Made by a program: the position numbers and the translations under genes | DNA from: Eledone cirrhosa | Lineage: Eukaryota | DNA length: 64,000 bases | Direction of reading: 5' to 3' | Assembly: GCA_964016885.1 (NCBI GenBank) | Contig: CAXHJY010001010.1 | Coordinates: 1-64,000 of the forward strand | Part shown: one piece after another, positions 1 through 64,000 of the stretch | How positions within the stretch are numbered: the first letter of the stretch is position 1 | How the letters are laid out: every line of letters begins with the position of its first letter | The notes under the pieces: model-generated | What the model saw: only the letters and a program-made list of their open reading frames with translations | Told to the model about the DNA's origin: nothing | Database searches by the model: none

Positions 1-2021
1 GAAAGATAGATAGAGAGGTAGAGTGTTGTGACCATAGATACTAACGTATTGAAAGGCTTGCACTTAAAAATCATTTTTAAAGTATGTTGTCATCACTTTC
101 ATCCTGATGTCATAAATGATCCATCTATCTTTCACACACAAACACACACACTCTCTTTCTCATTGTGTTTCTCTCTTAAAAACAACTTTTCACTCCTCCC
201 ATTTTTACTATTCTACATATATGTTGAGACAGACAGATGAAGAAACAACTTCATTTTTTATAATATAGATTAAAGAAATATTTAACATTGTCATTTTTAC
301 TTGTTCTACATTTATCCAAACCTTAGTGTTTTCTTGAAGAAACAATCCAGTGGAGTTGGTTACCACAGGTGCTAGCAACACAAGTTGGAGTGATTCTTTT
401 AGCATGATTCCATCGCCATCCTCTGGGCAATGACTCTCAATCCTGTAAACTGGGTCTACAAGTCAGACTCTCCCTTAAGATATTGAATGTGGTGGCAGCA
501 TCTAATTAAAGTATGTTTTTCAGATAATGTTTGTTTCTTTATCACAAATTTAACATTACTATCAAATAAAGTTACTTTAATGTCTTTCCAGAATTAAAAT
601 AATTAGAAAGCAAAGTTAGCTTGCATAATAACATAAACAAATGAGCCACTGAGGAAGTTTTACATGGTTGATTGAGATGGCAAAAATAACAGAAAGCTCC
701 TTCAAACCACATCTTCCTTTCTTAAATAAGGGAAGAGCACATTTGATAATGAAAGTTTTAGACGAACTATTCTTGAAAAAGATAGATTTGTTATGGCTTG
801 CCTGTTTAGAAGGCTTTGCAGTATTGCTCCAGCTCTCTGTACTCTGTTTTGTCAATTTTGCTTTTCATTCTTCTGAGGTCAATAAATAAGTACCAGTCTA
901 ATACAGGGGTCGATTCTTCCTCTATATTTCTTTCTTACTTTCTCTCTTTCTCTTTCACTGACCTTCCCTAGAAAACCTCAAAAATGTCCCAATTTGGAGA
1001 GGGATGGGTTCTGCCAGGTATAGATATCTCAACAAATCTATCAGTAGTTAAAAGGCCCATGGATTTATGTGATTAGTTTGTCTTGAAGCTAGCAAAAAAC
1101 AACAAACAAAAATGCTGTGCTTCTTATTCTGAAAAACAACAAACAAAAATGCTGTGCTGGTTATTCTGAATTAAATAGCTTACACCAAAGTGAAAGGTTT
1201 TTCACTTCAACATCCATCATCTGTAATTGGAGTGGTAGGGCTATATTTTCACTAATAATAAATGAGAGATTTTGTAATGTAGCTTTACTCTGTAACACCT
1301 AAAGCCTAACAATGAAAATACAATAAATATATTATCAACAATTAATGCTTCTATTTATTACTCTATAATAAGATCAATTCAAATAACTTCTAAATTTGAT
1401 TCAAAATGAATAATATGCTTTAATCAATATATTAACTTGATTTAGATAATTTAGGGTTCTTCAAGTTAATAAGGAGTTATAGATTATTAAGAAACATTCT
1501 CTTTTCTATTGTCAACTTTTAGCCCGAATCTACTTAAGTAATTTAAAAATAAAATTTGGGAAAGGTCAAGCCTTAATGCCAGTTAAGAGAAGAAATATAT
1601 CTAAACTAAAAGTCTTCCATTTATCCCTCTGAGAAATCAAAGTTCAATCAATAAGGTATATCATCCTATGCTTGTGGCTTTATTTCCTTGTTATTGTCCG
1701 AGAAATTCTGTCATGTAAACCCTAAAGAATATTAGTGCAATGATTGTATCTTGCAAGATTAGTCTGTTCCAAAACCGATGTTCTCTGGCTAAATTCATCA
1801 ATGGTGTCTAATTTACTACTACTGTATTGCACAATCCTATAGATATCTTCACATAACTACATAACAATCCAGACAATATTCTTCTTTAACTAACATCATA
1901 ATTAGATCAATATAATTTCCCTATATAAAAGTATTTACTATTCATTTGTAGTATTTTGATTTCTGTCATTTTATTACTTCCACAGCCCCTCTCCCTTGTG
2001 CACTCTCACCCCCTATCTCTA

Positions 2022-2024
<3 letters not shown>

Positions 2025-2099
<75 letters not shown>
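2025..2099. repeat. (CT)n(TA)n microsatellite followed by a short RTE/SINE-type 3' tail remnant (to ~2180)
   Basis: Direct dinucleotide repeats; downstream catcat..ttttacatccgcttttccctgcttgcaa matches the SINE/RTE tail seen at 62260-62320. Confidence 0.9.
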
Positions 2100-2100
<1 letters not shown>

Positions 2101-2578
2101 TCATCATCATCATGATCATCAATCTAAGGAGGTAATCATCATCATCATCATTTTACATCCGCTTTTCCCTGCTTGCAATCTGGAATATATATTTGTATGG
2201 TATGTCTATTCTTATATCTACTCTGTTTATATAGTACCAATAAAGAGTCTTACTTCATTGTTTCCAAAGAAGACGTTATGATCAAACCCATTTATAATGT
2301 CTGATAGTATATGATTCTCTAACTGCTATATAGATCAGTAAATATATCGATATAATCAACCCTCCGAAATGATCGTAAAACAATGAAAGGATTTTGTAAA
2401 ATAACTTGCCTTTGTTATTATCATCATTGTTTAACTAACATCTAATATATATATATATATATATTTAATATAGAAATGGCTTCTACAGGACTAGAACTGT
2501 TTCATTCAGGAGAAATTATATATACATATATACATAATCATATATACATATATACATAATCATATATATATATAGATA

Positions 2579-2820
2579 TATAATAATACAAGGACAATTT
2601 GTTAAGCCTTCATTACATTTATTGATTGGTGACGTGTGTTTCACTATTGATCAGCTCAAGGTTCGATTTGTATCAATCTGGCCCAACACTGGAATCAAAT
2701 GCTCATCAGACCTTCGCTGTTGTAATGACAGATATAACTTTGAGCTGATCAATAGTGAAGCACGCGTCACCAATCAATAAAAGTAATGAAGGCTTAACAA
2801 ATCATCCTTGTATTATTATA
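2579..2820. repeat. Fold-back element: ~82 bp inverted arms around a truncated HHR-like core
   Basis: 2579-2661 is the imperfect reverse complement of 2739-2820; the spacer on the minus strand reads aaggt CTGATGA gc atttg...caaat c GAAC. Confidence 0.75.
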
Positions 2821-2989
2821 TTACACTCTCTTTAGCTCTACACCTCGCCACCGATGTGAACCTAAACATCAAGTTCTCACCTGGGTGAACCTACAGTAAC
2901 TTCACATTACACTCCCTGGATATATATTTATATATATACACACACACACATATACATATATATATATATATGTATACACACACATATAT

Positions 2990-3410
2990 ATATTTGTTTT
3001 TGAATTCGTTTTGCGAGATTTCTTATCTGAAAACGTGTGTTGAAACAGATATTCTTATTCTTTGGGAGGGTCATGTAGCTAATAAAAACAAACGCACCTG
3101 TTGGTTTTCACTTCACTTTATTATAAATTTCTGGTTGGTTGGTTTGTTAACTGGAAGGTTGTTTATATATTGTCAAAGCTCTTTCATCACACATTCTGTG
3201 ACTTACTCAGTGACTAGGTTTTTATTTTGTGTCTCTCCTTTGTTTTGTCCTACACCATCTTGTTTTTGTGCTCCGTGTGTTGTGTGCTTAGTTTGCACAT
3301 GTGTTATCTCTGGGTGTAATAAATAAACACATTAATAAATAAATAATAACACACACACACTACCAGATGTAATGCATGCGCAAATTAAGCACACAATACA
3401 CAACACACAC
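2990..3410 (-). mobile_element. 3' terminal fragment of PLE family A (same family as 36365-37940) with a degenerate HHR at ~3171-3215
   Basis: Reverse complement matches 37560-37940 (gaaagcaactggtgcgt, catgaccctcccaaag, gtttcaacacacg..ttcagataa). Confidence 0.85.
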
Positions 3411-4179
3411 TATATATATATATAAATTCCATTAACCAAGTCGATTGGTTACTGAAGCCAATATTAATGTAGTTGATTTAAAGAAGTTTGCGTCTCTTTC
3501 TTAGTGACTGGCTGCATATTTGAAATAGAAACAATTGATTTTACTTTACTATTCTAATCAACTTTTCTCATACAAACTCTGCTAAAACTGGCTCTTGTTC
3601 TATGAAAAAGAGAACACCCATTTTAAAGTGCTATTTAAATTTAAATCTTATAAAATAATTTTATATAAGAACTATCAGTTAATTAACAACTGCTCATAGA
3701 CAAATTCTCTTTATTATAATTGATTGCATCAAATCAGAAATTAAAGTTTCTACTTCAGTTAACTGCAAGCTATTTCAATGATCTGTCCACTATTAAAGAT
3801 ACAATAATAATTTGAGTTGAACCTAGTTTTAGGTATTTTCTGTGAAATTATTAAAGGATGTTAAATGTTAAGTTAATATTTTAATAAAGAAGCAATTAAT
3901 ATTGTTAGGTCCCTCACAATTCTTCATTACTTAATTGAAATACAATGTGCTACATTAAAAATACAGTCACAAAATGGTAAGAAGATCATATAAATGTATG
4001 AACCTGTTGACATGTAGTATTTTAGAATGTTCTCCAACTATTCCTGATTTATGTGTTTTAAGTAATCAATCACATTATTATTAATAAAAAAAGAATTGAT
4101 TAACAAGATCCTAGTCCTCGTTTGCTTACTGAGTGGTGTTGAGTTCGTCAAATTGTACTAAGGAAACAATGTTTCCATT

Positions 4180-4345
4180 GGTCTTTCCATTGCTGATGCT
4201 ATCTAGCAGTCACAACTCCTGGCAGAATGAGCAATATGAAATAATGTGTCTTGTTCAAGGACAAAAAAACATCATTCTGTCTGGGAATCAAACCCACAAC
4301 CTCATGATTATGAATCCAATTCACTAACCACCAAGCCTCACACAT
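4180..4345 (-). mobile_element. Degenerate tRNA-derived SINE (same family as 8033-8433)
   Basis: gagcaatatgaaataatgtgtcttgttcaagga and ctaaccaccaagcc match the SINE core and head. Confidence 0.65.
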
Positions 4346-4689
4346 GGCATTATTACTATTTATTAATCATTTGAAAACAACTTTTAATTCTTTTTAATCA
4401 ATAATTTGCAGACTAATCTTATTATTGTAACACATTATCATGATCATCTAAACTCTAAACCCTGATACACCTTGCCTGTCCAATCTACACATACAAACAT
4501 GAAAGTGGCATATGTTTGCATGTGATTAGTCTACATCTAATCCCCCACAATGCCATTGCCACAACAAAAGCACTAATTCCACCCTATATACTGACTCAGT
4601 GCCACAACAACAACCCCCCAAAATACAGTCTATCCTGTAAGGTGGTTATGATGATGACACAAGAAAAAGCACCCAGTTCACCCTGATTA

Positions 4690-4885
4690 TTGGTTGTTTT
4701 GGTGCCATGATAAAAAGCACCCAGTCTAGACTCTAATGTGGTTGGCATTAGAAACCAAGCCAAAATACAGATGTATATAGCAAGACATAGTCACCTGACA
4801 TGCATTGTCTCATAGTGTGACAACCCATCTAATACCCTGTGTAAGCATAGAAAAATGAACGTCAAATGATGATGATGACGATGGC
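4690..4885 (+). mobile_element. SINE 3' half with (GAT)n tail
   Basis: aaaaagcacccag...gtggttggcattag...gtaagcatagaaaaatgaacgtcaaatgatgatg. Confidence 0.65.
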
Positions 4886-4899
4886 TACCTTCATTACAT

Positions 4900-5320
4900 C
4901 CATGCTTATATAGTTTGGATTGGTCCTCTACAAAATAACATCTCAGTACTTGTTGCATTTTTTTGTCATCTTTGTGATGTCCAGCATCCTGAGATCAGCC
5001 ACTGCCATGTCTGCCAATTTCAACCTCGGTTTCCCTCTTTTCCAGCTTCCTTCTATGTTGAAATCATGGCACTTGTTTATCCAATTGTCATTACCCATAT
5101 AGAGACCTCATATGAATACCAGTACATTCTTTTCTGTTGTTCACAACATCCAACTCCTCTTTTATCCAGTGTCTTTACTAAACTCATCTTTGTTTCATCA
5201 ATCATACACTTTAACATTACGCATCTAGTGGAAAATGCTCACATAATTTATTTCCAGTATTTCTACACCCTTTGCATCCAATGATCATCTCATGCTACCA
5301 TGTAACATTAAATATATCAA
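4900..5320 (-). pseudogene. Highly degraded LINE (RTE-like) 3' ORF remnant
   Basis: The minus strand has a GKRKRGKPRLK-like segment (cctcggtttccctcttttcc) typical of RTE C-termini; many stops. Confidence 0.4.
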
Positions 5321-6650
5321 TTATATAAACTGTTTCAATACTAATGTATTTTTTATCATACAGATTTTGAACTGCTTGTTGAGCCAACCAACTAAAATAT
5401 TATAAATATTTTATAATGAGATCACAAATTTTATGGCATTGTGAATTTGTTAAAAATAAATAATAAAATCATAATAATGGTTTCTTGCAGAAGCACAAGG
5501 CTGTAAGAAAAGTAGATTATACTAACCCTAGTATTTGCTTGATACTATGTCGTATTGATGCCAGAAGATTGAAAAGCAAAGTTGGCTTCTGTGATTTAAA
5601 CTCAGAGAACAAAGAACTGGAAAAAATACTGCTAGGCATTTTTATTTGTTGCCCTAACAATTCTGTCAAGCTGAATAATAAAAAATGAAGGTATAATAAT
5701 TATGAAATGGGTGCATTTTTATCATCATGTGATTATCATTTTGTATCAAAGTAAAGTAGTGAGAACCATATCTTATTAGTAATGTTCTTAATACATAGAT
5801 ATATATTTACTTAATATGATGGAATGATAGAAAAATAATTGAGATATAAAATCATATATATAAATGGAAAAAAAAATGATAGACAGGCACACACACACGC
5901 ATACACATATATACGAGTATATATATATATTTCTTTTCTCACCAAACTCCAGCAAAGATTGAAAGCATTCAAAAGTTAAATGCATTTGATTAAAAAGAAA
6001 TAAGAATAAAACAGAAATAAGCTTTAAATAAGTGTTAATGACAAAAGAGATTATTTATATATTATTGTCATGTATATTTATTTCAGTAGATGTGATACTG
6101 AACTCTAAGGGTAGGCAGACACAGCAATCACACAGGATTACACTGCTTGAAATGATATCTATTTACATCACGACAGCTGCATGACATTGTGTAAGTTATC
6201 TTCCTATATTCTTTGATTATATGTTGTTTGTCTCTTTGTTGTTGTTTTTTGTCATTTTTTAATGATTGTTGTTGCTATTTTGTTTCGATTTAAACTTGTC
6301 ACCTCAAAACAAAACAAAATTAGAAGAGAAGATTCCAAAAATAATGCAACCCTCTTGTATGATTGCAGTCTCAAACTTCATGTGGAAACGGATTTTTATG
6401 GAAACATGTTGCATTAAGCATGGTTGCCTTTTGTGCCAGTATTCCGAGCTCATGATGTTTTACTTTTGTGTCTCACAATTTGCCATAGTATTATTTTATA
6501 TTAGTTGCTGCTAGCATCATGAGAATTTCAAATGATACCACTATGTTTCAATGCGTGTGCATATATGTATTTATATGCATGTAAATATGTGTATGCAATC
6601 ATGTATGTAACCTTTTTCTTCAACTCTCTCTTTGTATGTATGTATATATT

Positions 6651-6838
6651 TTTTTAAAATTTACGATAAATTGTAGTGAAAGCAACTGGTGCGTGTGTTT
6701 CTTATTGGCAACATGACCCTCCCAAAGTATAACAATATATATATATATATATATTGTTATACTTTGGGAGGGTCATGTTGCTAATAAGAAACACACGCAC
6801 CAGTTGCTTTCACTACAATTTATTGTAAATTTTAAAAA
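6651..6838. repeat. Near-perfect ~190 bp palindrome of two PLE family A 3' end pieces centred on (TA)n
   Basis: gtagtgaaagcaactggtgcgtgtgtttcttattggcaacatgaccctcccaaagtataacaatata then its reverse complement; matches 37815-37885. Confidence 0.9.
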
Positions 6839-6929
6839 TCTTTTAAAAGTTTTTTCCAAAAAAATTAATAAATTTTTTTGAAAAATTAATAAATTATTTT
6901 GAAAACATTTTTAAAATAATTTTTTAATA

Positions 6930-7065
6930 TACAATAAATCGGAGTGAAAGCAACTGGTGCGTGTGTTTCTTATTGCCAACATGACCCTCCCAAAGTATAA
7001 CAATATGGGTTTCAACACACGTTTTCAGATAAAGAATCTTGCTAAACAAATTCAGAAACGAAATA
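6930..7065 (+). mobile_element. Extreme 3' end of PLE family A
   Basis: Almost identical to 37810-37940, ending gctaaacaaattcagaaacgaaa(TA)n. Confidence 0.9.
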
Positions 7066-7080
7066 TATATATATATATGT

Positions 7081-7770
7081 AGCTTAGAGTTTAGACTCAA
7101 TGGGGTCATTTACAATCATTTTCATTCTAGCGATTTTATTAGTCAATTGCAACTAAAACATGTAAATGTTCATCAAATATTAATTTATTCTGCTCAGAAG
7201 CGATTCTTAGAGCTGAAATGATTGTAAATGACCCCATTGAGTCTAAACTCTAAGCTCTGCTTAGAGTTTAGACTCAATGGGGTCAATCACTGCTCCCCGA
7301 GGTGAGCTGAATTTGTAATCCCATATACACGGCTGTTATTTCTAGCACTATGTGTGGGACGTTAGAGGACTGGAATAAGCCGTGTGCAAAACCTTGTGTA
7401 TTTTCGCTACGCTAACCAGACCTTAGATATTTTTCTGAGGTGGAGTTATTTAATTTTATCTGGGTACCTATTGATAAACACAGAAAAAGTTGATTAACTC
7501 ACTGCTAATTAGTTAATTATTTCACTATTATACCATCCTTTGTGAAACATGTTTGAAGTTTGAAGTTCTGACCGATCTGCGGAAAAAGTTTGTATTTTGA
7601 ATTTTAAACGTGTCTAGGTACCAAGGCTTTTTGCCCATATGAGTCTGTGAGTATTGATTTATTATTTTTTAGATCGTACAGGCAAACTTTATGTTGTTGA
7701 ATTAAGATATTTCATTGTAGCGATTTTATTAGTCAATTGCAACTAAAACATGTAAATGTTCATCAAATAG
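7081..7770. mobile_element. Non-coding TA-flanked element with ~60 bp direct repeat (period 590) and internal inverted copy; retrozyme/pLTR-like, HHR degenerate
   Basis: 7121-7179 repeats at 7711-7769; 7081-7121 is inverted at 7215-7255 and direct at 7259-7287. Confidence 0.55.
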
Positions 7771-7789
7771 TAATATATATATATGTATA

Positions 7790-7935
7790 TCTGTAAATGT
7801 GGTTGGTGTTAGGAAGGGCATCCAACTGTAGAAAACCTGCCAGACAGTCCTATGCGAGCAAGACAATCACTCTTGCCTCAAGTGGAACTACCCCCGTCCA
7901 AACCCATGCAAGCGTGGAACACGGACGTTAAACAT

Positions 7936-7965
<30 letters not shown>
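7790..7965 (+). mobile_element. SINE 3' portion with (GAT)n tail
   Basis: ctgtaaatgtggttggtgttaggaagggcatcc...cccatgcaagcgtggaacacggacgttaaac; homologous to 12655-12870 on the minus strand. Confidence 0.8.
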
Positions 7966-8007
<42 letters not shown>

Positions 8008-8032
8008 TATATGTATGTATGTGTATATATAT

Positions 8033-8433
8033 ATCATCATCATCATAATTATCACCGTTTTACGTCCATTTTTCCACGCTAGCATGGGTTAGACAGGTTG
8101 TCCTGTTGTGGGCATGGTCCAGTCGGCTGACTTTGTCTTGCTCATACAGGAACTGATTCTGGCTTGATTTCTACAGCTGGATGCCCTTCCTAACACCAAC
8201 CTCATTTACAGTTAGTGCTGGGTGCTTTTTTGCCGTGGCGCCTACACGTCCACTTTGCAGTGGAATGACAGGGAACCCAGTCCCTATCATCTCATTTCTA
8301 CAGCTGAGTAAACTGGAGCAATGTGAAATAAAGTGTCTTGCTCAAGGAAACAACACATCACCCGGTCTGAGAATTGAACTCACAACTTTTCGATTGCAAG
8401 GCCAATGCTCTAACCACTAAGCCATGTGCCTCC
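8033..8433 (-). mobile_element. Full-length tRNA-derived SINE with RTE-type tail
   Basis: Minus strand starts ggaggcacaTGGCTTAGTGGttag (A box) and has gtgaGTTCAATTCtc (B box); core ttgagcaagacacttt; tail gatgatg; copies at 12293 and 62260. Confidence 0.9.
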
Positions 8434-10680
8434 ATATATATATATATATCTATATATATATATGTGTGTGTGTGTGTATGTGTATGTGCATGTGTGCGCA
8501 AGTTATCGTTATCCATAGATAAAAGGCCAAGGAAAACAATGCTCAATCTAGTAAAAAAGAGCTTATTTACTTTATAACAAATTATTGAGCACTCAATACT
8601 AATGAGTAGAGGGTAGAAATATAATTTCTATGTAGAAAAGTAGTGGTATTTAAAGTTTCAGCTTTGTCATTTTGTCTGACAACCAGATGACATAAACTTG
8701 TTGAAATGTCAATGTCTCTGAAACTATTTTACTTAGAAATTATATATATAAATATACTTTTACCTGTTCCCTTGTATATACACATTCATATTATTTATGT
8801 ATATGAATGCATCCTAGGTTCAGCATAAGTGTACTGTATCCATGTGTTTTGTAAGAATGAATAAATGTGATAGTGACAGAAACTGTATCTCGCTGTAAAA
8901 CACTGCCTAAAAATGAAATCCACCCAATACATGTCAGCACGGAAAGTAGTCATAAAACAATGATTAAATATATGTCTGAGCCAAATTCACACAAATATAA
9001 ATATGGAAATTACATGTGGATATGTATATGCATATGGATATATGTATATTTGTAAAAAGAATATGTTAAAATTTCTTTAAACAAAGAAAGCAAAATGTAA
9101 TTTCATACAAAATAGCATTGAAGTTGTTCATTATAGAGAATGATAAGTTTACATTCAAAAGTTCTCATCGGTTCTAGAAAGACATTAACAATGTAAACAA
9201 AATAGAGCAGATTTTAAGATTCAACAGATAATGCTTTTTTTCAATTACTTTTGAACTTGACACAAATGCTTGGAAAGGAACAAAGAGACACAATGATTTC
9301 ATCATTCAACACATTAATTCGTTAGTTCTTTTAATACCAAACCATCTGAAATCATCCTTGATTCTATGTTGCAAAGGTAATTATATTAGAGTTTTTGTAT
9401 TTATCAAAAACAATCTCAGTACTGTACTGGTACTGTATGAAAAGCAAAGTTGACCAAGGGTGGATCTGAGCACAGAGCACTGAAAGGTGTAACAGATACT
9501 GCATGGTATTTTATCTAACATTCAAATGACTTTTCTAATTTGCCTCCTTAATATATTTGTGTATTTGTCTGTATTTCAATATATGCTGGTAAATGGCAGT
9601 TGAGTAGAAAGATATAAGTAGAAGGATCAAATGACATGAGAAAACAGTGAAAGAGATGTTAGAAACGGCTCTCAAGCGATTGAACCTTACAAAGATGAGC
9701 AAAAAAGGACCTGAACAACCTATACAAAGCATATAAAAATGGATATATGATGATAGTGATGTAACTGCTCTTTTGCGAAGGTCAGCTCTAATTGAGCAAG
9801 TGTTCTGACCACAACAATCCTTTCTTTCAATCATATATAATGCATCACATCTAAGACAACAGTATTCAATATATTGTAAACTGTTAGAGCATAATTTGGG
9901 GAAATCTGGCTGCAATTTCTTGCAGAACAAACTGTCACATAGAGGCTTTTCTTGCTTGAAATATGTATTGTTGCCCTTTTGACACCAAAATCACTTGAAA
10001 CTGTTTCTGGTTTTATGATACATTATTGTTTTAAAATGTATTTATCAAAAACCTTTGCATCCATCATAATTTTGTCAGTACATTTTTTCATGCTCCGAAC
10101 ACCAACTTACTAATGAGAAAGTTCTTCATACTAAATACCTTCAAATTCTTGATTATATTCGTAATGATTTGAAAGGTATCAGTACTTTTCCTTATAGATA
10201 TGGTAATGAAAGTCTAAGCAAATTTGTTAGCAAAGATATCTAGACTTTAAATATCATCTTTTCCAACACATAGAATATGAGTTAGGAAATATGGATGAAG
10301 TCTGTGGTAGGAATTATGGATGATGTGTGGGATCTAGTATGGACATTTAGTTTGTATTTTGCTTTGTTTTAATGAGTATATTAGTAGTGAGTTTGGTATT
10401 CAATCGTCGTATCCCCTGGTGTTTTGTTTATTGTTGGTTTTGTTTTCGGACTGTGTTATTTACATATAGAAACATTCAGTGATAACCTTGCAATGTTTTA
10501 GGTATATCTACATTTTAGGTGTTTGACAGTCCTGTTTGCTTATTTACATACATCATCTGACATTTTCTGCCTATAGATACGATACAGAATATGTGATTGA
10601 AGGGAGATTCACACACATTATTTCTAGCTTGTTAATTAAACCAAAACTATCATCTTTTCCAACACATAGAATATGAGTTA

Positions 10681-10863
10681 GGTGGATTGGCAGTATCGGT
10701 AGAGGGTCGGACACCATGCTTTGACGCATAGAGTTACATCGCTTGCCATTCTGAGTTCAAATCCCGCCGAGGTTAACTTTGCCTTTCATCCTTATGGGGT
10801 CGATAAAATAAAGTACCAGTAATACACTGGATTATTGCTGGCCTTGTGCCAAAAGTAGAAACA
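10681..10863 (+). mobile_element. Second tRNA-derived SINE family with 18 bp TSD
   Basis: tggcagtatcgg A box, gagttcaaatccc B box, ctttgcctttcatcc core; TSD gttaattaaacc(a/c)aaact at 10631 and 10864; inverse copy at 56571-56750. Confidence 0.88.
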
Positions 10864-11941
10864 GTTAATTAAACCCAAACTGATAGAGGCTCTTGGGGTC
10901 AGATTTCTCAATGTAATGCTATTTACAAACATATATATTATTGAAATTAATAAACACAAGTAGAATAAGTAAATAATTTATTTGCAATGTTATTTCCGGT
11001 ATAATAGATTTTCCAAGGAATTGTCACTGAAGATGTGTTGAAAGAACACAAAAAATATTGCTGCGGATAACTTTGCTACAGTTACAGAATGAAGCAAAAA
11101 TCTTGTTCAGATCGTTGGATATTTTTTGTTTTTGTTTTTTAATTATGTATTTTGCAATTCTATTCAGAATGTAGTGTAAGTATTTAGAATCATAGACTCA
11201 CTGACAGCATTCAATTATGAATTCAGAATATTCAGGAATGATATTCTATAGATTAATCTATTTCATAGACAATATAAATAAGAATCTAAAAATGACAGTT
11301 TTCTCAGATCATATTATCAATTCCGTAATTTTGAAATTAGATTTAAATATTTATACATGTGTATATAAAAATGTAATTTTTCATATGTATGCTTGCATAC
11401 ATATGAACAATTTATATATGATTTTATATTTGTGTATAACACTTGATTATGTATGCTTGTATGTATGTATGCATGTATACGTGTGTTTATATATGATTAT
11501 GATGTGATTATATATATATATATATATATACACATACACCATCAATTTACCATCTGCTTTTACATGCTTAATAGTTTAAAATACATGCACACATACATGC
11601 AAACACACACACATATATGTATGAGTGTGTGTGTTGGACCTTCTTCAATTCTGAAGGTAAGTGATCCAATGGTTCGAACAACTGAATAGTTTGCACAAGA
11701 AATGAATGATCAAATGGCTAAGCATTCTAATGACACATGCTTTTAGCAAAATTCTCAGTGAGATTCAATGTGACACAGTGAGGTATAAGGCTTGTCCTTT
11801 GAATTACATTTTTGCCAGTTGAGGGCACTGTAGCAACAGTTAATAAAATGTCTTGCTCTGGGATACAACATAAGGAACCAAACACCTTAACCACTAAGCC
11901 ACACACCTCCACACACATAATTGTACACATATATATATATA

Positions 11942-12041
11942 CAGGTTGTCCCAAAAAATGTATTCACAAAGGCTGTGCATTCTAACAAATAATGTGTGCA
12001 CAGGTAATCAAAGTGTGTATACATTCTTTTGGGACACACTG
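11942..12041. mobile_element. Tc1/mariner-type MITE (~100 bp)
   Basis: TIRs caggttgtcccaaaaaatgtat / atacattcttttgggacacactg in TA context. Confidence 0.7.
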
Positions 12042-12255
12042 TGTGTGTGTATGTGTATATATATATAAATATATATGTATATATGATTCACCGAGTAATA
12101 GCGAAATATATTTCTTCAATGGAATATATACAAAGACATTAATACTTATTGCAAGGTATCTACATTCAAGAATCTTGTTAATTTTTAATATGTTACCTCT
12201 GTAACTATGTGTGTTTGAACTCTTTAAAAATTATCCCCTGTAATTGTTTGATGTG

Positions 12256-12292
<37 letters not shown>

Positions 12293-12638
12293 TCATCATC
12301 ATCCTCATCATCATCATTTTACGTCTGCTTTTCCCTCCTTGCAAGGGTGGGACGGGAACTGATTCTGGGTTGATTTCTACAGCTGGATGCCTTTCCTAAC
12401 ACCAACCTCATTTACAGTGAGTGCTGGGTGCTTTTTGCCATGGCACCTCCATGACCAATTTGTAGTGGAATGATATGGACTCCAGTCCCTATCATCTCAT
12501 TTCTACAGCTGAGTAAACTGGAGCAATGTGAAAAAAAGTGTCTTGTTCAAGGAAACAACACATCATCCGGTCTGAGAATTGAACTCACAACCTTTTGATT
12601 GCAATGCCAATGCTCTAACCAATAAGCCATGTGCCTCC
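12293..12638 (-). mobile_element. Full-length tRNA-derived SINE
   Basis: High similarity to 8033-8433 and 62260-62608. Confidence 0.9.
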
Positions 12639-12654
12639 ACATATATATATATTT

Positions 12655-12870
12655 CATCATCATCTTCATCATACTCATCATCATCGTTTAACATCCATCT
12701 TCCACGCTTGCATGGGTTTGGACGGGAATTTTCCCACTCGAGGCAAGATTGGTTGTCTTGCTCGGATAGGATTGTCTGGCGGGTTTTCTACGGCTGGATG
12801 CCCTTTCTAACACCAACCACGTTTACAGTGTGGACTGGGAGGTTTTTACCGTGTTACCTACATGGCCACA
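12655..12870 (-). mobile_element. SINE/LINE 3' tail segment
   Basis: Homologous to 7790-7965; ends in (GAT)n on the minus strand. Confidence 0.75.
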
Positions 12871-13034
12871 TTACAGCGTGAACTGCGTGTTTTTTTGTCG
12901 TGACACCTACACGACCTCATTTATTTCGGACTGGATGTTGTGGTACCGACATAACTTTACATCGAAAGGGGTGGTGTGGATGGGGTGGGGGTAGTGGGAA
13001 GAGGTGCCTACCGACTGTAGGTTTCGCTTTGTAC

Positions 13035-14372
13035 TTAGGCAAGGCAGCTCTTCTGTATTACTGTGTAGCGCCAAAGAACTCGGTTCAGTGACATTGTCTT
13101 GGAGAGGTGTAAGTGTGTGAGGTCGGAATTTATCAAGTCGTCCCAGGTTTTTCTGGGTCTGCCTACTCCGTGGCTACCGTCAATTTTTATCGCCCTGCAC
13201 TTTTTAATACTGCTGTCGTCTTTCATGCGCATCACGTGACCATACCAACGTAGTCTTCTCTCGAGTAAACAACATCTGATCCCTCTTATTCCTAATGTCT
13301 CCCTTAGTTCATTTATGCTTTGCCGTTCACGTATTACACATCCAACGGATCATGTCTGCGTATCAGTCTGCGTATATCCTCTGCACACAATGCCCAAGTC
13401 TCACTGCCATGTAACATTGCTGTTCGTATGCAGGCATCATACAGCCTGCCTTTCATTTTTAGAGAGAAACCTATAGCGGCCAATAGTGGTATAAGCTCTC
13501 TGAACTTATCCTATCCCGTTCTGACTCTAGCTACTGTACTTTTAGAGCACCCTCCACCACTGCTGATTTTGTCACCCAGGTAACGGAGGTGTCCACTATT
13601 TCTATAGAACTATCTGTGCAATGGAATGAGCTAGTATTCTGTGGGCACTTGCTGCTACTTACTGCACCTGAGCACCGGCCATATATAAAATCTATATTCT
13701 TAGTTAGCTTACCTGTGATCCCACTACATATTTTCTGCACCCATACTTTACATTTGGGACATAAAATGGAGTTTCGGCCTACTCCTTTCCGACACACTGA
13801 GAATGGCCATTTCCCAGATGGGACCAGTGCCTTATTTTCCTTCCCACAAACTAGAACTTTAGTCTTAGACAGTTTAATTTTAAGTCCTTTTGATTCTAGG
13901 CCATGCTTCCATGTTTGGAATTTCTTCTCTAGTTCAGCCATTGATTCAGCTATGAGCGTTAGATCAACTGCGTATAGAAGTTCCCATGGGCAGCCGGTCT
14001 TGAACTCCTCTGTTATAGCCTGAAGGGCAATAATTAATAGTAGGGGGCTAAGGACGGAGCCCTGATCAACACCATCTTTTAGGCTAAACTCTTCACTATA
14101 TTCGTTGTTAATTCTAACCTTGCTGACTGTTTCTTTATACATGGCTTGTATAGCTCTCACAAGCCATTCATCAACACCTAGTTTTCTAAGAGCCCACCAG
14201 ATAATGGAGCGGGGTACTCTGTCAAAGGCTTTCTCCAAGTCAACAAAAGCTAAGTATAGGGGTTTACTTTTAGCTATGTAGTTGTCGTACAATGAAAAGA
14301 CCGTCTGTGGTACTTTTCTCTGACACAAACCCGAACTGCATTTCATCTAGATCAATTCGCTCTCTGATATTC
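13035..14372 (-). pseudogene. 5'-truncated RTE-clade LINE: reverse transcriptase plus Cys-rich PHD-like insert and C-terminus, disrupted
   Basis: YLAFVDLEKAFDRVPR, GVDQGSVLSPLL, LYAVDL (degenerate YADD), CRKGVGRNSILCPKCKVWVQKICSGI, GRPRKTW. Confidence 0.92.
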
Positions 14373-14377
14373 ATATA

Positions 14378-16933
14378 TATTGGTGGAACACTGGAAGGTA
14401 ATATCCGTAGTGGTAGAGCACTCCGTCCATTGGACGAGTTAGGTAGAAGTGGTTAAACAACAGTTAGTTCACCATACCGATAACAATTATTTCACCTTAG
14501 CAGATCCCCAGCTCGGAATGCGCATGGTTATAGGAACAGGAAGGACAACCGTATGAACGGGCAGGCGCAGAAACCCGGTCACTTCACACAGGCAATACTA
14601 GACTGCGTGCGAGAGGTGTAAGGGACATAACTGCGAAAGTCTGAAATGTTTTTCGGTTGAAAATAAAAATACAAAGAATCAGCCTTGTAGTTATGCAATA
14701 GGTGTTTGGCGACGTGTGGACAACGTGTAAAAAATTCATTTTTCGTGTTTAAGCAATCACTATTGCGTAATCTCTTTAGAGTAGTTATTCGTTTGTCAAT
14801 AGATAAGCCACACGTCGGATTTGCCCTTGCGTATGGCTTGGATATAGTGATGACTTTCCATTGAATGGAGTAGTCTGTACTTGAGTCCTTGTGGGACCAT
14901 ACGTGGCTAGCGAGTTTCGTGGATGAACGTCTGTCCGGATACCTGGAGGTAGACTGGTGTTTCAGGAAACGTTCCTTAAATCGGCCCTCCGCCATGCCCA
15001 CATAGGATTTGACCTCCTGTGGTTCGTTTCGTCGGTTGGAAGTGACGACAGCTTCATAAATTACAGCTGGTGCGTTGCATTGCTGTTGAAGCGGGCAAGT
15101 TTCAGGCTTACGCAAGAGCACCCTGGTGAGGTGTTGCTCCTAGGGCTGCTGGTGATGTGGACCTTCATGTTTTTAGCGCAGGAGTATCCTAGTTTAACTT
15201 TGTGTCGGTTAAAGAGGGATCGGTATTTATGACCTATGGGAAAGTGTCTATCTAAGAGGGCTAGAAATTGTTTTCCTACATTGGTTTTAACGTTGAGTGA
15301 GAAGGGAGGAGAGAACCATATAGATTGTCTATTGTTGCGCTTACTTTTCTTAATGGTGTTGTTGCTAGTGGGAGAGAAAGTGATAGGTTGTGAGAAGCAG
15401 CTGTTAGCCAACGCCGTGTCATAGTAGGGTGCCGCCCTGTCAAAGATAGTCTTATTGGAGGATTGGTTTGAGATTCTAGTACTGATATTTTTAACGAAGC
15501 TTCTAAAAACAGTGGGAGGGTGGCATGAGTCCGTGTGAATGTAATTGAGTTTCTCTTTTAGCTTATTGAAGGGTCTGTGGGTGTGTGTGCGAAGGTCTAA
15601 ATTAATGTCTAAGAAATATACGCTAGAGAGGTTGGTGTCTACTGGTATCCTAAGTCCTAACTCCTTGAAGGTAGAAGCTAAGTCTTTTTTAAACCGGTCG
15701 ATGTCGTGACCACTTTTATGGCTCCATAAAGTCAGTCCATGGTCGCGGTATATTCCCGTGTGGAAGTCTGGAATCTAACACGTAATATGTCTAAGATAAA
15801 TAGGTTAACCAAGTCACATACGTCAGCACTGTCAAACGATCCCATGGAGACGTCGAATAGGTCTGAAGTTGTAAACTTCTTTGCCCAGGCTACTCCGTCG
15901 TTGAAGAGGAGGGTTTTCTGGCAGTGAGCGATGATTTCCCTGTTTAAACCATCGACGGTGGTATAAGTGGTAGCGAAGTCCAACGCTTTGTTTAACAGAG
16001 TCTTTGAGATCGACGGGTAAAAATCGACAATGTCGAACTGTGTGAACTTCGCTTTTTTGGATTTTAAGGAGTTAAACCACTTAATTACGGAGTCGCTGTT
16101 CTCCGACTGGGGCAGGATGGACTTGGTCCTAATGGTCTTAACCGTGTTTCTAAGTATGGCCTTACTGACTAGTCACATATCTGTACGTGCCGGGTTTATT
16201 AGTCTACATGTGAGGTTAGAAGTAAAGTCTACCTTGTGATATTTCAGGATGAGGAACGCCTCCCGCTTAGCTAGAGATTGTATCTTCTTATCCACCTTAA
16301 AGTCGGCGGCAAGTTCCTTGGCTTCTGTATTAATGTCGTCGTAGGCCATAGGGTCAGCTTTCTTATACTTAGAAGTAATAGCGTTATGGGCCAGGTGGCG
16401 GAAAGTGGTGTTGTTGACTTCGTAAATATTATTAGTTTTGTAGGAAAGAACGAATGTGTTATTAGAAGACCTAACTTTCTTAATATTATATCTGAGTTTC
16501 GTTTGACAGGTATTAGTGTGTTTGCGAAAAGAAATAGTAACGACTAAGTCAAGAAGGTCCGTCTCGAAAGGAACAAATTCAGTTACCTTAGGAGGGTAGG
16601 CTCTCAATTTCATGTTGAAGGTGTTGTTGGTGCCTGTAATTTTGCCGTCAAAAGCTAGGGCTCGCCATCTTAAGCGTCTGACGACATCTTCCGCTTTTTG
16701 TAGGAGGAGCTTTTGTTAAGCATTGTTGGAGGGAGTTGGAATGTTCTTCAGGGAGTAATCCAGTTCGTATAAATCAATACTGACGTTTATGAGACGCAAA
16801 ATTGTGTAGGACACGAGGCTATAGAGAGCTCTCTCATGGTAGTAAGCCAAACTCGTACGTGGTGAAGAATCTGCTAAAAGCCAAACTTCTACGTAGTGAA
16901 GAGAATCTGCTGACCGGTGCTGGAGACGTACAT
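14378..16933 (-). mobile_element. Apparently full-length Penelope-like element, family B (RT plus GIY-YIG), frameshifted; first unit of a tandem
   Basis: YSLKNIP N-terminus, FDVSMGSFDSADVCDLV RT motif, WFSPPFSLNVKTNVGKQFL, VIYEAVV...YVGMAEGRFKERF GIY-YIG; terminus tggtggaacactggaagg recurs at 16936 and 27636. Confidence 0.92.
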
Positions 16934-17031
16934 AGTGGTGGAACACTGGAAGGTAATATCCGTAGTGGTAGAGCACTCAGTCCATGGGACGAGTTAGGTA
17001 GAAGTGGTTACACAACAGTTACTTCACCATA

Positions 17032-17071
17032 CCGAGAACAATTGTTTCATCTTAGCGGATCCTCAGCTCGG
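17032..17071 (-). ncRNA. Minimal type I hammerhead ribozyme in PLE family B terminus
   Basis: ccgag CUGAGGA ucc-gcuaa-gau GAAAC aauu GUU cucgg; stem I 5 bp; degenerate copy at 14477-14516. Confidence 0.75.
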
Positions 17072-17949
17072 AATGGGCATGGTTATAGGAACAGGAAGGA
17101 CAACCGTACGAATGCGCAGAAACCCGGTCACTTCACACAGGCAATACTAGACTGCGTGCGAGAGTTGTAAGGGAGATAACTGCGAAAGTTCGAACAGTTT
17201 TTAGGTTGAAAATAAAAATACAAAGAATCAGTCCGGCTCCTTGTAGTTATTCAATAGGTGTTTGGCGACGTGTGGAAACCTGTAAAAAATTCATTTTTCG
17301 TGTTGAGGCAATCACTATTGAGGCAATCACTATTGCGTAATCACTTTAGAATAGTTATTTTTTCGTCAATACATAAGCCACACGTCGGAATTCCCCTTGC
17401 GTATTGCTTGGACTTAGTGATGGCTTTCCATTGAATGGAGTAGTCTGTACTTGAGTCCTTGACCACACGTGGCTCGCGAGTTTCGTGGATGAACATCTGC
17501 CCGGGTACATGAAGGTAGACTGGTGGTTCAGGAAACGTTCCTTAAATCGGCCCTCCGCCATGCCCACATAGAATTTGACCTCCTGTGGTTCATTTGGTCG
17601 GTTGGAAATGACGACAGCTTCATAAATTACAGCTCGTGTGTTGCATTGCTGTTGAAGGGGGAAAGTTTCAGGCTTACGGCAAGAGCATCCTGGTAGGGTT
17701 GTGCTCCTAGGGCTGCTGGTGATGTGGGCCTTCATGTTCTTAGCGCAGGAGTATCCTAGTTTAACTTTGTGTCGGTTAAAGATGGATCCGTATTTATGAC
17801 CCCTGGGAAAGTGTCTATCTAAGAGGGCTAGAAATCTTTTTCCTACATTGGTTTTAACGTTGAGTGAGAAGGGAGGAGAGAACCAGATAATTTGTCTATT
17901 GTTGCGCTTACCTTTCTTAAGGGTGTTGTTGCTAGTGTGGGAGAGTAAG

Positions 17950-17985
17950 GAGCTGAGGATCCGCTAAGGTGAAACAATTGTTCTC
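17950..17985 (+). ncRNA. Minimal hammerhead ribozyme (inverted copy)
   Basis: gag CUGAGGA u cc gcuaa gg u GAAAC aauu GUU cuc. Confidence 0.75.
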
Positions 17986-18017
17986 GGTATGGTGAACTAA
18001 CTGTTGTGTAACCACTT

Positions 18018-18098
<81 letters not shown>

Positions 18099-18339
18099 GA
18101 AAGACGTAAAATAAAAAAATTATAAAAATTAACTTACTTACTAAAATTTCACTCTAACTAATTAGTTTCTGAAAGGGAATAAACATGGTTTCCGAATCGA
18201 ACACATGGAGAAGGCCTTTCGTCATCAGGGAAGTCTATTCTCAGCTAAGTTCCCAGGCAATGCGTGGACACAGGGAACTTATACAAAAATAATTCAGTGG
18301 ATGGAAAAAAGCAAGCGTGGACTAAGTTCCAAGACATTG

Positions 18340-18404
<65 letters not shown>

Positions 18405-18434
18405 AAAGAATAGAGGTGTAACACACAAGTTATT

Positions 18435-18675
18435 ATATATTGGTAAACGGAATAGAAAATGCTGACAAATTGTTCACAGTTGAAAGAGCAAACAGCACGG
18501 ACACTCTATCTCAAAATTATTTTTGAAAAGCATTTAGAAATGCGCAACCGGTAAAAACTGAAAAAACTTAAAACCACAACTGAATACTAACCCATACAAT
18601 CACTAATACTCATTTATTCGTAATTAAACCATTTTTCAACTGTGAACAATTTGTCAGCATTTTCTATTCCGTTTA

Positions 18676-18684
<9 letters not shown>
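18435..18684. repeat. TA-flanked fold-back with ~50 bp perfect inverted arms
   Basis: tatattggtaaacggaatagaaaatgctgacaaattgttcacagttgaaa and its reverse complement at ~18634-18684. Confidence 0.8.
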
Positions 18685-18726
<42 letters not shown>

Positions 18727-18727
18727 G

Positions 18728-18757
<30 letters not shown>

Positions 18758-18759
<2 letters not shown>

Positions 18760-20063
18760 GGGTGCAGAGGATATTTGTTCGCAAGATTTCTGTCTAGAAA
18801 AATTTAACATAGTAGTTTAATTTTTTAAGATATATTTATCAAACCTGGGTCAGTTTGTCTTCATGACTTGTCCTTTCGATCTCACTCGATAAAGCCACCA
18901 TTGGCTTTGATGACGGCCTCAAGGCGGCCTCGGAATCAGCTACAGGCCTTCGTCACTGTCACCCGACTTAGGCCCCTAAAGGCACTTGTGATCCTGGCTT
19001 TCAGATCGTCTTTCGTATTGCAGCTAGATCTGTTGGTGTCTCGTTCCACTGCGCCCCACACAAAGAAGTCGAGGGGGTTGCAGTCAGGCGAGCTGGCAAG
19101 CCAGATGTCAGGTGAACTGTGGTCGACGAAGTTCTCTGACAACCAGGCTTGGGTCTTTCGGCTGGTATGGCAGGGCGCTGAGTCTTTCTGCCACACGTAC
19201 GGCGTACCTGCAGCTACCTGGTCGATCCAGGGCTTTACTACCTCGCTCAGAACGCGGATGTAGCCATCGGTGTTCAGCTTGAGGCCCTCAGGGAAGAAGT
19301 CAGGTGGCATGACGTCACCTTCACTGCTGACGACACCTAAGACCAATGTTGTCACTGGAAACTTTGTCTGCATGACTCTGGGCACGTCTCTGGACGAGAC
19401 AGCGAGCCACCTGTTGTTCTGGGAGTTGATCTTCTGGTCTTGGCAGAAGTTTTTTTCGTCGGAGAAAAACCACCGCATTTCTGGCTCCAGTGGGTGTTTC
19501 AACTTGTTGATCAGCTTCTTTCCGTGCTTCAGTCGCTTTTCTTGCATCGCCTTTGAGAGAAATTGTCCTTTCCTCATCTTGTATGAAACGTAACAAATGT
19601 CATCATGTACCACCAGCCTAATTAGCTTTTCATCCACGCCTTTCTCCCGTGCAACGGAACGCATCGACTTGCTAGGTTCATTGTTGATGATATCCTGAAC
19701 TTCAGCGACAAATTCGGGCGTTCTGAAGGCGTCAGATCGTCGTTCATATGATTTTCTCTCTGATGTTGCTTCGTAGTCGAATCCTGAATCTTCCAATTCC
19801 TTTCTGACCTTTTCCAACATTCTCTTGCTGATGCTGAGAACGTCTGAAATTTCCTTATTTGTCCTCCCGGCGCGGATTCCAAGAAGAACTCCGTGTCTCT
19901 TTCACAAATTTGGAGGTTCAAAATTATTCATAATCAATTATTCTGAAAATAAATAATGGAAATATAGTCACTGTTTTTATGAAGACAAGAGTGACAACGG
20001 AAGTACAAAAGTTTGCATAAAATTAGCAGTTGAAAATTGCAAACAAATATCGTCCACACCCTG
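18758..20063 (-). mobile_element. Full-length Tc1/mariner superfamily DD37D (maT) transposon, ~1.3 kb
   Basis: Imperfect ~30 bp TIRs (cagggtgtggacgatatttgtttgcaa), TA flanks, encodes a transposase. Confidence 0.93.
18882..19931 (-). pseudogene. DD37D transposase with two in-frame stops
   Basis: MNNFEPPNL*KRH...; FSDEKNF; KDSAPCH-(37 aa between Asp residues)-SPDCNPLDF; continues *FRGRLEAVIKANGGFIE*. Confidence 0.9.
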
Positions 20064-20101
20064 TATATATATATATAATATAAATATATATAATATATAT
20101 A

Positions 20102-20169
<68 letters not shown>

Positions 20170-20170
20170 C

Positions 20171-21145
20171 AATTGAGATAAGCGGAACAAGTAAAATTCA
20201 AACAATCTTTCAAAATAGATTTAAAAAATATAATTTAAATATTTACCTATCCTTACTGCTTTTACCGACGGTTTCGCCTCACAAAAGATTGAAAATCCGA
20301 GGGACTCCCAATGGAAAGTTCGGCTCTTCAGAAAGCATTTTCCCTTACATAGGAAATAAAGTCCCACAGCCGGCAAATATATTGCCTTCAGCCAGCTAGT
20401 GCAGGATCGAATGTGGCCATAAACGTGACCTACACGCGAACTGGTCGTTAGTAGAAGCGGGAGTAGCATAGACGTGTTGTCTGCCATACCACTAAAAATA
20501 GCAGTGAGGTACACAACGGATTTTTTCTCTACACATGGGAGAATTTACATAAAATGAGAGTACCCTCGGAAATAAATAGGGTGTCTATGATACAGTTGTT
20601 GTTCAAAGGTATTAATTTGACATACCAGAACTATAAAATTGAGATAAGCGGAACAAGTAAAATTCCAACAATCTTTCAAAATAAATTCAAAAAATATAAT
20701 TTAAATATTTACCTATCCATATTGCTTTTACCGACGGTTTCGCCTCACAAAAGATTGGAAATCCGAGGTCTATGCTACTCCCACTTCTACTAACGACCAG
20801 TTCACGTGTAGGTCACGTTTACGGCCCCATTCGATCCTGCACTAGCTGGCTGAAGGCAATATATTTGCCGGCTGTGGGACTTTATGTCCTGTGTAAGGGA
20901 AAATGCTTTGTGAAGGGCCGAACTTTCCATTGGAAGTCCCTCGGATTTCCAATCTTTTGTGAGGCGAAACCGTCGGTAAAAGTAATATGGATAGGTACAT
21001 ATTTAAATTATATTTTTTGAATTTATTTTGAAAGATTGTTTGAATTTTACTTGTTCCGCTTATCTCAATTTTATAGTTCTGGTATGTCAAAAAAAACTGT
21101 AAAAACAACTGTATCATAGACACCCTATATATTTCCGAGGGTACT
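20171..21145 (-). mobile_element. Non-coding retrozyme-like element: 466 bp monomer, ~133 bp direct repeat and inverted junction-spanning copy
   Basis: 20171-20303 repeats at 20637-20769; 20771-21145 is the reverse complement of 20470-20171 continuing into 20636-20559; contains HHR. Confidence 0.8.
20257..20337 (-). ncRNA. Type I hammerhead ribozyme with extended stem II
   Basis: ugcuuu CUGAAGA gcc...ggc GAAAC cgucg GUA aaagca; copy with mutated core on + at 20904-20984. Confidence 0.85.
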
Positions 21146-21219
21146 AGGTACCTGTGGGATATTGATCTAATGTTATATATATATGTATATATATATGTAT
21201 ATATATAGGAACCAGTAAG

Positions 21220-21313
21220 ACCCCGATAGCTGAGCTCAAGCCGTTTCGACGGCTAATTCTGGACTAAATGAAAATTTATCCTGGTATTTAAATAGCCGAT
21301 CTTCTCAAGGGGT
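21220..21313 (-). ncRNA. Variant hammerhead-like motif (U3-A8 core)
   Basis: acccc UUGAGAA ga(u)cggcua...uagccguc GAAAC ggcuugagcucagcu AUC ggggu. Confidence 0.55.
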
Positions 21314-21394
21314 AATTCCATATATGGTCAAAGTGATTGTCAAAAATCAGTAGTAATTCTGTGGTTGCAAATTAGTAGGGGAGATGGTGGCTAA

Positions 21395-22183
21395 ACCTGC
21401 CAGTAGGAGAAAGAGGGGAGGGGGTGGAGTAGCCCCAATCAAGCGTTTGTAGTGCCAGCTACAGCTGGGCATGAGGTCAAAGAAGATACGGGGGAGGGGG
21501 AGGGGGGGGGGAAGTCGGAACGGTAGGTAGAACAATGGGAGGTAGAAATATATAGGAAAGAAAAAATACTGAGAGTGAAGAAAAGCAAATAAGTGTAAAG
21601 AAAAACAAATGAGTGTAAAGAAAAAAGTTAAGTAAATTAAATTCTACGACCTAGGTCTCTAGCTATTGTTAGTCTGGAATAAATAAATAAATAAAGAATT
21701 GTGCCCGGGATGGAAACCTTTATTGTTTATTTCTTGGTAGTCTCTTTAGTATTTTGGCCCCTTTTGTTGACCCGTCACCGTATCATTTACGTACTTATAC
21801 CTCTTAAAAGGGTCCTCGCCTATTCCGTCCCACCTAGTTCTTTTACTTATTTCGTTATTTCTTTATTTCTTTCTTTACTTCTTTCTTTCTTTATTTATTT
21901 ATTTATTCTAGACTAACAATAGCTAGAGACCTAGGTCGTAGAATTTAATTTACTTTACTTTTTTCTTTACACTCATTTGTTTTTCTTTACACTTATTTGC
22001 TTTTCTTCACTCTCAGTATTTTTTCTTTCCTATATATTTCTACCTCCCATTGTTCTACCTACCGTTCCGACTTCCTCCCCCTCCCCCTCCCCTGTATCTT
22101 CTTTGACCTCATGCCCAGCTGTAGCTGGCACTACAAACGCTTGATTGGGGCTACTCCACCTCCTCCCCTCTTTCTCCTACTGG
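21395..22183. repeat. ~290 bp inverted repeat pair, probably the inverted pLTR of a PLE
   Basis: 21395-21690 is the near-perfect reverse complement of 21890-22183. Confidence 0.85.
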
Positions 22184-22457
22184 CTAAGTTTCGCGCCAAT
22201 TCGTGTTGCAAAAATTCTTGTGGTCAAAACAATTTTGATTGGTTGGTAGAGGTCATGTGAATGTTAAAAATTGATTTTGCGCCAAATGTAGGTTTGTGTC
22301 GGCTGATTGAGAAGTCACTGAAAAATAAGTCTTTCAAAGCAAATATGTGTGTGCGTGTGTGTAGTAGTAGTAGTAAAGAGGTTCGTTGTTGTGATAATGA
22401 TCAGCAGGGATGTGTGTGCGAACCGCAGCCTGTTGACAGTTCAAATGCCTATTAAGA

Positions 22458-22508
<51 letters not shown>

Positions 22509-23167
22509 GAGAGTAATTCGTGGTAGAGGGATGGTCAGTAGGAATGTGTCTGTAAGTGTGTGTGGGATATTTTAACATGTTAAAAGATATTTTTCAGCTC
22601 TTGTCTTATACGGAGAAGTGTGTGTGTGTATATGTCTCTTTGTATGTTAATGTACGCGTGTGTATATGTGTGTGTATATATGTGTGTGTGTGTGTGTGAG
22701 AATGTGTGTGTGTGTGTGTGTGTGGGTGGACCACTATTTATTTTTGTGATACTGGTAAAATGGTGTACATTATTCGATATTTTAAGTAAAAACGATTCTC
22801 TCAATAGAACATGAAAAACCTTAATAATAAAAGGTGTGAAATGATATATAGTATTGGCATAAGACCAAGGTGTGTGTGAGTGTCCAGATTGTACGTACTG
22901 CAAGGGGAATCCATTAGGCCTTGCCGTATTGGAATACTTGTGTACAAATATGTATGTGCCCATCAGTGTGCAATGCATGTGTGCGTTTATGTATGTGTGT
23001 GTGTCGGCACGTTTATATCTATAGACATCAAAAGATATGCAAATGTGTGTATATTTGTGTTGCACCATATAACATGTGTGTTTACGTATGTCATTGTGTT
23101 TATATGTGGATAGAGATGTATGCTGATGTAGGTATGTATGTTGACGTGTGTATGTTGTGGATTCGTC

Positions 23168-25295
23168 TTAGGGAGAAGTGTTTAGACGGGGTCCGTATTT
23201 GTTAATAAAGTAAGATTCCTTGCTGATGCGCTGGGTGTGGGTGGCATTATCTTTAAATTTGTATAGGGGAAAGATTCTGAAGTTGGGATGATTTTGGGCG
23301 GCACAGGTATCAATGTGTTCACTCAGTGGTATTTTCCTGTATTCCCGTATTTTACTTTTGGATCTATGGACAATCATGTGTTCGCGGTGGCTGTTTTTGG
23401 TCTGGCCTATGTATTGTTCTCGACAACCTGAGCAAGTTAATACATATATTATATTTTTGATGCGCATGTGAAATTGTGTTTTACTATAAAACGTTGTCCT
23501 TCTTTGAAATAGAATTGCGAACCCTCTATTAGGTTGATGCATATGCCACAGTTGGGTCTATCGCATTTTTTTTACTGTGGGTTCCGTTGTTGTGGTTGGC
23601 AGTACTTTGGCATGTGTTAGGATGTTTTTCATTGACTTAGATTGTCTTTTGCTCTTTATGATATCGTGTGTTCGTAGGATTTGGTTCATTCTATGGTCAT
23701 TTTTCAACACAGGGATGTTCTGGAGGATGGTGTCAAAGGCCTCATTGTTGAGGGGGTTGTGTGTGGAGATGTATGGAAGAGCTTTTAGTTTCGGTTGATT
23801 TACTTTAGGGTGTCTAAGGTCCTGGGTACTGAGTTTAGGGAACGTTGGATTCCATTGTCAATTAGTGATGCAGGGTAGTCCCTGCCTATGAGTGTGTCCT
23901 TTAGTTCTTGTAGCCGTAAATAGCAGGTGTTTTTATTGGAGACTATAGTACATATTCTCTTGGCTAAGTTGTAGGAATATTAATTTTAACGTGTCTAAGG
24001 TGGCAAGAGTTGAAAGGAAGATATTGCTTGGAGTCTGTGGGCTTGTAGTATATGTCTGTTTCTATTTTTTTTGTTATGGATCTTAATGAGGATGTCGCGG
24101 AAGGGGAGTTGTTGATGGCTGTATTCCATCGTGAAGTTAATATTCGTGTTGAGCCCATTTATAAGGGTGTGAAATTCTTTAAGTTTCTCGATGTTTTCGT
24201 GCCAAAGGATGAAGCAGTCATCTAGATATCGCTTCCTGTTCCTTTCTATGTGTAAGTGGAGAGTGTTTCCAAATTTGTTTAGTACTTTAGTGTAGAGGGT
24301 GATTTCCAGGTATCCCATGACTAGGTTGGGATAAGTGGCGGCTGTTTTCGTTCCCATAGCGGTCCCAGATTTCTGTCTGTAGGGTTTGTTATTGAAAACG
24401 AAGTAATTGTTCTCCAAGATAAATTTGAGTCCCTCTATCACGAATTCTTTTCTGATGCGTTGTGGGAGTTCATTGTGGTAATTATCCAGCCAGAATTGGA
24501 TAGCTTCTATTCCTAGGTTGTGGGGGATGTTGGAGTAGAGGTTGACTACATCGAACATCACTAGTAGGGTTTGTTCAGAAAGGGGCATATTAGGGAGGTG
24601 ATTGAGCATATCTTGGTCGTCCCTTATATAGCTTTTGATGTGTTTGAGAAAAGGCTTGAGAAGGGTATCAATGAAGTTGCTAAGGCGGTGGGTTTCGCAA
24701 GCGGGGCCTGCTATTATAGGTCTTAATTTGAGATCATTGGATGAGGGGACATTGATGACTATGTCTGTGGCTTCCTTGCATGCCTTACTTATTAATTCGC
24801 TTTTATGTACTTTAGGGATACCGTAGAAAAGGCTGGATTTACTTGTGAAGTCTGTGATGAAGCTGAATTCCTTGTTAGTGAGTCCTTCTTTGTATTGGTT
24901 GATCAGAGTTTTTAGGTTTCTCATAATTTTCTGTTGATTGTAGTGTTCAGCCTTTTCGTAGTGTTTCGTTTTCCAATGTGGAGAGCGCTAAGTTGATATA
25001 GAATTCTGTCTCCATTAGGACTACTGTACTCCCTTTATCAGCCTCTTTAATTGTAATGGTTCTGTCGGTTTTTAATCTATTTAATTCTTCCCATTCTTTC
25101 TTGTTGAGGTTTGGCTTGTGTTTTTGTCTGTGCAAGTGTTGGTAAGGGAAGTTTGCGATGTGTTCACAGAATTCGTCCAGGATTTTATTTCTACCTTTTG
25201 ATGGGGTGTAATTGCTTCTATTTCTGGCTAATGATTCATCCTCATTGTACTGGTCGAATAGTTCTTCACTGAGTCGTAACTTTCTACAGAAGTCT

Positions 25296-25300
<5 letters not shown>
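23168..25300 (-). mobile_element. 5'-truncated, frameshifted Penelope-like element (Neptune-like), RT plus GIY-YIG
   Basis: FYGIPKVHK, LRPIIAGP, FDVVNLYSNIPH, QKSGTAMGT, RYLDDCF, YKPTDSKQYL, IIYVLTCSGCREQYIGQT. Confidence 0.93.
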
Positions 25301-25339
<39 letters not shown>

Positions 25340-25343
<4 letters not shown>

Positions 25344-27621
25344 CGTGCTGTAGTTCTTGGAACTTATTCCTGATCCCTCTGATGTGCCTTAGTCTTGCAG
25401 GCTTGCGACAGCATATGGCCTCACGGTCTTATTTGCTTTCTTCTTCTTCAACCTCAAGCGGATTTATCCAACCACGAGATGATGGTCAGATCCGACGTCT
25501 GCCCCTCGGTAGGTGCGAACATCCAAGAGAGAGAAACGCCACCTCATGCCAATACAGATATAATCAATCTCATTCCTGGTGTTGCCATCAGGGGAAGTCC
25601 ATATCATCTTGTGAATCCGCCTATGGGCGAAGAATGATATAGTTATTGGTAGAAGAATGGGGACCAATCGGGAACAGTGGATCAGCAGTACTTTATGGAA
25701 TGTCATTGACGAGAGGAATGATGTTAAGAACAAAAGAGATCAAACCAAATCTCGACAGCAATGGAAGGAAGTGGACAAGGAGTACAGACGTCTTGACAAG
25801 GAAGTAAAGAAGAGCTGTCGAAAAGACAAGCGCCAGTGGTTAGAAGATCGGGCTGCAGAGGCACAAGTGGAAACAGATTGAAATGATTCCAAGACGCTGT
25901 ACCGGATCGTGAGAGCTAACTGGTGGACGAAGTGGAAGCAGTTTGCCAATCAAGAGCAAAGATGCTCAGATGCTTGCAGCCATTGAAGAGCAGCCCCAGA
26001 GGTGGAACGAACACTTTCGTGAGGTCCTCAATCAGCCATCACCCAACACAGGCTTCGAGCTTGTCTGGGAGGAAGCGAGCTACCGGCTGGATGTACAACT
26101 AGACGGCATCACAAGAGCTGAGGTGGCCAAGGCCATCCGCTCCCAAAAGAATAACAAAGCGGCAGGGCTGCATGAGATTCCTGCAGAGCTTCTGAAGCAC
26201 GGCAAGAATGTAATAGAGGAGCAGCTCACCCATTTATGCAATGTGATTTGGCAAGAAGAGGAGGTGCCGGAGGACTGCGGAAATGGAGTGATTGTACCAC
26301 TACCAAAGAAGGGCTGTCTCAGCGACTGCAACAACTATAGAGGGATCACGTTGCTATCAGGGCCAGGGAAGGTATTCTGCACAGGCATCCTGAACCGGCT
26401 GAGAGCAGAAGTAGATCGTCATCTTCGAGACGAACAGGCTGGCTTCCGCAGTGGAAGGTCTTGTTCAGAGCAGATCTTCACTCTCCGAAATATCATTGAA
26501 CAATGTCGGGAGTTCCATAAGTTCCTTGTTGTCAACTACATTGACTTCAGGAAAGCTTTCGACAGTCGTCATCGGAAATCATTGTGGAAGATTGTAAGAC
26601 TCTAGGGTGTCCTAGAGAAATATATTAACATCTTCAGGTCGCTGTACCGACATTCCAGGTGCTGCGTTAGGACAAAGGACGGAAACACGGAAATGTTTGA
26701 CATCTTGACGGGTGTTCGACAAGGCTGCATCCTTTCGCCTTTCCTTTTCCTCATTGTCATCGATTTCATCATGAAGAAGACAATGAGTGACCCTCGTTTT
26801 GGCATCAGTTGGGATGGAAGGAAATTAAGCGACCTGGACTTTGCCGATGACATCGAAGTGATAGGCCATTCCCGAGAAGACCTGCAAGAGATGACAAACG
26901 TTCTAAATGACAATGCAAAGAAAGTTGGCCTGCGCATCAGTTATGAAAAAACCAAGACCATGTCGACAGGTGACCCTCCAAATCTTCCCATCATGGTTGG
27001 TCAGCGTAACATTGAATGTGTAAACCACTTCCAATACCTTCTGACGATGGGGATGCTGAGGTGGATGTGTGCACAAGGCTGGGAAAACAGCGGCGGTCTT
27101 CCAGCGACTCCGTCCGGTATGGTCCAGGTGTTCCATCGGCAACGCAGTCAAATTCCGTGTTTACATGTCCATTGTAGTACCAACAGCGATATATGTCTGT
27201 GAGACATGGAAAAGTACGAAAAGTGTATGTAACAAGCTTGATGTATTCCACCGTCATTGCATTCGGACCATATTGAATATTTCATGGTTAGACGAAGTTA
27301 GCAACGAGGAAGTGATGAGGAGGTCAGGATTGGAGAGGTTAAGGGACATTGTCCGGAAAAGGAGACGGTGGTTCGTGGGCCACATCCTTCGTTTGCCGGC
27401 ACATCGACCTGCTCATATTGCCATGGATTGGGTACCAGAACGTGGCAGGAGAGAACGGGGAAGACCACGAAAAACATGGCGGAGCACATTCAGGGAGGAC
27501 CTGCGGGAGATGGGAATTACCTGGAGAGGTGCTAGAAGGGCCGCCAGTGACAGGATCAAGTGGAGGAAGCTCGTCGCTCAATGTTCCACAAGGGATTGGA
27601 GGAACTAAGATTAAGACTAAG
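25340..27621 (+). mobile_element. RTE-clade LINE with inverted 5' segment, disrupted RT ORF and (CTAAGA/TTAAGA) tail
   Basis: Minus strand 25340-25655 encodes APE end WTSPDGNTRNEIDY...GSDHHLV; plus strand has NYRGITLLS, QAGFRSGRSC, GVRQGCILSP, DFADD, GRPRKTW. Confidence 0.93.
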
Positions 27622-27632
27622 ATATATATATA

Positions 27633-28690
27633 TAGTGGTGGAACACTGGAAGGTAATATCCGTAGTGGTAGAGAACTCCGTCCATGGAACGAGTTAGGTA
27701 GAAGTTGTTACACAACAGTTAGTTCACCATACCGAGAACAATTGTTTCACCTTAGCGGATCCTCAGCTCGGAATGAGCATGGTTATAGGAACAGAAAGGA
27801 CAACCGTATGAACGCGCATGCGCAGAAACCCGGTCACTTCACACAGGCAATACTAGACTGCGTGCGAGAGGTGTAAGGGAGATAACTGCGAAAGTCCGAA
27901 AAGTTTTTAGGTTGAAAATAAAATTACAAAGAATCAGTCCGGAGCCTTGTAGTTATGCAATAGGTGTTTGGCGACGTGTGGACAACGTGTAAAATATTCA
28001 TTTCTCGTATTTAGGCAATCACTATTGCGTAATCTCTTTAGAATAGTTATTCGTTCGTCAATACATAAGCCACACGTCGGATTTCCCCTTGCGTATGGCT
28101 TGGACTTAGTGATGGCTTTCCATTGAATGGAGTAGTCTATACTTGAGTCCTTGAGGGACCATACGTGGCTGAAGGTAGACTGGTGGTTCAGGAAACGTTC
28201 ATTAAATCGTGCCTCCACCATGCCCACATAGGATTTGATCTCCTGTGGTTCGTTTGGTCGGTTGGAAGTGACGACAGCTTCATAAATTACAGCTGGTGTG
28301 TTGCATTGCTGTTGAAGCGGGTAAGCTTCAGGCTTACGGCAAGAGCACCCTGGTGGGGTGTTGCTCCTAGGGCTGCTGGTGATGTGGGCCTTCATGTTCT
28401 TAGCGCAGGAGTATCCTAGTTTAACTTTGTGTCGGTTAAAGAGGGATCGGTATTTATTACCTATGGGAAAATGTCTATCTAAGAGGGCTAGACATTTTTA
28501 TCCTACATTGGTTTTAACGTTTAGTGAGAAGGGAGGAGAGAACCAGATAATTTGTCTATTGTTGCGCTTACTTTTCTTAATGGCGTTTTGCTAGAGGGAG
28601 AGTAAGTGTTAGGTTTTGAGAAGCCGCTGTTAGCCAAAGCCGTGTTATAGTAGGATGCCGCCCTGTCAAAGATAGCCTTATTAGAGGAAA
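27633..28690 (-). mobile_element. 5'-truncated family B PLE (GIY-YIG end and terminus)
   Basis: Copy of 14378-15460; ORF 27934-28395 has VIYEAVV...YVGMVE. Confidence 0.92.
27732..27771 (-). ncRNA. Minimal type I hammerhead ribozyme, intact
   Basis: ccgag CUGAGGA u cc gcuaa gg u GAAAC aauu GUU cucgg; palindromic stem III aacaauuguu. Confidence 0.82.
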
Positions 28691-28693
28691 GGT

Positions 28694-29235
28694 ATGTATG
28701 TATATATACACATACTACTGTACGTCTGTATACATATATGTATGTACGTATACATACTTATATTTAAGTAATAGCCGTACTAAGAGTGAGAAATGAAATT
28801 TCGTTTCATTTTTTTCCATTTATCGTTTTAGGTGCTCCCGGCCGATTAACTCTCTCGATATGCAAATTAGGTTGCACAGCCGTTAATATACATAAGGAAA
28901 GTATATACTTTCAGACGTTCAATCATCTGGCAGGAAGGTATACGGTGCTGACGATAGCTAATAAGCTTGAAACTAGTACATCGTTCATTTGTCAGTGTTG
29001 AACAAAAGGTCAACGATGGTTGCTAAACACTGTACGGCTTAATTCGGGATGTTTGTTTACAAACAAACCGAGCATTATAATAAATGTTCGGTGAATCCAT
29101 ACGTACATATTTATATGTGTGCATGTATGTATATATATACATACTACTGTACGTCTGTATACATATATGTATGTACATATACATACATATATATATATAT
29201 ATATAAATAAATATATATAAATGCACACATACATA
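28694..29235 (+). mobile_element. Non-coding retrozyme-like element, ~429 bp monomer with terminal direct repeat
   Basis: catactactgtacgtctgtatacatatatgtatgtac at 28711 and 29140; HHR inside; same family as 43816-44584. Confidence 0.8.
28942..28984 (+). ncRNA. Minimal type I hammerhead ribozyme
   Basis: acggug CUGACGA u agcu aaua agcu u GAAAC ua GUA caucgu; palindromic stem III acuagu. Confidence 0.88.
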
Positions 29236-32200
29236 TCTGTCTATATGTGTGCCTGTATGGTGCTAATCATCTTAACAATGTATTGACATGATTTTGATAT
29301 AATTTTAATCACTTTCCCTGAACATTTACCAACTTATGTTAGTCATTTCTATAACTCTAAATACAGTTACAATAATTGGTTCAATGCAACATTCTGAGAT
29401 TCCCTCATTTCTTCTGAATATTTGGCGTGTTAATACTGTTGGATTACTTCCAGTTCAACTGTGATTTCCCACTATTTGGCAATGGCGTGGGACATAGCTT
29501 GAAGCAATAATCCAGGCAACTAAAACTAAAATATCTTTCACTGAAGCAATAAAATTTATTGTTGTTCTCGTATAGTAAATTATAGGAATATCTGCATATT
29601 TTAGACATATGTGCATTTAACGATGTGATATTACTCCAAATTTCCAGTTTCATATATATTTTGACACTGGAATTTTATTCTTTCCTTATTTAGTATATTC
29701 ACATTGCAATATGGATAGCTGGATGGATGCCCGAAGTTTTCTAGCATCAAAATACAAGATGTTTACATCAGCCTCTCCTATCTGGATAGAATGTACATTA
29801 AAAATATTGTATGCAAAATGGAGGTGTGATTTATACAATAATATGCATGGTATTTCTACTAAATATTTCATACTAGTCTGTTCAGAGTAATTTTATAAAT
29901 GTTTAACCATTTGAAACTTTTACTTTGAAGATCCATGATTTTGTTTAACAAATTTCAATTTTTTCTGATAATTATATGCTTAATTGTGTATTTGTTTGAC
30001 TCTCTATTTCTCCCTCTCTCTCTTTCTTCATGCCTCTCTTTCTCCATATCTCTCTCTCTTTGTGCATGTGTGTTTATGAGATTTTGTAAATTTACTATAA
30101 TATTTCTTATGACTTTAAGCAACCAACTTATGATGAATGCAATTAAGATGCATGGTGTCAATCTGTATTTAAATTACCACATATATTAGTATATGCTACA
30201 GTGTGTATATAATATTTTGGTCTTAATTTGTTAGCCATACATAAGTCACTTGTTGTTTTTTTTAAAATATTTTCTGCATTTTAATGTAGCATTTTAACTA
30301 CAAACAACAACAAATTAATTAGCTCAAATAATCCCAACCATGGTCAATACAGATTAGAAGTATATATATCAAAACAATATTTTTCAATGATTTATGTTCG
30401 AAATGAACAGATTAACCTTGGATTTTACCATATTTGTTACCATAATTCTAATGAAAGATGTTGCCTATAATTTTCAAATAAACAAGAATTTGAAAGGATT
30501 AATTAATATAACTTTCTCATTATCTACATAATTTATCAAGGCGTTTTACATAAAATGATGGAAGGACTTTAGATAAATATAAATACTTCAAAACAAATCA
30601 CATTTTATAGTAGAATGAGAGGTGGTTTCAGATTGTTTTGGTGCCAGAAGGACTAAATTACTACTTCTAATTGATTGCAATACATGCATGATCTAATTAG
30701 CATTAGTAATACATCTGGTGAATAAAAAAAAACTGCATATGTGTTTCACACATATAAAGGACTTGTATACATGAATTCATGAAACTGTATCATCACCAAA
30801 ACATATGTTTTTTAACAGAATTGAGTTTTGCTGAAGGGGTTATCTTTTTGTTTTGGCGCATGATGTCATCAACATATATTTATTTACAATAGACTCTTTA
30901 GTAACATCACAAACTCACCTAACATATTCAATCATTTTCAGGTCTCTGTGTGTGTGCTGCAAATCCCAGTCAAGAGTGAGATTCAGTTATGTGTGTGGAT
31001 TTGCATGCTTGATTGTTTAGTAAAAAATTGTTACTTACTTGTGTGTATATATATCATTCCGTGTAAACAATTCATCTGAAGTCTTATTTTTAAGAAACAT
31101 ATTTAAAATTAGAGGTTTTATCACTTAGTTCAATTATTTAAATATCATAACACAACCATTTATTGCATTTATAGATGGGATTCATTATTTAATGTATTGA
31201 AATATATATATGTATATAAGTCAGAGCTAAAAATATATGCTTGACGATCGGTTTATGTAATATATATTTGACATACCAGTTTATTTTCAATAATTGTTTT
31301 CCTTGGGATATTTTTCAAAATTCCTGACTTGAATTAAACTAAAATGTAATTTACATATTTTCAATAATGAAGCACATGCACATACGTTTCCTGCTTTGTC
31401 ATATTTAAAATGGACAATTTTGAAAGGGTTAAAACTGAATATAAATATGCTTTAAATTTTCTTAACCAAAATAATAAAACCTCTATTTTGAAGCTGTTCT
31501 ATTAGTATTTTTTTTAGCTATTCAAGAACTGACACCAAATATATATTTTTCTCTATGTATGGTATTTGAATGGTGAATCTTGATAATCACAATAGAATTG
31601 GTCCAGTGTTAATGCTTCTTTCTGTATATGAAGAAGATAAACATTTATGTCAATGTGTTTGTGTATGCATGTGTGTGATATAAGATTACATACCTTAAAA
31701 TCAAATTTCTTATATAATATATTTATGATGATGGTATCAACCCAAATCAAAGTAGAAATGTTGTTTAGTTAGACTAGTTGCAAGAAATTAGATATTTATT
31801 TCTAAACAAAGTGAGAGCGTGAGAAATAATAATCTATACTATCATAAGGGCCATGCCTGTCAGTCCGTCTATCATGCTCTCTCTATATATAGAGATAAAT
31901 AATACTCCATCCTCTCTCTAACTAACTAAAATGTAATGTGCAGATAAACGAAAAGTATACGGAGTTTTTTTTTGGTGGGTGTGGTTATATGTATATATTT
32001 CTGTATGTCCTTCAACATATAGACAACACAACACAGATTTTAAAATGGACTTTAACTATACTGAAATATTTTTTGTTATTGAGAGAGAAATACAGTGAGA
32101 AAGAGGGAATAGAGTTGTTGTTTGTGTGTTTCTGTATGTCTTTCAGCATATTGACAACACAACATTTCTTTTTCTTCTTCTTCACTCGCTTGTTGCTGAG

Positions 32201-32499
32201 AGGGTCGTGGGAGTAGATTCCTCAAACACTCCTTCCAGTGGATCCTGTCATAATCAACCATCTTCAACTGATCCAGCAGCATCCCAGAAGGGGGCAAACC
32301 TTGACGGTTGGAACCTGGAACATCACATCTCTTACATGCAAGGAACAGAGGAACTAGTGGAGGGGGCTAGTTGCTACCAAATTGATATAATCGGAAAAAG
32401 ACAATGCAGCTCAAACTTTAAAAAAAACGTTCACTATAATGACAGGGAGAGAGAGACAGATATGTAAAGAGAGTTGTCACCACACTATGAGTTTTGAAA

Positions 32500-32915
32500 A
32501 CACGAGAATTATAAGTGCAAGTTTGTCAACACATGTGGAAAAATGTGTGTCTCTGTATGCCCTAAGGGAAACTGGGATACAACTAGTAATAATAATAATA
32601 ATGATAAAAACAATATCTTAACAATAGAGCAATTGGGGATCATATGGTTGTGAGAACCAACCAATACTAAACAAAATGGTACTGGAAAAGTGCTCTACAA
32701 AGAAAAGAAGTCTCAGCACAGCCTAGATAGATCTTAGATAACACCTCACTTTCATAGAGTCTTTAATCTCTTGAGATTTACAAAATATCCCTCAGAATTA
32801 TAAATTTATTGAAACAAAGTATGGAAAACAACCTTTTCTTGAAACACAACAAAGGGATAACAAATTCAGAAGAAATCTTGATATGCAGAGGAATATTCCA
32901 GGGAGATTCGTGGTC
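32500..32915 (+). pseudogene. Highly degraded R4/Dong-like non-LTR reverse transcriptase fragment
   Basis: Translatable patches GSYGCENQ, SLSTA*ID, ICRGIFQGDS. Confidence 0.55.
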
Positions 32916-32951
32916 TAGTAGTCAAGTCAGAAAGCTTGTGATTGGCATATT

Positions 32952-33784
32952 TTCATAGGTATATTTTAAACTTATAGCCTCGTTTAAATGATTTTTGTAT
33001 GGTTGATTATGCTGATTGGGAGAAGAAATACTGTATATAGTTTATCAAATGATTCTATGGACTTACTTTCTTATATATTGCACTGATAGTTGATTATTTA
33101 ATTAATTAATTCGTCATTGAGCCACACCGTGAATGGTTGCCTAAAACATATATATATATATATCTATGGCTCTGTCTAGTTTGTGTATATACACTTTTAA
33201 ATTTTATATACTCCCGTAAGGTTGAGTAAAACTTTAGGCAGTATTCGGCTGCGCTTTCTGGCAACCAGCCTACTCGCTGACAGGCACCAATGACAAGCTT
33301 TCTTACTTGACCATTAGCCACGTGACAATTCTTAGCCATTTTGAATTCGTTTCTGGCGGTGAGCATTTAAGAAAAAATCTTTGTTCAATTGAGGTTGTCT
33401 CCTGATGATTTCGAAACTCGTTGATTTATCCAAGATCGGATATTTCCAAAAAGCGAATGAAACCTAGGCGGTAGAGGTATATTTAATGGTTTTGGTATGT
33501 TTATGTACACCTTTTCTTCTAACTTTGATTCTGTACCTAATTATATATGGTTAACTGTATGTCTAATCAATTTCTACAGGCTATCAGAAATATTAGGTAA
33601 ATTTTCTGTGGCTGTGAATCGCGGATAAAAAGCTATCATTTATTTATCTATTATTCCTTCATAGGTATATTTTAAACTTATAGCCTCGTTTAAATGATTT
33701 TTTATATGGTTGATTATGCTGATTGGGAGAAGAAATACTGTATATATTTTATCTAATGATTCTATGGACTTACTTTCTTATATA
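32952..33784 (+). mobile_element. Non-coding retrozyme-like element, 706 bp monomer with ~127 bp direct repeat
   Basis: 32952-33078 repeats at 33658-33784; HHR inside; ends in (TA)n. Confidence 0.78.
33396..33479 (+). ncRNA. Type I hammerhead ribozyme with enlarged loop II
   Basis: ugucuc CUGAUGA u uucg...cgaa u GAAAC c uaggc g GUA gaggua. Confidence 0.78.
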
Positions 33785-33796
33785 TATATATATATA

Positions 33797-34699
33797 TTTG
33801 GAAAGAGAGATGTATTTTAATTATGTCTCATATAAAATAATACAACTGGTTATCCGCAAAATACGTATAGTTAGCACCCTAAACGTATAATTGGGATTAT
33901 ACTAAGTTATATCCTAATGTTTGTTGAGTGAGATGGAAGCCGGTCGGAGTATTGCTTAAAGCTTTCTCTGTTAATGTATTAAATATTATACTCTTGATTT
34001 GGCTAGGGATAAATATTTCCAGATACTTTTTAGGTATGACTTTCCGTATTTATTCTTTATATGAAATATTGATTTTTCTTCCGGTATCTTATCTCTGTTT
34101 TTAGCCTAAGAAAATACCTATATGCGTGTATAAATAATACATGCATATATTTATTTTAATATCCAATTGAGTTCTTTACGCATGGTTAAAATTATTGAAA
34201 GAATTAATTGACCCACGTGCATATTATTTTATTTTTCTATGTTTTGCGATGACCTCCCCTTTCCGCTTGATGGCAGTGTGAGATTTATCATTGTGAGACT
34301 GCTGGAATTTCAAATTTGGCGGTCATTCTGGCAAGGAGGGGTACCATCGCTGAACATTAATATCGGTAAGGTTTTTTTTATCGATATTTGTCGGGCATCC
34401 ACTGATGATTTATAAGTGCACACCTACACATATTGCTACGGACTATGTGTAGGCTTCTACATAACCTGGACATTATTTTCCCAATTTGTAGAACATTTAT
34501 AATGAAACGATCGTTTGGAAAGAGAGATGTATTTTAATTGTCTCATATAAAATAATACAACTGGCTATCCGCAAAATACGTATAGTTAGCACCCCAAACG
34601 TATAATTGGGATTATACTAAGTTATATCCTAATGTTTGTTGAGTGAGACGGAAGCCGGTCGGAGTATTGCTTAAAGCTTTCTCTGTTAATGTATTAAAT

Positions 34700-34701
<2 letters not shown>
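33797..34701 (+). mobile_element. Non-coding retrozyme-like element, ~717 bp monomer with ~188 bp direct repeat beginning at the HHR cleavage site
   Basis: 33797-33986 repeats at 34514-34701; flanked by (TA)n on both sides. Confidence 0.85.
34398..34519 (+). ncRNA. Type I hammerhead ribozyme with three-way branched stem II
   Basis: ucca CUGAUGA u uuauaagug [ccuacacaua/uauguguagg][uucuaca/uguagaa] cauuuauaa u GAAAC gauc GUU ugga. Confidence 0.85.
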
Positions 34702-35248
<547 letters not shown>

Positions 35249-36017
35249 TTGCTTGTGTTTCTTTCCATCTTCGGTTAGCTTTCCCCTGTGTTGTTTACTT
35301 GTCTCACTCGCTTTACGCGTTTCAATTGTCCTAATAACTTATTTTAGTTATTATCGCTCCAACGTGTGGTATCTGATTTTTAATGCGATGAAATACCAAT
35401 GATCGTTGGCAAATCACTGATGAGGGACTCATTTAATAACATGTAAATCCATGTGCAACCACGCAGTATTCTTCTCCCCATATTTTTCATATATTTACCT
35501 AAACTGCGATTATCTGTTTCTCTCTTTCTCTCTTACTGCTCCCTCGTTCTCTCTGTTTCTCTTACTTTCTTTCGTCCCCTCTGTCATGTCAGTTAACACT
35601 TTCTCTCTACTGACCTCTTCCTCGCACTTCCACTTACTCACTCTCTGTTTCTCCCCTTCTCACCTCCTCCCGTTCGCTACGAAAACGATTTTCCTTCTTT
35701 CTAACATCTGATTCACTAGCGGAAGGTCTGTTTCTAACTCGCTCATATATTCACACAGCTTATGCTGATAGAATAACCATGTTGCTTGTGTTTATTTCTA
35801 TCTTCGGTTAGCTTTCCCCTGTGTTGTTTACTTGTCTCACTCGCTTTATGCCTTTCAATTGTCCTAATAACTTATTTTAGTTATTATCGCTCCGACGTGA
35901 GGTATCTGATTTTTAATGCGATGAAATACCAATGATCGTTGGCAAATCACTGATGAGGGACTCATTTTATAACATGTAAATCCATGTGCAACCACGCAGT
36001 ATTCTTCTCCCCATATT

Positions 36018-36026
<9 letters not shown>
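35249..36026 (+). mobile_element. Non-coding TA-flanked element, 533 bp period with ~245 bp direct repeat
   Basis: 35249-35494 repeats at 35782-36026; each repeat contains CTGATGAG. Confidence 0.7.
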
Positions 36027-36070
<44 letters not shown>

Positions 36071-36140
36071 TGTATATAAATATGTATATATATATACATA
36101 TAATACATATGATCAAAAGATGGTTAAATGATTTCCATGT

Positions 36141-36209
36141 ATTTTATTATGCGCATTTCAAAAACAAATATCATCATGCAATAACATTTGTGTTTTCATC
36201 AGATAAAAC
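36141..36209 (-). ncRNA. Type I hammerhead ribozyme in a PLE/retrozyme terminal fragment (36110-36330)
   Basis: guuuuau CUGAUGA aaacacaaaugu...auauuuguuuuu GAAA ugcgc AUA auaaaau; palindromic stem III augcgcau. Confidence 0.85.
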
Positions 36210-36364
36210 AGGAAGACATGATATGAAGGTTTAAAACACTTGTGGATAGTGCAGTTTTAAATCAACATATGAAAAGTAGTTTTAGATTGATGTGTGGAAT
36301 TGGGGAAAAAATTTGTTGAGGGGGGGGGGGGGGAGGATGAAAAAGAGGAGGAGATGAGAGTAAA

Positions 36365-37501
36365 ATGTGGAGGGGGAGGAGTATAATGAGGAAGGATAAG
36401 ATAGGAGGAGAGATGGGTGATAGAGAGAGAGAGAAACACACAATGGAAAGCATCCAGCAAATAGCAAACTCCATCCACCAGAGCATTAGAGTTACTATAG
36501 ACTACCCAAGTAAACACCCCAACCATCGATTACATGTACTAGACACAGAGCTCTGGTTAGATACCATTAACAACAAAAAACAAATCCTCCATTCCCATTA
36601 TGCCAAACCCATGACTTCCAAACATCTGATCCACCGAAACTCGGCCGTGTCGGACCATACCCAAATCAACATACTGATTGCGGATTTGGTACGGGTGATG
36701 AGAAATGTGTCCCGCATGTGCAACCCCGAAGAACTAGAGAGACACATACAACACTTCATCCACCGTATGCAGTTCTCTGGCTACAATCAGAGAGATAAAA
36801 TCAGAGTGTATAGAGGAGCCAGAACCAAATGGGAAAAAATGGTAAATAATGACATAAATGGGACCTGCCCCTTGTATAGGAGCAAATTTTGGAATAGAAT
36901 AGAAAGAACTAGGAACAAGGCTAATAGAATAAACTCATGGTATGATAGCAATAAATACCAGAGTGTAATGTTCATCGATACAACCCCTAGAGGTGAATTA
37001 GCTTACAAATTTAGAAGGGCCCTAAATAGACATAAACTCAATATTAAGATAGTAGAAAGACCAGGTACCTCCGTAAAAACACGTATTAGCAAGACATACC
37101 CTTTTCAAAGACCCTCATGTATAGATAAGAAATGTATAACCTGTAAAATAAGCCCACATATTAACTGTAAAACTAGAAATGTAGTGTATAGCATAAGATG
37201 TACTGAAGGACAATGTAGAGACAAAAATATAGTGTACATAGGTGAGACAGCCCGTAGTGTAGGTGAACGGATAAATGAACACTGGCGAGACCTTCAAGAT
37301 AATAAAGAATCATCTGTACTCTACCAACATGCTAAAATAGTACACAAGGGTAAATTAGAGAACATAGAAATAAAAATAGAATCTACACACAGAAAAAACG
37401 CAATGGTTAGACAAATTACAGAGGCAATAAACATAAAAGAATTACAACCAAAATTAAATAGAAAATATGAGTGGAACAGCAACATCACAACTTACAATTA
37501 A
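36365..37501 (+). CDS. Uninterrupted C-terminal half (RT thumb, Cys linker, GIY-YIG) of PLE family A; 5'-truncated, start not genuine
   Basis: LHVLDTELW, HYAKPM, RMQFSGY, FIDTTPRGEL, KIVERPG, CxxxxCxxC, VVYSIRC...YIGETARSVGERINEH, RQITEA, LNRKYEW. Confidence 0.88.
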   Translation: MWRGRSIMRKDKIGGEMGDREREKHTMESIQQIANSIHQSIRVTIDYPSKHPNHRLHVLDTELWLDTINNKKQILHSHYAKPMTSKHLIHRNSAVSDHTQINILIADLVRVMRNVSRMCNPEELERHIQHFIHRMQFSGYNQRDKIRVYRGARTKWEKMVNNDINGTCPLYRSKFWNRIERTRNKANRINSWYDSNKYQSVMFIDTTPRGELAYKFRRALNRHKLNIKIVERPGTSVKTRISKTYPFQRPSCIDKKCITCKISPHINCKTRNVVYSIRCTEGQCRDKNIVYIGETARSVGERINEHWRDLQDNKESSVLYQHAKIVHKGKLENIEIKIESTHRKNAMVRQITEAINIKELQPKLNRKYEWNSNITTYN

Positions 37502-37701
37502 GGACAAGATGAAAACACACACACACATAGAACAAACAACCAACCAGTAACATGTAAATAAACAAATAAATAAATGAACATAAACACACACAGACACCCG
37601 GATGTGGCGCATGCGCAGACTGAGCACACAACACACACACAGAAACAAAATGGCGTAGGACAGAACAAAAGAGAGGCACAGAAACAAAGAAAGGAATCCC
37701 C

Positions 37702-37746
37702 AGTCACTGAAGAGGTCACAGAGTGTGTGACGAAAGAACTATGACT
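37702..37746 (+). ncRNA. Minimal hammerhead ribozyme in 3' UTR of PLE family A (one extra core nucleotide)
   Basis: aguca CUGAAGA g gucaca gagug ugugac GAAA gaa CUA ugacu. Confidence 0.72.
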
Positions 37747-37938
37747 ATATATAAAGAACTATCTGGTTGTGGAACCAACCAACCAACCAGAAATTTATAA
37801 ATTTATTATAATAAATTGAAGTGAAAGCAACTGGTGCGTGTGTTTCTTATTGGCAACATGACCCTCCCAAAGTATAACAATATCGGTTTCAACACACGAT
37901 TTCAGATAAAGAATCTTGCTAAACAAATTCAGAAACGA

Positions 37939-37939
<1 letters not shown>

Positions 37940-37970
<31 letters not shown>

Positions 37971-37973
37971 AAT

Positions 37974-38022
<49 letters not shown>

Positions 38023-38179
38023 AATATATATGTATATTTATACATATATGTATAAATATATATATATACATATATATATAAATATATATATATATACATA
38101 TATGTATAAATATATATATATATACATATATATAAAACAATATATATATATTTATATAAATATGTATATATATATATAA

Positions 38180-38210
<31 letters not shown>

Positions 38211-38225
38211 AATATATATATATAC

Positions 38226-38256
<31 letters not shown>

Positions 38257-38365
38257 CATATACATATATATATATATATATAAATATATATATATATAAA
38301 TATATATATATACATATATATATATATAAATATATATATATATACATATAAATATATATATATAA

Positions 38366-38433
<68 letters not shown>

Positions 38434-38491
38434 ATATATATATATATACATTTAAATATATATATATACATATATATATATATAAATATAT
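37940..38491. repeat. Degenerate (TA)n microsatellite
   Basis: Direct observation. Confidence 0.95.
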
Positions 38492-39800
38492 TTCATTTCA
38501 TTTCATTTGAGTTTGAGTCTATGCTCAGGCCAAGTCGAAGACTCCACCCTCAGAGTCTGGTGTGGTTGCCAGGTTGGATTCTCTGTTTAATTTTGACATG
38601 TGTAGGAGCGAGTTTGAGTCAGTTTGTGGTCGTTGTGTATATCCTGGGAGATGGGGTTCATCTCTAATGGTGCTTAAGTATCTATCCAGCTGCAATTTGA
38701 ATGATTCCACACTGCATCCTGATAGATTTCTGACATGTACCGGAATGGAGTTGAATAGTTGTGCCCCTCGAACCAACAGACATGACTCTCGAAGGGTTTT
38801 TGCTGCCTGGCCAGCCCTTTTGTTGATTGGTGGTAGCTGGCAGCGTCTTCCGTGGCGCAGTGAGTTGTAGGTTTTGATACCAAAGTTTGATACCTTTTGC
38901 TCTATCATTTTCCAAATGTATATAATTCGGTATCGCTCAAATTTTCTTTCTATTGAGTACATCTTCGAGGTTTTGAATCTTTGCCAATAGTCCAGGTCCC
39001 TCGTTTCTGAGACGTATGAGGTAAAATTTCTTTGGAGCGATTCCATCTTAGATAGTTGGCCCTTTGTTGTTGGTGACCACAACTGAGAACAGTAGTCAAT
39101 CCTCGGAAGTACCATACTCTTCCAGAGGGTTTTCATTGTTGAGGTATCTCTTGATTTGAAGGTGCGCAAGATCCACCCGCTATACTTTCTTGCAGTAAGA
39201 CAGACTGATTCAAGGCGTTCTCTGAATTTTAGGCTTGTTCCCATGTGGATGCCTAAATCTTTCACACACTGTTTTTCCATTATTAGTTGTCCTGATGGGT
39301 TTCTGTAGTTTGTTGTATCTTTCAGATCTTGATCTGTTCCGTAGCGAATTAGTTCATACTTCTTGTCATTGAACAATATGTTGTTTGTTTCCTGCCATTT
39401 GTATATGGTGGTTAGGTCCTTTTGTAAGGCCTCTGTATCCACCTCGTCTTTGATTTGTCTCATGACCCTTGTGTCATCAGCAAAGGATGAGACGTTGCTG
39501 GTTGTATCTTCATCTATGTTAGAGATGAGGATGAGAAACAGGATCGGGCCGAGTACTGTACCCTGTGGAACACTGCTGGTCACAGATGATGGTGTTGAAT
39601 GGGTTCCATTCACAGTCACTGTTTGAGTTCTATTTGTAAGGAACTCATGTATCCATGTACCAACTTTTCCTCTTACTCCTAGCTTTCGAAGTTTTTGTCC
39701 CAGGATGCCATGATCTACCTTGTCAACTGCCTTGGCAAAGTCTAGGTAAATAACATCTGTGTTGTATCCATTCTCTAGATTTTCTAGGATTTGGTCACAT
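38492..39800 (-). mobile_element. 5'-truncated CR1/Jockey-group LINE; RT ORF open from ~39800 to 38525; (AAATG)n tail
   Basis: [62 protein letters not shown]. Confidence 0.93.
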
Positions 39801-39822
39801 GGACACATACTAAAACATATAA

Positions 39823-39895
<73 letters not shown>

Positions 39896-39916
39896 CATAT
39901 AAATATATATATATAC

Positions 39917-39967
<51 letters not shown>

Positions 39968-40123
39968 AATATAGATTTTGAGTATATGTTGGTTGTATAC
40001 CAACACCTCAGTATGCAGGCTGGAGCACTCGACGAAGTGCGCAGGTTGGTTTGGTTACTCCGGAGTAATGTAAAATAAAGTTAAATAAAAAGTCAAATGT
40101 TTAAAATTTAGCTTCGTTTATTG

Positions 40124-40176
40124 CTGCTATATATATTTCAGTGACAGCCATCTTCGGCTGTGACCTCTTCAGGCAG
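40124..40176 (-). ncRNA. Type I hammerhead ribozyme in PLE family C terminus
   Basis: cugc CUGAAGA ggucacagcc gaagau ggcugucacu GAAA uauau AUA gcag. Confidence 0.82.
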
Positions 40177-43066
40177 TCCGAATTAGTGTGGTATAGACAA
40201 GTACATATGTTGCTGAGGTGTATAATATTGTCAATACTCTTATATGCCCAGTTCCTGGTTGGGTTGTTATTTCATTGAGGAACTAAAATAATATGAATTC
40301 AAACAAACGAATTTCAGTGTCAAAGGGCCTCTTCTCCTCTCATTGGTCAGTTGTTAGAACATTCCTCATTCTAAGTGTTGTTATTGTTGGAGTTAGCTTA
40401 AAAAATTGATAAAGTGGTAGAAGGGACAAGGTGTTAAAGGAACAAAATAACAAAAAAGGTGTCAAACTTCCCATTGGTCAGTTCTGAGAGCATTCCTCAG
40501 TCAGAAGTCTGTAGAATTATTTCTGGGGTGAGGCTCCCTGTAGTGTTTGTGTTTGCTATTGTTAAGTACATTTGACCTCTACCATTATTTTGGTAGTGTT
40601 GTTGGAGTTGTGGTCAGCTTATGTCTTGCCTCTGTTGACAATTTAGAAGTATCTGTGTGTGTGTTTCTTCATCTCTCCTGCCACCATCTCTCATAGTGGT
40701 GGTGGTGAGGGGGGGGGGGGGTTCTTCCATGTATATGAAGAAATATAAGGCAATAAATGAAGTTGTATGATTTGAAAATAAATAATTAATAGAGAATAAA
40801 GAATAAATGAAAAATTGGTGAAAAAGTAATGAAAATGAATATGGAGAAGTGAAAAATGAAATGAAGATTCAAATAAAGTAGGATAAAGTGTGTGTGTGCT
40901 ATAACCAATCTCAAGGTCAGAAATATGTTGGATAGATTGGTATGAGGGACAAGATGTTAAAATAAGATAATCAAACAAAATGTGTTTGTGTAATAATCAA
41001 TCTCAACTTAAAAATAAGGTGATACAGTGAAGAGGGCAGAAAACAAATAACAAATTAATAAAGAGAAAACAAGATTTAAAATTGGGACTTGAAAGTCAGA
41101 AATTAAGTAAATTAAAATGTGTTTGTGTTATATAGATGTTGGCCAAATTATAATGGCTGTGTCCGATTCAATCACTAAGCTATCATGGTGTCTGCTCAGC
41201 CTGGGTTGTTCCCTGTGGCTTGAGGGTAGTTCACAACCTAGGGTATTTTTACTGCCCATATAGCTTGAGGGAGGTCTGGCTGAGAGGTGTTTACATGTTC
41301 AGTAGAAGTCCCTATAGCTTGAGGGGAGATCACATCTTCTTGTGTTGCTACTATCCATATATATTAAGGAAGGTCCCGGCTCTAAGGTGTCTGCATGTTC
41401 CGAAGAATTCGGTTCTGAGGTTTATCAGGCTGCTTCCACCTCTTAGTATCTCGAAGGTCTCGTTCAGGCATAGTTTGCATATGCAAGATCCCCCTTTATC
41501 GGGTGGTACTTTCCTGATTATGTACCAGGCCAGAGAGTACGGGGTCCTGTCCAGCTTAAGCTTCCAGATCAGGTCGGAGAGAGCCATGCTTTTCCTTTTG
41601 GCCTCCTTATTGAATGAATGGCGATGGTTGTACCAGCTGTCTTTAAAGCTCGTTGATGTGGCTCCTATGTAGAGGTTTTCGGAGTTGGGGGTTTTAACCC
41701 TACAACCGTATACTAGGTTCTTCTTGAGGCATTCATTACCAAGGGGGCATGATTCGGGGTTTCTGCAGTTGCAGAGAGTGGTCAACCTCTGCGTGCCTAG
41801 ATTAGGGTTCCCGTTATGTGTTACATGTTGGTCTTCCCCCAGGCAAGGTGGGGGGTCCCCGGGTCTGTTTGGGTTTCTTGGGTGGGCTCTTGGTCCCCCC
41901 TTCCATCCTTTCACATGGTTCTGCTGAGTGTTTGTATTGCCATCTTCTGGTTGTGTCTGGTTTTTAAGCCTACTCCTGTTGATGCTAGCTATGTGTTGGG
42001 CCAGATTTCTCGTGGTGGAATACGAGAGCTTCACAGTGTGTCTATTGAAGATCCTGTGGTATCTGTGGTCCCTCGGGAAGCATTTATCAAGTGCTCCAAA
42101 GAATGATCGGGCCAAGCTGTTCTTTACTGCTATAACCAATCTCAAGGTCAGAAATATGTTGGATAGATTGGTATGAGGTACAAGCTGTTAAAATAAGATA
42201 ATCAAACAAAATGTGTTTGTGTAATAATCAATCTCAACTTAAAAATAAATATAAGGTGATACAGTACCAATCTATCCAACATATTTCTGACCTTGAGATT
42301 GGTTATAGCACACAGACACTTTATCCTACTTTATTTGAATCTTCATTTTATTTTTCACTTCTCCATATTCAGTTTCATTACTTTTTCAACAATTTTTCAT
42401 TTATTCTTTATTCTTTATTCTCTATTTATTATTTATTTTCAAATTATACAAATTATATTATTTATTTTCTGTTTTCTTCATTTATTGCCTTATATTTCTT
42501 CATATACATGGAATAACCCCCCCACCACCACCACCACCACCACCACTATGAGAGATGGTGGCAGGAGAGATGAAGAAAAAACACACAAAGATACTTCTAA
42601 ATTGTCAACAGAAGCAAGACATAAGCTGACCATAACTCCAACAACACTACCAAAATAATGGTAGAGGTTAAATGTACTTAACAATAGCAAACACAAACAC
42701 TACAGGGAGCCTCGCCCAAGAAAGAATTCTATAGACTTCTGACTGAGGAATGCTCTCAGAACTGACCAATGGGAAGTTTGACACTTTTTTGTTATTTTGT
42801 TCCTTTAACACCTTGTCCCTTCTAACACTTTATCAATTTTTTAAGCTAACTCCAAAAATAACAACACTTAGAATGAGGAATGTTCTAACAACTGACCAAT
42901 GGGAGGAGAAGGGGCCCTTTGACACTGAAATTCGTTAGTTTGAATTCATATGATTCCAGTTCCTCAGTGGAATAACAACCCAACCAGGAACTGGGCATAT
43001 AATAGTATTGACAATATTATACACCTCAACAACATATGTACTTGTCTATACCACACTAATTCGAAA

Positions 43067-43117
43067 TGCCTGAAGAGGTCACAGCCAAAGATGGCTGTCA
43101 CTGAAATATATATAGCA
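43067..43117 (+). ncRNA. Inverted copy of the family C hammerhead
   Basis: ugc CUGAAGA ggucacagcc aaagau ggcugucacu GAAA uauau AUA gca. Confidence 0.8.
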
Positions 43118-43169
43118 GCAATAAACGAAGCTAAATTTTAAACATTTGACTTTTTATTTAACTTTATTT

Positions 43170-44584
<1,415 letters not shown>

Positions 44585-44610
44585 CACACACACACGCACA
44601 CACACACACA

Positions 44611-44654
<44 letters not shown>

Positions 44655-45046
44655 CGGCTGGAGAGAAATGAAGCAAGTATGCTCCGTTGGATGTGTAATG
44701 TCAATGTGCGTGAACGACCAAGCATAGACGAGATGAGAAAGAAACTGGGTATAAGAGGGATAAGTTGTGGTGTGCAGGAAAGAAGGCTGAGATGGTATGG
44801 ACATGTGATATGCATGGAGCATCACCGCTGGTTAAAGGCGTGCGAAGAAATCCCAGTAGAAGGAAGACGCAGTAGATGTAGGCCACGTAAAGCATGGGCG
44901 GAAGTGGTGAACCCAGACCTCAGATCGCTGTAACTCAACGAGGAGAGGACGAAGGCCCCTGACAAGTGGAGTGCTACTGTGCTGAATAGGACCCGTCCAA
45001 CCCTTGTAAGCAGGGAAAAGCGGATATAAAATGATGATGATGATGA
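44655..45046 (+). mobile_element. RTE LINE 3' end (also at ~46706-47100 and ~48691-49085)
   Basis: RLERNEASMLRWMC...ERRLRWYGHV...CRPRKAW; (GAT)n tail. Confidence 0.9.
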
Positions 45047-45049
45047 TAC

Positions 45050-45189
<140 letters not shown>

Positions 45190-45273
45190 GTTATTCCGGG
45201 TTGAATCGGAGGTAACCACAGTAAGTAAGGTACTCAATACATTGCAGAGTATAAAAGTTTTAATATAGATGAG

Positions 45274-45320
45274 ATTCTACAGGACTAGAACTGTTTCATT
45301 CTTTAGAAATCATCAGGAAT
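45274..45320 (-). ncRNA. Type I hammerhead ribozyme in 135 bp module, copy 1 of 5
   Basis: auuc CUGAUGA u uucu aa agaa u GAAAC ag uucuaguc cu GUA gaau. Confidence 0.88.
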
Positions 45321-45321
45321 T

Positions 45322-45367
<46 letters not shown>

Positions 45368-45368
45368 C

Positions 45369-45427
<59 letters not shown>

Positions 45428-45541
45428 ATATGTATATATATATATATGTATATATACGTTATTCCGGGTTGAATCGGAGGTAACCACAGTAAGTAAGGTA
45501 CTCAGTACATTGCAGAGTATAAAAGTTTTAATATAGATGAG

Positions 45542-45588
45542 ATTCTACAGGACTAGAACTGTTTCATTCTTTAGAAATCATCAGGAAT
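45542..45588 (-). ncRNA. Hammerhead ribozyme, copy 2 of 5
   Basis: Identical to 45274-45320. Confidence 0.88.
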
Positions 45589-45589
45589 T

Positions 45590-45669
<80 letters not shown>

Positions 45670-45670
45670 C

Positions 45671-45716
<46 letters not shown>

Positions 45717-45723
45717 CATATAA

Positions 45724-45754
<31 letters not shown>

Positions 45755-45767
45755 TATATATATATAC

Positions 45768-45821
<54 letters not shown>

Positions 45822-46359
45822 ATATATATATATATATATGTGTGTATATATATATATATATAAATGGAAAAGAATGAAACGAAATTTCATTTCTCAGTCT
45901 TAGTACGACTGATACTTAAATGTAAGTATGTATGAATACGTACATACATATATGTATACAAACGTACAGTAATATGTATATATATACATACATGCACACA
46001 TATATATATTTGTACGTACGGGTTTACCGAACATTTATTATAAAGTTCGGTTTGTTTGTTTGTAAACAAACAAACAGCCCGAATGACGCTTAAAGTTCGG
46101 TAAACCCATACGTACATATATATATGTTTGCATATACGCCTGTATACATATATGTATGTACATATACATACATACTTACATTTAAGTATCAGCCGTACTA
46201 AGAGCGAGAAATGAAATTTCGTTTCATTCTTTTCCATTTATCGTTTTCGGTGAGCCCGGCCGACTAACTCACTCGATATGCAAATTAAGCTGCTCAGCCG
46301 TTAATATGCATGTGGAAAGTATATACTTTCAGACATTCAATCATCTGGCAGGAAGTTAT

Positions 46360-46402
46360 ACGATGCTGACGATAGCTAAAAAGCTTGAAACTAGTACATC
46401 GT
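46360..46402 (+). ncRNA. Minimal hammerhead ribozyme (28942 family), intact
   Basis: acgaug CUGACGA u agcu aaaa agcu u GAAAC ua GUA caucgu. Confidence 0.88.
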
Positions 46403-46615
46403 TCATGTGTAAGTGTTGAACAAAAAGGCGACGATGGTTGCCTGAACACTGTAGGGCTTAATTCGGGCTGTTTGTTTGTTTACAAACAAACAAACCGAAC
46501 ATTATAATAAATGTTCGGTAAACCCATACGTACATATATATATGTGTGCATCTATGTATATATATACACTACTGTACGTCTGTATACATATATGTATGTA
46601 CGTATAAATACATAC

Positions 46616-46706
<91 letters not shown>

Positions 46707-47101
46707 CGGCTGGAGAGAAATGAAGCAAGTATGCTCCGTTGGATGTGTAATGTCAATGTGCGTGAACGACCAAGCATAGACGAGATGAGAAAGAAACTGG
46801 GTATAAGAGGGATAAGTTGTGGTGTGCAGGAAAGAAGGCTGAGATGGTATGGACATGTGATATGCATGGAGCATCACCGCTGGTTAAAGGCGTGCGAAGA
46901 AATCCCAGTAGAAGGAAGACGCAGTAGATGTAGGCCACGTAAAGCATGGGCGGAGGTGGTGAACCCAGACCTCAGATCGCTGTAACTCAACGAGGAGAGG
47001 ACGAAGGCCCCTGACAAGTGGAGTGCTACTGTGCTGAATAGGACCCGTCCAACCCTTGTAAGCAGGGAAAAGCGGATATAAAATGATGATGATGATGATA
47101 C

Positions 47102-47142
<41 letters not shown>

Positions 47143-47145
47143 ATG

Positions 47146-47176
<31 letters not shown>

Positions 47177-47177
47177 G

Positions 47178-47225
<48 letters not shown>

Positions 47226-47309
47226 GTTATTCCGGGTTGAATCGGAGGTAACCACAGTAAGTAAGGTACTCAATACATTGCAGAGTATAAAAGTTTTAAT
47301 ATAGATGAG

Positions 47310-47356
47310 ATTCTACAGGACTAGAACTGTTTCATTCTTTAGAAATCATCAGGAAT
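47310..47356 (-). ncRNA. Hammerhead ribozyme, copy 3 of 5
   Basis: Identical to 45274-45320. Confidence 0.88.
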
Positions 47357-47357
47357 T

Positions 47358-47455
<98 letters not shown>

Positions 47456-47569
47456 ATATGTATATATATATATATGTATATATACGTTATTCCGGGTTGA
47501 ATCGGAGGTAACCACAGTAAGTAAGGTACTCAGTACATCGCAGAGTATAAAAGTTTTAATATAGATGAG

Positions 47570-47616
47570 ATTCTACAGGACTAGAACTGTTTCATTCTTT
47601 AGAAATCATCAGGAAT
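47570..47616 (-). ncRNA. Hammerhead ribozyme, copy 4 of 5
   Basis: Identical to 45274-45320. Confidence 0.88.
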
Positions 47617-47617
47617 T

Positions 47618-47663
<46 letters not shown>

Positions 47664-47664
47664 C

Positions 47665-47714
<50 letters not shown>

Positions 47715-47721
47715 CATATAA

Positions 47722-47752
<31 letters not shown>

Positions 47753-47765
47753 TATATATATATAC

Positions 47766-47825
<60 letters not shown>

Positions 47826-48336
47826 ATATATATATATATATAAATGGAAAAGAATGAAACGAAATTTCATTTCTCAGTCTTAGTACGACTGATACTTAAA
47901 TGTAAGTATGTATGAATACGTACATACATATATGTATACAAACGTACAGTAATATGTATATATATACATACATGCACACATATATATATTTGTACGTACG
48001 GGTTTACCGAACATTTATTATAAAGTTCGGTTTGTTTGTTTGTAAACAAACAAACAGCCCGAATGACGCTTAAAGTTCGGTAAACCCATACGTACATATA
48101 TATATGTTTGCATCGCCTGTATACATATATGTATGTACATATACATACATACTTACATTTAAGTATCAGCCGTACTAAGAGCGAGAAATGAAATTTCGTT
48201 TCATTCTTTTCCATTTATCGTTTTCGGTGAGCCCGGCCGACTAACTCACTCGATATGCAAATTAAGCTGCTCAGCCGTTAATATGCATGTGGAAAGTATA
48301 TACTTTCAGACATTCAATCATCTGGCAGGAAGTTAT

Positions 48337-48379
48337 ACGATGCTGACGATAGCTAAAAAGCTTGAAACTAGTACATCGT
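48337..48379 (+). ncRNA. Minimal hammerhead ribozyme (28942 family), intact
   Basis: Identical to 46360-46402. Confidence 0.88.
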
Positions 48380-48590
48380 TCATGTGTAAGTGTTGAACAA
48401 AAAGGCGACGATGGTTGCCTGAACACTGTACGGCGTAATTCGGGCTGTTTGTTTGTTTACAAACAAACAAACCGAACATTATAATAAATGTTCGGTAAAC
48501 CCATACGTACATATATATGTGTGCATCTATGTATATATATACACTACTGTACGTCTGTATACATATATGTATGTACGTATAAATACATAC

Positions 48591-48691
<101 letters not shown>

Positions 48692-49086
48692 CGGCTGGAG
48701 AGAAATGAAGCAAGTATGCTCCGTTGGATGTGTAATGTCAATGTGCGTGAACGACCAAGCATAGACGAGATGAGAAAGAAACTGGGTATAAGAGGGATAA
48801 GTTGTGGTGTGCAGGAAAGAAGGCTGAGATGGTATGGACATGTGATATGCATGGAGCATCACCGCTGGTTAAAGGCGTGCGAAGAAATCCCAGTAGAAGG
48901 AAGACGCAGTAGATGTAGGCCACGTAAAGCATGGGCGGAGGTGGTGAACCCAGACCTCAGATCGCTGTAACTCAACGAGGAGAGGACGAAGGCCCCTGAC
49001 AAGTGGAGTGCTACTGTGCTGAATAGGACCCGTCCAACCCTTGTAAGCAGGGAAAAGCGGATATAAAATGATGATGATGATGATAC

Positions 49087-49155
<69 letters not shown>

Positions 49156-49271
49156 ATATGTATATATATATATATATGTATATATACGTTATTCCGGGTT
49201 GAATCGGAGGTAACCACAGTAAGTAAGGTACTCAGTACATTGCAGAGTATAAAAGTTATAATATAGATGAG

Positions 49272-49318
49272 ATTCTACAGGACTAGAACTGTTTCATTCT
49301 TTAGAAATCATCAGGAAT
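49272..49318 (-). ncRNA. Hammerhead ribozyme, copy 5 of 5
   Basis: Identical to 45274-45320. Confidence 0.88.
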
Positions 49319-49321
49319 TTG

Positions 49322-49381
<60 letters not shown>

Positions 49382-49384
49382 TAT

Positions 49385-49564
<180 letters not shown>

Positions 49565-49567
49565 ATA

Positions 49568-49785
<218 letters not shown>

Positions 49786-49883
49786 AATGAAGTATTTCCG
49801 TCGGAAGGTACAGGAATAAAAGAGTGCTCTATGTAGGCTACAGAGCTTATTAGTTATGTAATAAACAACATAAGATAATTATT

Positions 49884-49942
49884 TAATTTACCAGTGGTTT
49901 CTTGAAGACAGGTGTTGTATCTGTCTTCGGTCGTCAGAATGA
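49884..49942 (-). ncRNA. Hammerhead ribozyme, partly degenerate, in an inverted segment upstream of a PLE fragment
   Basis: ucauu CUGACGA cc gaagacag...cugucuuc aa GAAAC cacug GUA aauua. Confidence 0.65.
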
Positions 49943-49999
49943 ATAAAAAAACATGGTGTTTTTATTAAATATGGATTTGAAAGTAAAATTTAGGAAATA

Positions 50000-50930
50000 T
50001 GAAATTGGGGCTGAAAGAGACGGGCGAAATTGCAACACCAATTGGGAAGATCTTCTTTAGTCTTCACGATAAAATTTCCCACCCCAACACCGCTACCACA
50101 ATATCAACAGAAACATTATTAAAGTTTCCTACAGCACTACACCCGATTTGTACAAAACATTGCTTCATCTAACAACAGAAACTCCTCTCTAACAGAACAA
50201 ATAACAACGATATTGGTGGTGAGCAAACTAGGAGTTGTAACTGTCCGGATAGATAATCGTGCCCCCTCAACAATAGATGCTTAGAATAAAACGTGGTCTA
50301 CCAGGGCAATGTGAGGACAGAAAACTCCATCAAGGCCTACATCGGATTAACCACCTGCGATTTTAAGACCCGCTATTACCAACACCAACATACATTTAGA
50401 AACCCGGCTCAGCGACACGCGACAGCACTTTCTGGTCATATTGGGGACCTTCAAGACAACAATATTACTTACTATCTAAGTTGGAGCATACTTTCCAAGG
50501 AAAAATCTTACATGGGAGGATGCCGTCCATGCAATTTATGCTTGGAGGAAACGATCCTGATGATGTTTGCAAAGGAAAGGACCAACTCTTAAAAAAAGGA
50601 TAAACTTGTTACCTCGTGAAAACACAGAATACATAAGACATATCTTATATTGAAACCCCCTCACGACCCGGCTGGGTAGACCTCGGCTGTATCTCTTTCC
50701 TATTTACAAACTAAGATAGAGGAAAGCCCAAGCATACTTAGGTAGAAGTGACATTTTTTTCTTTTCTTTTTCTTCGTTAGTTACACACTCTAATTAAACT
50801 TACGTGGATCTTTGCATATCTACATTATTATATCAGTTTCCATTCTTCTTTAGGTTATCCCGAATTTGTTCACTCTTGTTAAATATACATAGTACCGGCT
50901 GAACACGTAGCCATGTTCTTTTTTTTTGGG
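50000..50930 (+). pseudogene. Degraded 5'-truncated PLE GIY-YIG region (related to families B and C) plus 3' UTR
   Basis: VVYQGNV...YIGLTTCDFKTRYYQH...ATALSGHI...CNLCLEE; upstream NRNIIKVSYS. Confidence 0.85.
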
Positions 50931-51409
50931 GGGGGGGGGGGTATAATTATAAAAGATAATACTAGTAAATTACTGCATTGAGGTGCCGTTCCAGAATATT
51001 AGAGTGAGTGATAACTAAATTCTATTTTTTAGGAATTTAATTAGTATTAATATCTATATGCTTTGCTCTTTAGCAAACTGTTAGACCTGGCATACTCACT
51101 TTCACTCTACAACACTCCTTGATTCTCACATGCTGATTTTACCCTCATTAGTGATAGTTGTAAAGAATTCTCTCTTAACGCATGAGCGGCCTGGCATCCA
51201 CAGGTCAGAATGTCATCTTACTCCCTCCCCATTGTTATACAGGCCAATTCAGCCCCCACCTCCCACCACGATGAAGGAATTGAACCATGTACATGACATC
51301 CCCAAATCATTGACCACTCCCCGTGACAGACAAGAGAAACAACATTTTTTAGGATTGTTTGATTTGATACTTCTACTTTGTTTTGATTGCGTACCCATAT
51401 ATGGACTGT

Positions 51410-51506
51410 ACTCCTGATAAGTTCAGCTAGGTCTCTGTGGTCCTAATACTACTGGTTTAGTTCGGATCTAGCTGTCGAAATGTCTGGTGCTCACCTGTCA
51501 GGGTCC
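51410..51506 (+). ncRNA. Degenerate hammerhead-like motif at the end of a TA-terminated fragment
   Basis: CUGAUAA g..cagcuagguc...gaucuagcug uc GAAA...GUC; stem I mismatched; layout resembles 21220-21313. Confidence 0.4.
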
Positions 51507-52419
51507 TAACTCTTTTCCTATATATATATGTATATATATAATGATTCGTACACTGAAATCAATATAATGCTACTGCATGTTTCATGATTCAACTCCAGCC
51601 AAGAAACCTAAAGTAGTGTTTTAATGTTTAGAATGTCTAATTTATAATAAATTAGCTCTACTTTTTACATAGTGCTTTCTGTTTAGTTTCTTGCTACATA
51701 CATGCATGCATACATACATGCTGGCTGAAAACTCTGCTAAGAGTATTGTAATCGCTTGTCAGATTATAGTGTTTGGTGCACTTTGAAGTTACAGCTAGCC
51801 ATACGATGCTGTAACATATCCTGAACAAGCAATACCTGTATTTTGAAGGATTTTTTAAGGGCAAAAGGTCTTGCACGCGACCAATCCCACTCTCTGAGTA
51901 TTGAAAACACTAACTGCAAAGTAGAACTGGTCAACATCATCGGATGCTTCCAAAGCCACAGGTTTTTTTTTTTCAGAGTTTCCCTCTCTTAGAAAGGTGT
52001 TGTGACACCAGCTGGAGGCCTTTCATTCCCAGATGAAAAAATAAAAGTACAATTTGGATGGCCATTGACTCTGCTGAGTTCCTCCGCCCTTTGCTGGCTC
52101 TTGCATTTCATCCCGTAGGGTGTCCAAATATCACCCTCCTCACCAAGCAAGCTTGATGGGGTTCCCAGTTTAGTCACTGACAACCCGACCATGAGACAGG
52201 TTGTACTGGGTTACAAGCTACCAGTAGAACTCAAGAGCGACCGACGTACATACATACATACACACATATTTATGCTGCATTTCATTGTTGGTCATGCTTA
52301 CTGTAAAGTTGTAGGTTCTTCATTTGTTGAGATTAAGTATCTTTTTTTTTTTTTTAACTCTTTAAGTGCTAGTCTTGTTTTTCGGTATTTTACATGATAT
52401 TTTTGGGTATATGATAAAA

Positions 52420-52790
52420 TGCACCCAGTACACTCTGTAAATTGGTAGTGCTAGTTCCACAATGTAAGGCGCACAAATCATTCTGTAACTGGTCGTGCTG
52501 ATGCCATAAGAAAATTCATGTAGTATATTCTGTAAAGTGGTAACGTTGGTGCCACAATAAAATGCATTTAGTACATTTTGTAAATTAGTTGTAAATTAGT
52601 TTCACAATGAAATGCACTCATTTCACTCTGTAAAGTATTTGCCATTAGGAAGAGCATCCAGTTCTTGAAACTGTGTTGGAAATGTAATGTATGAGCAAGA
52701 CATAGTTCTCCAATAGTCTCAGACTGTGACAACTTTTCAAAATCATGGCGGCCTTAAAAGACATATAAAATGATGATGATAATGATGATA
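52420..52790 (+). mobile_element. Old SINE 3' region with internal ~55 bp subrepeats and (GAT)n tail
   Basis: Repeated aaatgcac..agtacactctgtaaa motif; ttaggaagagcatccag. Confidence 0.6.
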
Positions 52791-54037
52791 TTTTAGCAAT
52801 AGCCAATATCTTGGATAGAGTATGTGCATGTCATTCCAGAATGCTATTGAGTTATTTAATGAAGCTTTGGCTCTCAGTTGTGACCCAACGACATACTATA
52901 GGAGTTACAAGATATTTTAATGTTAATGCACCAGTATGTGTTTCCTTTTACATAGCCTAAATGCAAACATATTTCATTCTCTTTCCTTAAACTGTTGACT
53001 TTTTTTCGATTCACGAGACATTTGTGAAACTCTTGAATCTCTATGAAATCTAATAGCACTCTTGGGTGCTTTGGATTATCACTTCAGCGAATCCTTCATT
53101 TTAAATGTATTGGAAATAAACCTATAAATAAAATTTGCTAGCAAAAAACAAAATAAATAAACAAAATGACAAGAAAGAATGTGAAAAAAAGAACATGCAA
53201 ATAAAGCATTTAGAATTGTGGAATTAAATAAATAACTAAATAGATTGAGAAATATACAAATAAACAATATTTTATGTGTCTGAAATAGAAAATATTATAT
53301 ACAATTGAAAAGACACTCGCACTCACATACACACATGTATGAATGTATTCTCAAACACATTAACATTTCCCCACTCCTAACGATACATAATAAATATAAA
53401 AAATAATATTCTAAAAAACATATTTCTATATTTCAATATGAAATAATATATATGTATATATAAAAACAAAAAGGTAAAATTAAAATTAAATAAAAAACTA
53501 AATAAAATATAATAAAATGAAATAAAGTAAATTAAATTGAATAATGAATAAACAAAATAAACACTCTGAAAATGTATATAATTCCATTTCTAATCATAAA
53601 ACCACATAGTTTTAGAATAATTGAACCAAAATATTCCTCATTTCATGCTTTAGTTATCCATGAGTCAGCTTTGGAAATTGATTTTATGTCACTTTCGGTA
53701 TTTATTCTATCTTATCCTCTTAAATCTCTATTGCTGGTAACAATAGGCAAACTGGCTGACAAGGCACCATTAATATATTGTGCTGAATGCTGTAAAACAT
53801 AAAATAAGCTCCTGGAGAGCCACTTTCACAACATCGTTCCCACTTTATTTTGTATAGCCATTTCATGTCACTTATGTTGCTAATACCTTTAGTAAATTTT
53901 TTTTTTTTTTTTTAGAAAGGCATGAACACAACTGTGTAATGTTTCCTTTTGCTTATTATGAGGAACTGAAATATTTCAACCCTTTTGACACCAAACTCGC
54001 CAAAACTAGCTCTGCTTCTACAAAACAAATAACCATT

Positions 54038-54535
54038 TTAACACTTTTGATGCCAACCTGACCAAAACCACCACTGGTTGATAAGTTTCAGAAAGCCAGT
54101 ATGACCCAGTATAAATATATAAAAAGCAAATGATGACAAATAAAACAAAACAAAGTAATGTTTGGGTAACTAAACACAATGACCATTTCAATAGCCTCAG
54201 TGTGAGTGTGTGTCCGTCAAACATATACATATTCACGAGGTCCGATCACAAAGGAACCAAACTACCATTGTCACTGCCTCCATCTCTCCTGCTTTCCCAA
54301 TGTTTTACTCAGTATATTTCAACATCATATTTCACAGCTATTACTACATCTCTGGTTCCTTGAAACAAAAACAGCCAATTGTAAAGGATTCCTATTTAGA
54401 TTAAAATGTTCCAACATATAAGAACTATATGTTAAGTTGCTATTGCCATAATGAAATAATTAGTTATTTTAGTAAATTTTGTAAAATCCAGCATTAATTA
54501 AAATAGTCTATGAAATTCAGTTATGAAAGGGTTAA
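54038..54535. mobile_element. Ancient non-autonomous element with TTAA-CCCT-like ends (piggyBac-like); related remnants at ~9975-10260, 30250-30655, 57485-58105 and 60560-60905
   Basis: Recurrent ttaac(a/c)cttttga(c/t)(a/g)ccaa starts and gaaagggttaa ends. Confidence 0.45.
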
Positions 54536-54984
54536 AGAATTAAGGCGAATTAACACTGATAAAATTCTTACTGATACATCTATCACAATCTCAGTGTTAT
54601 TCACCCACCATTACCATTATCACACCCATCAATTTCTAGGCGATATAGTGTGGAGAAGTGTATTACCTCCCTTTCCAACTTTATTGCATCCACTTCCTGG
54701 ATTTATACACCTACCTTTTATTACAACTACTACAGTTTCTACAATGTAGATTCATCAGATAAAAAGAGCAGCCAGAGCTCAATTAAATTACACGTTGGTA
54801 TGATATGGTATGGTTCCATAAATCCTGAGGGAGTCGTAGTGATACCATATTGCCATACAGCATATCTTGGGCATTTTAAACCTGGTGAAGCCCATCACTC
54901 TTCAGGCCTGAGTACAGCAGATTTCTTTGATAGGATGATAGAAAGTGATAGGGAGAAAGTGAGAAAAAGATATAGATGAAGAAT

Positions 54985-55135
54985 CAACCCCAGTACTGCA
55001 CTGGTGCTTTTTTGTCAATGCCAACAAAATGAAAGGCAAAGTTGACCTCGTTAGGATTTGAACTCGAAGACCAAAAAGCCAGAACAAATACTACAAAGCA
55101 CTCTATCCAATGTTCTAACTACTCTGCCAATTCAC
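54985..55135 (-). mobile_element. Older copy of the 10681 SINE family
   Basis: atgaaaggcaaagttgacctcg..ggatttgaactc. Confidence 0.75.
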
Positions 55136-56570
55136 AACCTTTCTATCTTAAAAACATGTACATATAAGGAATTAAGCTGAACTAACACTGCTAGCTTATC
55201 ACTGATACAACTATTGCAATTCCTGTGTTATCATTACTTCTAACAACAATCACAATGCTAAGAACGTAATTTTAGAAAGATCGTTCAACATCTAGCAGGA
55301 ATAGCTAAAGTTAACACAAACTATGCATTACTATCTTTAAATAAATGGAATCAGTTTATAATGTAGCCAAGGTACCTCATACTCGAAAAAAATTAAAGAT
55401 GGATTGTAATAGCTGGAACATCTTTGAGGATATGTCTGTTGAACCCAATTTAACCTGGAGCAAAACAATATCAACATTAACATAAACATTTCTACCAGAT
55501 ATATGAAGTCATATATGAATATCTGGCAACATCTAATAGTGAATTCGTTTTAGAATATGTACAACATATGCCCACATATTGCAGGAAGCGGCTAAAGTGG
55601 TTAGTACTAGGAAGGGTATCCAGCTATAGAGCATTTCCTGAAAAAGTTCACCCATGAGGGATCACAACACTAATTCATGTTCTAGTAGGGAAAATAACCT
55701 TAAACTACTTAAATGGGGAAATAAGATATAATCGTCTTGCATGCAGGTTAAAGTAATTACTTCACATGACATGGTTTCAAGTTTGATTCCAATAAGCTAC
55801 ACCTTTGGCAAGTCTCTCTTACTGTATCTTCAAATTGATTATTACCTTGTGTGTAAAGTTTGGTAGGCAGAAAATACATATATGTATGTGTGCTTGCGTG
55901 CATCTTTAGCTGGTGTCAATTAGAAAAGGAAGGTAACATTAACAAGAAATGTACAAAATGGTGCTCTTCGAATGAAGTCCACTGTAGCTATTTGTTCTGC
56001 ACTAAGTTACAAATAGACACTCCTGTCACTCTCACCATCAGAATTAGAGTGAAACAGTGATTGCTCAACTGGAAATCTGTAAACAATGAGGATATTGTTT
56101 GCAAACTGTGATATACAAAACAATATATATGCTTTTTCTATTTGAAGTATTAAAGGTGATTGCTTGACCTGCTACAAACAGTAGCCAACACCCTTCAAAA
56201 GGCTGGGCTGATGTATTGGTTATTGTTATCCTAGATTCAGGATGCCTGCAGAACTGATTTGTTGGTCGTAGCTAGAACATATTTGATCATGTCCTCTTAA
56301 TTAGAACTGATCTGGGCTAAATAACAGCATAAAGGTAGTTAACTAGCAAGCTAGCTAGCTAGATCTGTTTATACAAAACAGACATAGATAAATATATGAA
56401 TAGTTAAATGGATAGATAGATGATGGCTGAATAAGTAAACAGTGAGATGGGTACATATGAGTACATTTTCTGTTTATATATTTATATAATGCCAAGGTGA
56501 TTGGTAGAATTGTTAAAGCAGAATCCTTTGTGACATTTGTTCCAGCTCTTTATGTTCGGTGTTCAAATAA

Positions 56571-56750
56571 TTGTTTCTACTTTTGGCACAAGGCCAGCAA
56601 TTTACCAGTACATTACTGGTACTTTATTTTATCGACCCCATAAGGATGAAAGGCAAAGTTGACCTCGGCGGGATTTGAACACAGAATGGAAAGGGCCGTA
56701 ATTCTATGCGTCAAAGCATGATGTCCAACCCTCTACCGATACTGCCAATC
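56571..56750 (-). mobile_element. Young copy of the 10681 SINE family
   Basis: Reverse complement highly similar to 10685-10863. Confidence 0.88.
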
Positions 56751-58581
56751 ATAATGCAGTTTAATTGTGCCTTTCATCCTTACTAGGCTGATAAAATACA
56801 GTACTTCTCTATGTGCAGAGGTTTATTGGAATTGTTGAAACATGGACTAATTGCCATGTGGTACTTGTTATAGCTCTTTATGTTCTGAGTTTACTTATAA
56901 TAACACTGGAGTCAAAATATATCTTCGATTACCTTTCCAATGACACTAGTAGTGCAGAGTGAGGACACTTACTGTATCAACAATTATTGGTCTTCCATAA
57001 AAAATGTGCTGACTTGCCCTGACTAACAGAGGGTTTAGAGAGATATAGTAAAGTAGTAAATTACAATAATTCCTATGAATATTGCAATTGGTAATATGTA
57101 ACTTTGTTCCCGAAACCCACCAACATGATGCATGCATGGTTCTGTAACTTCTGAAGGATTTGTAGGGGTGTCGATTGACATACATCATGTCTAGGGCATC
57201 TTTAAGCCTGGCAGAGCCCATCTCCTCTTTAAGTCTGAATACAGAAGATTTCTTCCAGAGAAGGATAGAAAGTGGGAGAGAGAGGAAGTGAAAAATATAT
57301 ATAGGGGGAGAATTGACCCCAATTCTAGACTGTTCCTTTTTGCATCGACCACAAATTGATGAAACACAAAGTAGTTCGCTACTACATTTGAACAGAGACA
57401 AAAGGAATACTGCAGAGCACTCATCTGATTTTCTAATGACTGCAAATTTGCCACATCACCAACATCATAGAACCAATTAAATACTTAACACTTTTCATAC
57501 CAAACTGCCTGGACCATACCTAGTTCAATGACAATGACGCTAAGCTGTTTATATTAAAATGTTTATATTCATCTAAAAACTTACCATCATCATTTTATTT
57601 AAGAAACTTTGATACGTTATGCTCCAAACACCAGATTAATAATGTGAAAGTTATTTATATTACTAAATTCTTCTAAATTGTTTATTATTTCAAAATTATT
57701 TGAAACTCACAGGCAGTGTCTTTCATTAGAAATATTGTAATGAAAGGGATACTTTTATTCTCATTAGGACAACATATGTAATGAAATCAACAAATTCTTA
57801 AGAAATCTTCAGTAGAACAAGTAGACCTAGGTCAAGATTGCAAGTTATTAGCATAGTTTAAACATGATCCTGTCAATTAATTCTAGAGCTAAACCACCTA
57901 GAACTGACTTTGGTTTTATGATACAAAACTCTTCTATGTTTATATTTATCTGAAACCTTTCTATAATAATTCTATGTAACAACATTTTTTATGTTTCAAA
58001 CACTAGCTTTGTCATAAGAAACCTATATTATTAAATCTCTTCAGATTCTTGATTATTTTCAGAATTAAAGTGCCTTTTGATAGAAATATGCCAAAGAAAA
58101 GGTTAATGTCATTCTCATTAGAAAACCAGACGTCATGGTAACCAAGTCAAGAAATTGTTATGAGATCTTCAGTAGAAAGAGGAGACCTGGGTCAGGATTG
58201 CAAGTTATTAGCATATTTAAAGCATTGTTATCCTGTCAATTAATTATAGTGATATTTATTAAATATGCCTATAAGCAGATTTAATTGGAAAAAGGTTTCG
58301 TTGATTTGTATAACTTACCATACAAGTAGATTTCATGTTCCAGAAGGTTATTATTGAATGTCTAGCATCATTCAGCAATTAACAGGAAAACAAAGGGTAG
58401 GAACAGAGAACATCACAATTCATATTTTACTGTTAGAAAGGAAGTTAATTAGCAGAAATGTTATAACAGCAATATAAATAGCATACACTATTCAGTTTAA
58501 TACCACTTTGTGACCACAACAGAATTTGAACTCAGAAGTTCAAACTCTGCTGTGGTCACCCATATTTTTCCTCTCAAACAT

Positions 58582-58652
<71 letters not shown>

Positions 58653-60014
58653 ATGTTTGTGTTTGTGTCCATGTGTGGATGTTGTCATCATCATCAATTA
58701 ATGTCTGTTTTCCCTGCTAGCAAAGGCTGAATAGGTCGTCAGCATACTAGCTTGTTACTCAAATTAGAGATACTGACCCCATGGTTGATCAGAAGTCTGC
58801 ACCTCATTTACATATGTTCATCATACACCCTACCAAGTGCACAGAAAGGCCAGTGGTGTAGATTTGTTTATGTTCAAGTGAAGGTAATTAGTGGTTTAAG
58901 TTATGTATTGTCAATGGGAGTGTGAGTGTATTTATGTATGTGTTATCAGTGTGTGCGTGTTTGAGTGAGTCTGTATGGATTATTGGTCTGTATATGTGAG
59001 TGAGTGTTTACATGGGTGCATAAGCATGTGTAGCTATCTCTATCTGTATGCTTGGAGATGTGTGTATGCTCACAAATTGGGAAGAGATTTCAAGAGCATG
59101 TATTCCAAAATTTCAGTTGTTGGATTTCAGAAGTTGAGTGGCAAATGACTGCATTCTGGTGATGAGAAAAAGGTTTTTTTTATTGTTCAGTTCATTAGTT
59201 CAGAAAATTATGTGGTAGCAAGTGGGCTTGGTGGGTGAGACAGAAGTGTATGTCTCTAGGGATGAAGACTAGAGATATGTCAAGACAAGAAGTTTAGCTG
59301 ACAGATTTCAAAGAATTTATTATTTATTTAGTTATTTACTCAATTTAAATGCCTGTATAGAGCTAGCAAACTATGACAAACTAGGTGAAGTATCTAGTAC
59401 TTGTTACTTTTGAGAAACAAAAAAAAAAAAGATTTACAGAGATGAGTGAAAATAAAAATAAAATAAACAATAAAATAAAATACGAAATTTAAAAGACTTG
59501 AGGAACTCAAGAAGTTGTCCTTAAAGGTTACTTTGAGGGAATGTGTGTTTTGTTAAGATTTATGTGTGTATGTGTGCATCTGTGTATTCGAGTGGTGTAT
59601 ATTTTGTTAGTGGTGATGGTATGTGTGTGCATGTTTAGGTGCATTGTTGGTGAGTGTGTGTTTGTATGAATATGGTTCAGTTTATGTCTGTGTTGATGTG
59701 TATTGTTAATGGATGTGCATGTGAATGTGCGTTTTAGTATGCATCTGTTGGGATATATGTCATGTCTACCTGTGTGTATTTCTGTTTGTGCACAATTATT
59801 GGATGTTTTTATTTTTAGTTTGAGTGTATGTGAAAGTGGTGTATGTACATTTAGTTTCAGAAGGTTTGTGTTTATTCTAGTATATTTCTAAATATGGACG
59901 TGAAATTAAGTTTAGTTTGTTATAGTATATTTCAGAGCTAGTGAAAAGACTTCAAACACAATCTCTTGGAATATCAAGAAAATATATCACTGGTTATTAA
60001 TAATTTATTACTAA

Positions 60015-60500
60015 ACTTCTTCTTTGCCCACTTATTCCTGAGATGGTCATTTGCAGAGTCCTCAAACACTCCATCCAGCTGGTCCTGTCAGAAGCAACCA
60101 TCTCTAACGGATTTGGCTGGATCCCCAAGCATGATCAGCCAAGCTCATGGATGTTATCCTACTATCTTGCTCAGGGCCTACACCTTGGTGTCCTACCTGT
60201 TGGTTTCACCAGTAAAATCTGTCCAGTGATTATTTCCTGAGATATGATAACCACATGCTCATAGTATCGGAGCTGTGATCTCTCAATTTGGAGAAGTAGC
60301 AGCTCTACCTGGAATGACTCTCTGATCTCTGAGCTATGCACTTTATCAAGTAACATTACTCCAAGGACCCTTCAGAGGAATCCCATTTCAGCTGCTTGTA
60401 TTCACGATCATATTCTTTTAGTCATTACCAAAGATTTGTGACCATAGGCAAGGGTCGGTATGAAAACCGAATTAAAGGCAGCAAATTTGGCTGTTAGGCC
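60015..60500 (-). pseudogene. Degraded RTE-like LINE 3' end (related fragment at ~32170-32300)
   Basis: LLLLQIERSQLRYYEHV...PTGRTPRCRP. Confidence 0.7.
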
Positions 60501-62259
60501 TACCTACTAAACTATTTTCTTATATATAAATTCATAGTTATTATAGTTTCCATTTTATTCCCCCTTTCGATATCAAATTGCCTGACACTGACCCTAGTTA
60601 TATGATAAAATACTGTCTTAAATCTTTTGACTATAACTTTATGTAAGAACATTTGTTAACTTTTTCATCACCTTATTTCTATGATTTTTCAAAATATAAT
60701 TTTGAAAATAATCAAGAAGTTGGAGAGATTTAATAACATAACTCATCCATTATGTTCCTGTTGTTTGAAACATAACTTAATTAACAAAGGTTCTTACACA
60801 GAATTATGATTGAAGGGTTTTGGATAAATATAAACAGTTTAAAACAGCTAGTTTTATATTATAAGATTAAGGGCAATTCCAGGCAGGTTGGTATCAAATG
60901 GATTAAGTTAAGTTTTAAACATCTGCATAATAATGACTCACTATTAATGAGGAAGTTAGATTATCTTAATCTTCATCAGTGAACATATATTTTGTTCTGA
61001 TAGCTAGGGTTGGAAATGTCATCACAGACGAAATCAGTATTCAAGTGGTGTAAATGATATCTCAGATTGGCTGGGGGCCTCCCTCTTGCTTTCTTACTTT
61101 CCTGCACTCTACCAGGTGTTCACGTGGGTCTACATTACTAAATACTCAAAATTCTTGATTATATTAAAAATAACTTGAAAATCAATGGTAGTGTTTGTCA
61201 TTAAAAAGCATTATGATGAAAGTGTTAATGAGAGATTTTATGATATATTTCTCTATCAGATGTCATCAGGTCTGTTCTTCAATTATCCTCAGGTGTCTAT
61301 TTTCCTATACATACCTACGGAAATTTGAAATATTGAACCTTAATTCCATTACATAGGTTTGCAACACTCTTAACCATCTTGCTACAGTCATGTGCCAATA
61401 TCCATTGCCATTAAATGTGCAGTTTTAAGTTGAATTTCCCTGAAGTTTTTGTTTTTGTGAAATTATTTCAAGAAATGGGGACATTTAAATACCATGAATA
61501 TCTGAAACGTTCATTGAATTGTTTTACAGTTTTTTCTCATTTTACTTCTTGTTGCTCTTGAACTTGATGTTTGGGTGTTGATGGCAGTTATGGCTTCAGT
61601 AGTTGTTTAGGTTTAGTTCCTTTATAACATATGAAGCTTTACATAATTAGCTATTTCAAGTTTGAAAAGAACACTTTCCTGATAATTACCATTTTTTCTT
61701 CGTTTTATGGTTATTGTTATAGTTTTATTTAACTTTACCATAAAACATTACTACTTTCTTAAAGTGAAGCTAAGAAGTTGTTGAGCACAATATTAAGATT
61801 CAGACGACCACCATCCTTTCTTTTGAGTCTTGAATCATTCACCAAAATACTCACAACTACATAAATAAAGAAATATCAGTAAATTATTGAAAAATGAAAT
61901 ATTTATTACAAGCTGTGTAAAATGAATCCAAATGAAACTATGAAAAAAATTCCAACTGCTAGGTACATTCTTAATGTGGTTTCGTAAGTAAAAGGAAAGA
62001 AACATTGAAGAGAAACAAAACGAAAAATGAAGAACATGAACATTTTTTAGTTCTTTGTTTTGTTCTGTTGTTGCTTATTTTATTTATATATTTTTCTATA
62101 TATTTTAGTTTAGAATTCATAAAGCAAAATTCTGAAATGTTGTCAGGAAAACTTTTGAAAAATGTATAGAGCTTGAATAGCATTGGTCCCTAAGAAACTA
62201 TCTTCATTATTTTAGAATATATACATTAAACCCCCACCAAACAAAGATATATATATATA

Positions 62260-62708
<449 letters not shown>

Positions 62709-63132
62709 TACATACATATATATATATATTCTTTTACTGATTTTAGACATCAAACTGTAGGCATACTGGGACACAACATTAGTGGTATATGCCTCCACAT
62801 ATATATATATATATGTGCCTCCATATATATATATATATATATTCTTTTACTGATTTTAGACATCAAACTGCAGGCATACTGGGACACAACATTGATTTAG
62901 TTAACCATATCGACTCCAGTACTTATTTCTTCAAGTCTGCTACTAATTATATTGAGCTTTCTTTGTCAAACTGATCAGTAATGGAATATAGACACAGACC
63001 CATGTGCAAACAGAAACATGGACATGGACACTGACGAACACATACATATTCAGTAGTCAGTGGGACTAGACCCAAAACTATGGCTGCAAATCAAACTCTC
63101 CTTAACCACAAAATTAATATTGTGCCTATATA

Positions 63133-64000
63133 TGAGGTGGTATCAAAAATATCCTAGACTAGTTATTTTTAAAATCAACTAATATATTTCCTAAGTTTTA
63201 ACATCATCTCCTTCGAATTAGTCACCTTGCGCAGCAATACACCACTTCCACCATTCCGGTGTGGAAGTTGTTTTCTTTAAGCGAGTTGAGGGCCATCTGT
63301 GATTCACTCTGGATCTCAGGAAGGGTGTTAAAACTGCGACCTTTGAGCTGCATTTTCAACTTGGAGAAGAGACAGAATTTTGCAGATGCTAAATCTGGCA
63401 AATGGGGTGGGTGTGGAAGTGATACAATGTTATTTTTGGCAAGAAACTCACAAGTAAAGAGAGCTCGGTGACAGGGTGCATTGTCATCATGAGGAATCTA
63501 ATTCTTTATGCTTCTTTATCCGGTCACTTTTGCCAATCATCCTCCCTCAAATGCCTCAAAATGATGCAGTAGAACTCTTGATTGATAGCCTGACCCTAGG
63601 GGACAAATTCTTCATGCACAACACTGCAGATGTCAAAAAATAAAAACGATCAGCATGCTCTTGAGCTTCAGCTCTGTCATGCCTTCTTTGGTCATGCAAA
63701 TGAAGGTCTTTTCGACTGTGTAGACTGATGCTTTGTCTCAGGGTTGTACGCCTAGACCCAACTCTTGCCACTGGAGAGGATCCGTGACATGAAGGATGGG
63801 TCATCAGTGGCAGGCTGACAGAGATCTTGTCAGACTTTGATGCAATGTTCTTTCTGCTCAGTGGTTAGCCAGTGGGGGATAAAGTTGGTAGCGACATGCT
63901 GCTTGTTCAATTCAGATGTAGGATTGCCTGCACAGACACATACGATAGACCAATAATATCAGCAATATTGTTGATTGTCCTCTGACCATCTTCATGCACA
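63133..64000 (-). pseudogene. Degraded mariner (DD34D-like) transposon running off the window
   Basis: TIR-like tgaggtggtatcaaaaa after TA; minus strand HDDNA, HPPHLPDLAS..F.LFSKLK, QGDYFEG-like C-terminus. Confidence 0.8.

What the first reader, a model, noticed from the sequence alone, without database searches (positions are those of the whole stretch)
14378..51520. Dense hammerhead-ribozyme system: several retrozyme-like RNA element families side by side with candidate Penelope helpers, all in (TA)n tracts
Seen: about 25 CUGANGA...GAAA...NUH motifs, most with correctly paired stems I-III, in about 12 unrelated sequence contexts. At least five sit in non-coding units (monomers ~260-268, 429, 466, 706 and 717 bp) with tandem or terminal direct repeats. 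Others sit in termini of GIY-YIG PLE families or orphan terminal fragments. Established: PLEs carry minimal HHRs in their pLTRs, and non-LTR retrozymes are HHR-bearing non-coding repeats that yield linear and circular RNAs and are thought to use PLE machinery. Inference: this is a diverse, possibly undescribed set of retrozyme families with large monomers that use (TA)n tracts as landing sites, with candidate helper RTs next to them.
Basis: partly seen in the sequence, partly recalled or inferred. Interest (0 to 1): 0.9.

Follow-up and report, generated by a model that had tools for sequence, protein, structure and literature searches.

The report
Penelope and retrozyme pile-up in microsatellites
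This stretch is a pile of separate jumping elements, some protein-coding and several non-coding, that carry predicted self-cutting RNA motifs and end in the same AT repeats; it is a dense sample of something estimated to occur about once per 10,000 bases across this animal's genome, not one linked system.

Summary
The motifs are real: 13-15 complete type I hammerheads of the Penelope (PLE) kind lie in 14378-51520, against about 0 in shuffles. Five closed, non-coding, head-to-tail families carry one (429, about 490, about 528, 706, about 720 bp). A sixth (533 bp) has only half a core. Each is dispersed genome-wide with PLE-type ends at (TA)n.

The 260-268 bp 'monomer' is not a retrozyme. It is the last 135 bp of a coding Hydra-type PLE plus (TA)n, locally duplicated. 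No unit shares sequence with a neighbouring PLE, so 'helpers next door' is unsupported.

The window is not a special system: 87 sampled tiles give about 0.8-1.1 hammerheads per 10 kb, or about 245,000-325,000 genome-wide. After collapsing duplicates the window is within range (P about 0.09).

Retrozymes of 51-972 bp, their PLE origin and (TA)n targeting are in print. The scan already noted other retrozyme families of this kind on other DNA of this genome. Verdict: new members of a known kind. Cleavage and circles are untested.

The parts
14374..18018 (-). Hydra-type coding PLE (PLE1): broken ORF in four pieces (16715 to 14579), upstream pLTR 16929-17949, inverted end 17950-18018; hammerheads at 17066 (-), 17953 (+) and a decayed one near 14510
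   Evidence: ORFs with a CxCx5C linker and an RWR motif, compared with the Hydra description; repeats
18098..18342 (-). 3' fragment of a non-coding tandem family (period 528 bp elsewhere); hammerhead at 18228 with 50-nt helix II and a stem I mismatch in this copy
   Evidence: three intact cores 528 bp apart in L299 and a tandem junction in L240
20166..21145 (-). non-coding unit of about 490 bp (467 here), 1.3 units plus inverted arm; intact hammerhead at 20331, decayed copy near 20910 (+)
   Evidence: 2512 first-look candidates; tandem and inverted copies; longest open frame 107 aa
21210..22191 (-). 3' UTR and terminus of a Hydra-type PLE family, with a U3-A8 core variant hammerhead near 21307
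   Evidence: matches the 3' UTR after the L260 ORF; TTGAGAA core in 5 of 9 family motifs
23168..25299 (-). frameshifted PLE with RT and GIY-YIG; no hammerhead found beside it
   Evidence: Pfam GIY-YIG E=5e-4 and RVT_1 E=1.5e-4, both below the curated cut-off
27621..28688 (-). second, truncated PLE1 copy with intact hammerhead at 27766
   Evidence: 92-93% identical to PLE1; descriptor
28694..29200 (+). 429-bp non-coding unit (H), 1.2 units; hammerhead at 28948
   Evidence: 1901 candidates; tandem and inverted copies; 9 loci in 870 kb sampled; circular fold z -6.2
32952..33785 (+). 706-bp non-coding unit, 1.2 units; hammerhead at 33402 with 50-nt helix II, predicted cut after 33473
   Evidence: 4289 candidates; longest open frame 67 aa; compensatory stem I change
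33797..34706 (+). 717-723-bp non-coding unit, 1.3 units; hammerhead at 34402 with 95-nt helix II and palindromic loop III, predicted cut after 34515; this copy starts within 2 nt of the previous cut
   Evidence: 4113 candidates; array of about 9 units on C5; fold z -3.9
35240..36027 (+). 533-bp non-coding tandem unit with PLE-type ends but only half a core (CTGATGA at 35417 and 35950)
   Evidence: 3460 candidates; no downstream GAAA in 0 of 18 copies; CTGA[TC]GA kept in 70-87% relatives
36100..36320 (-). orphan terminus with intact hammerhead at 36202, likely of a coding Hydra-type PLE
   Evidence: 2 of 6 background copies have a Hydra-type ORF 945-1258 nt upstream on the same strand
36341..37940 (+). 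5'-truncated copy of a young, abundant coding PLE (CX4CxxC linker); hammerhead at 37707; the end runs 28 codons into its own ORF start
   Evidence: 42,830 candidates, 115 scored at 95-100% identity, open frames up to 1239 aa
39990..43171 (-). truncated Hydra-type PLE (ORF 42187-41351) with a 900-bp inverted 3' UTR; hammerheads at 40172 (-) and 43070 (+)
43814..49785 (.). local 2-kb unit repeated three times: 429-bp family with inverted arm (hammerheads at 44322 [G12 lost], 46366, 48343), a LINE 3' fragment, and 135-bp PLE ends in (TA)n
   Evidence: 95-100% identity between repeats
   Evidence: long copies run upstream through about 2 kb of simple-repeat 3' UTR into a GIY-YIG C-terminus
49786..49990 (-). 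orphan terminus with near-intact hammerhead at 49937; coding status uncertain
   Evidence: 2436 candidates; 1 of 20 loci has a Hydra-type EN upstream on the same strand
50030..50720 (+). decayed Hydra-type PLE fragment; core at 50557 not resolved as a hammerhead
   Evidence: tblastn E=3e-70 to the L260 ORF
51395..51520 (+). repeat terminus with a decayed hammerhead-like core (CTGATAA) ending at (TA)n
   Evidence: sequence; matches other loci at 76-89%

Best explanation
The region is a nested pile-up of independent insertions, coding Penelope-like retrotransposons and at least five non-coding hammerhead-bearing tandem families (retrozyme-type), likely all written into (TA)n tracts by PLE enzymes acting in trans. 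SHOWN: each family is dispersed genome-wide, has variable 5' ends, one or two fixed 3' ends at (TA)n, inverted arms and more-than-unit length. The non-coding units close on themselves with no ORF. A coding PLE in the window has the same geometry. INFERRED: (1) the GIY-YIG endonuclease nicks (TA)n; (2) the freed end anneals to a short internal TA-rich site on the RNA, 90-310 nt downstream of the predicted cut, and primes reverse transcription; (3) the template is often an uncut multimer or a ligated circle, since about half of copies run through the cut site; (4) the hammerhead, acting as a dimer through its palindromic loop III, defines unit-length RNA; (5) each insertion leaves (TA)n on its flanks, which attracts the next one. 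Later local duplication multiplied one 2-kb block.
For: Genome copies and ends. At the fixed ends of the tandem units and at the inner ends of the coding PLEs, the element's own sequence continues with ATAT, TTAT or TATA-like bases, for example the two ends of the coding PLE at 37883 and 37940. Copies crossing the cut: 15 of 30 (706 bp) and 18 of 30 (720 bp); an array of about 9 units. Stems covary: 706-bp stem I is TGTCTC/GAGATA in 10 and TGTTTC/GAAACA in 8 of 28 copies. Relatives at 75-78% identity keep the core with changed stems and a changed palindrome, GATC to GGCC. Circular folds of three monomers give z -5.7 to -8.0 against 12 crude shuffles. Literature: PLE partial tandems, inversions, tails and (TA)n bias (PMC8557442); dimeric minimal hammerheads and the circular-template proposal (PMC4209133); retrozymes as PLE derivatives (10.64898/2026.07.22.740005).
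Against: No cleavage or circle was tested. No coding partner was found for any non-coding unit in 1.98 Mb of fetched DNA (0.07% of the genome, biased to the queried families). No family-wide A-to-G excess in five families (p 0.14-0.85). The pile-up of 5' ends just after the cut is seen for the 720-bp family (12 of 30 within 57 nt, none in the next 130 nt) but not for the 706-bp family. 5 of 20 long 720-bp copies do end inside the ribozyme. In the 2026 preprint 8 of 9 tested dimers did not cleave. The 533-bp family spreads with the same footprint without a complete hammerhead, so the ribozyme may be dispensable. Pfam does not recognise the Hydra-type or the 1238-aa proteins; their PLE assignment rests on visible motifs and end structure.
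Confidence: 0.8

Rival explanations
1. A linked local system: the retrozyme families sit beside their own helper PLEs and are co-transcribed or co-mobilised.
For: The window holds 3.5 strict hammerheads per 10 kb against 0.82 in the background; P(>=13 in four tiles) = 0.006.
Against: After collapsing local duplicates 8 remain, P = 0.09. There is no sequence shared between units and neighbours. Orientations are mixed. Other copies have unrelated flanks. The neighbouring ORFs are broken.
Confidence: 0.05
2. The non-coding units are dead-end internal deletions of PLEs, copied from read-through multimeric transcripts. The hammerheads are inherited and barely cut, and no circular RNA is made.
For: PLE-type minimal hammerheads cleave poorly in vitro (PMC4209133); 8 of 9 Xenopus dimers were inactive; the 533-bp family lacks a full ribozyme; half of the copies cross the cut site.
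Against: Compensatory stem changes within and between non-coding subfamilies imply selection on the fold after the ORF was lost; monomers fold far better than shuffles; 720-bp copies tend to start just after the cut.
Confidence: 0.3
3. The tandem units are satellites or minisatellites spread by DNA-level processes (unequal crossover, Helitron or eccDNA rolling circle), not by reverse transcription.
For: Local DNA duplication is real in 43.8-49.8 kb; the 2026 preprint allows local amplification.
Against: Fixed 3' ends with variable 5' ends, inverted arms, and two alternative ends as in the coding PLE; most loci hold only 1-2 units on many chromosomes.
Confidence: 0.07

Closest known systems
Metazoan non-LTR retrozymes (Cervera and de la Pena 2020, PMC7229834; Li, Clavereau and Pollet 2026, 10.64898/2026.07.22.740005)
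   Same: Non-coding head-to-tail units with one type I hammerhead each, GC under 45%, short palindromic helix III, U-U mismatch at the base of helix II (as in axolotl HHR_Amex2), strongly folded monomers, and co-occurrence with PLEs.
   Different: Monomers of 429-720 bp exceed the 150-450 bp of the 2020 paper but fall within the 51-972 bp of the 2026 preprint. The hammerheads are the PLE minimal type with helix II inserts of 14-95 nt, and no loop-loop contact was identified. Most loci hold 1-2 units with PLE-type inverted arms. RNA was not tested.
Hydra-clade and Neptune/Nematis-type EN+ PLEs (Craig et al. 2021, PMC8557442)
   Same: C-terminal GIY-YIG, CxCX5C or CX2-5CxxC linker, hammerhead in the pLTR, (TA)n insertion, partial tandems, inversions and a tail.
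   Different: Tails here are about 57-130 bp rather than 30-40 bp; some 3' UTRs are 1-2 kb and full of simple repeats. No tree was built, so clade names rest on linker motifs.
Non-autonomous Chlamys PLEs such as MRC1 (PMC8557442)
   Same: Non-coding elements forming pLTRs and multicopy head-to-tail insertions.
   Different: Those generally match an autonomous family at the 3' end and most Chlamys lack hammerheads; no matching partner was found here.
Minimal hammerheads of metazoan PLEs (Cervera and de la Pena 2014, PMC4209133)
   Same: Short helix I, extra base at the start of helix II, palindromic helix III, U3-A8 core variant, many families per genome, mostly single truncated copies.
   Different: Counts there are about 2,000-9,000 per genome; the estimate here is 245,000-325,000, with a different descriptor.

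Membership tests
non-LTR retrozyme | type I hammerhead in each unit | tested here: met
   Met for the 429, 490, 528, 706 and 720 bp families
non-LTR retrozyme | type I hammerhead in each unit (533-bp family only) | tested here: not met
   0 of 18 copies have GAAA downstream of the core; this family is not filed as a retrozyme
non-LTR retrozyme | head-to-tail tandem units, dimers to multimers | tested here: met
   Closed junctions in all five families. Two or more full cores in one array were seen for 720 bp (C5 array) and 528 bp (L299); partial tandems of 1.2-2.x units in the others
non-LTR retrozyme | head-to-tail tandem units (260-268 bp unit only) | tested here: not met
   Tandem only in the window's own duplication; it continues into a coding PLE elsewhere
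non-LTR retrozyme | no protein coding | tested here: met
   Longest stop-to-stop frames 67-107 aa in the family majority sequences; not computed for the 528-bp family
non-LTR retrozyme | canonical hammerhead with loop 1-loop 2 tertiary contact (2020 definition) | tested here: inconclusive
   No Rfam hammerhead match; the motifs resemble the PLE minimal type, which the 2026 preprint accepts
non-LTR retrozyme | self-cleavage and linear plus circular unit RNAs in vivo | not testable with these tools
   Needs bench work or raw RNA reads
non-autonomous PLE derivative | PLE insertion footprint (fixed 3' end, 5' truncation, inversion, tail, microsatellite target) | tested here: met
non-autonomous PLE derivative | terminal homology to an autonomous PLE | tested here: inconclusive
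   None in the window or in 1.98 Mb of fetched DNA; the sample is too small to exclude it
Hydra-clade PLE (coding neighbours) | C-terminal GIY-YIG with CxCX5C linker, hammerhead, (TA)n target | tested here: met
   ORF text compared with section 11 of PMC8557442
Hydra-clade PLE (coding neighbours) | placement in the Hydra clade by RT phylogeny | not tested
   No reference PLE proteins were on hand; no tree was built

The most novel reading that the evidence does not exclude
This genome holds a quarter to a third of a million Penelope-type hammerheads in dozens of families, about 20 times denser than the axolotl and more in total than any count in the papers read. Coding and non-coding families share one geometry, so all are copied from ribozyme-defined RNA circles primed at internal TATA sites by nicked (TA)n. 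That would make this animal the best system for testing the circular-template model of PLE and retrozyme transposition, and would give it a large, diverse pool of 430-720 nt ribozyme circRNAs.
Probability: 0.3. Interest if true: 0.7.

Novelty: new member of a known kind. Interest (0 to 1): 0.4.

Why it matters
The role of hammerheads in Penelope elements, and whether Penelope enzymes copy retrozyme circles, are open questions (PMC4209133, PMC7229834, PMC8557442). This genome supplies many families, including a young coding one with open frames of 1238-1239 aa, whose ends share one geometry and give exact predicted cut and priming sites to test. The window itself is an ordinary, somewhat dense sample. 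The genome-wide load (about 80-110 hammerheads per Mb) is the more notable result; I did not find it in print.

Tried and rejected
(1) Rfam: no match at gathering score. The E-value scan was swamped by miRNA models on (TA)n and only 150 of 292 rows were shown. Three targeted scans gave no ribozyme family.

(2) Sequencing runs: no RNA holder listed. Three unlaid runs of one study hold 0.33-0.36 of the words; not used.

(3) A-to-G editing scars, a lead from earlier finding e1-8803865: not seen family-wide in five non-coding families or the coding control.

(4) Helper search: no shared ends. The 'U10' hits came from coding flank included in my query, not from the unit.

(5) Pile-up of 5' ends at the cut: present in one family, absent in the other. 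A first version mis-scored one copy with an internal deletion; one search corrects it.

(6) Type II or type III permutations and an alignment fold for the 533-bp half core: no conserved structure. The alignment had 6 rows, 2 of them unrelated, so this is weak.

(7) The apparent hot spot of fold-backs at the start of the 135-bp end is partly a query artefact, because the fold-back creates the best-matching bases.

(8) Pfam gave nothing for most PLE fragments or for the Tc1/mariner-like ORF at 18936-19901 (the mariner label is my reading of motifs).

(9) A genome-wide count for Schistosoma was sought and not found in the passages read. I recall it to be high per Mb, so no density record is claimed.
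Full report
SETTING. The window is the first 64 kb of an 85,830-bp contig (C1037) of a 3.0-Gb animal assembly. No call names the organism. Earlier scan notes call it a cephalopod, which fits the microsatellite load but is unverified.

OBSERVATION. In 14378-51520 there are 33 CTGANGA cores, against 13.3 +/- 3.5 in 200 shuffles. 13 form complete type I hammerheads under a strict descriptor, against a mean of 0.015; 15 pass a relaxed one. Adding near-intact and variant-core family members gives about 25 in 13-15 contexts, by my reading. The folds are of the PLE minimal type described in PMC4209133 (parts 1-2 of 4 read): helix I of 4-8 bp, an unpaired base or U-U at the start of helix II, a short palindromic helix III, and a U3-A8 variant. 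Single-motif folding z-scores are mostly unremarkable; only 2 of 12 are below -2. Rfam does not match them.

NON-CODING FAMILIES. Genome searches score only the best 40 candidates, so candidate numbers are not copy numbers. The 706-bp unit has 4289 candidates, the 720-bp unit 4113, the 533-bp unit 3460, the 490-bp unit 2512 and the 429-bp unit 1901. In 20-30 loci per family the flanks are unrelated apart from other repeats. The units join head to tail, with open frames of at most 67-107 aa, 5' ends vary, 3' ends fall at one or two fixed sites before (TA)n, and inverted arms are common in most families. One locus holds about 9 units. A fragment at 18098-18342 belongs to a 528-bp tandem family. 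Cores are intact in 21 of 28, 17 of 20, 16 of 19 and 17 of 20 non-identical copies, and in 0 of 18 for the 533-bp family. Stem I of the 706-bp family shows a compensatory switch in 10 versus 8 of 28 copies. Relatives at 75-78% identity keep the core with altered stems. As circles, three monomers fold 5.7-8.0 SD better than 12 crude shuffles; the 533-bp unit does not.

THE 260-268 UNIT IS NOT A RETROZYME. Only 135 bp is element. In 30 loci it is tandem only in the window. Walking upstream leads through about 2 kb of conserved simple-repeat sequence to the C-terminus of a GIY-YIG ORF with a CxCx5C linker, the mark of Hydra PLEs (PMC8557442, section 11 read). Its five copies, and three copies of the 429-bp unit, lie in a 2-kb block repeated three times at 95-100% identity.

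CODING NEIGHBOURS. These are Hydra-type PLEs at 14374-18018, 27621-28688, 39990-43171 and 50030-50720, a CX4CxxC-linker PLE at 36341-37940, and another PLE at 23168-25299. All are broken or truncated here. The 36341 family is young and very abundant: 42,830 candidates, 115 scored at 95-100% identity, open frames up to 1239 aa. None shares sequence with the non-coding units in the window or in 1.98 Mb of fetched DNA. That sample is 0.07% of the genome, so helpers remain unidentified rather than excluded.

IS THE WINDOW SPECIAL? I took 87 tiles of 10 kb at round coordinates on the large contigs (88 asked, 1 absent). They hold 71 strict hammerheads in 30 sequence clusters, against 0, 0, 0 in shuffles. 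That is 0.82 per 10 kb, or about 244,000 genome-wide (bootstrap 162,000-341,000). The relaxed descriptor gives 95 (null 1, 1, 0), about 325,000, plus 16 U3-A8 motifs (null 2, 4, 3). The window's 13 is in the upper tail (P 0.006), but 8 after collapsing local duplicates is not (P 0.09). (TA)8+ covers 6.0% of the region against 4.0% in the first 28 tiles. Published counts in the papers read, made with other descriptors, are 126,247 for the axolotl (genome 28 Gb), over 6000 for a coral, about 5000 for a mussel, and 4,000-9,000 minimal motifs for coelacanth and Xenopus.

MECHANISM. Shown: at the fixed ends of the tandem units and at the inner ends of the coding PLEs, the element's own sequence continues with TA-rich bases. 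The coding PLE ends 57 bp apart inside its own first 28 codons, downstream of its hammerhead. Ends lie about 90-310 nt after the predicted cut in the 490, 720 and 706 bp families. 15 of 30 and 18 of 30 copies anchored at the 3' end run upstream through the cut (these sets include the window's own copy and a few two-armed insertions counted twice). Inferred: a nick in (TA)n primes at an internal TATA-like site of an uncut multimer or circle, as proposed in PMC4209133 and PMC7229834 (Discussion read). Evidence for cleavage in vivo is mixed. In the 720-bp family 12 of 30 copies start within 57 nt after the cut and none in the next 130 nt, but the 706-bp family shows no such step, and 5 of 20 long 720-bp copies end inside the ribozyme. 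No family-wide editing scars were found.

WHAT IS KNOWN. Non-LTR retrozymes are described in PMC7229834 (passages, Results part 1 of 3, section 15 and Discussion read). The 2026 preprint 10.64898/2026.07.22.740005 (parts 1-3 of 5 read) reports monomers of 51-972 bp, links them to PLE pLTRs, and found 1 of 9 dimers active. PMC8557442 (passages and section 11) covers (TA)n bias, tails, inversions, non-autonomous head-to-tail PLEs and half-core motifs. PMC13282606 (passages) lists 31 recently active PLE families in Octopus vulgaris and does not contain the word ribozyme. PMC6155905 and PMC8490949 were read as passages only. A search for hammerhead ribozyme with octopus returned 5 papers, 4 listed, none on this subject by title and abstract start except the PLE paper. 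The scan has noted other families of this kind in this genome many times (1242 notes fit, 8 shown), one note on the 429-bp unit, and no look-alike for the 720-bp unit.

VERDICT. These are new members of a known kind in an ordinary, somewhat dense pile-up. The genome-wide load and the shared end geometry are the parts worth following. Interest 0.4.

Noticed in passing
L154 (G000:C5:33610114-33614172): One of 30 copies of the coding PLE carries 19 private A-to-G changes against 1 T-to-C, 18 of them within about 250 alignment columns: a likely hyper-edited RNA fixed by reverse transcription.
   Followed up: partly
window 35240-36027 and relatives in L003, L024, L091, L112, L120, L250, L349: A superfamily of 500-530 bp tandem units (70-87% identity) keeps GCGA.GAA about 23 nt upstream of an invariant CTGA[TC]GA, with no downstream GAAA; it resembles the half-core motifs reported for Naiads, or is an unrecognised RNA motif.
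   Followed up: partly
L252, L271, L293, L320, L242, L306: Several families use the U3-A8 core variant, some with repeated copies in one tile; about 45,000 genome-wide by extrapolation.
   Followed up: partly
window 45188-45322; L034-L060: Many short copies of this PLE end fold back at nearly the same base inside stem I of the hammerhead; partly a query artefact, but the site recurs in about 20 of 30 loci.
   Followed up: no
L255-L261: A coding Hydra-type PLE carries about 2 kb of (TA/CA)-type simple repeats in its 3' UTR, conserved between copies, so it spreads its own kind of target sequence.
   Followed up: partly
L263:448 and 914 (C1037 beyond the window): Two further intact hammerheads 466 bp apart lie on the same contig; possibly the 467-bp family of earlier finding e1-8803865, not checked.
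   Followed up: no
L298:8750-9700: A 311-bp tandem array with identical hammerheads and an opposed arm turned up in a random tile, matching the period of the family in earlier scan notes.
   Followed up: no
window 18760-20062, 13531-14346, 25913-27608, 38525-40054: A Tc1/mariner-like element (my reading of motifs) and three LINE RT fragments (Pfam RVT_1) are interleaved with the PLEs.
   Followed up: no
window 2920-3301 and 6646-7075: More termini of the coding PLE at 36341, including a near-perfect palindrome around (TA)n at 6651-6838.
   Followed up: no

Follow-up and report, generated by a model that had tools for sequence, protein, structure and literature searches.

This locus raises the question of how a 429-bp repeat unit carrying a hammerhead ribozyme (HHR) is copied into new sites, and by which enzyme. 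The window analysed, that is the whole stretch of 64,000 nucleotides, is AT-rich animal DNA, not unlike that of cephalopods, crowded with (TA)n tracts and fragments of transposable elements, and holds four copies of the unit, here called A to D (Table 1). A first-pass annotation had described them as a retrozyme family of about 429 bp with stem-preserving variation between dispersed copies, which start at different points of one circular sequence. We examined the anatomy of the copies, their termini and their neighbours, among which Penelope-like elements (PLEs) are prominent.

Table 1. Coordinates of the copies of the 429-bp unit and of the neighbouring elements discussed in the text (positions in the window)
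Feature	Position	Strand	Description	Basis
Copy A, 429-bp HHR element	28694..29189	+	496 nt, 1.16 units	Lag-429 redundancy, alignments
Type I hammerhead of copy A	28931..28989	+		Pattern match and base-pair inspection
'Tail' module	28763..28823	+	Hairpin 28786-28816; recurrent tailed 3' terminus 28823, then (AT)n	
5'-truncated PLE with Hydra-clade features	27636..28693	-	HHR at 27766 in pLTR; tailed 3' end 27636 on (TA)n	
Sister PLE (comparator)	16937..18018	.	Minus strand, truncated at 17949; head-to-head with inverted 69-bp piece of its own pLTR, 17950-18018	
Copy B, inverted arm	43814..44045	-	From the equivalent of ~29036-29042, over the unit junction, to 28823; tailed end on (TA)n	
Copy B, direct arm	44048..44584	+	~1.26 units, tail-less end; HHR at 44322 with mutated core	
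Copy C	45860..46620	.	Inverted arm 45860-46089 and direct arm ~46092-46620; HHR intact at 46366	
Copy D	47840..48595	.	Inverted arm 47840-48069 and direct arm ~48072-48595; HHR intact at 48343	

The 429-bp period is borne out by copy A itself, in which 28694-28760 recurs as 29123-29189 with 3 differences in 67 columns, and self-comparison gives an exact 38-nt run at lag 429. This 67-bp terminal redundancy is a partial tandem and not an LTR pair. The extent first proposed, 28694..29235, was right as to the start and the element, but the element ends at about 29189, since 29190-29235 is TA-rich flank. The alignments show that copy A is 5'-truncated and that its 3' end lacks a tail and runs into (TA)n-like flank. 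No listed ORF over copy A reaches 90 aa, and the RT and GIY-YIG ORF of an autonomous PLE is absent from the unit, whose GC content is 0.35. The circular RNA predicted from the unit has an MFE of -117 to -130 kcal/mol, which sets it apart from 60 dinucleotide shuffles by a z of -5.6 to -6.2; this strong self-pairing is owed partly to TA-rich palindromes.

With regard to the hammerhead of copy A, stem I is formed by 28942-28947 pairing with 28979-28984, the core by CUGACGA (28948-28954) and GAAA (28969-28972), and helix II by a U·U and then four base pairs capped by the loop AAUA. Helix III is minimal and palindromic (ACUAGU), followed by UA, with a predicted self-duplex of -6.8 kcal/mol. Judging from the HHR topology, self-cleavage would presumably occur after 28978. 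Stem I is extended, with a 6-nt bulge, and perfect in copy B; in its distal part (28931-28935/28985-28989) two of the five pairs are broken in copy A and all are intact in copy B. The HHR core pattern matched three times in the window against 0.00 matches expected by chance, recovering all the hammerheads annotated earlier (at 28942, with CUGA at 28948, and at 46360 and 48337), and the sequences reported for them proved accurate (stem I acggug/caucgu versus acgaug/caucgu; loop II aaua versus aaaa). The type I core is thus intact in copies A, C and D, three of the four. Copy B, whose hammerhead at 44322 had been overlooked, carries GAAA>AAAA and CUAG>CAAG and differs at 4 of 43 HHR positions. 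An Rfam search of the window at the gathering threshold gave no hits. Free folding of three 66-nt HHR segments did not yield the HHR fold, at energies no better than those of shuffles, and in the circular fold the HHR is not the minimum-energy structure (stem I pair probabilities 0.06-0.27). The HHR pattern scan returned no loci in viral contigs and one in metagenome contigs (L001:753-783). The core at L001 is identical to that of the retrozyme HHR at 30 of 31 positions, including the U·U in helix II and the CUAG of helix III; it lies in an otherwise unrelated repeat of ~1075 bp with short telomere-like TAACCC runs, and the 31-nt core is all that the two have in common.

Copies B, C and D are successive units of a ~2.0-kb tandem duplication with 95-97% identity overall, each unit of which also includes a 3' LINE fragment together with a second, small HHR-bearing element. 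Copies C and D differ by 2 substitutions in 476 columns of the element and by none in 390 columns of the LINE spacer. The description of the copies as dispersed is therefore not sustained: B, C and D are one insertion that was triplicated, and the window has just two independent retrozyme insertions. Aligned over 221 columns, the inverted and direct arms of B/C/D show 10 substitutions, a divergence compatible with separate templates or with age. The 478-column alignment of copies B and C has 8 substitutions and, in addition, 12 columns with gaps, compared with 1 in 384 in the neighbouring LINE spacer (p ~0.05). The changes in copy B (44322-44410) gather near the HHR, one of them being the expansion of a 7-bp GAACACT repeat; this excess could stem from gene conversion, from a mutational event confined to this spot, or from an error in the assembly. 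The second small HHR element lies on the minus strand at 45190-45325, with other ends near 45584, 47352, 47612 and 49314. It has a CUGAUGA core and a longer helix III, occurs twice per 2-kb unit amid (TA)n tracts, and showed no similarity to the 429-bp unit.

We then compared divergence inside and outside the ribozyme. Copies A and C differ by 35 substitutions in 427 aligned columns (~8%), and the monomer outside the HHR indeed differs at many positions, as had been stated (33 of 384 columns); the HHR itself has 2 substitutions in 43 columns and is not significantly better conserved than its flanks in the window (one-sided Fisher p=0.29). Including the extended stem gave 5/68 versus 30/359 (p=0.51), and copies A and B differ at 4/43 columns in the HHR and 38/382 elsewhere. 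Sliding 43-nt windows along the A/C alignment contained two or fewer substitutions in 116 of 385 cases. On the predicted circular fold, 17 of the 35 A/C changes fall at paired sites and 6 of them keep the pair; the 11 pair-breaking changes compare with 15.0 expected by permutation (p=0.09), and a further permutation test gave p=0.13. The claim of stem-preserving variation accordingly finds no significant backing in one pair of independent insertions (p=0.29 for the HHR, p=0.09 for the whole fold). No fewer than 7 of the 35 A/C differences are peculiar to copy A, with ~98-100% of the family depth in run X1 carrying the alternative; this has the look of decay in copy A. A separate feature is an 8-bp indel (29043-29069 versus 46462-46496), in which each of the TGTT/AACA hairpin arms is longer or shorter by 4 bp between copy A and copies B-D; the stem is kept, yet DNA-level palindrome correction could be the source.

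Family-wide data on variants and read depth lean towards a conserved HHR, short of a formal test or proof. The variant tally drew on the 40 rows listed out of 101; setting aside five rows that fall in the PLE flank, one at 28709 and one that repeats a position left 33 variable positions. Of these 33, a single one lies within the 43-nt HHR, and it is N7, the free position (p=0.073); the G·U/A-U site of stem I is absent from the rows listed. Depth in the HHR bins was 1.6 times the median of the other 16 bins in run X1 and 3.5 times in run X6, which is from another organism; in X6 these bins rank 1, 3 and 4 among 19.

The family is abundant. Contigs matching it numbered 12,906 in X1, 3,196 in X6 and 10 in X4, and 71,552 matching reads were found in the RAD run X17; these four runs are the basis of the counts, from which the small-share runs X8-X16 were left out. 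Part of the unit was present in 16 of the 19 listed runs under 13 organism labels, often in small shares. In X1 the summed depth of the unit is ~30-100 times that of the adjacent PLE, a ratio that is not a copy number. Head-to-tail joints (29122 to 28694) occur in X1 contigs and X17 reads, in records too short for two HHRs, and the other unit junction (28823 to 28824) is continuous in copies A-D. Since both unit junctions are continuous in DNA, the template would be tandem or circular.

Moreover, the ends of the copies are not distributed freely along the unit. The 3' ends lie at two sites ~61-67 nt apart, 28756-28762 and 28823, and the 5' ends alone vary: copy A starts at 28694 and the direct arm of B/C/D at the equivalent of ~29081-29085. 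The direct 3' ends of the two independent insertions (28756-28760 in copy A, the equivalent of 28762 in B/C/D) are at most about 6 nt apart, with a chance of ~0.03, and all three ends fit within 70 nt, with a chance of ~0.08. In B/C/D an inverted arm, ending at 28823 on (TA)n, is joined 5'-to-5' with a direct arm ending at the equivalent of 28762, so that a tail of 61-63 nt is found on the inverted arm alone. The tailed terminus is also seen outside the window. Among the loose ends listed, 28823 followed by (AT)n accounts for 79 + 42 contigs in X1 and 42 + 30 in X6, and in both runs depth falls 3.8-fold immediately past 28823. Depth in X1 decreases with distance back from 28823 (rho -0.61, p=0.005); the corresponding gradient in X6 is not significant (rho -0.24, p=0.32). 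The tail-less terminus rests on the window copies, as 28724-28761 was left out of the genome-wide end mapping as a repeat. Both independent insertions have (TA)n flanks, within which no TSD could be read. Read or loose ends in X17 at 28797-28802, 28865-28868 and 29044 were rejected as termini because they coincide with all three AATT sites (restriction artefacts). The first-pass annotation was thus correct in that the 5' starts differ, but these different starts are 5' truncations; its notion of permuted termini finds no support at the 3' side, where the ends are fixed, the outcome that it had itself named as refuting. Taken from the sequence, this suggests start sites that are preferred, not random, on a tandem or circular template.

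The left neighbour of copy A offers a modest, single-locus clue to a possible mobilising partner. The junction alignment shows a 5'-truncated PLE joined head-to-head with copy A at 28693/28694, with 0-3 nt of microhomology. This PLE is 89.6% identical to 14366-15470, up to 28696, and its homology ends at the first base of copy A; no PLE homology was found right of 29189 and no retrozyme sequence left of 27636, and the two 5'-truncated elements meet with neither (TA)n nor host DNA interposed. In the sister PLE (Table 1) the inverted 69-bp pLTR piece lacks the 66-nt tail, stopping 66 nt short of the end. At copy A the PLE arm is tailed and the retrozyme arm is tail-less, and the latter stands where the sister PLE has its own inverted end. 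The flanking PLE family has a tail of 66 nt, three direct copies that end at most 1 nt apart, and HHRs at 27766 and 17066. Like the retrozyme HHR, these local PLE HHRs open helix II with a U·U and have a palindromic helix III; the retrozyme compared with eight local PLE or HHR-element termini showed no similarity (for the best pair, 7 of 100 shuffles reached the score or exceeded it).

By its linker, HHR and (TA)n target the flanking PLE is putatively of the Hydra type. The CxCX5C linker is intact in a related PLE at 41 kb and, across a frameshift, in the sister copy at 14.5 kb; in the 27.9-kb and 17.4-kb copies the last linker Cys is substituted. YKT stands at the DKT position in this family. 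A Pfam search of the flanking PLE ORF gave no hit. The element has a GIY-YIG region, and the GIY-YIG-like clusters that come nearest to its protein in the Atlas are eukaryotic, most commonly Mollusca (1-2 annotated members). Two of 11 PLE/LINE fragments matched Pfam, both under the curated cut-off. Several PLE families occur in the window, one of them with weak RVT_1 and GIY-YIG Pfam matches. A second Hydra-like PLE (40068-43174) has an intact CxCX5C and a ~900-bp inverted end copy, carries HHRs at 40172 (-) and ~43073 (+), and lies directly left of the (TA)n of copy B; no tail difference was found between its two ends. Further PLE fragments or HHR-like motifs lie at 36202 (-), 37707 (+), 54758 (-), 23171-25363 (-) and 49786-50600 (+). 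Near-perfect inverted pairs (46-310 bp, 95-100%) at 20171-21145, 21390-22194 and 18440-18679 are unrelated to the retrozyme, and an ORF at 18936-19901 is one that we take to resemble a mariner-type transposase.

The 429-bp unit is probably a high-copy, non-coding, non-autonomous retrozyme that is copied by the RT/GIY-YIG machinery of PLEs. This reading is supported by the head-to-head arms of B/C/D, which match the published PLE signature as well as two PLEs of the window, 16937-18018 and 40068-43174. An EN+ PLE unit is described in the accessible texts as having an inverted 5'-truncated copy, a one-sided tail and, in Hydra, (TA)n targets (10.1101/2021.04.23.441226; PMC3846280). The template would be multimeric transcripts or circles from a putatively dimer-dependent hammerhead, which would account for copies longer than one unit. 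A PLE protein would nick both strands of a (TA)n tract, a mechanism supplied by in vitro work on the Anolis PLE, which, in the available part of that account, nicks both strands of AT-rich DNA, does not need HHR cleavage and begins RT at two internal sites bounding the tail. On the retrozyme RNA, RT would begin at two preferred internal sites, 28823 and 28756-28762, and not at the ribozyme cut. The two cDNAs, from opposite strands, would halt at variable points and join 5'-to-5', leaving a direct and an inverted arm with the tail confined to one end. In B/C/D both arms would be retrozyme; in copy A a tailed Hydra-type PLE arm would be paired with a tail-less retrozyme arm. The window copies, with one HHR each, would be passive descendants. 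Because copy A has one arm from each element, one integration may have used both RNAs. We tentatively propose, at rather less than even confidence, that the two strands were primed by a Hydra-clade PLE protein on different templates, one being its own RNA and the other a retrozyme RNA unrelated in sequence. Several points count against the PLE reading: the independent insertions are two, the chimera was seen once, pLTR homology to the local termini is lacking, cross-mobilisation between PLE types was not seen by Arkhipova et al., the tail is longer than published, the PLE at 40068-43174 has no tail difference, no TSD is legible in (TA)n, no window copy has two HHRs in tandem, the depth gradient is not significant in X6, and the HHR fold is not the predicted energy minimum.

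Copy A and its PLE could instead have landed independently in a shared (TA)n hotspot, or the retrozyme could have arrived later, with deletion of the remaining PLE; the junction would then be uninformative about the partner enzyme. We regard this as possible but somewhat doubtful: the window is packed with element fragments nested in (TA)n, the 5' end of the retrozyme is TA-rich and thus target-like, and the case is a single locus without pLTR homology, but the truncated 5' ends abut with neither (TA)n nor host DNA between them, the PLE does not resume past 29189 with no retrozyme left of 27636, and the orientation and one-sided tail match the sister PLE unit. It is less probable, indeed unlikely, that the unit is the pLTR or 5' module of an autonomous PLE outside the window, its copies being short truncated PLE insertions in partial tandem. 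The insertion anatomy is the same as that of PLE stumps, a partial tandem with one HHR resembles a pLTR, and the local PLE HHR likewise has the U·U and the palindromic helix III. Against it, what lies downstream of the tail is the same 429-bp unit again and not an ORF; the loose ends listed 5' of the HHR (X1/X4/X17) are family variants and not coding sequence; the summed depth in X1, although not a copy number, exceeds that of the adjacent PLE ~30-100-fold; and the bulged, extended stem I is unlike minimal PLE HHRs.

The least probable reading, to which we give little credence, is RT from random starts on a circular RNA, yielding freely permuted copies in which selection keeps the HHR stems while the flanks drift. 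Copies that exceed one unit (1.16, ~1.26) with both junctions continuous would agree with it, as would the HHR depth peak in X6 and the N7 position of the sole HHR variant tallied among the rows listed. Random starts do not explain why the direct 3' ends of both independent insertions coincide to within about 6 nt (chance ~0.03) or why the 28823 terminus recurs genome-wide, and in the window neither HHR conservation nor stem preservation is significant.

The PLE reading can be set against systems already described. Metazoan non-LTR retrozymes are, in the accessible text of PMC7229834, low-GC, non-coding units of 150-450 bp with a type I HHR. As far as its sequence allows a judgement, the 429-bp unit conforms to the criteria for animal non-LTR retrozymes, and the family assignment of the first-pass annotation suits it: the unit is non-coding, 429 bp long and 35% GC, with a type I HHR and a predicted self-paired circle, and thousands of contigs in one run match it. 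Unit size, low GC, type I HHR, predicted self-paired circle and co-occurrence with PLEs are shared with the retrozymes covered there, as are the U·U at the base of helix II with axolotl HHR_Amex2 and the weak palindromic helix III with the dimer-dependent amphibian HHRs. Copies of 1.2 units, inverted arms and fixed 3' ends, known here from DNA, are not part of that description. Li, Clavereau & Pollet (10.64898/2026.07.22.740005), as far as the available part of the preprint goes, require two HHRs for an 'active' retrozyme copy. No two HHRs in tandem were found in the window, where copies of 1.16-1.26 units have one HHR each, and by this criterion no window copy is 'active' on its sequence. The same text treats retrozymes as non-autonomous PLEs on the evidence of co-occurrence and pLTR homology, mainly in vertebrates, with pLTR homology in 24 of 57 Xenopus families. 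Our reading agrees with theirs, within that part, on the partner and on dispersed monomers as non-transposing offspring; it differs in being based on insertion anatomy and a chimeric junction, without pLTR homology to the local PLEs.

The features given for the Hydra clade in the available text of 10.1101/2021.04.23.441226 are the CxCX5C linker, the DKT motif, the HHR and the (TA)n target. Like Hydra-clade PLE units in the portions seen of that source, PMC3846280 and PMC11167929, the retrozyme insertions combine 5' truncation, partial tandem, inverted copy, one-sided tail-like extension, (TA)n and HHR; two internal RT start sites, as described for PLEs (PMC11167929 among the sources), would apply to the retrozyme from its 3' ends. 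Unlike those units, as there described, the retrozyme has no ORF, its tail measures 61-67 nt compared with 30-40 bp in the accessible published PLE tails, and copy A pairs two unrelated arms; its extended stem I also sets it apart from minimal PLE HHRs. Cross-mobilisation between PLE types was not seen by Arkhipova et al. 2013, according to the accessible text (PMC3846280). We found no account in the literature available to us of the 429-bp family or of a PLE/retrozyme chimera; supplements beyond those texts may list the family.

The retrozyme class is known already, and partnership with PLEs was proposed in 2020 and argued in 2026. The 2020 review notes that animal retrozymes carry no motif that points to a mobilising partner, and the accessible part of the 2026 preprint (10.64898/2026.07.22.740005) argues for PLEs while leaving the mechanism open. 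For the 429-bp family, the picture of random rolling-circle permutation is corrected. PLE-type ends together with a PLE/retrozyme chimera supply the in vitro assay that exists for PLEs with a concrete template, start sites and a candidate enzyme. If the reading of copy A as a single integration is true, copy A would be direct physical evidence that PLE enzymes reverse-transcribe animal retrozymes from fixed internal starts; these starts would be recognised by structure or spacing (a tail of ~65 nt) and not by pLTR homology, and the partner clade (Hydra) and a cis-module (28763-28823) would thereby be named.

Follow-up and report, generated by a model that had tools for sequence, protein, structure and literature searches.

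An Eledone cirrhosa hammerhead repeat whose insertion 5′ ends form an edge at the predicted ribozyme cut

Copies of a non-coding tandem hammerhead element in the Eledone cirrhosa genome have a fixed 3′ end and variable 5′ ends, and the latter form an edge at the first predicted cut counted from the 3′ end. Longer copies cross the cut with precise junctions, and a 3′-terminal motif is shared with a Penelope-like element. The element was likely copied into (TA)n by a Hydra-type Penelope-like protein, its short copies likely originating from RNA that had already been cut; hammerhead cleavage itself is likely, as judged from the genomic edge. Insertion ends that form a one-sided edge at a predicted cut are in vivo evidence obtainable from any assembly, and bear on the question of RNA cutting in vivo by the minimal hammerheads of Penelope-like elements and animal retrozymes.

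Results

The copy that we analysed is a protein-less repeat at 33797..34701 of the window (the whole 64,000-nt stretch of contig CAXHJY010001010.1), set between two (TA)n tracts (Table 1). The initial annotation had described a monomer of about 717 nt followed by a partial repeat. We confirmed a unit of 717 nt, equal to the period and running from predicted cut to predicted cut, and a repeat of 183 nt; 33798-33990 and 34515-34706 are 96.9% identical. The unit starts at 33799 with TGGAAAGAGAGATG and contains no ORF of at least 100 aa. The units of subfamilies A and B (see below) both fold better than shuffled sequences (z −4.2 and −3.5, 25 shuffles). Target-site duplications are unreadable inside (TA)n.

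Table 1. Features of the copy in the window and of its insertion site
Feature	Position	Strand	Remarks
5′ (TA)n target	33780..33797	.	tail of adjoining tandem element (repeat 32952-33078/33658-33785)
5′ junction	33798..33799	+	T33798 ambiguous; T33799 is +1 after the predicted cut
Full unit, non-coding, highly folded	33799..34515	+	33% GC; circular MFE z −4.2 vs 25 shuffles
Unit positions 1-38	33799..33836	+	first-pass 5′ ends of the family accumulate; hairpin 9-31, TA microhomologies 12-15
Internal copy of 3′-end motif	33952..33995	+	unit position 185 is 33983; exactly one-unit-long copies accumulate
Secondary 5′-end hot spot, unit 528-565	34326..34363	+	3′ base of GC-rich stem
Type I hammerhead	34398..34519	+	predicted cut 34515/34516
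Second, partial repeat, 183 nt, unit 1-185	34516..34698	+	ends at fixed 3′ end of the family
3′-terminal motif	34667..34698	+	common to abundant Hydra-type Penelope-like element; predicted reverse-transcription start
3′ (TA)n target	34698/34699..35249	.	directly after unique sequence of second repeat

All parts of the hammerhead proposed initially, including its GUU at 34513-15, were found in place: a 4-bp stem I (TCCA 34398-34401 / TGGA 34516-34519) and the core words CTGATGA (34402-34408), GAAA (34504-34507) and GTT (34513-34515). The layout comprises CUGAUGA, a U.U at 10.1-11.1, a branched stem II of ~95 nt, GAAA, a palindromic 2-bp helix III and GUU. Rfam hammerhead models gave no match at gathering score within the window, likely due to the long stem II. 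Among 106 distinct spans from the family, core, stem I and GUH triplet are intact in 81, and the 10.1-11.1 pair is G-C in 14 (subfamily B) and U.U in 90 (subfamily A, including the copy in the window). For 30 of the 106 spans, picked to balance the subfamilies, the predicted pairs of helices I-III were held in 97.2% of cells, versus 30-52% for slid controls. Compensatory double changes are confined to the stem II hairpin and lie between subfamilies A and B; that is, the covariation reflects the two-subfamily split and few independent events. In the predicted monomer ensemble, helix III has a probability of 0 and the core is paired within an alternative helix; the 136-nt hammerhead domain (−32 kcal/mol) is closed at +4 by an alternative helix of 11 bp. 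A duplex of the palindrome with a second copy is predicted at −11.8 kcal/mol, and such pairing has been described for minimal hammerheads (PMC4209133).

A similarity search of the 3.0 Gb genome returned 4002 candidates, 40 of which were scored. Since this search ranks by full-unit coverage and is biased for end mapping, anchored exact patterns were used instead; a 37-nt pattern from the 3′ end matches 549 times. The copies share one 3′ end, at unit position 185 and followed by (TA)n, and differ in their 5′ ends. Two subfamilies, ~75% identical (571 identical positions), were distinguished: A, with 717 nt, U.U at 10.1-11.1, GUU and 33% GC, and B, with 772 nt, G-C at 10.1-11.1, GUA and 31% GC. 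Head-to-tail units occur as dimers and as an array of about 9 units (copy L178, G000:C5:86647500-86656500), the longest seen and a candidate source locus. The spacing at the cut site is exact in 223 of the 227 spans that cross it, which fits uncut or cleanly ligated RNA and not template jumping. Going by sequence, the element is a non-LTR retrozyme, with head-to-tail units, a type I hammerhead, no coding capacity and GC below 45%; the family may already be in repeat databases. No copy in the anchored samples continued upstream into a shared ORF. A genome search for a short-stem-II version of the hammerhead yielded one deleted copy and no partner, and the sole match to a pattern for unit region 233-271 was the copy in the window. 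Inverted pairs of truncated copies (L032/L033, L080, L010, L192) resemble those described for Penelope-like insertions.

We mapped 5′ ends in a first sample that took, from the 549 matches, the first 100 along the genome and, from 67 matches to a variant 3′ end, the first 30; L062 (interrupted) and L109 (duplicate) were dropped. Here, 38 of the 119 copies at risk end in +1..+38, versus 3/81 in the next 38 nt past the cut (p 4e-7). The best change point of the 5′-end rate lies within 5 nt of the predicted cut, and the rate ratio across the cut is 4.9 after a TA-density term. A subfamily B sample (75 rows out of 114 matches, 69 of them terminal, with 18 rows overlapping the first sample and one interrupted copy included) gave 16/66 versus 1/50 in 38-nt windows, and 17 held-out copies, fetched afterwards, gave 6/15 versus 1/9. 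Pooled without overlap (n=201), 56/188 copies end within 38 nt downstream of the first cut and 5/132 upstream (p 1e-9). Within 17 nt of the cut there are 37 downstream ends versus none upstream; within 11 nt, a stretch of purines without TA, the counts are 18 and 0, and on the cut itself (+1/+2) only 5 and 0. The flanks of these five do not match the sequence upstream of the cut. The remaining 51 of the 56 ends are off the cut, most of them 3-35 nt inside, and 19 sit at the TA microhomologies at positions 12-15. The initial annotation had called for a test of whether 5′ ends pile up at the cleavage site; the 201 copies display a one-sided edge, with ends spread over +1..+38. Short copies ending at the first cut measure 148-185 nt. 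Apparent 5′ ends at 314-316 arose artificially from the divergence of subfamily B and disappeared with a second reference.

The copy in the window belongs to the longer class, which ends at the second cut. For this class mapping covered all 93 internal-junction matches, and 88 long copies were kept; the five rows dropped were three in one array, one duplicate and one internal deletion, and L189 was moved by hand to 715. No edge was observed at the second cut in the 88 long copies (13/54 versus 8/41, p 0.42). Thirteen ends in −6..+15, versus 4.8 expected, form a two-sided bump there, in an interval chosen after looking. Run-off of reverse transcriptase at a cut 5′ end, which the initial annotation had read from this single copy, is thus matched by the family at its first cut and not by the second cut at which this copy ends. 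Likewise, genomic evidence of ribozyme activity comes from the family-level edge, one copy being unable to carry the inference.

This copy had also been said to begin at its own cut, directly after (TA)n. T33799 does stand at +1, but the junction reads (AT)n-T-TGG, with T33797 in the (AT)n register and T33798 out of it. The extra T33798 equals U717, the base that the upstream cleavage product retains just before the cut, so alignment places the 5′ end at unit 716 and not at +1; the base may have been either templated by uncut RNA or added without template. For this copy only, we regard ordinary 5′ truncation on uncut or circular RNA, stopping by chance 1-2 nt upstream of the cut, as having a slightly better than even chance, which is compatible with the explanation for the family. 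Its end at 716 and the extra T match uncut RNA, three other long copies end at 715, 715 and 712, and a second-pass edge is absent. Moreover, 3 of the 41 long copies at risk end within 3 nt of the cut versus 1.2 expected (p 0.12), so that the single coincidence in the window is not beyond chance; as the second cut has no edge, this copy taken alone carries little weight. Conversely, a single A added to the cDNA without template would also produce this T, and untemplated base addition to cDNA is established enzyme behaviour; copy L015 ends similarly after a T run, and ends are in local excess around the second cut. A cut end is accordingly possible for the copy in the window, if somewhat doubtful. 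Five other copies, joined cleanly at +1, illustrate the case better.

At the level of the family, the main rival explanation is that the edge came about without cleavage, the enzyme stalling on uncut RNA where the folded hammerhead domain has its 3′ base, or at the 9-31 hairpin, with (TA)n microhomology setting the ends. The predicted folds offer such obstacles, in the 136-nt domain with its closing helix and in an 8-bp hairpin at unit 9-31, and the second-pass bump extends to either side of the cut. Unit 528-565 is a hot spot linked to structure (17/67 copies at risk), likely due to enzyme stalling; since it lies at the base of a GC-rich stem, non-cleavage stops do occur. However, eight ends fall in +1..+4 versus none in −1..−7 of the closing helix (p 3e-4 if uniform), and the ends do not decay towards the cut (2, 1, 2, 1 and 4 at +5 to +1). 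Rates are low (0.07-0.23%/nt at 566-717) in most of the regions predicted to fold more stably (140-nt windows of −36 to −44 kcal/mol, 553-705), and the same structure produces no edge on the second pass. We therefore consider stalling an improbable source of the edge.

It is very unlikely that an internal promoter near +1 makes the 5′ ends mark transcription starts: Penelope repeats carry promoters (PMC6765202), but the start would have to lie no more than 2 nt from the hammerhead cut in subfamily A as well as B, and an equal second-pass edge, which is absent, would be expected. Descent of the short class from one or a few short master copies, or its origin by recombination between repeats of longer copies, is largely refuted and the least probable of all, for although the tree has little resolution (7 starred branches out of 111) and could hide some clustering, short copies are scattered on it (31 changes versus 32 shuffled), occur in both subfamilies with more than 20 end positions and share identical sequences with long ones, and recombination would copy second-pass ends, which are frequent at 39-168 (32/86), a stretch with few first-pass ends (9/128).

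Copies about one unit long are in excess (13/32 within 30 nt, flanks 0.25-0.37%/nt, p 2e-5). The excess is suggestive of circular RNA, but since the one-unit site resembles (TA)n and is itself the natural start or nick site, it is not specific to a circle.

An abundant Penelope-like element of Hydra type has a 3′ end matching the 3′-terminal ~32 nt of the retrozyme copies, and similarity to this partner is confined to the terminal ~32-45 nt, weakly ~100 nt. A neighbouring element in locus L184 ends in a similar motif, and the exact pattern taken from it has 25,416 matches in the genome; 3 of the 30 loci sampled run into a GIY-YIG ORF and are about 97-98% alike. The Penelope-like ORF that adjoins the shared motif in L184 itself was rejected as partner, as it belonged to another family. 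When end-anchored 40-mers were compared with the partner end, the scores were 17 (A) and 14 (B), a level that none of 5000 shuffles reached, and the 3′ ends of five other local elements scored −6 to +1. Unanchored local alignment to the partner end was weak (5/300 shuffles for A, 122/300 for B). A control for the TA flank left out motif-bearing words and is biased in favour of a shared motif. A DNA similarity search with the motif region gave no match where the exact pattern succeeded. The likeness extends past the end into the partner's optional tail, and both elements end in (TA)n.

The partner ORF, a 501-aa fragment without its N-terminus that was read by eye, has a CxCX5C linker, a C-terminal GIY-YIG, CxxC and CxH, and no CCHH. 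Of the Hydra-clade features set out in PMC8557442, the C-terminal GIY-YIG, the cysteine motifs and the (TA)n targets are present; the clade is further characterised by RWK and DKT motifs, its place in the RT tree and a canonical hammerhead. A Pfam search of the fragment named no family; its homologues are mostly unnamed, one being labelled GIY-YIG endonuclease. The partner's hammerhead-like motif mostly reads CAGAAGA. Taken together, a Hydra-type Penelope-like element is probably the mobiliser of the retrozyme. Among the partner copies L331-L360, 11/30 break off 56-68 nt away from the anchor, where CAGAAGA...GAAA has its 5′ edge, and often with an inverted duplicate, and the optional tail is present in 11/30.

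Discussion

We propose that multimeric transcripts would cut themselves, probably when paired into double hammerheads by the palindromic helix III. The borrowed enzyme would nick (TA)n and initiate internally at unit position 185. On cut RNA, perhaps roughly a quarter of the templates, it would reach a free 5′ end after 185 nt, and the run-off cDNA would be joined via microhomology, usually with loss of 3-35 nt. Uncut or religated (circular) RNA would allow read-through and give longer partial tandems such as the copy in the window, in which the stop at the second cut may represent a second cleavage or ordinary truncation. Among the points against cleavage are that there is no second-cut edge, that 51 of the 56 ends are off the cut, that stops occur at a second hot spot, that the monomer is predicted to fold without helix III, and that subfamily A has U.U and GUU.

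A more far-reaching reading, which we put forward tentatively and as rather doubtful, takes the genome as a quantitative fossil record of the whole retrozyme cycle. Linear cut RNA would yield the 150-185-nt copies; religated circles would yield the longer copies and the one-unit pile-up, the point at which the enzyme would run into its own start; and both would be driven by a Hydra-clade Penelope-like protein that recognises an internal signal of ~32 nt. If true, the hammerhead would reduce productive insertion rather than promote it, with ligation as the rescue.

The family resembles the metazoan non-LTR retrozymes (Cervera and de la Pena 2020, PMC7229834; Li et al., bioRxiv 10.64898/2026.07.22.740005) in having head-to-tail units that are non-coding, low in GC and carry a single type I hammerhead, and its unit length is inside the 51-972 bp reported there. 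The U.U at the base of helix II is common to subfamily A and the axolotl HHR_Amex2, which still cleaved 22% as a monomer (PMC7229834). In contrast to the metazoan retrozymes described in these sources, the family consists mostly of dispersed 5′-truncated copies of less than one unit, with a fixed 3′ end and a branched stem II of ~95 nt; its unit, seen here in DNA, is longer than the 170-400 nt of the animal retrozyme circles reported so far. The copy in the window carries a single hammerhead and is therefore not 'active' under the two-unit rule of bioRxiv 10.64898/2026.07.22.740005. Penelope-like elements have been proposed as mobilisers of metazoan retrozymes (PMC7229834; bioRxiv 10.64898/2026.07.22.740005); the available text of both papers contains no mapping of genomic ends to the cut and names no partner by a shared insertion end. 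Since the shared 3′ motif names a candidate enzyme and a start site, this long-assumed partnership becomes bench-testable.

Likeness to the Penelope-like elements themselves, as these are portrayed in PMC4209133, PMC8557442 and PMC11167929, extends to the short stem I, long stem II and palindromic helix III of the pseudo-LTR hammerheads, and to partial tandems, 5′ truncation, (TA)n targets and a fixed internal start of reverse transcription; unlike them, the unit is without ORF. Internal initiation was reported for one Penelope-like protein (PMC11167929). For anole Poseidon, the same source describes cleavage as dispensable in vitro and no reads ending at the cut, whereas the present family has a genomic edge there. 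Minimal hammerheads of Penelope-like elements and animal retrozymes are described as cleaving weakly in vitro (PMC4209133), and 8/9 frog retrozyme dimers as not cleaving (bioRxiv 10.64898/2026.07.22.740005). A search of literature that includes few subscription papers returned no account of genomic 5′ ends accumulating at the hammerhead cut of a retrozyme or Penelope-like element. With the HDV-like ribozyme of R2, as presented in PMC3774820, the family has in common that the ribozyme cut would define the template's 5′ end and that junctions vary by chance microhomology. R2 differs in that it has another ribozyme class, is autonomous and rDNA-specific, and that its cut defines full-length elements; in the present family the cut would lead to short dead-end copies without ribozyme.

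Other elements in the window

The tandem that hosts the retrozyme insertion in its terminal (TA)n (32952-33785) is itself a non-coding partial tandem, with a period of about 706 nt and a 128-nt repeat. It contains CTGATGA-TTTC-GAAA at about 33402, hammerhead-core-like with stem II nearly absent, and is very abundant in the contigs searched. A third partial tandem (35250-36030; period 533 nt, 248-nt repeat) also ends in (TA)n and recurs upstream of copy L085; GAAA, GATCGTT and CTGATGA are present in it, in no hammerhead order. At 36341-37940 lies the 3′ part of a Neptune-like Penelope element (GIY-YIG, cysteine linker) with a short hammerhead at 37703-37750. A common 3′-end pattern of this family matches the genome 10,742 times, and 30 copies showed no 5′-end edge at their own hammerhead, in a comparison of low power (2/24 versus 3/22).

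Further along, a Penelope-like fragment (40068-43174; ORF 41351-42187, minus strand) lies between inverted repeats of 689 nt, both of which have a hammerhead-like word, CTGAAGA, close to the (TA)n end. Three near-identical units of ~2 kb with long (TA)n tracts between them (43817-49785) are possibly a recent tandem duplication or an assembly artefact. Inverted-repeat and Penelope-like fragments were also found at 6656-7062, 14366-18018 and 27621-28696, together with several RT fragments of LINE type and an ORF for a mariner-like transposase (18936-19901, labelled by eye).
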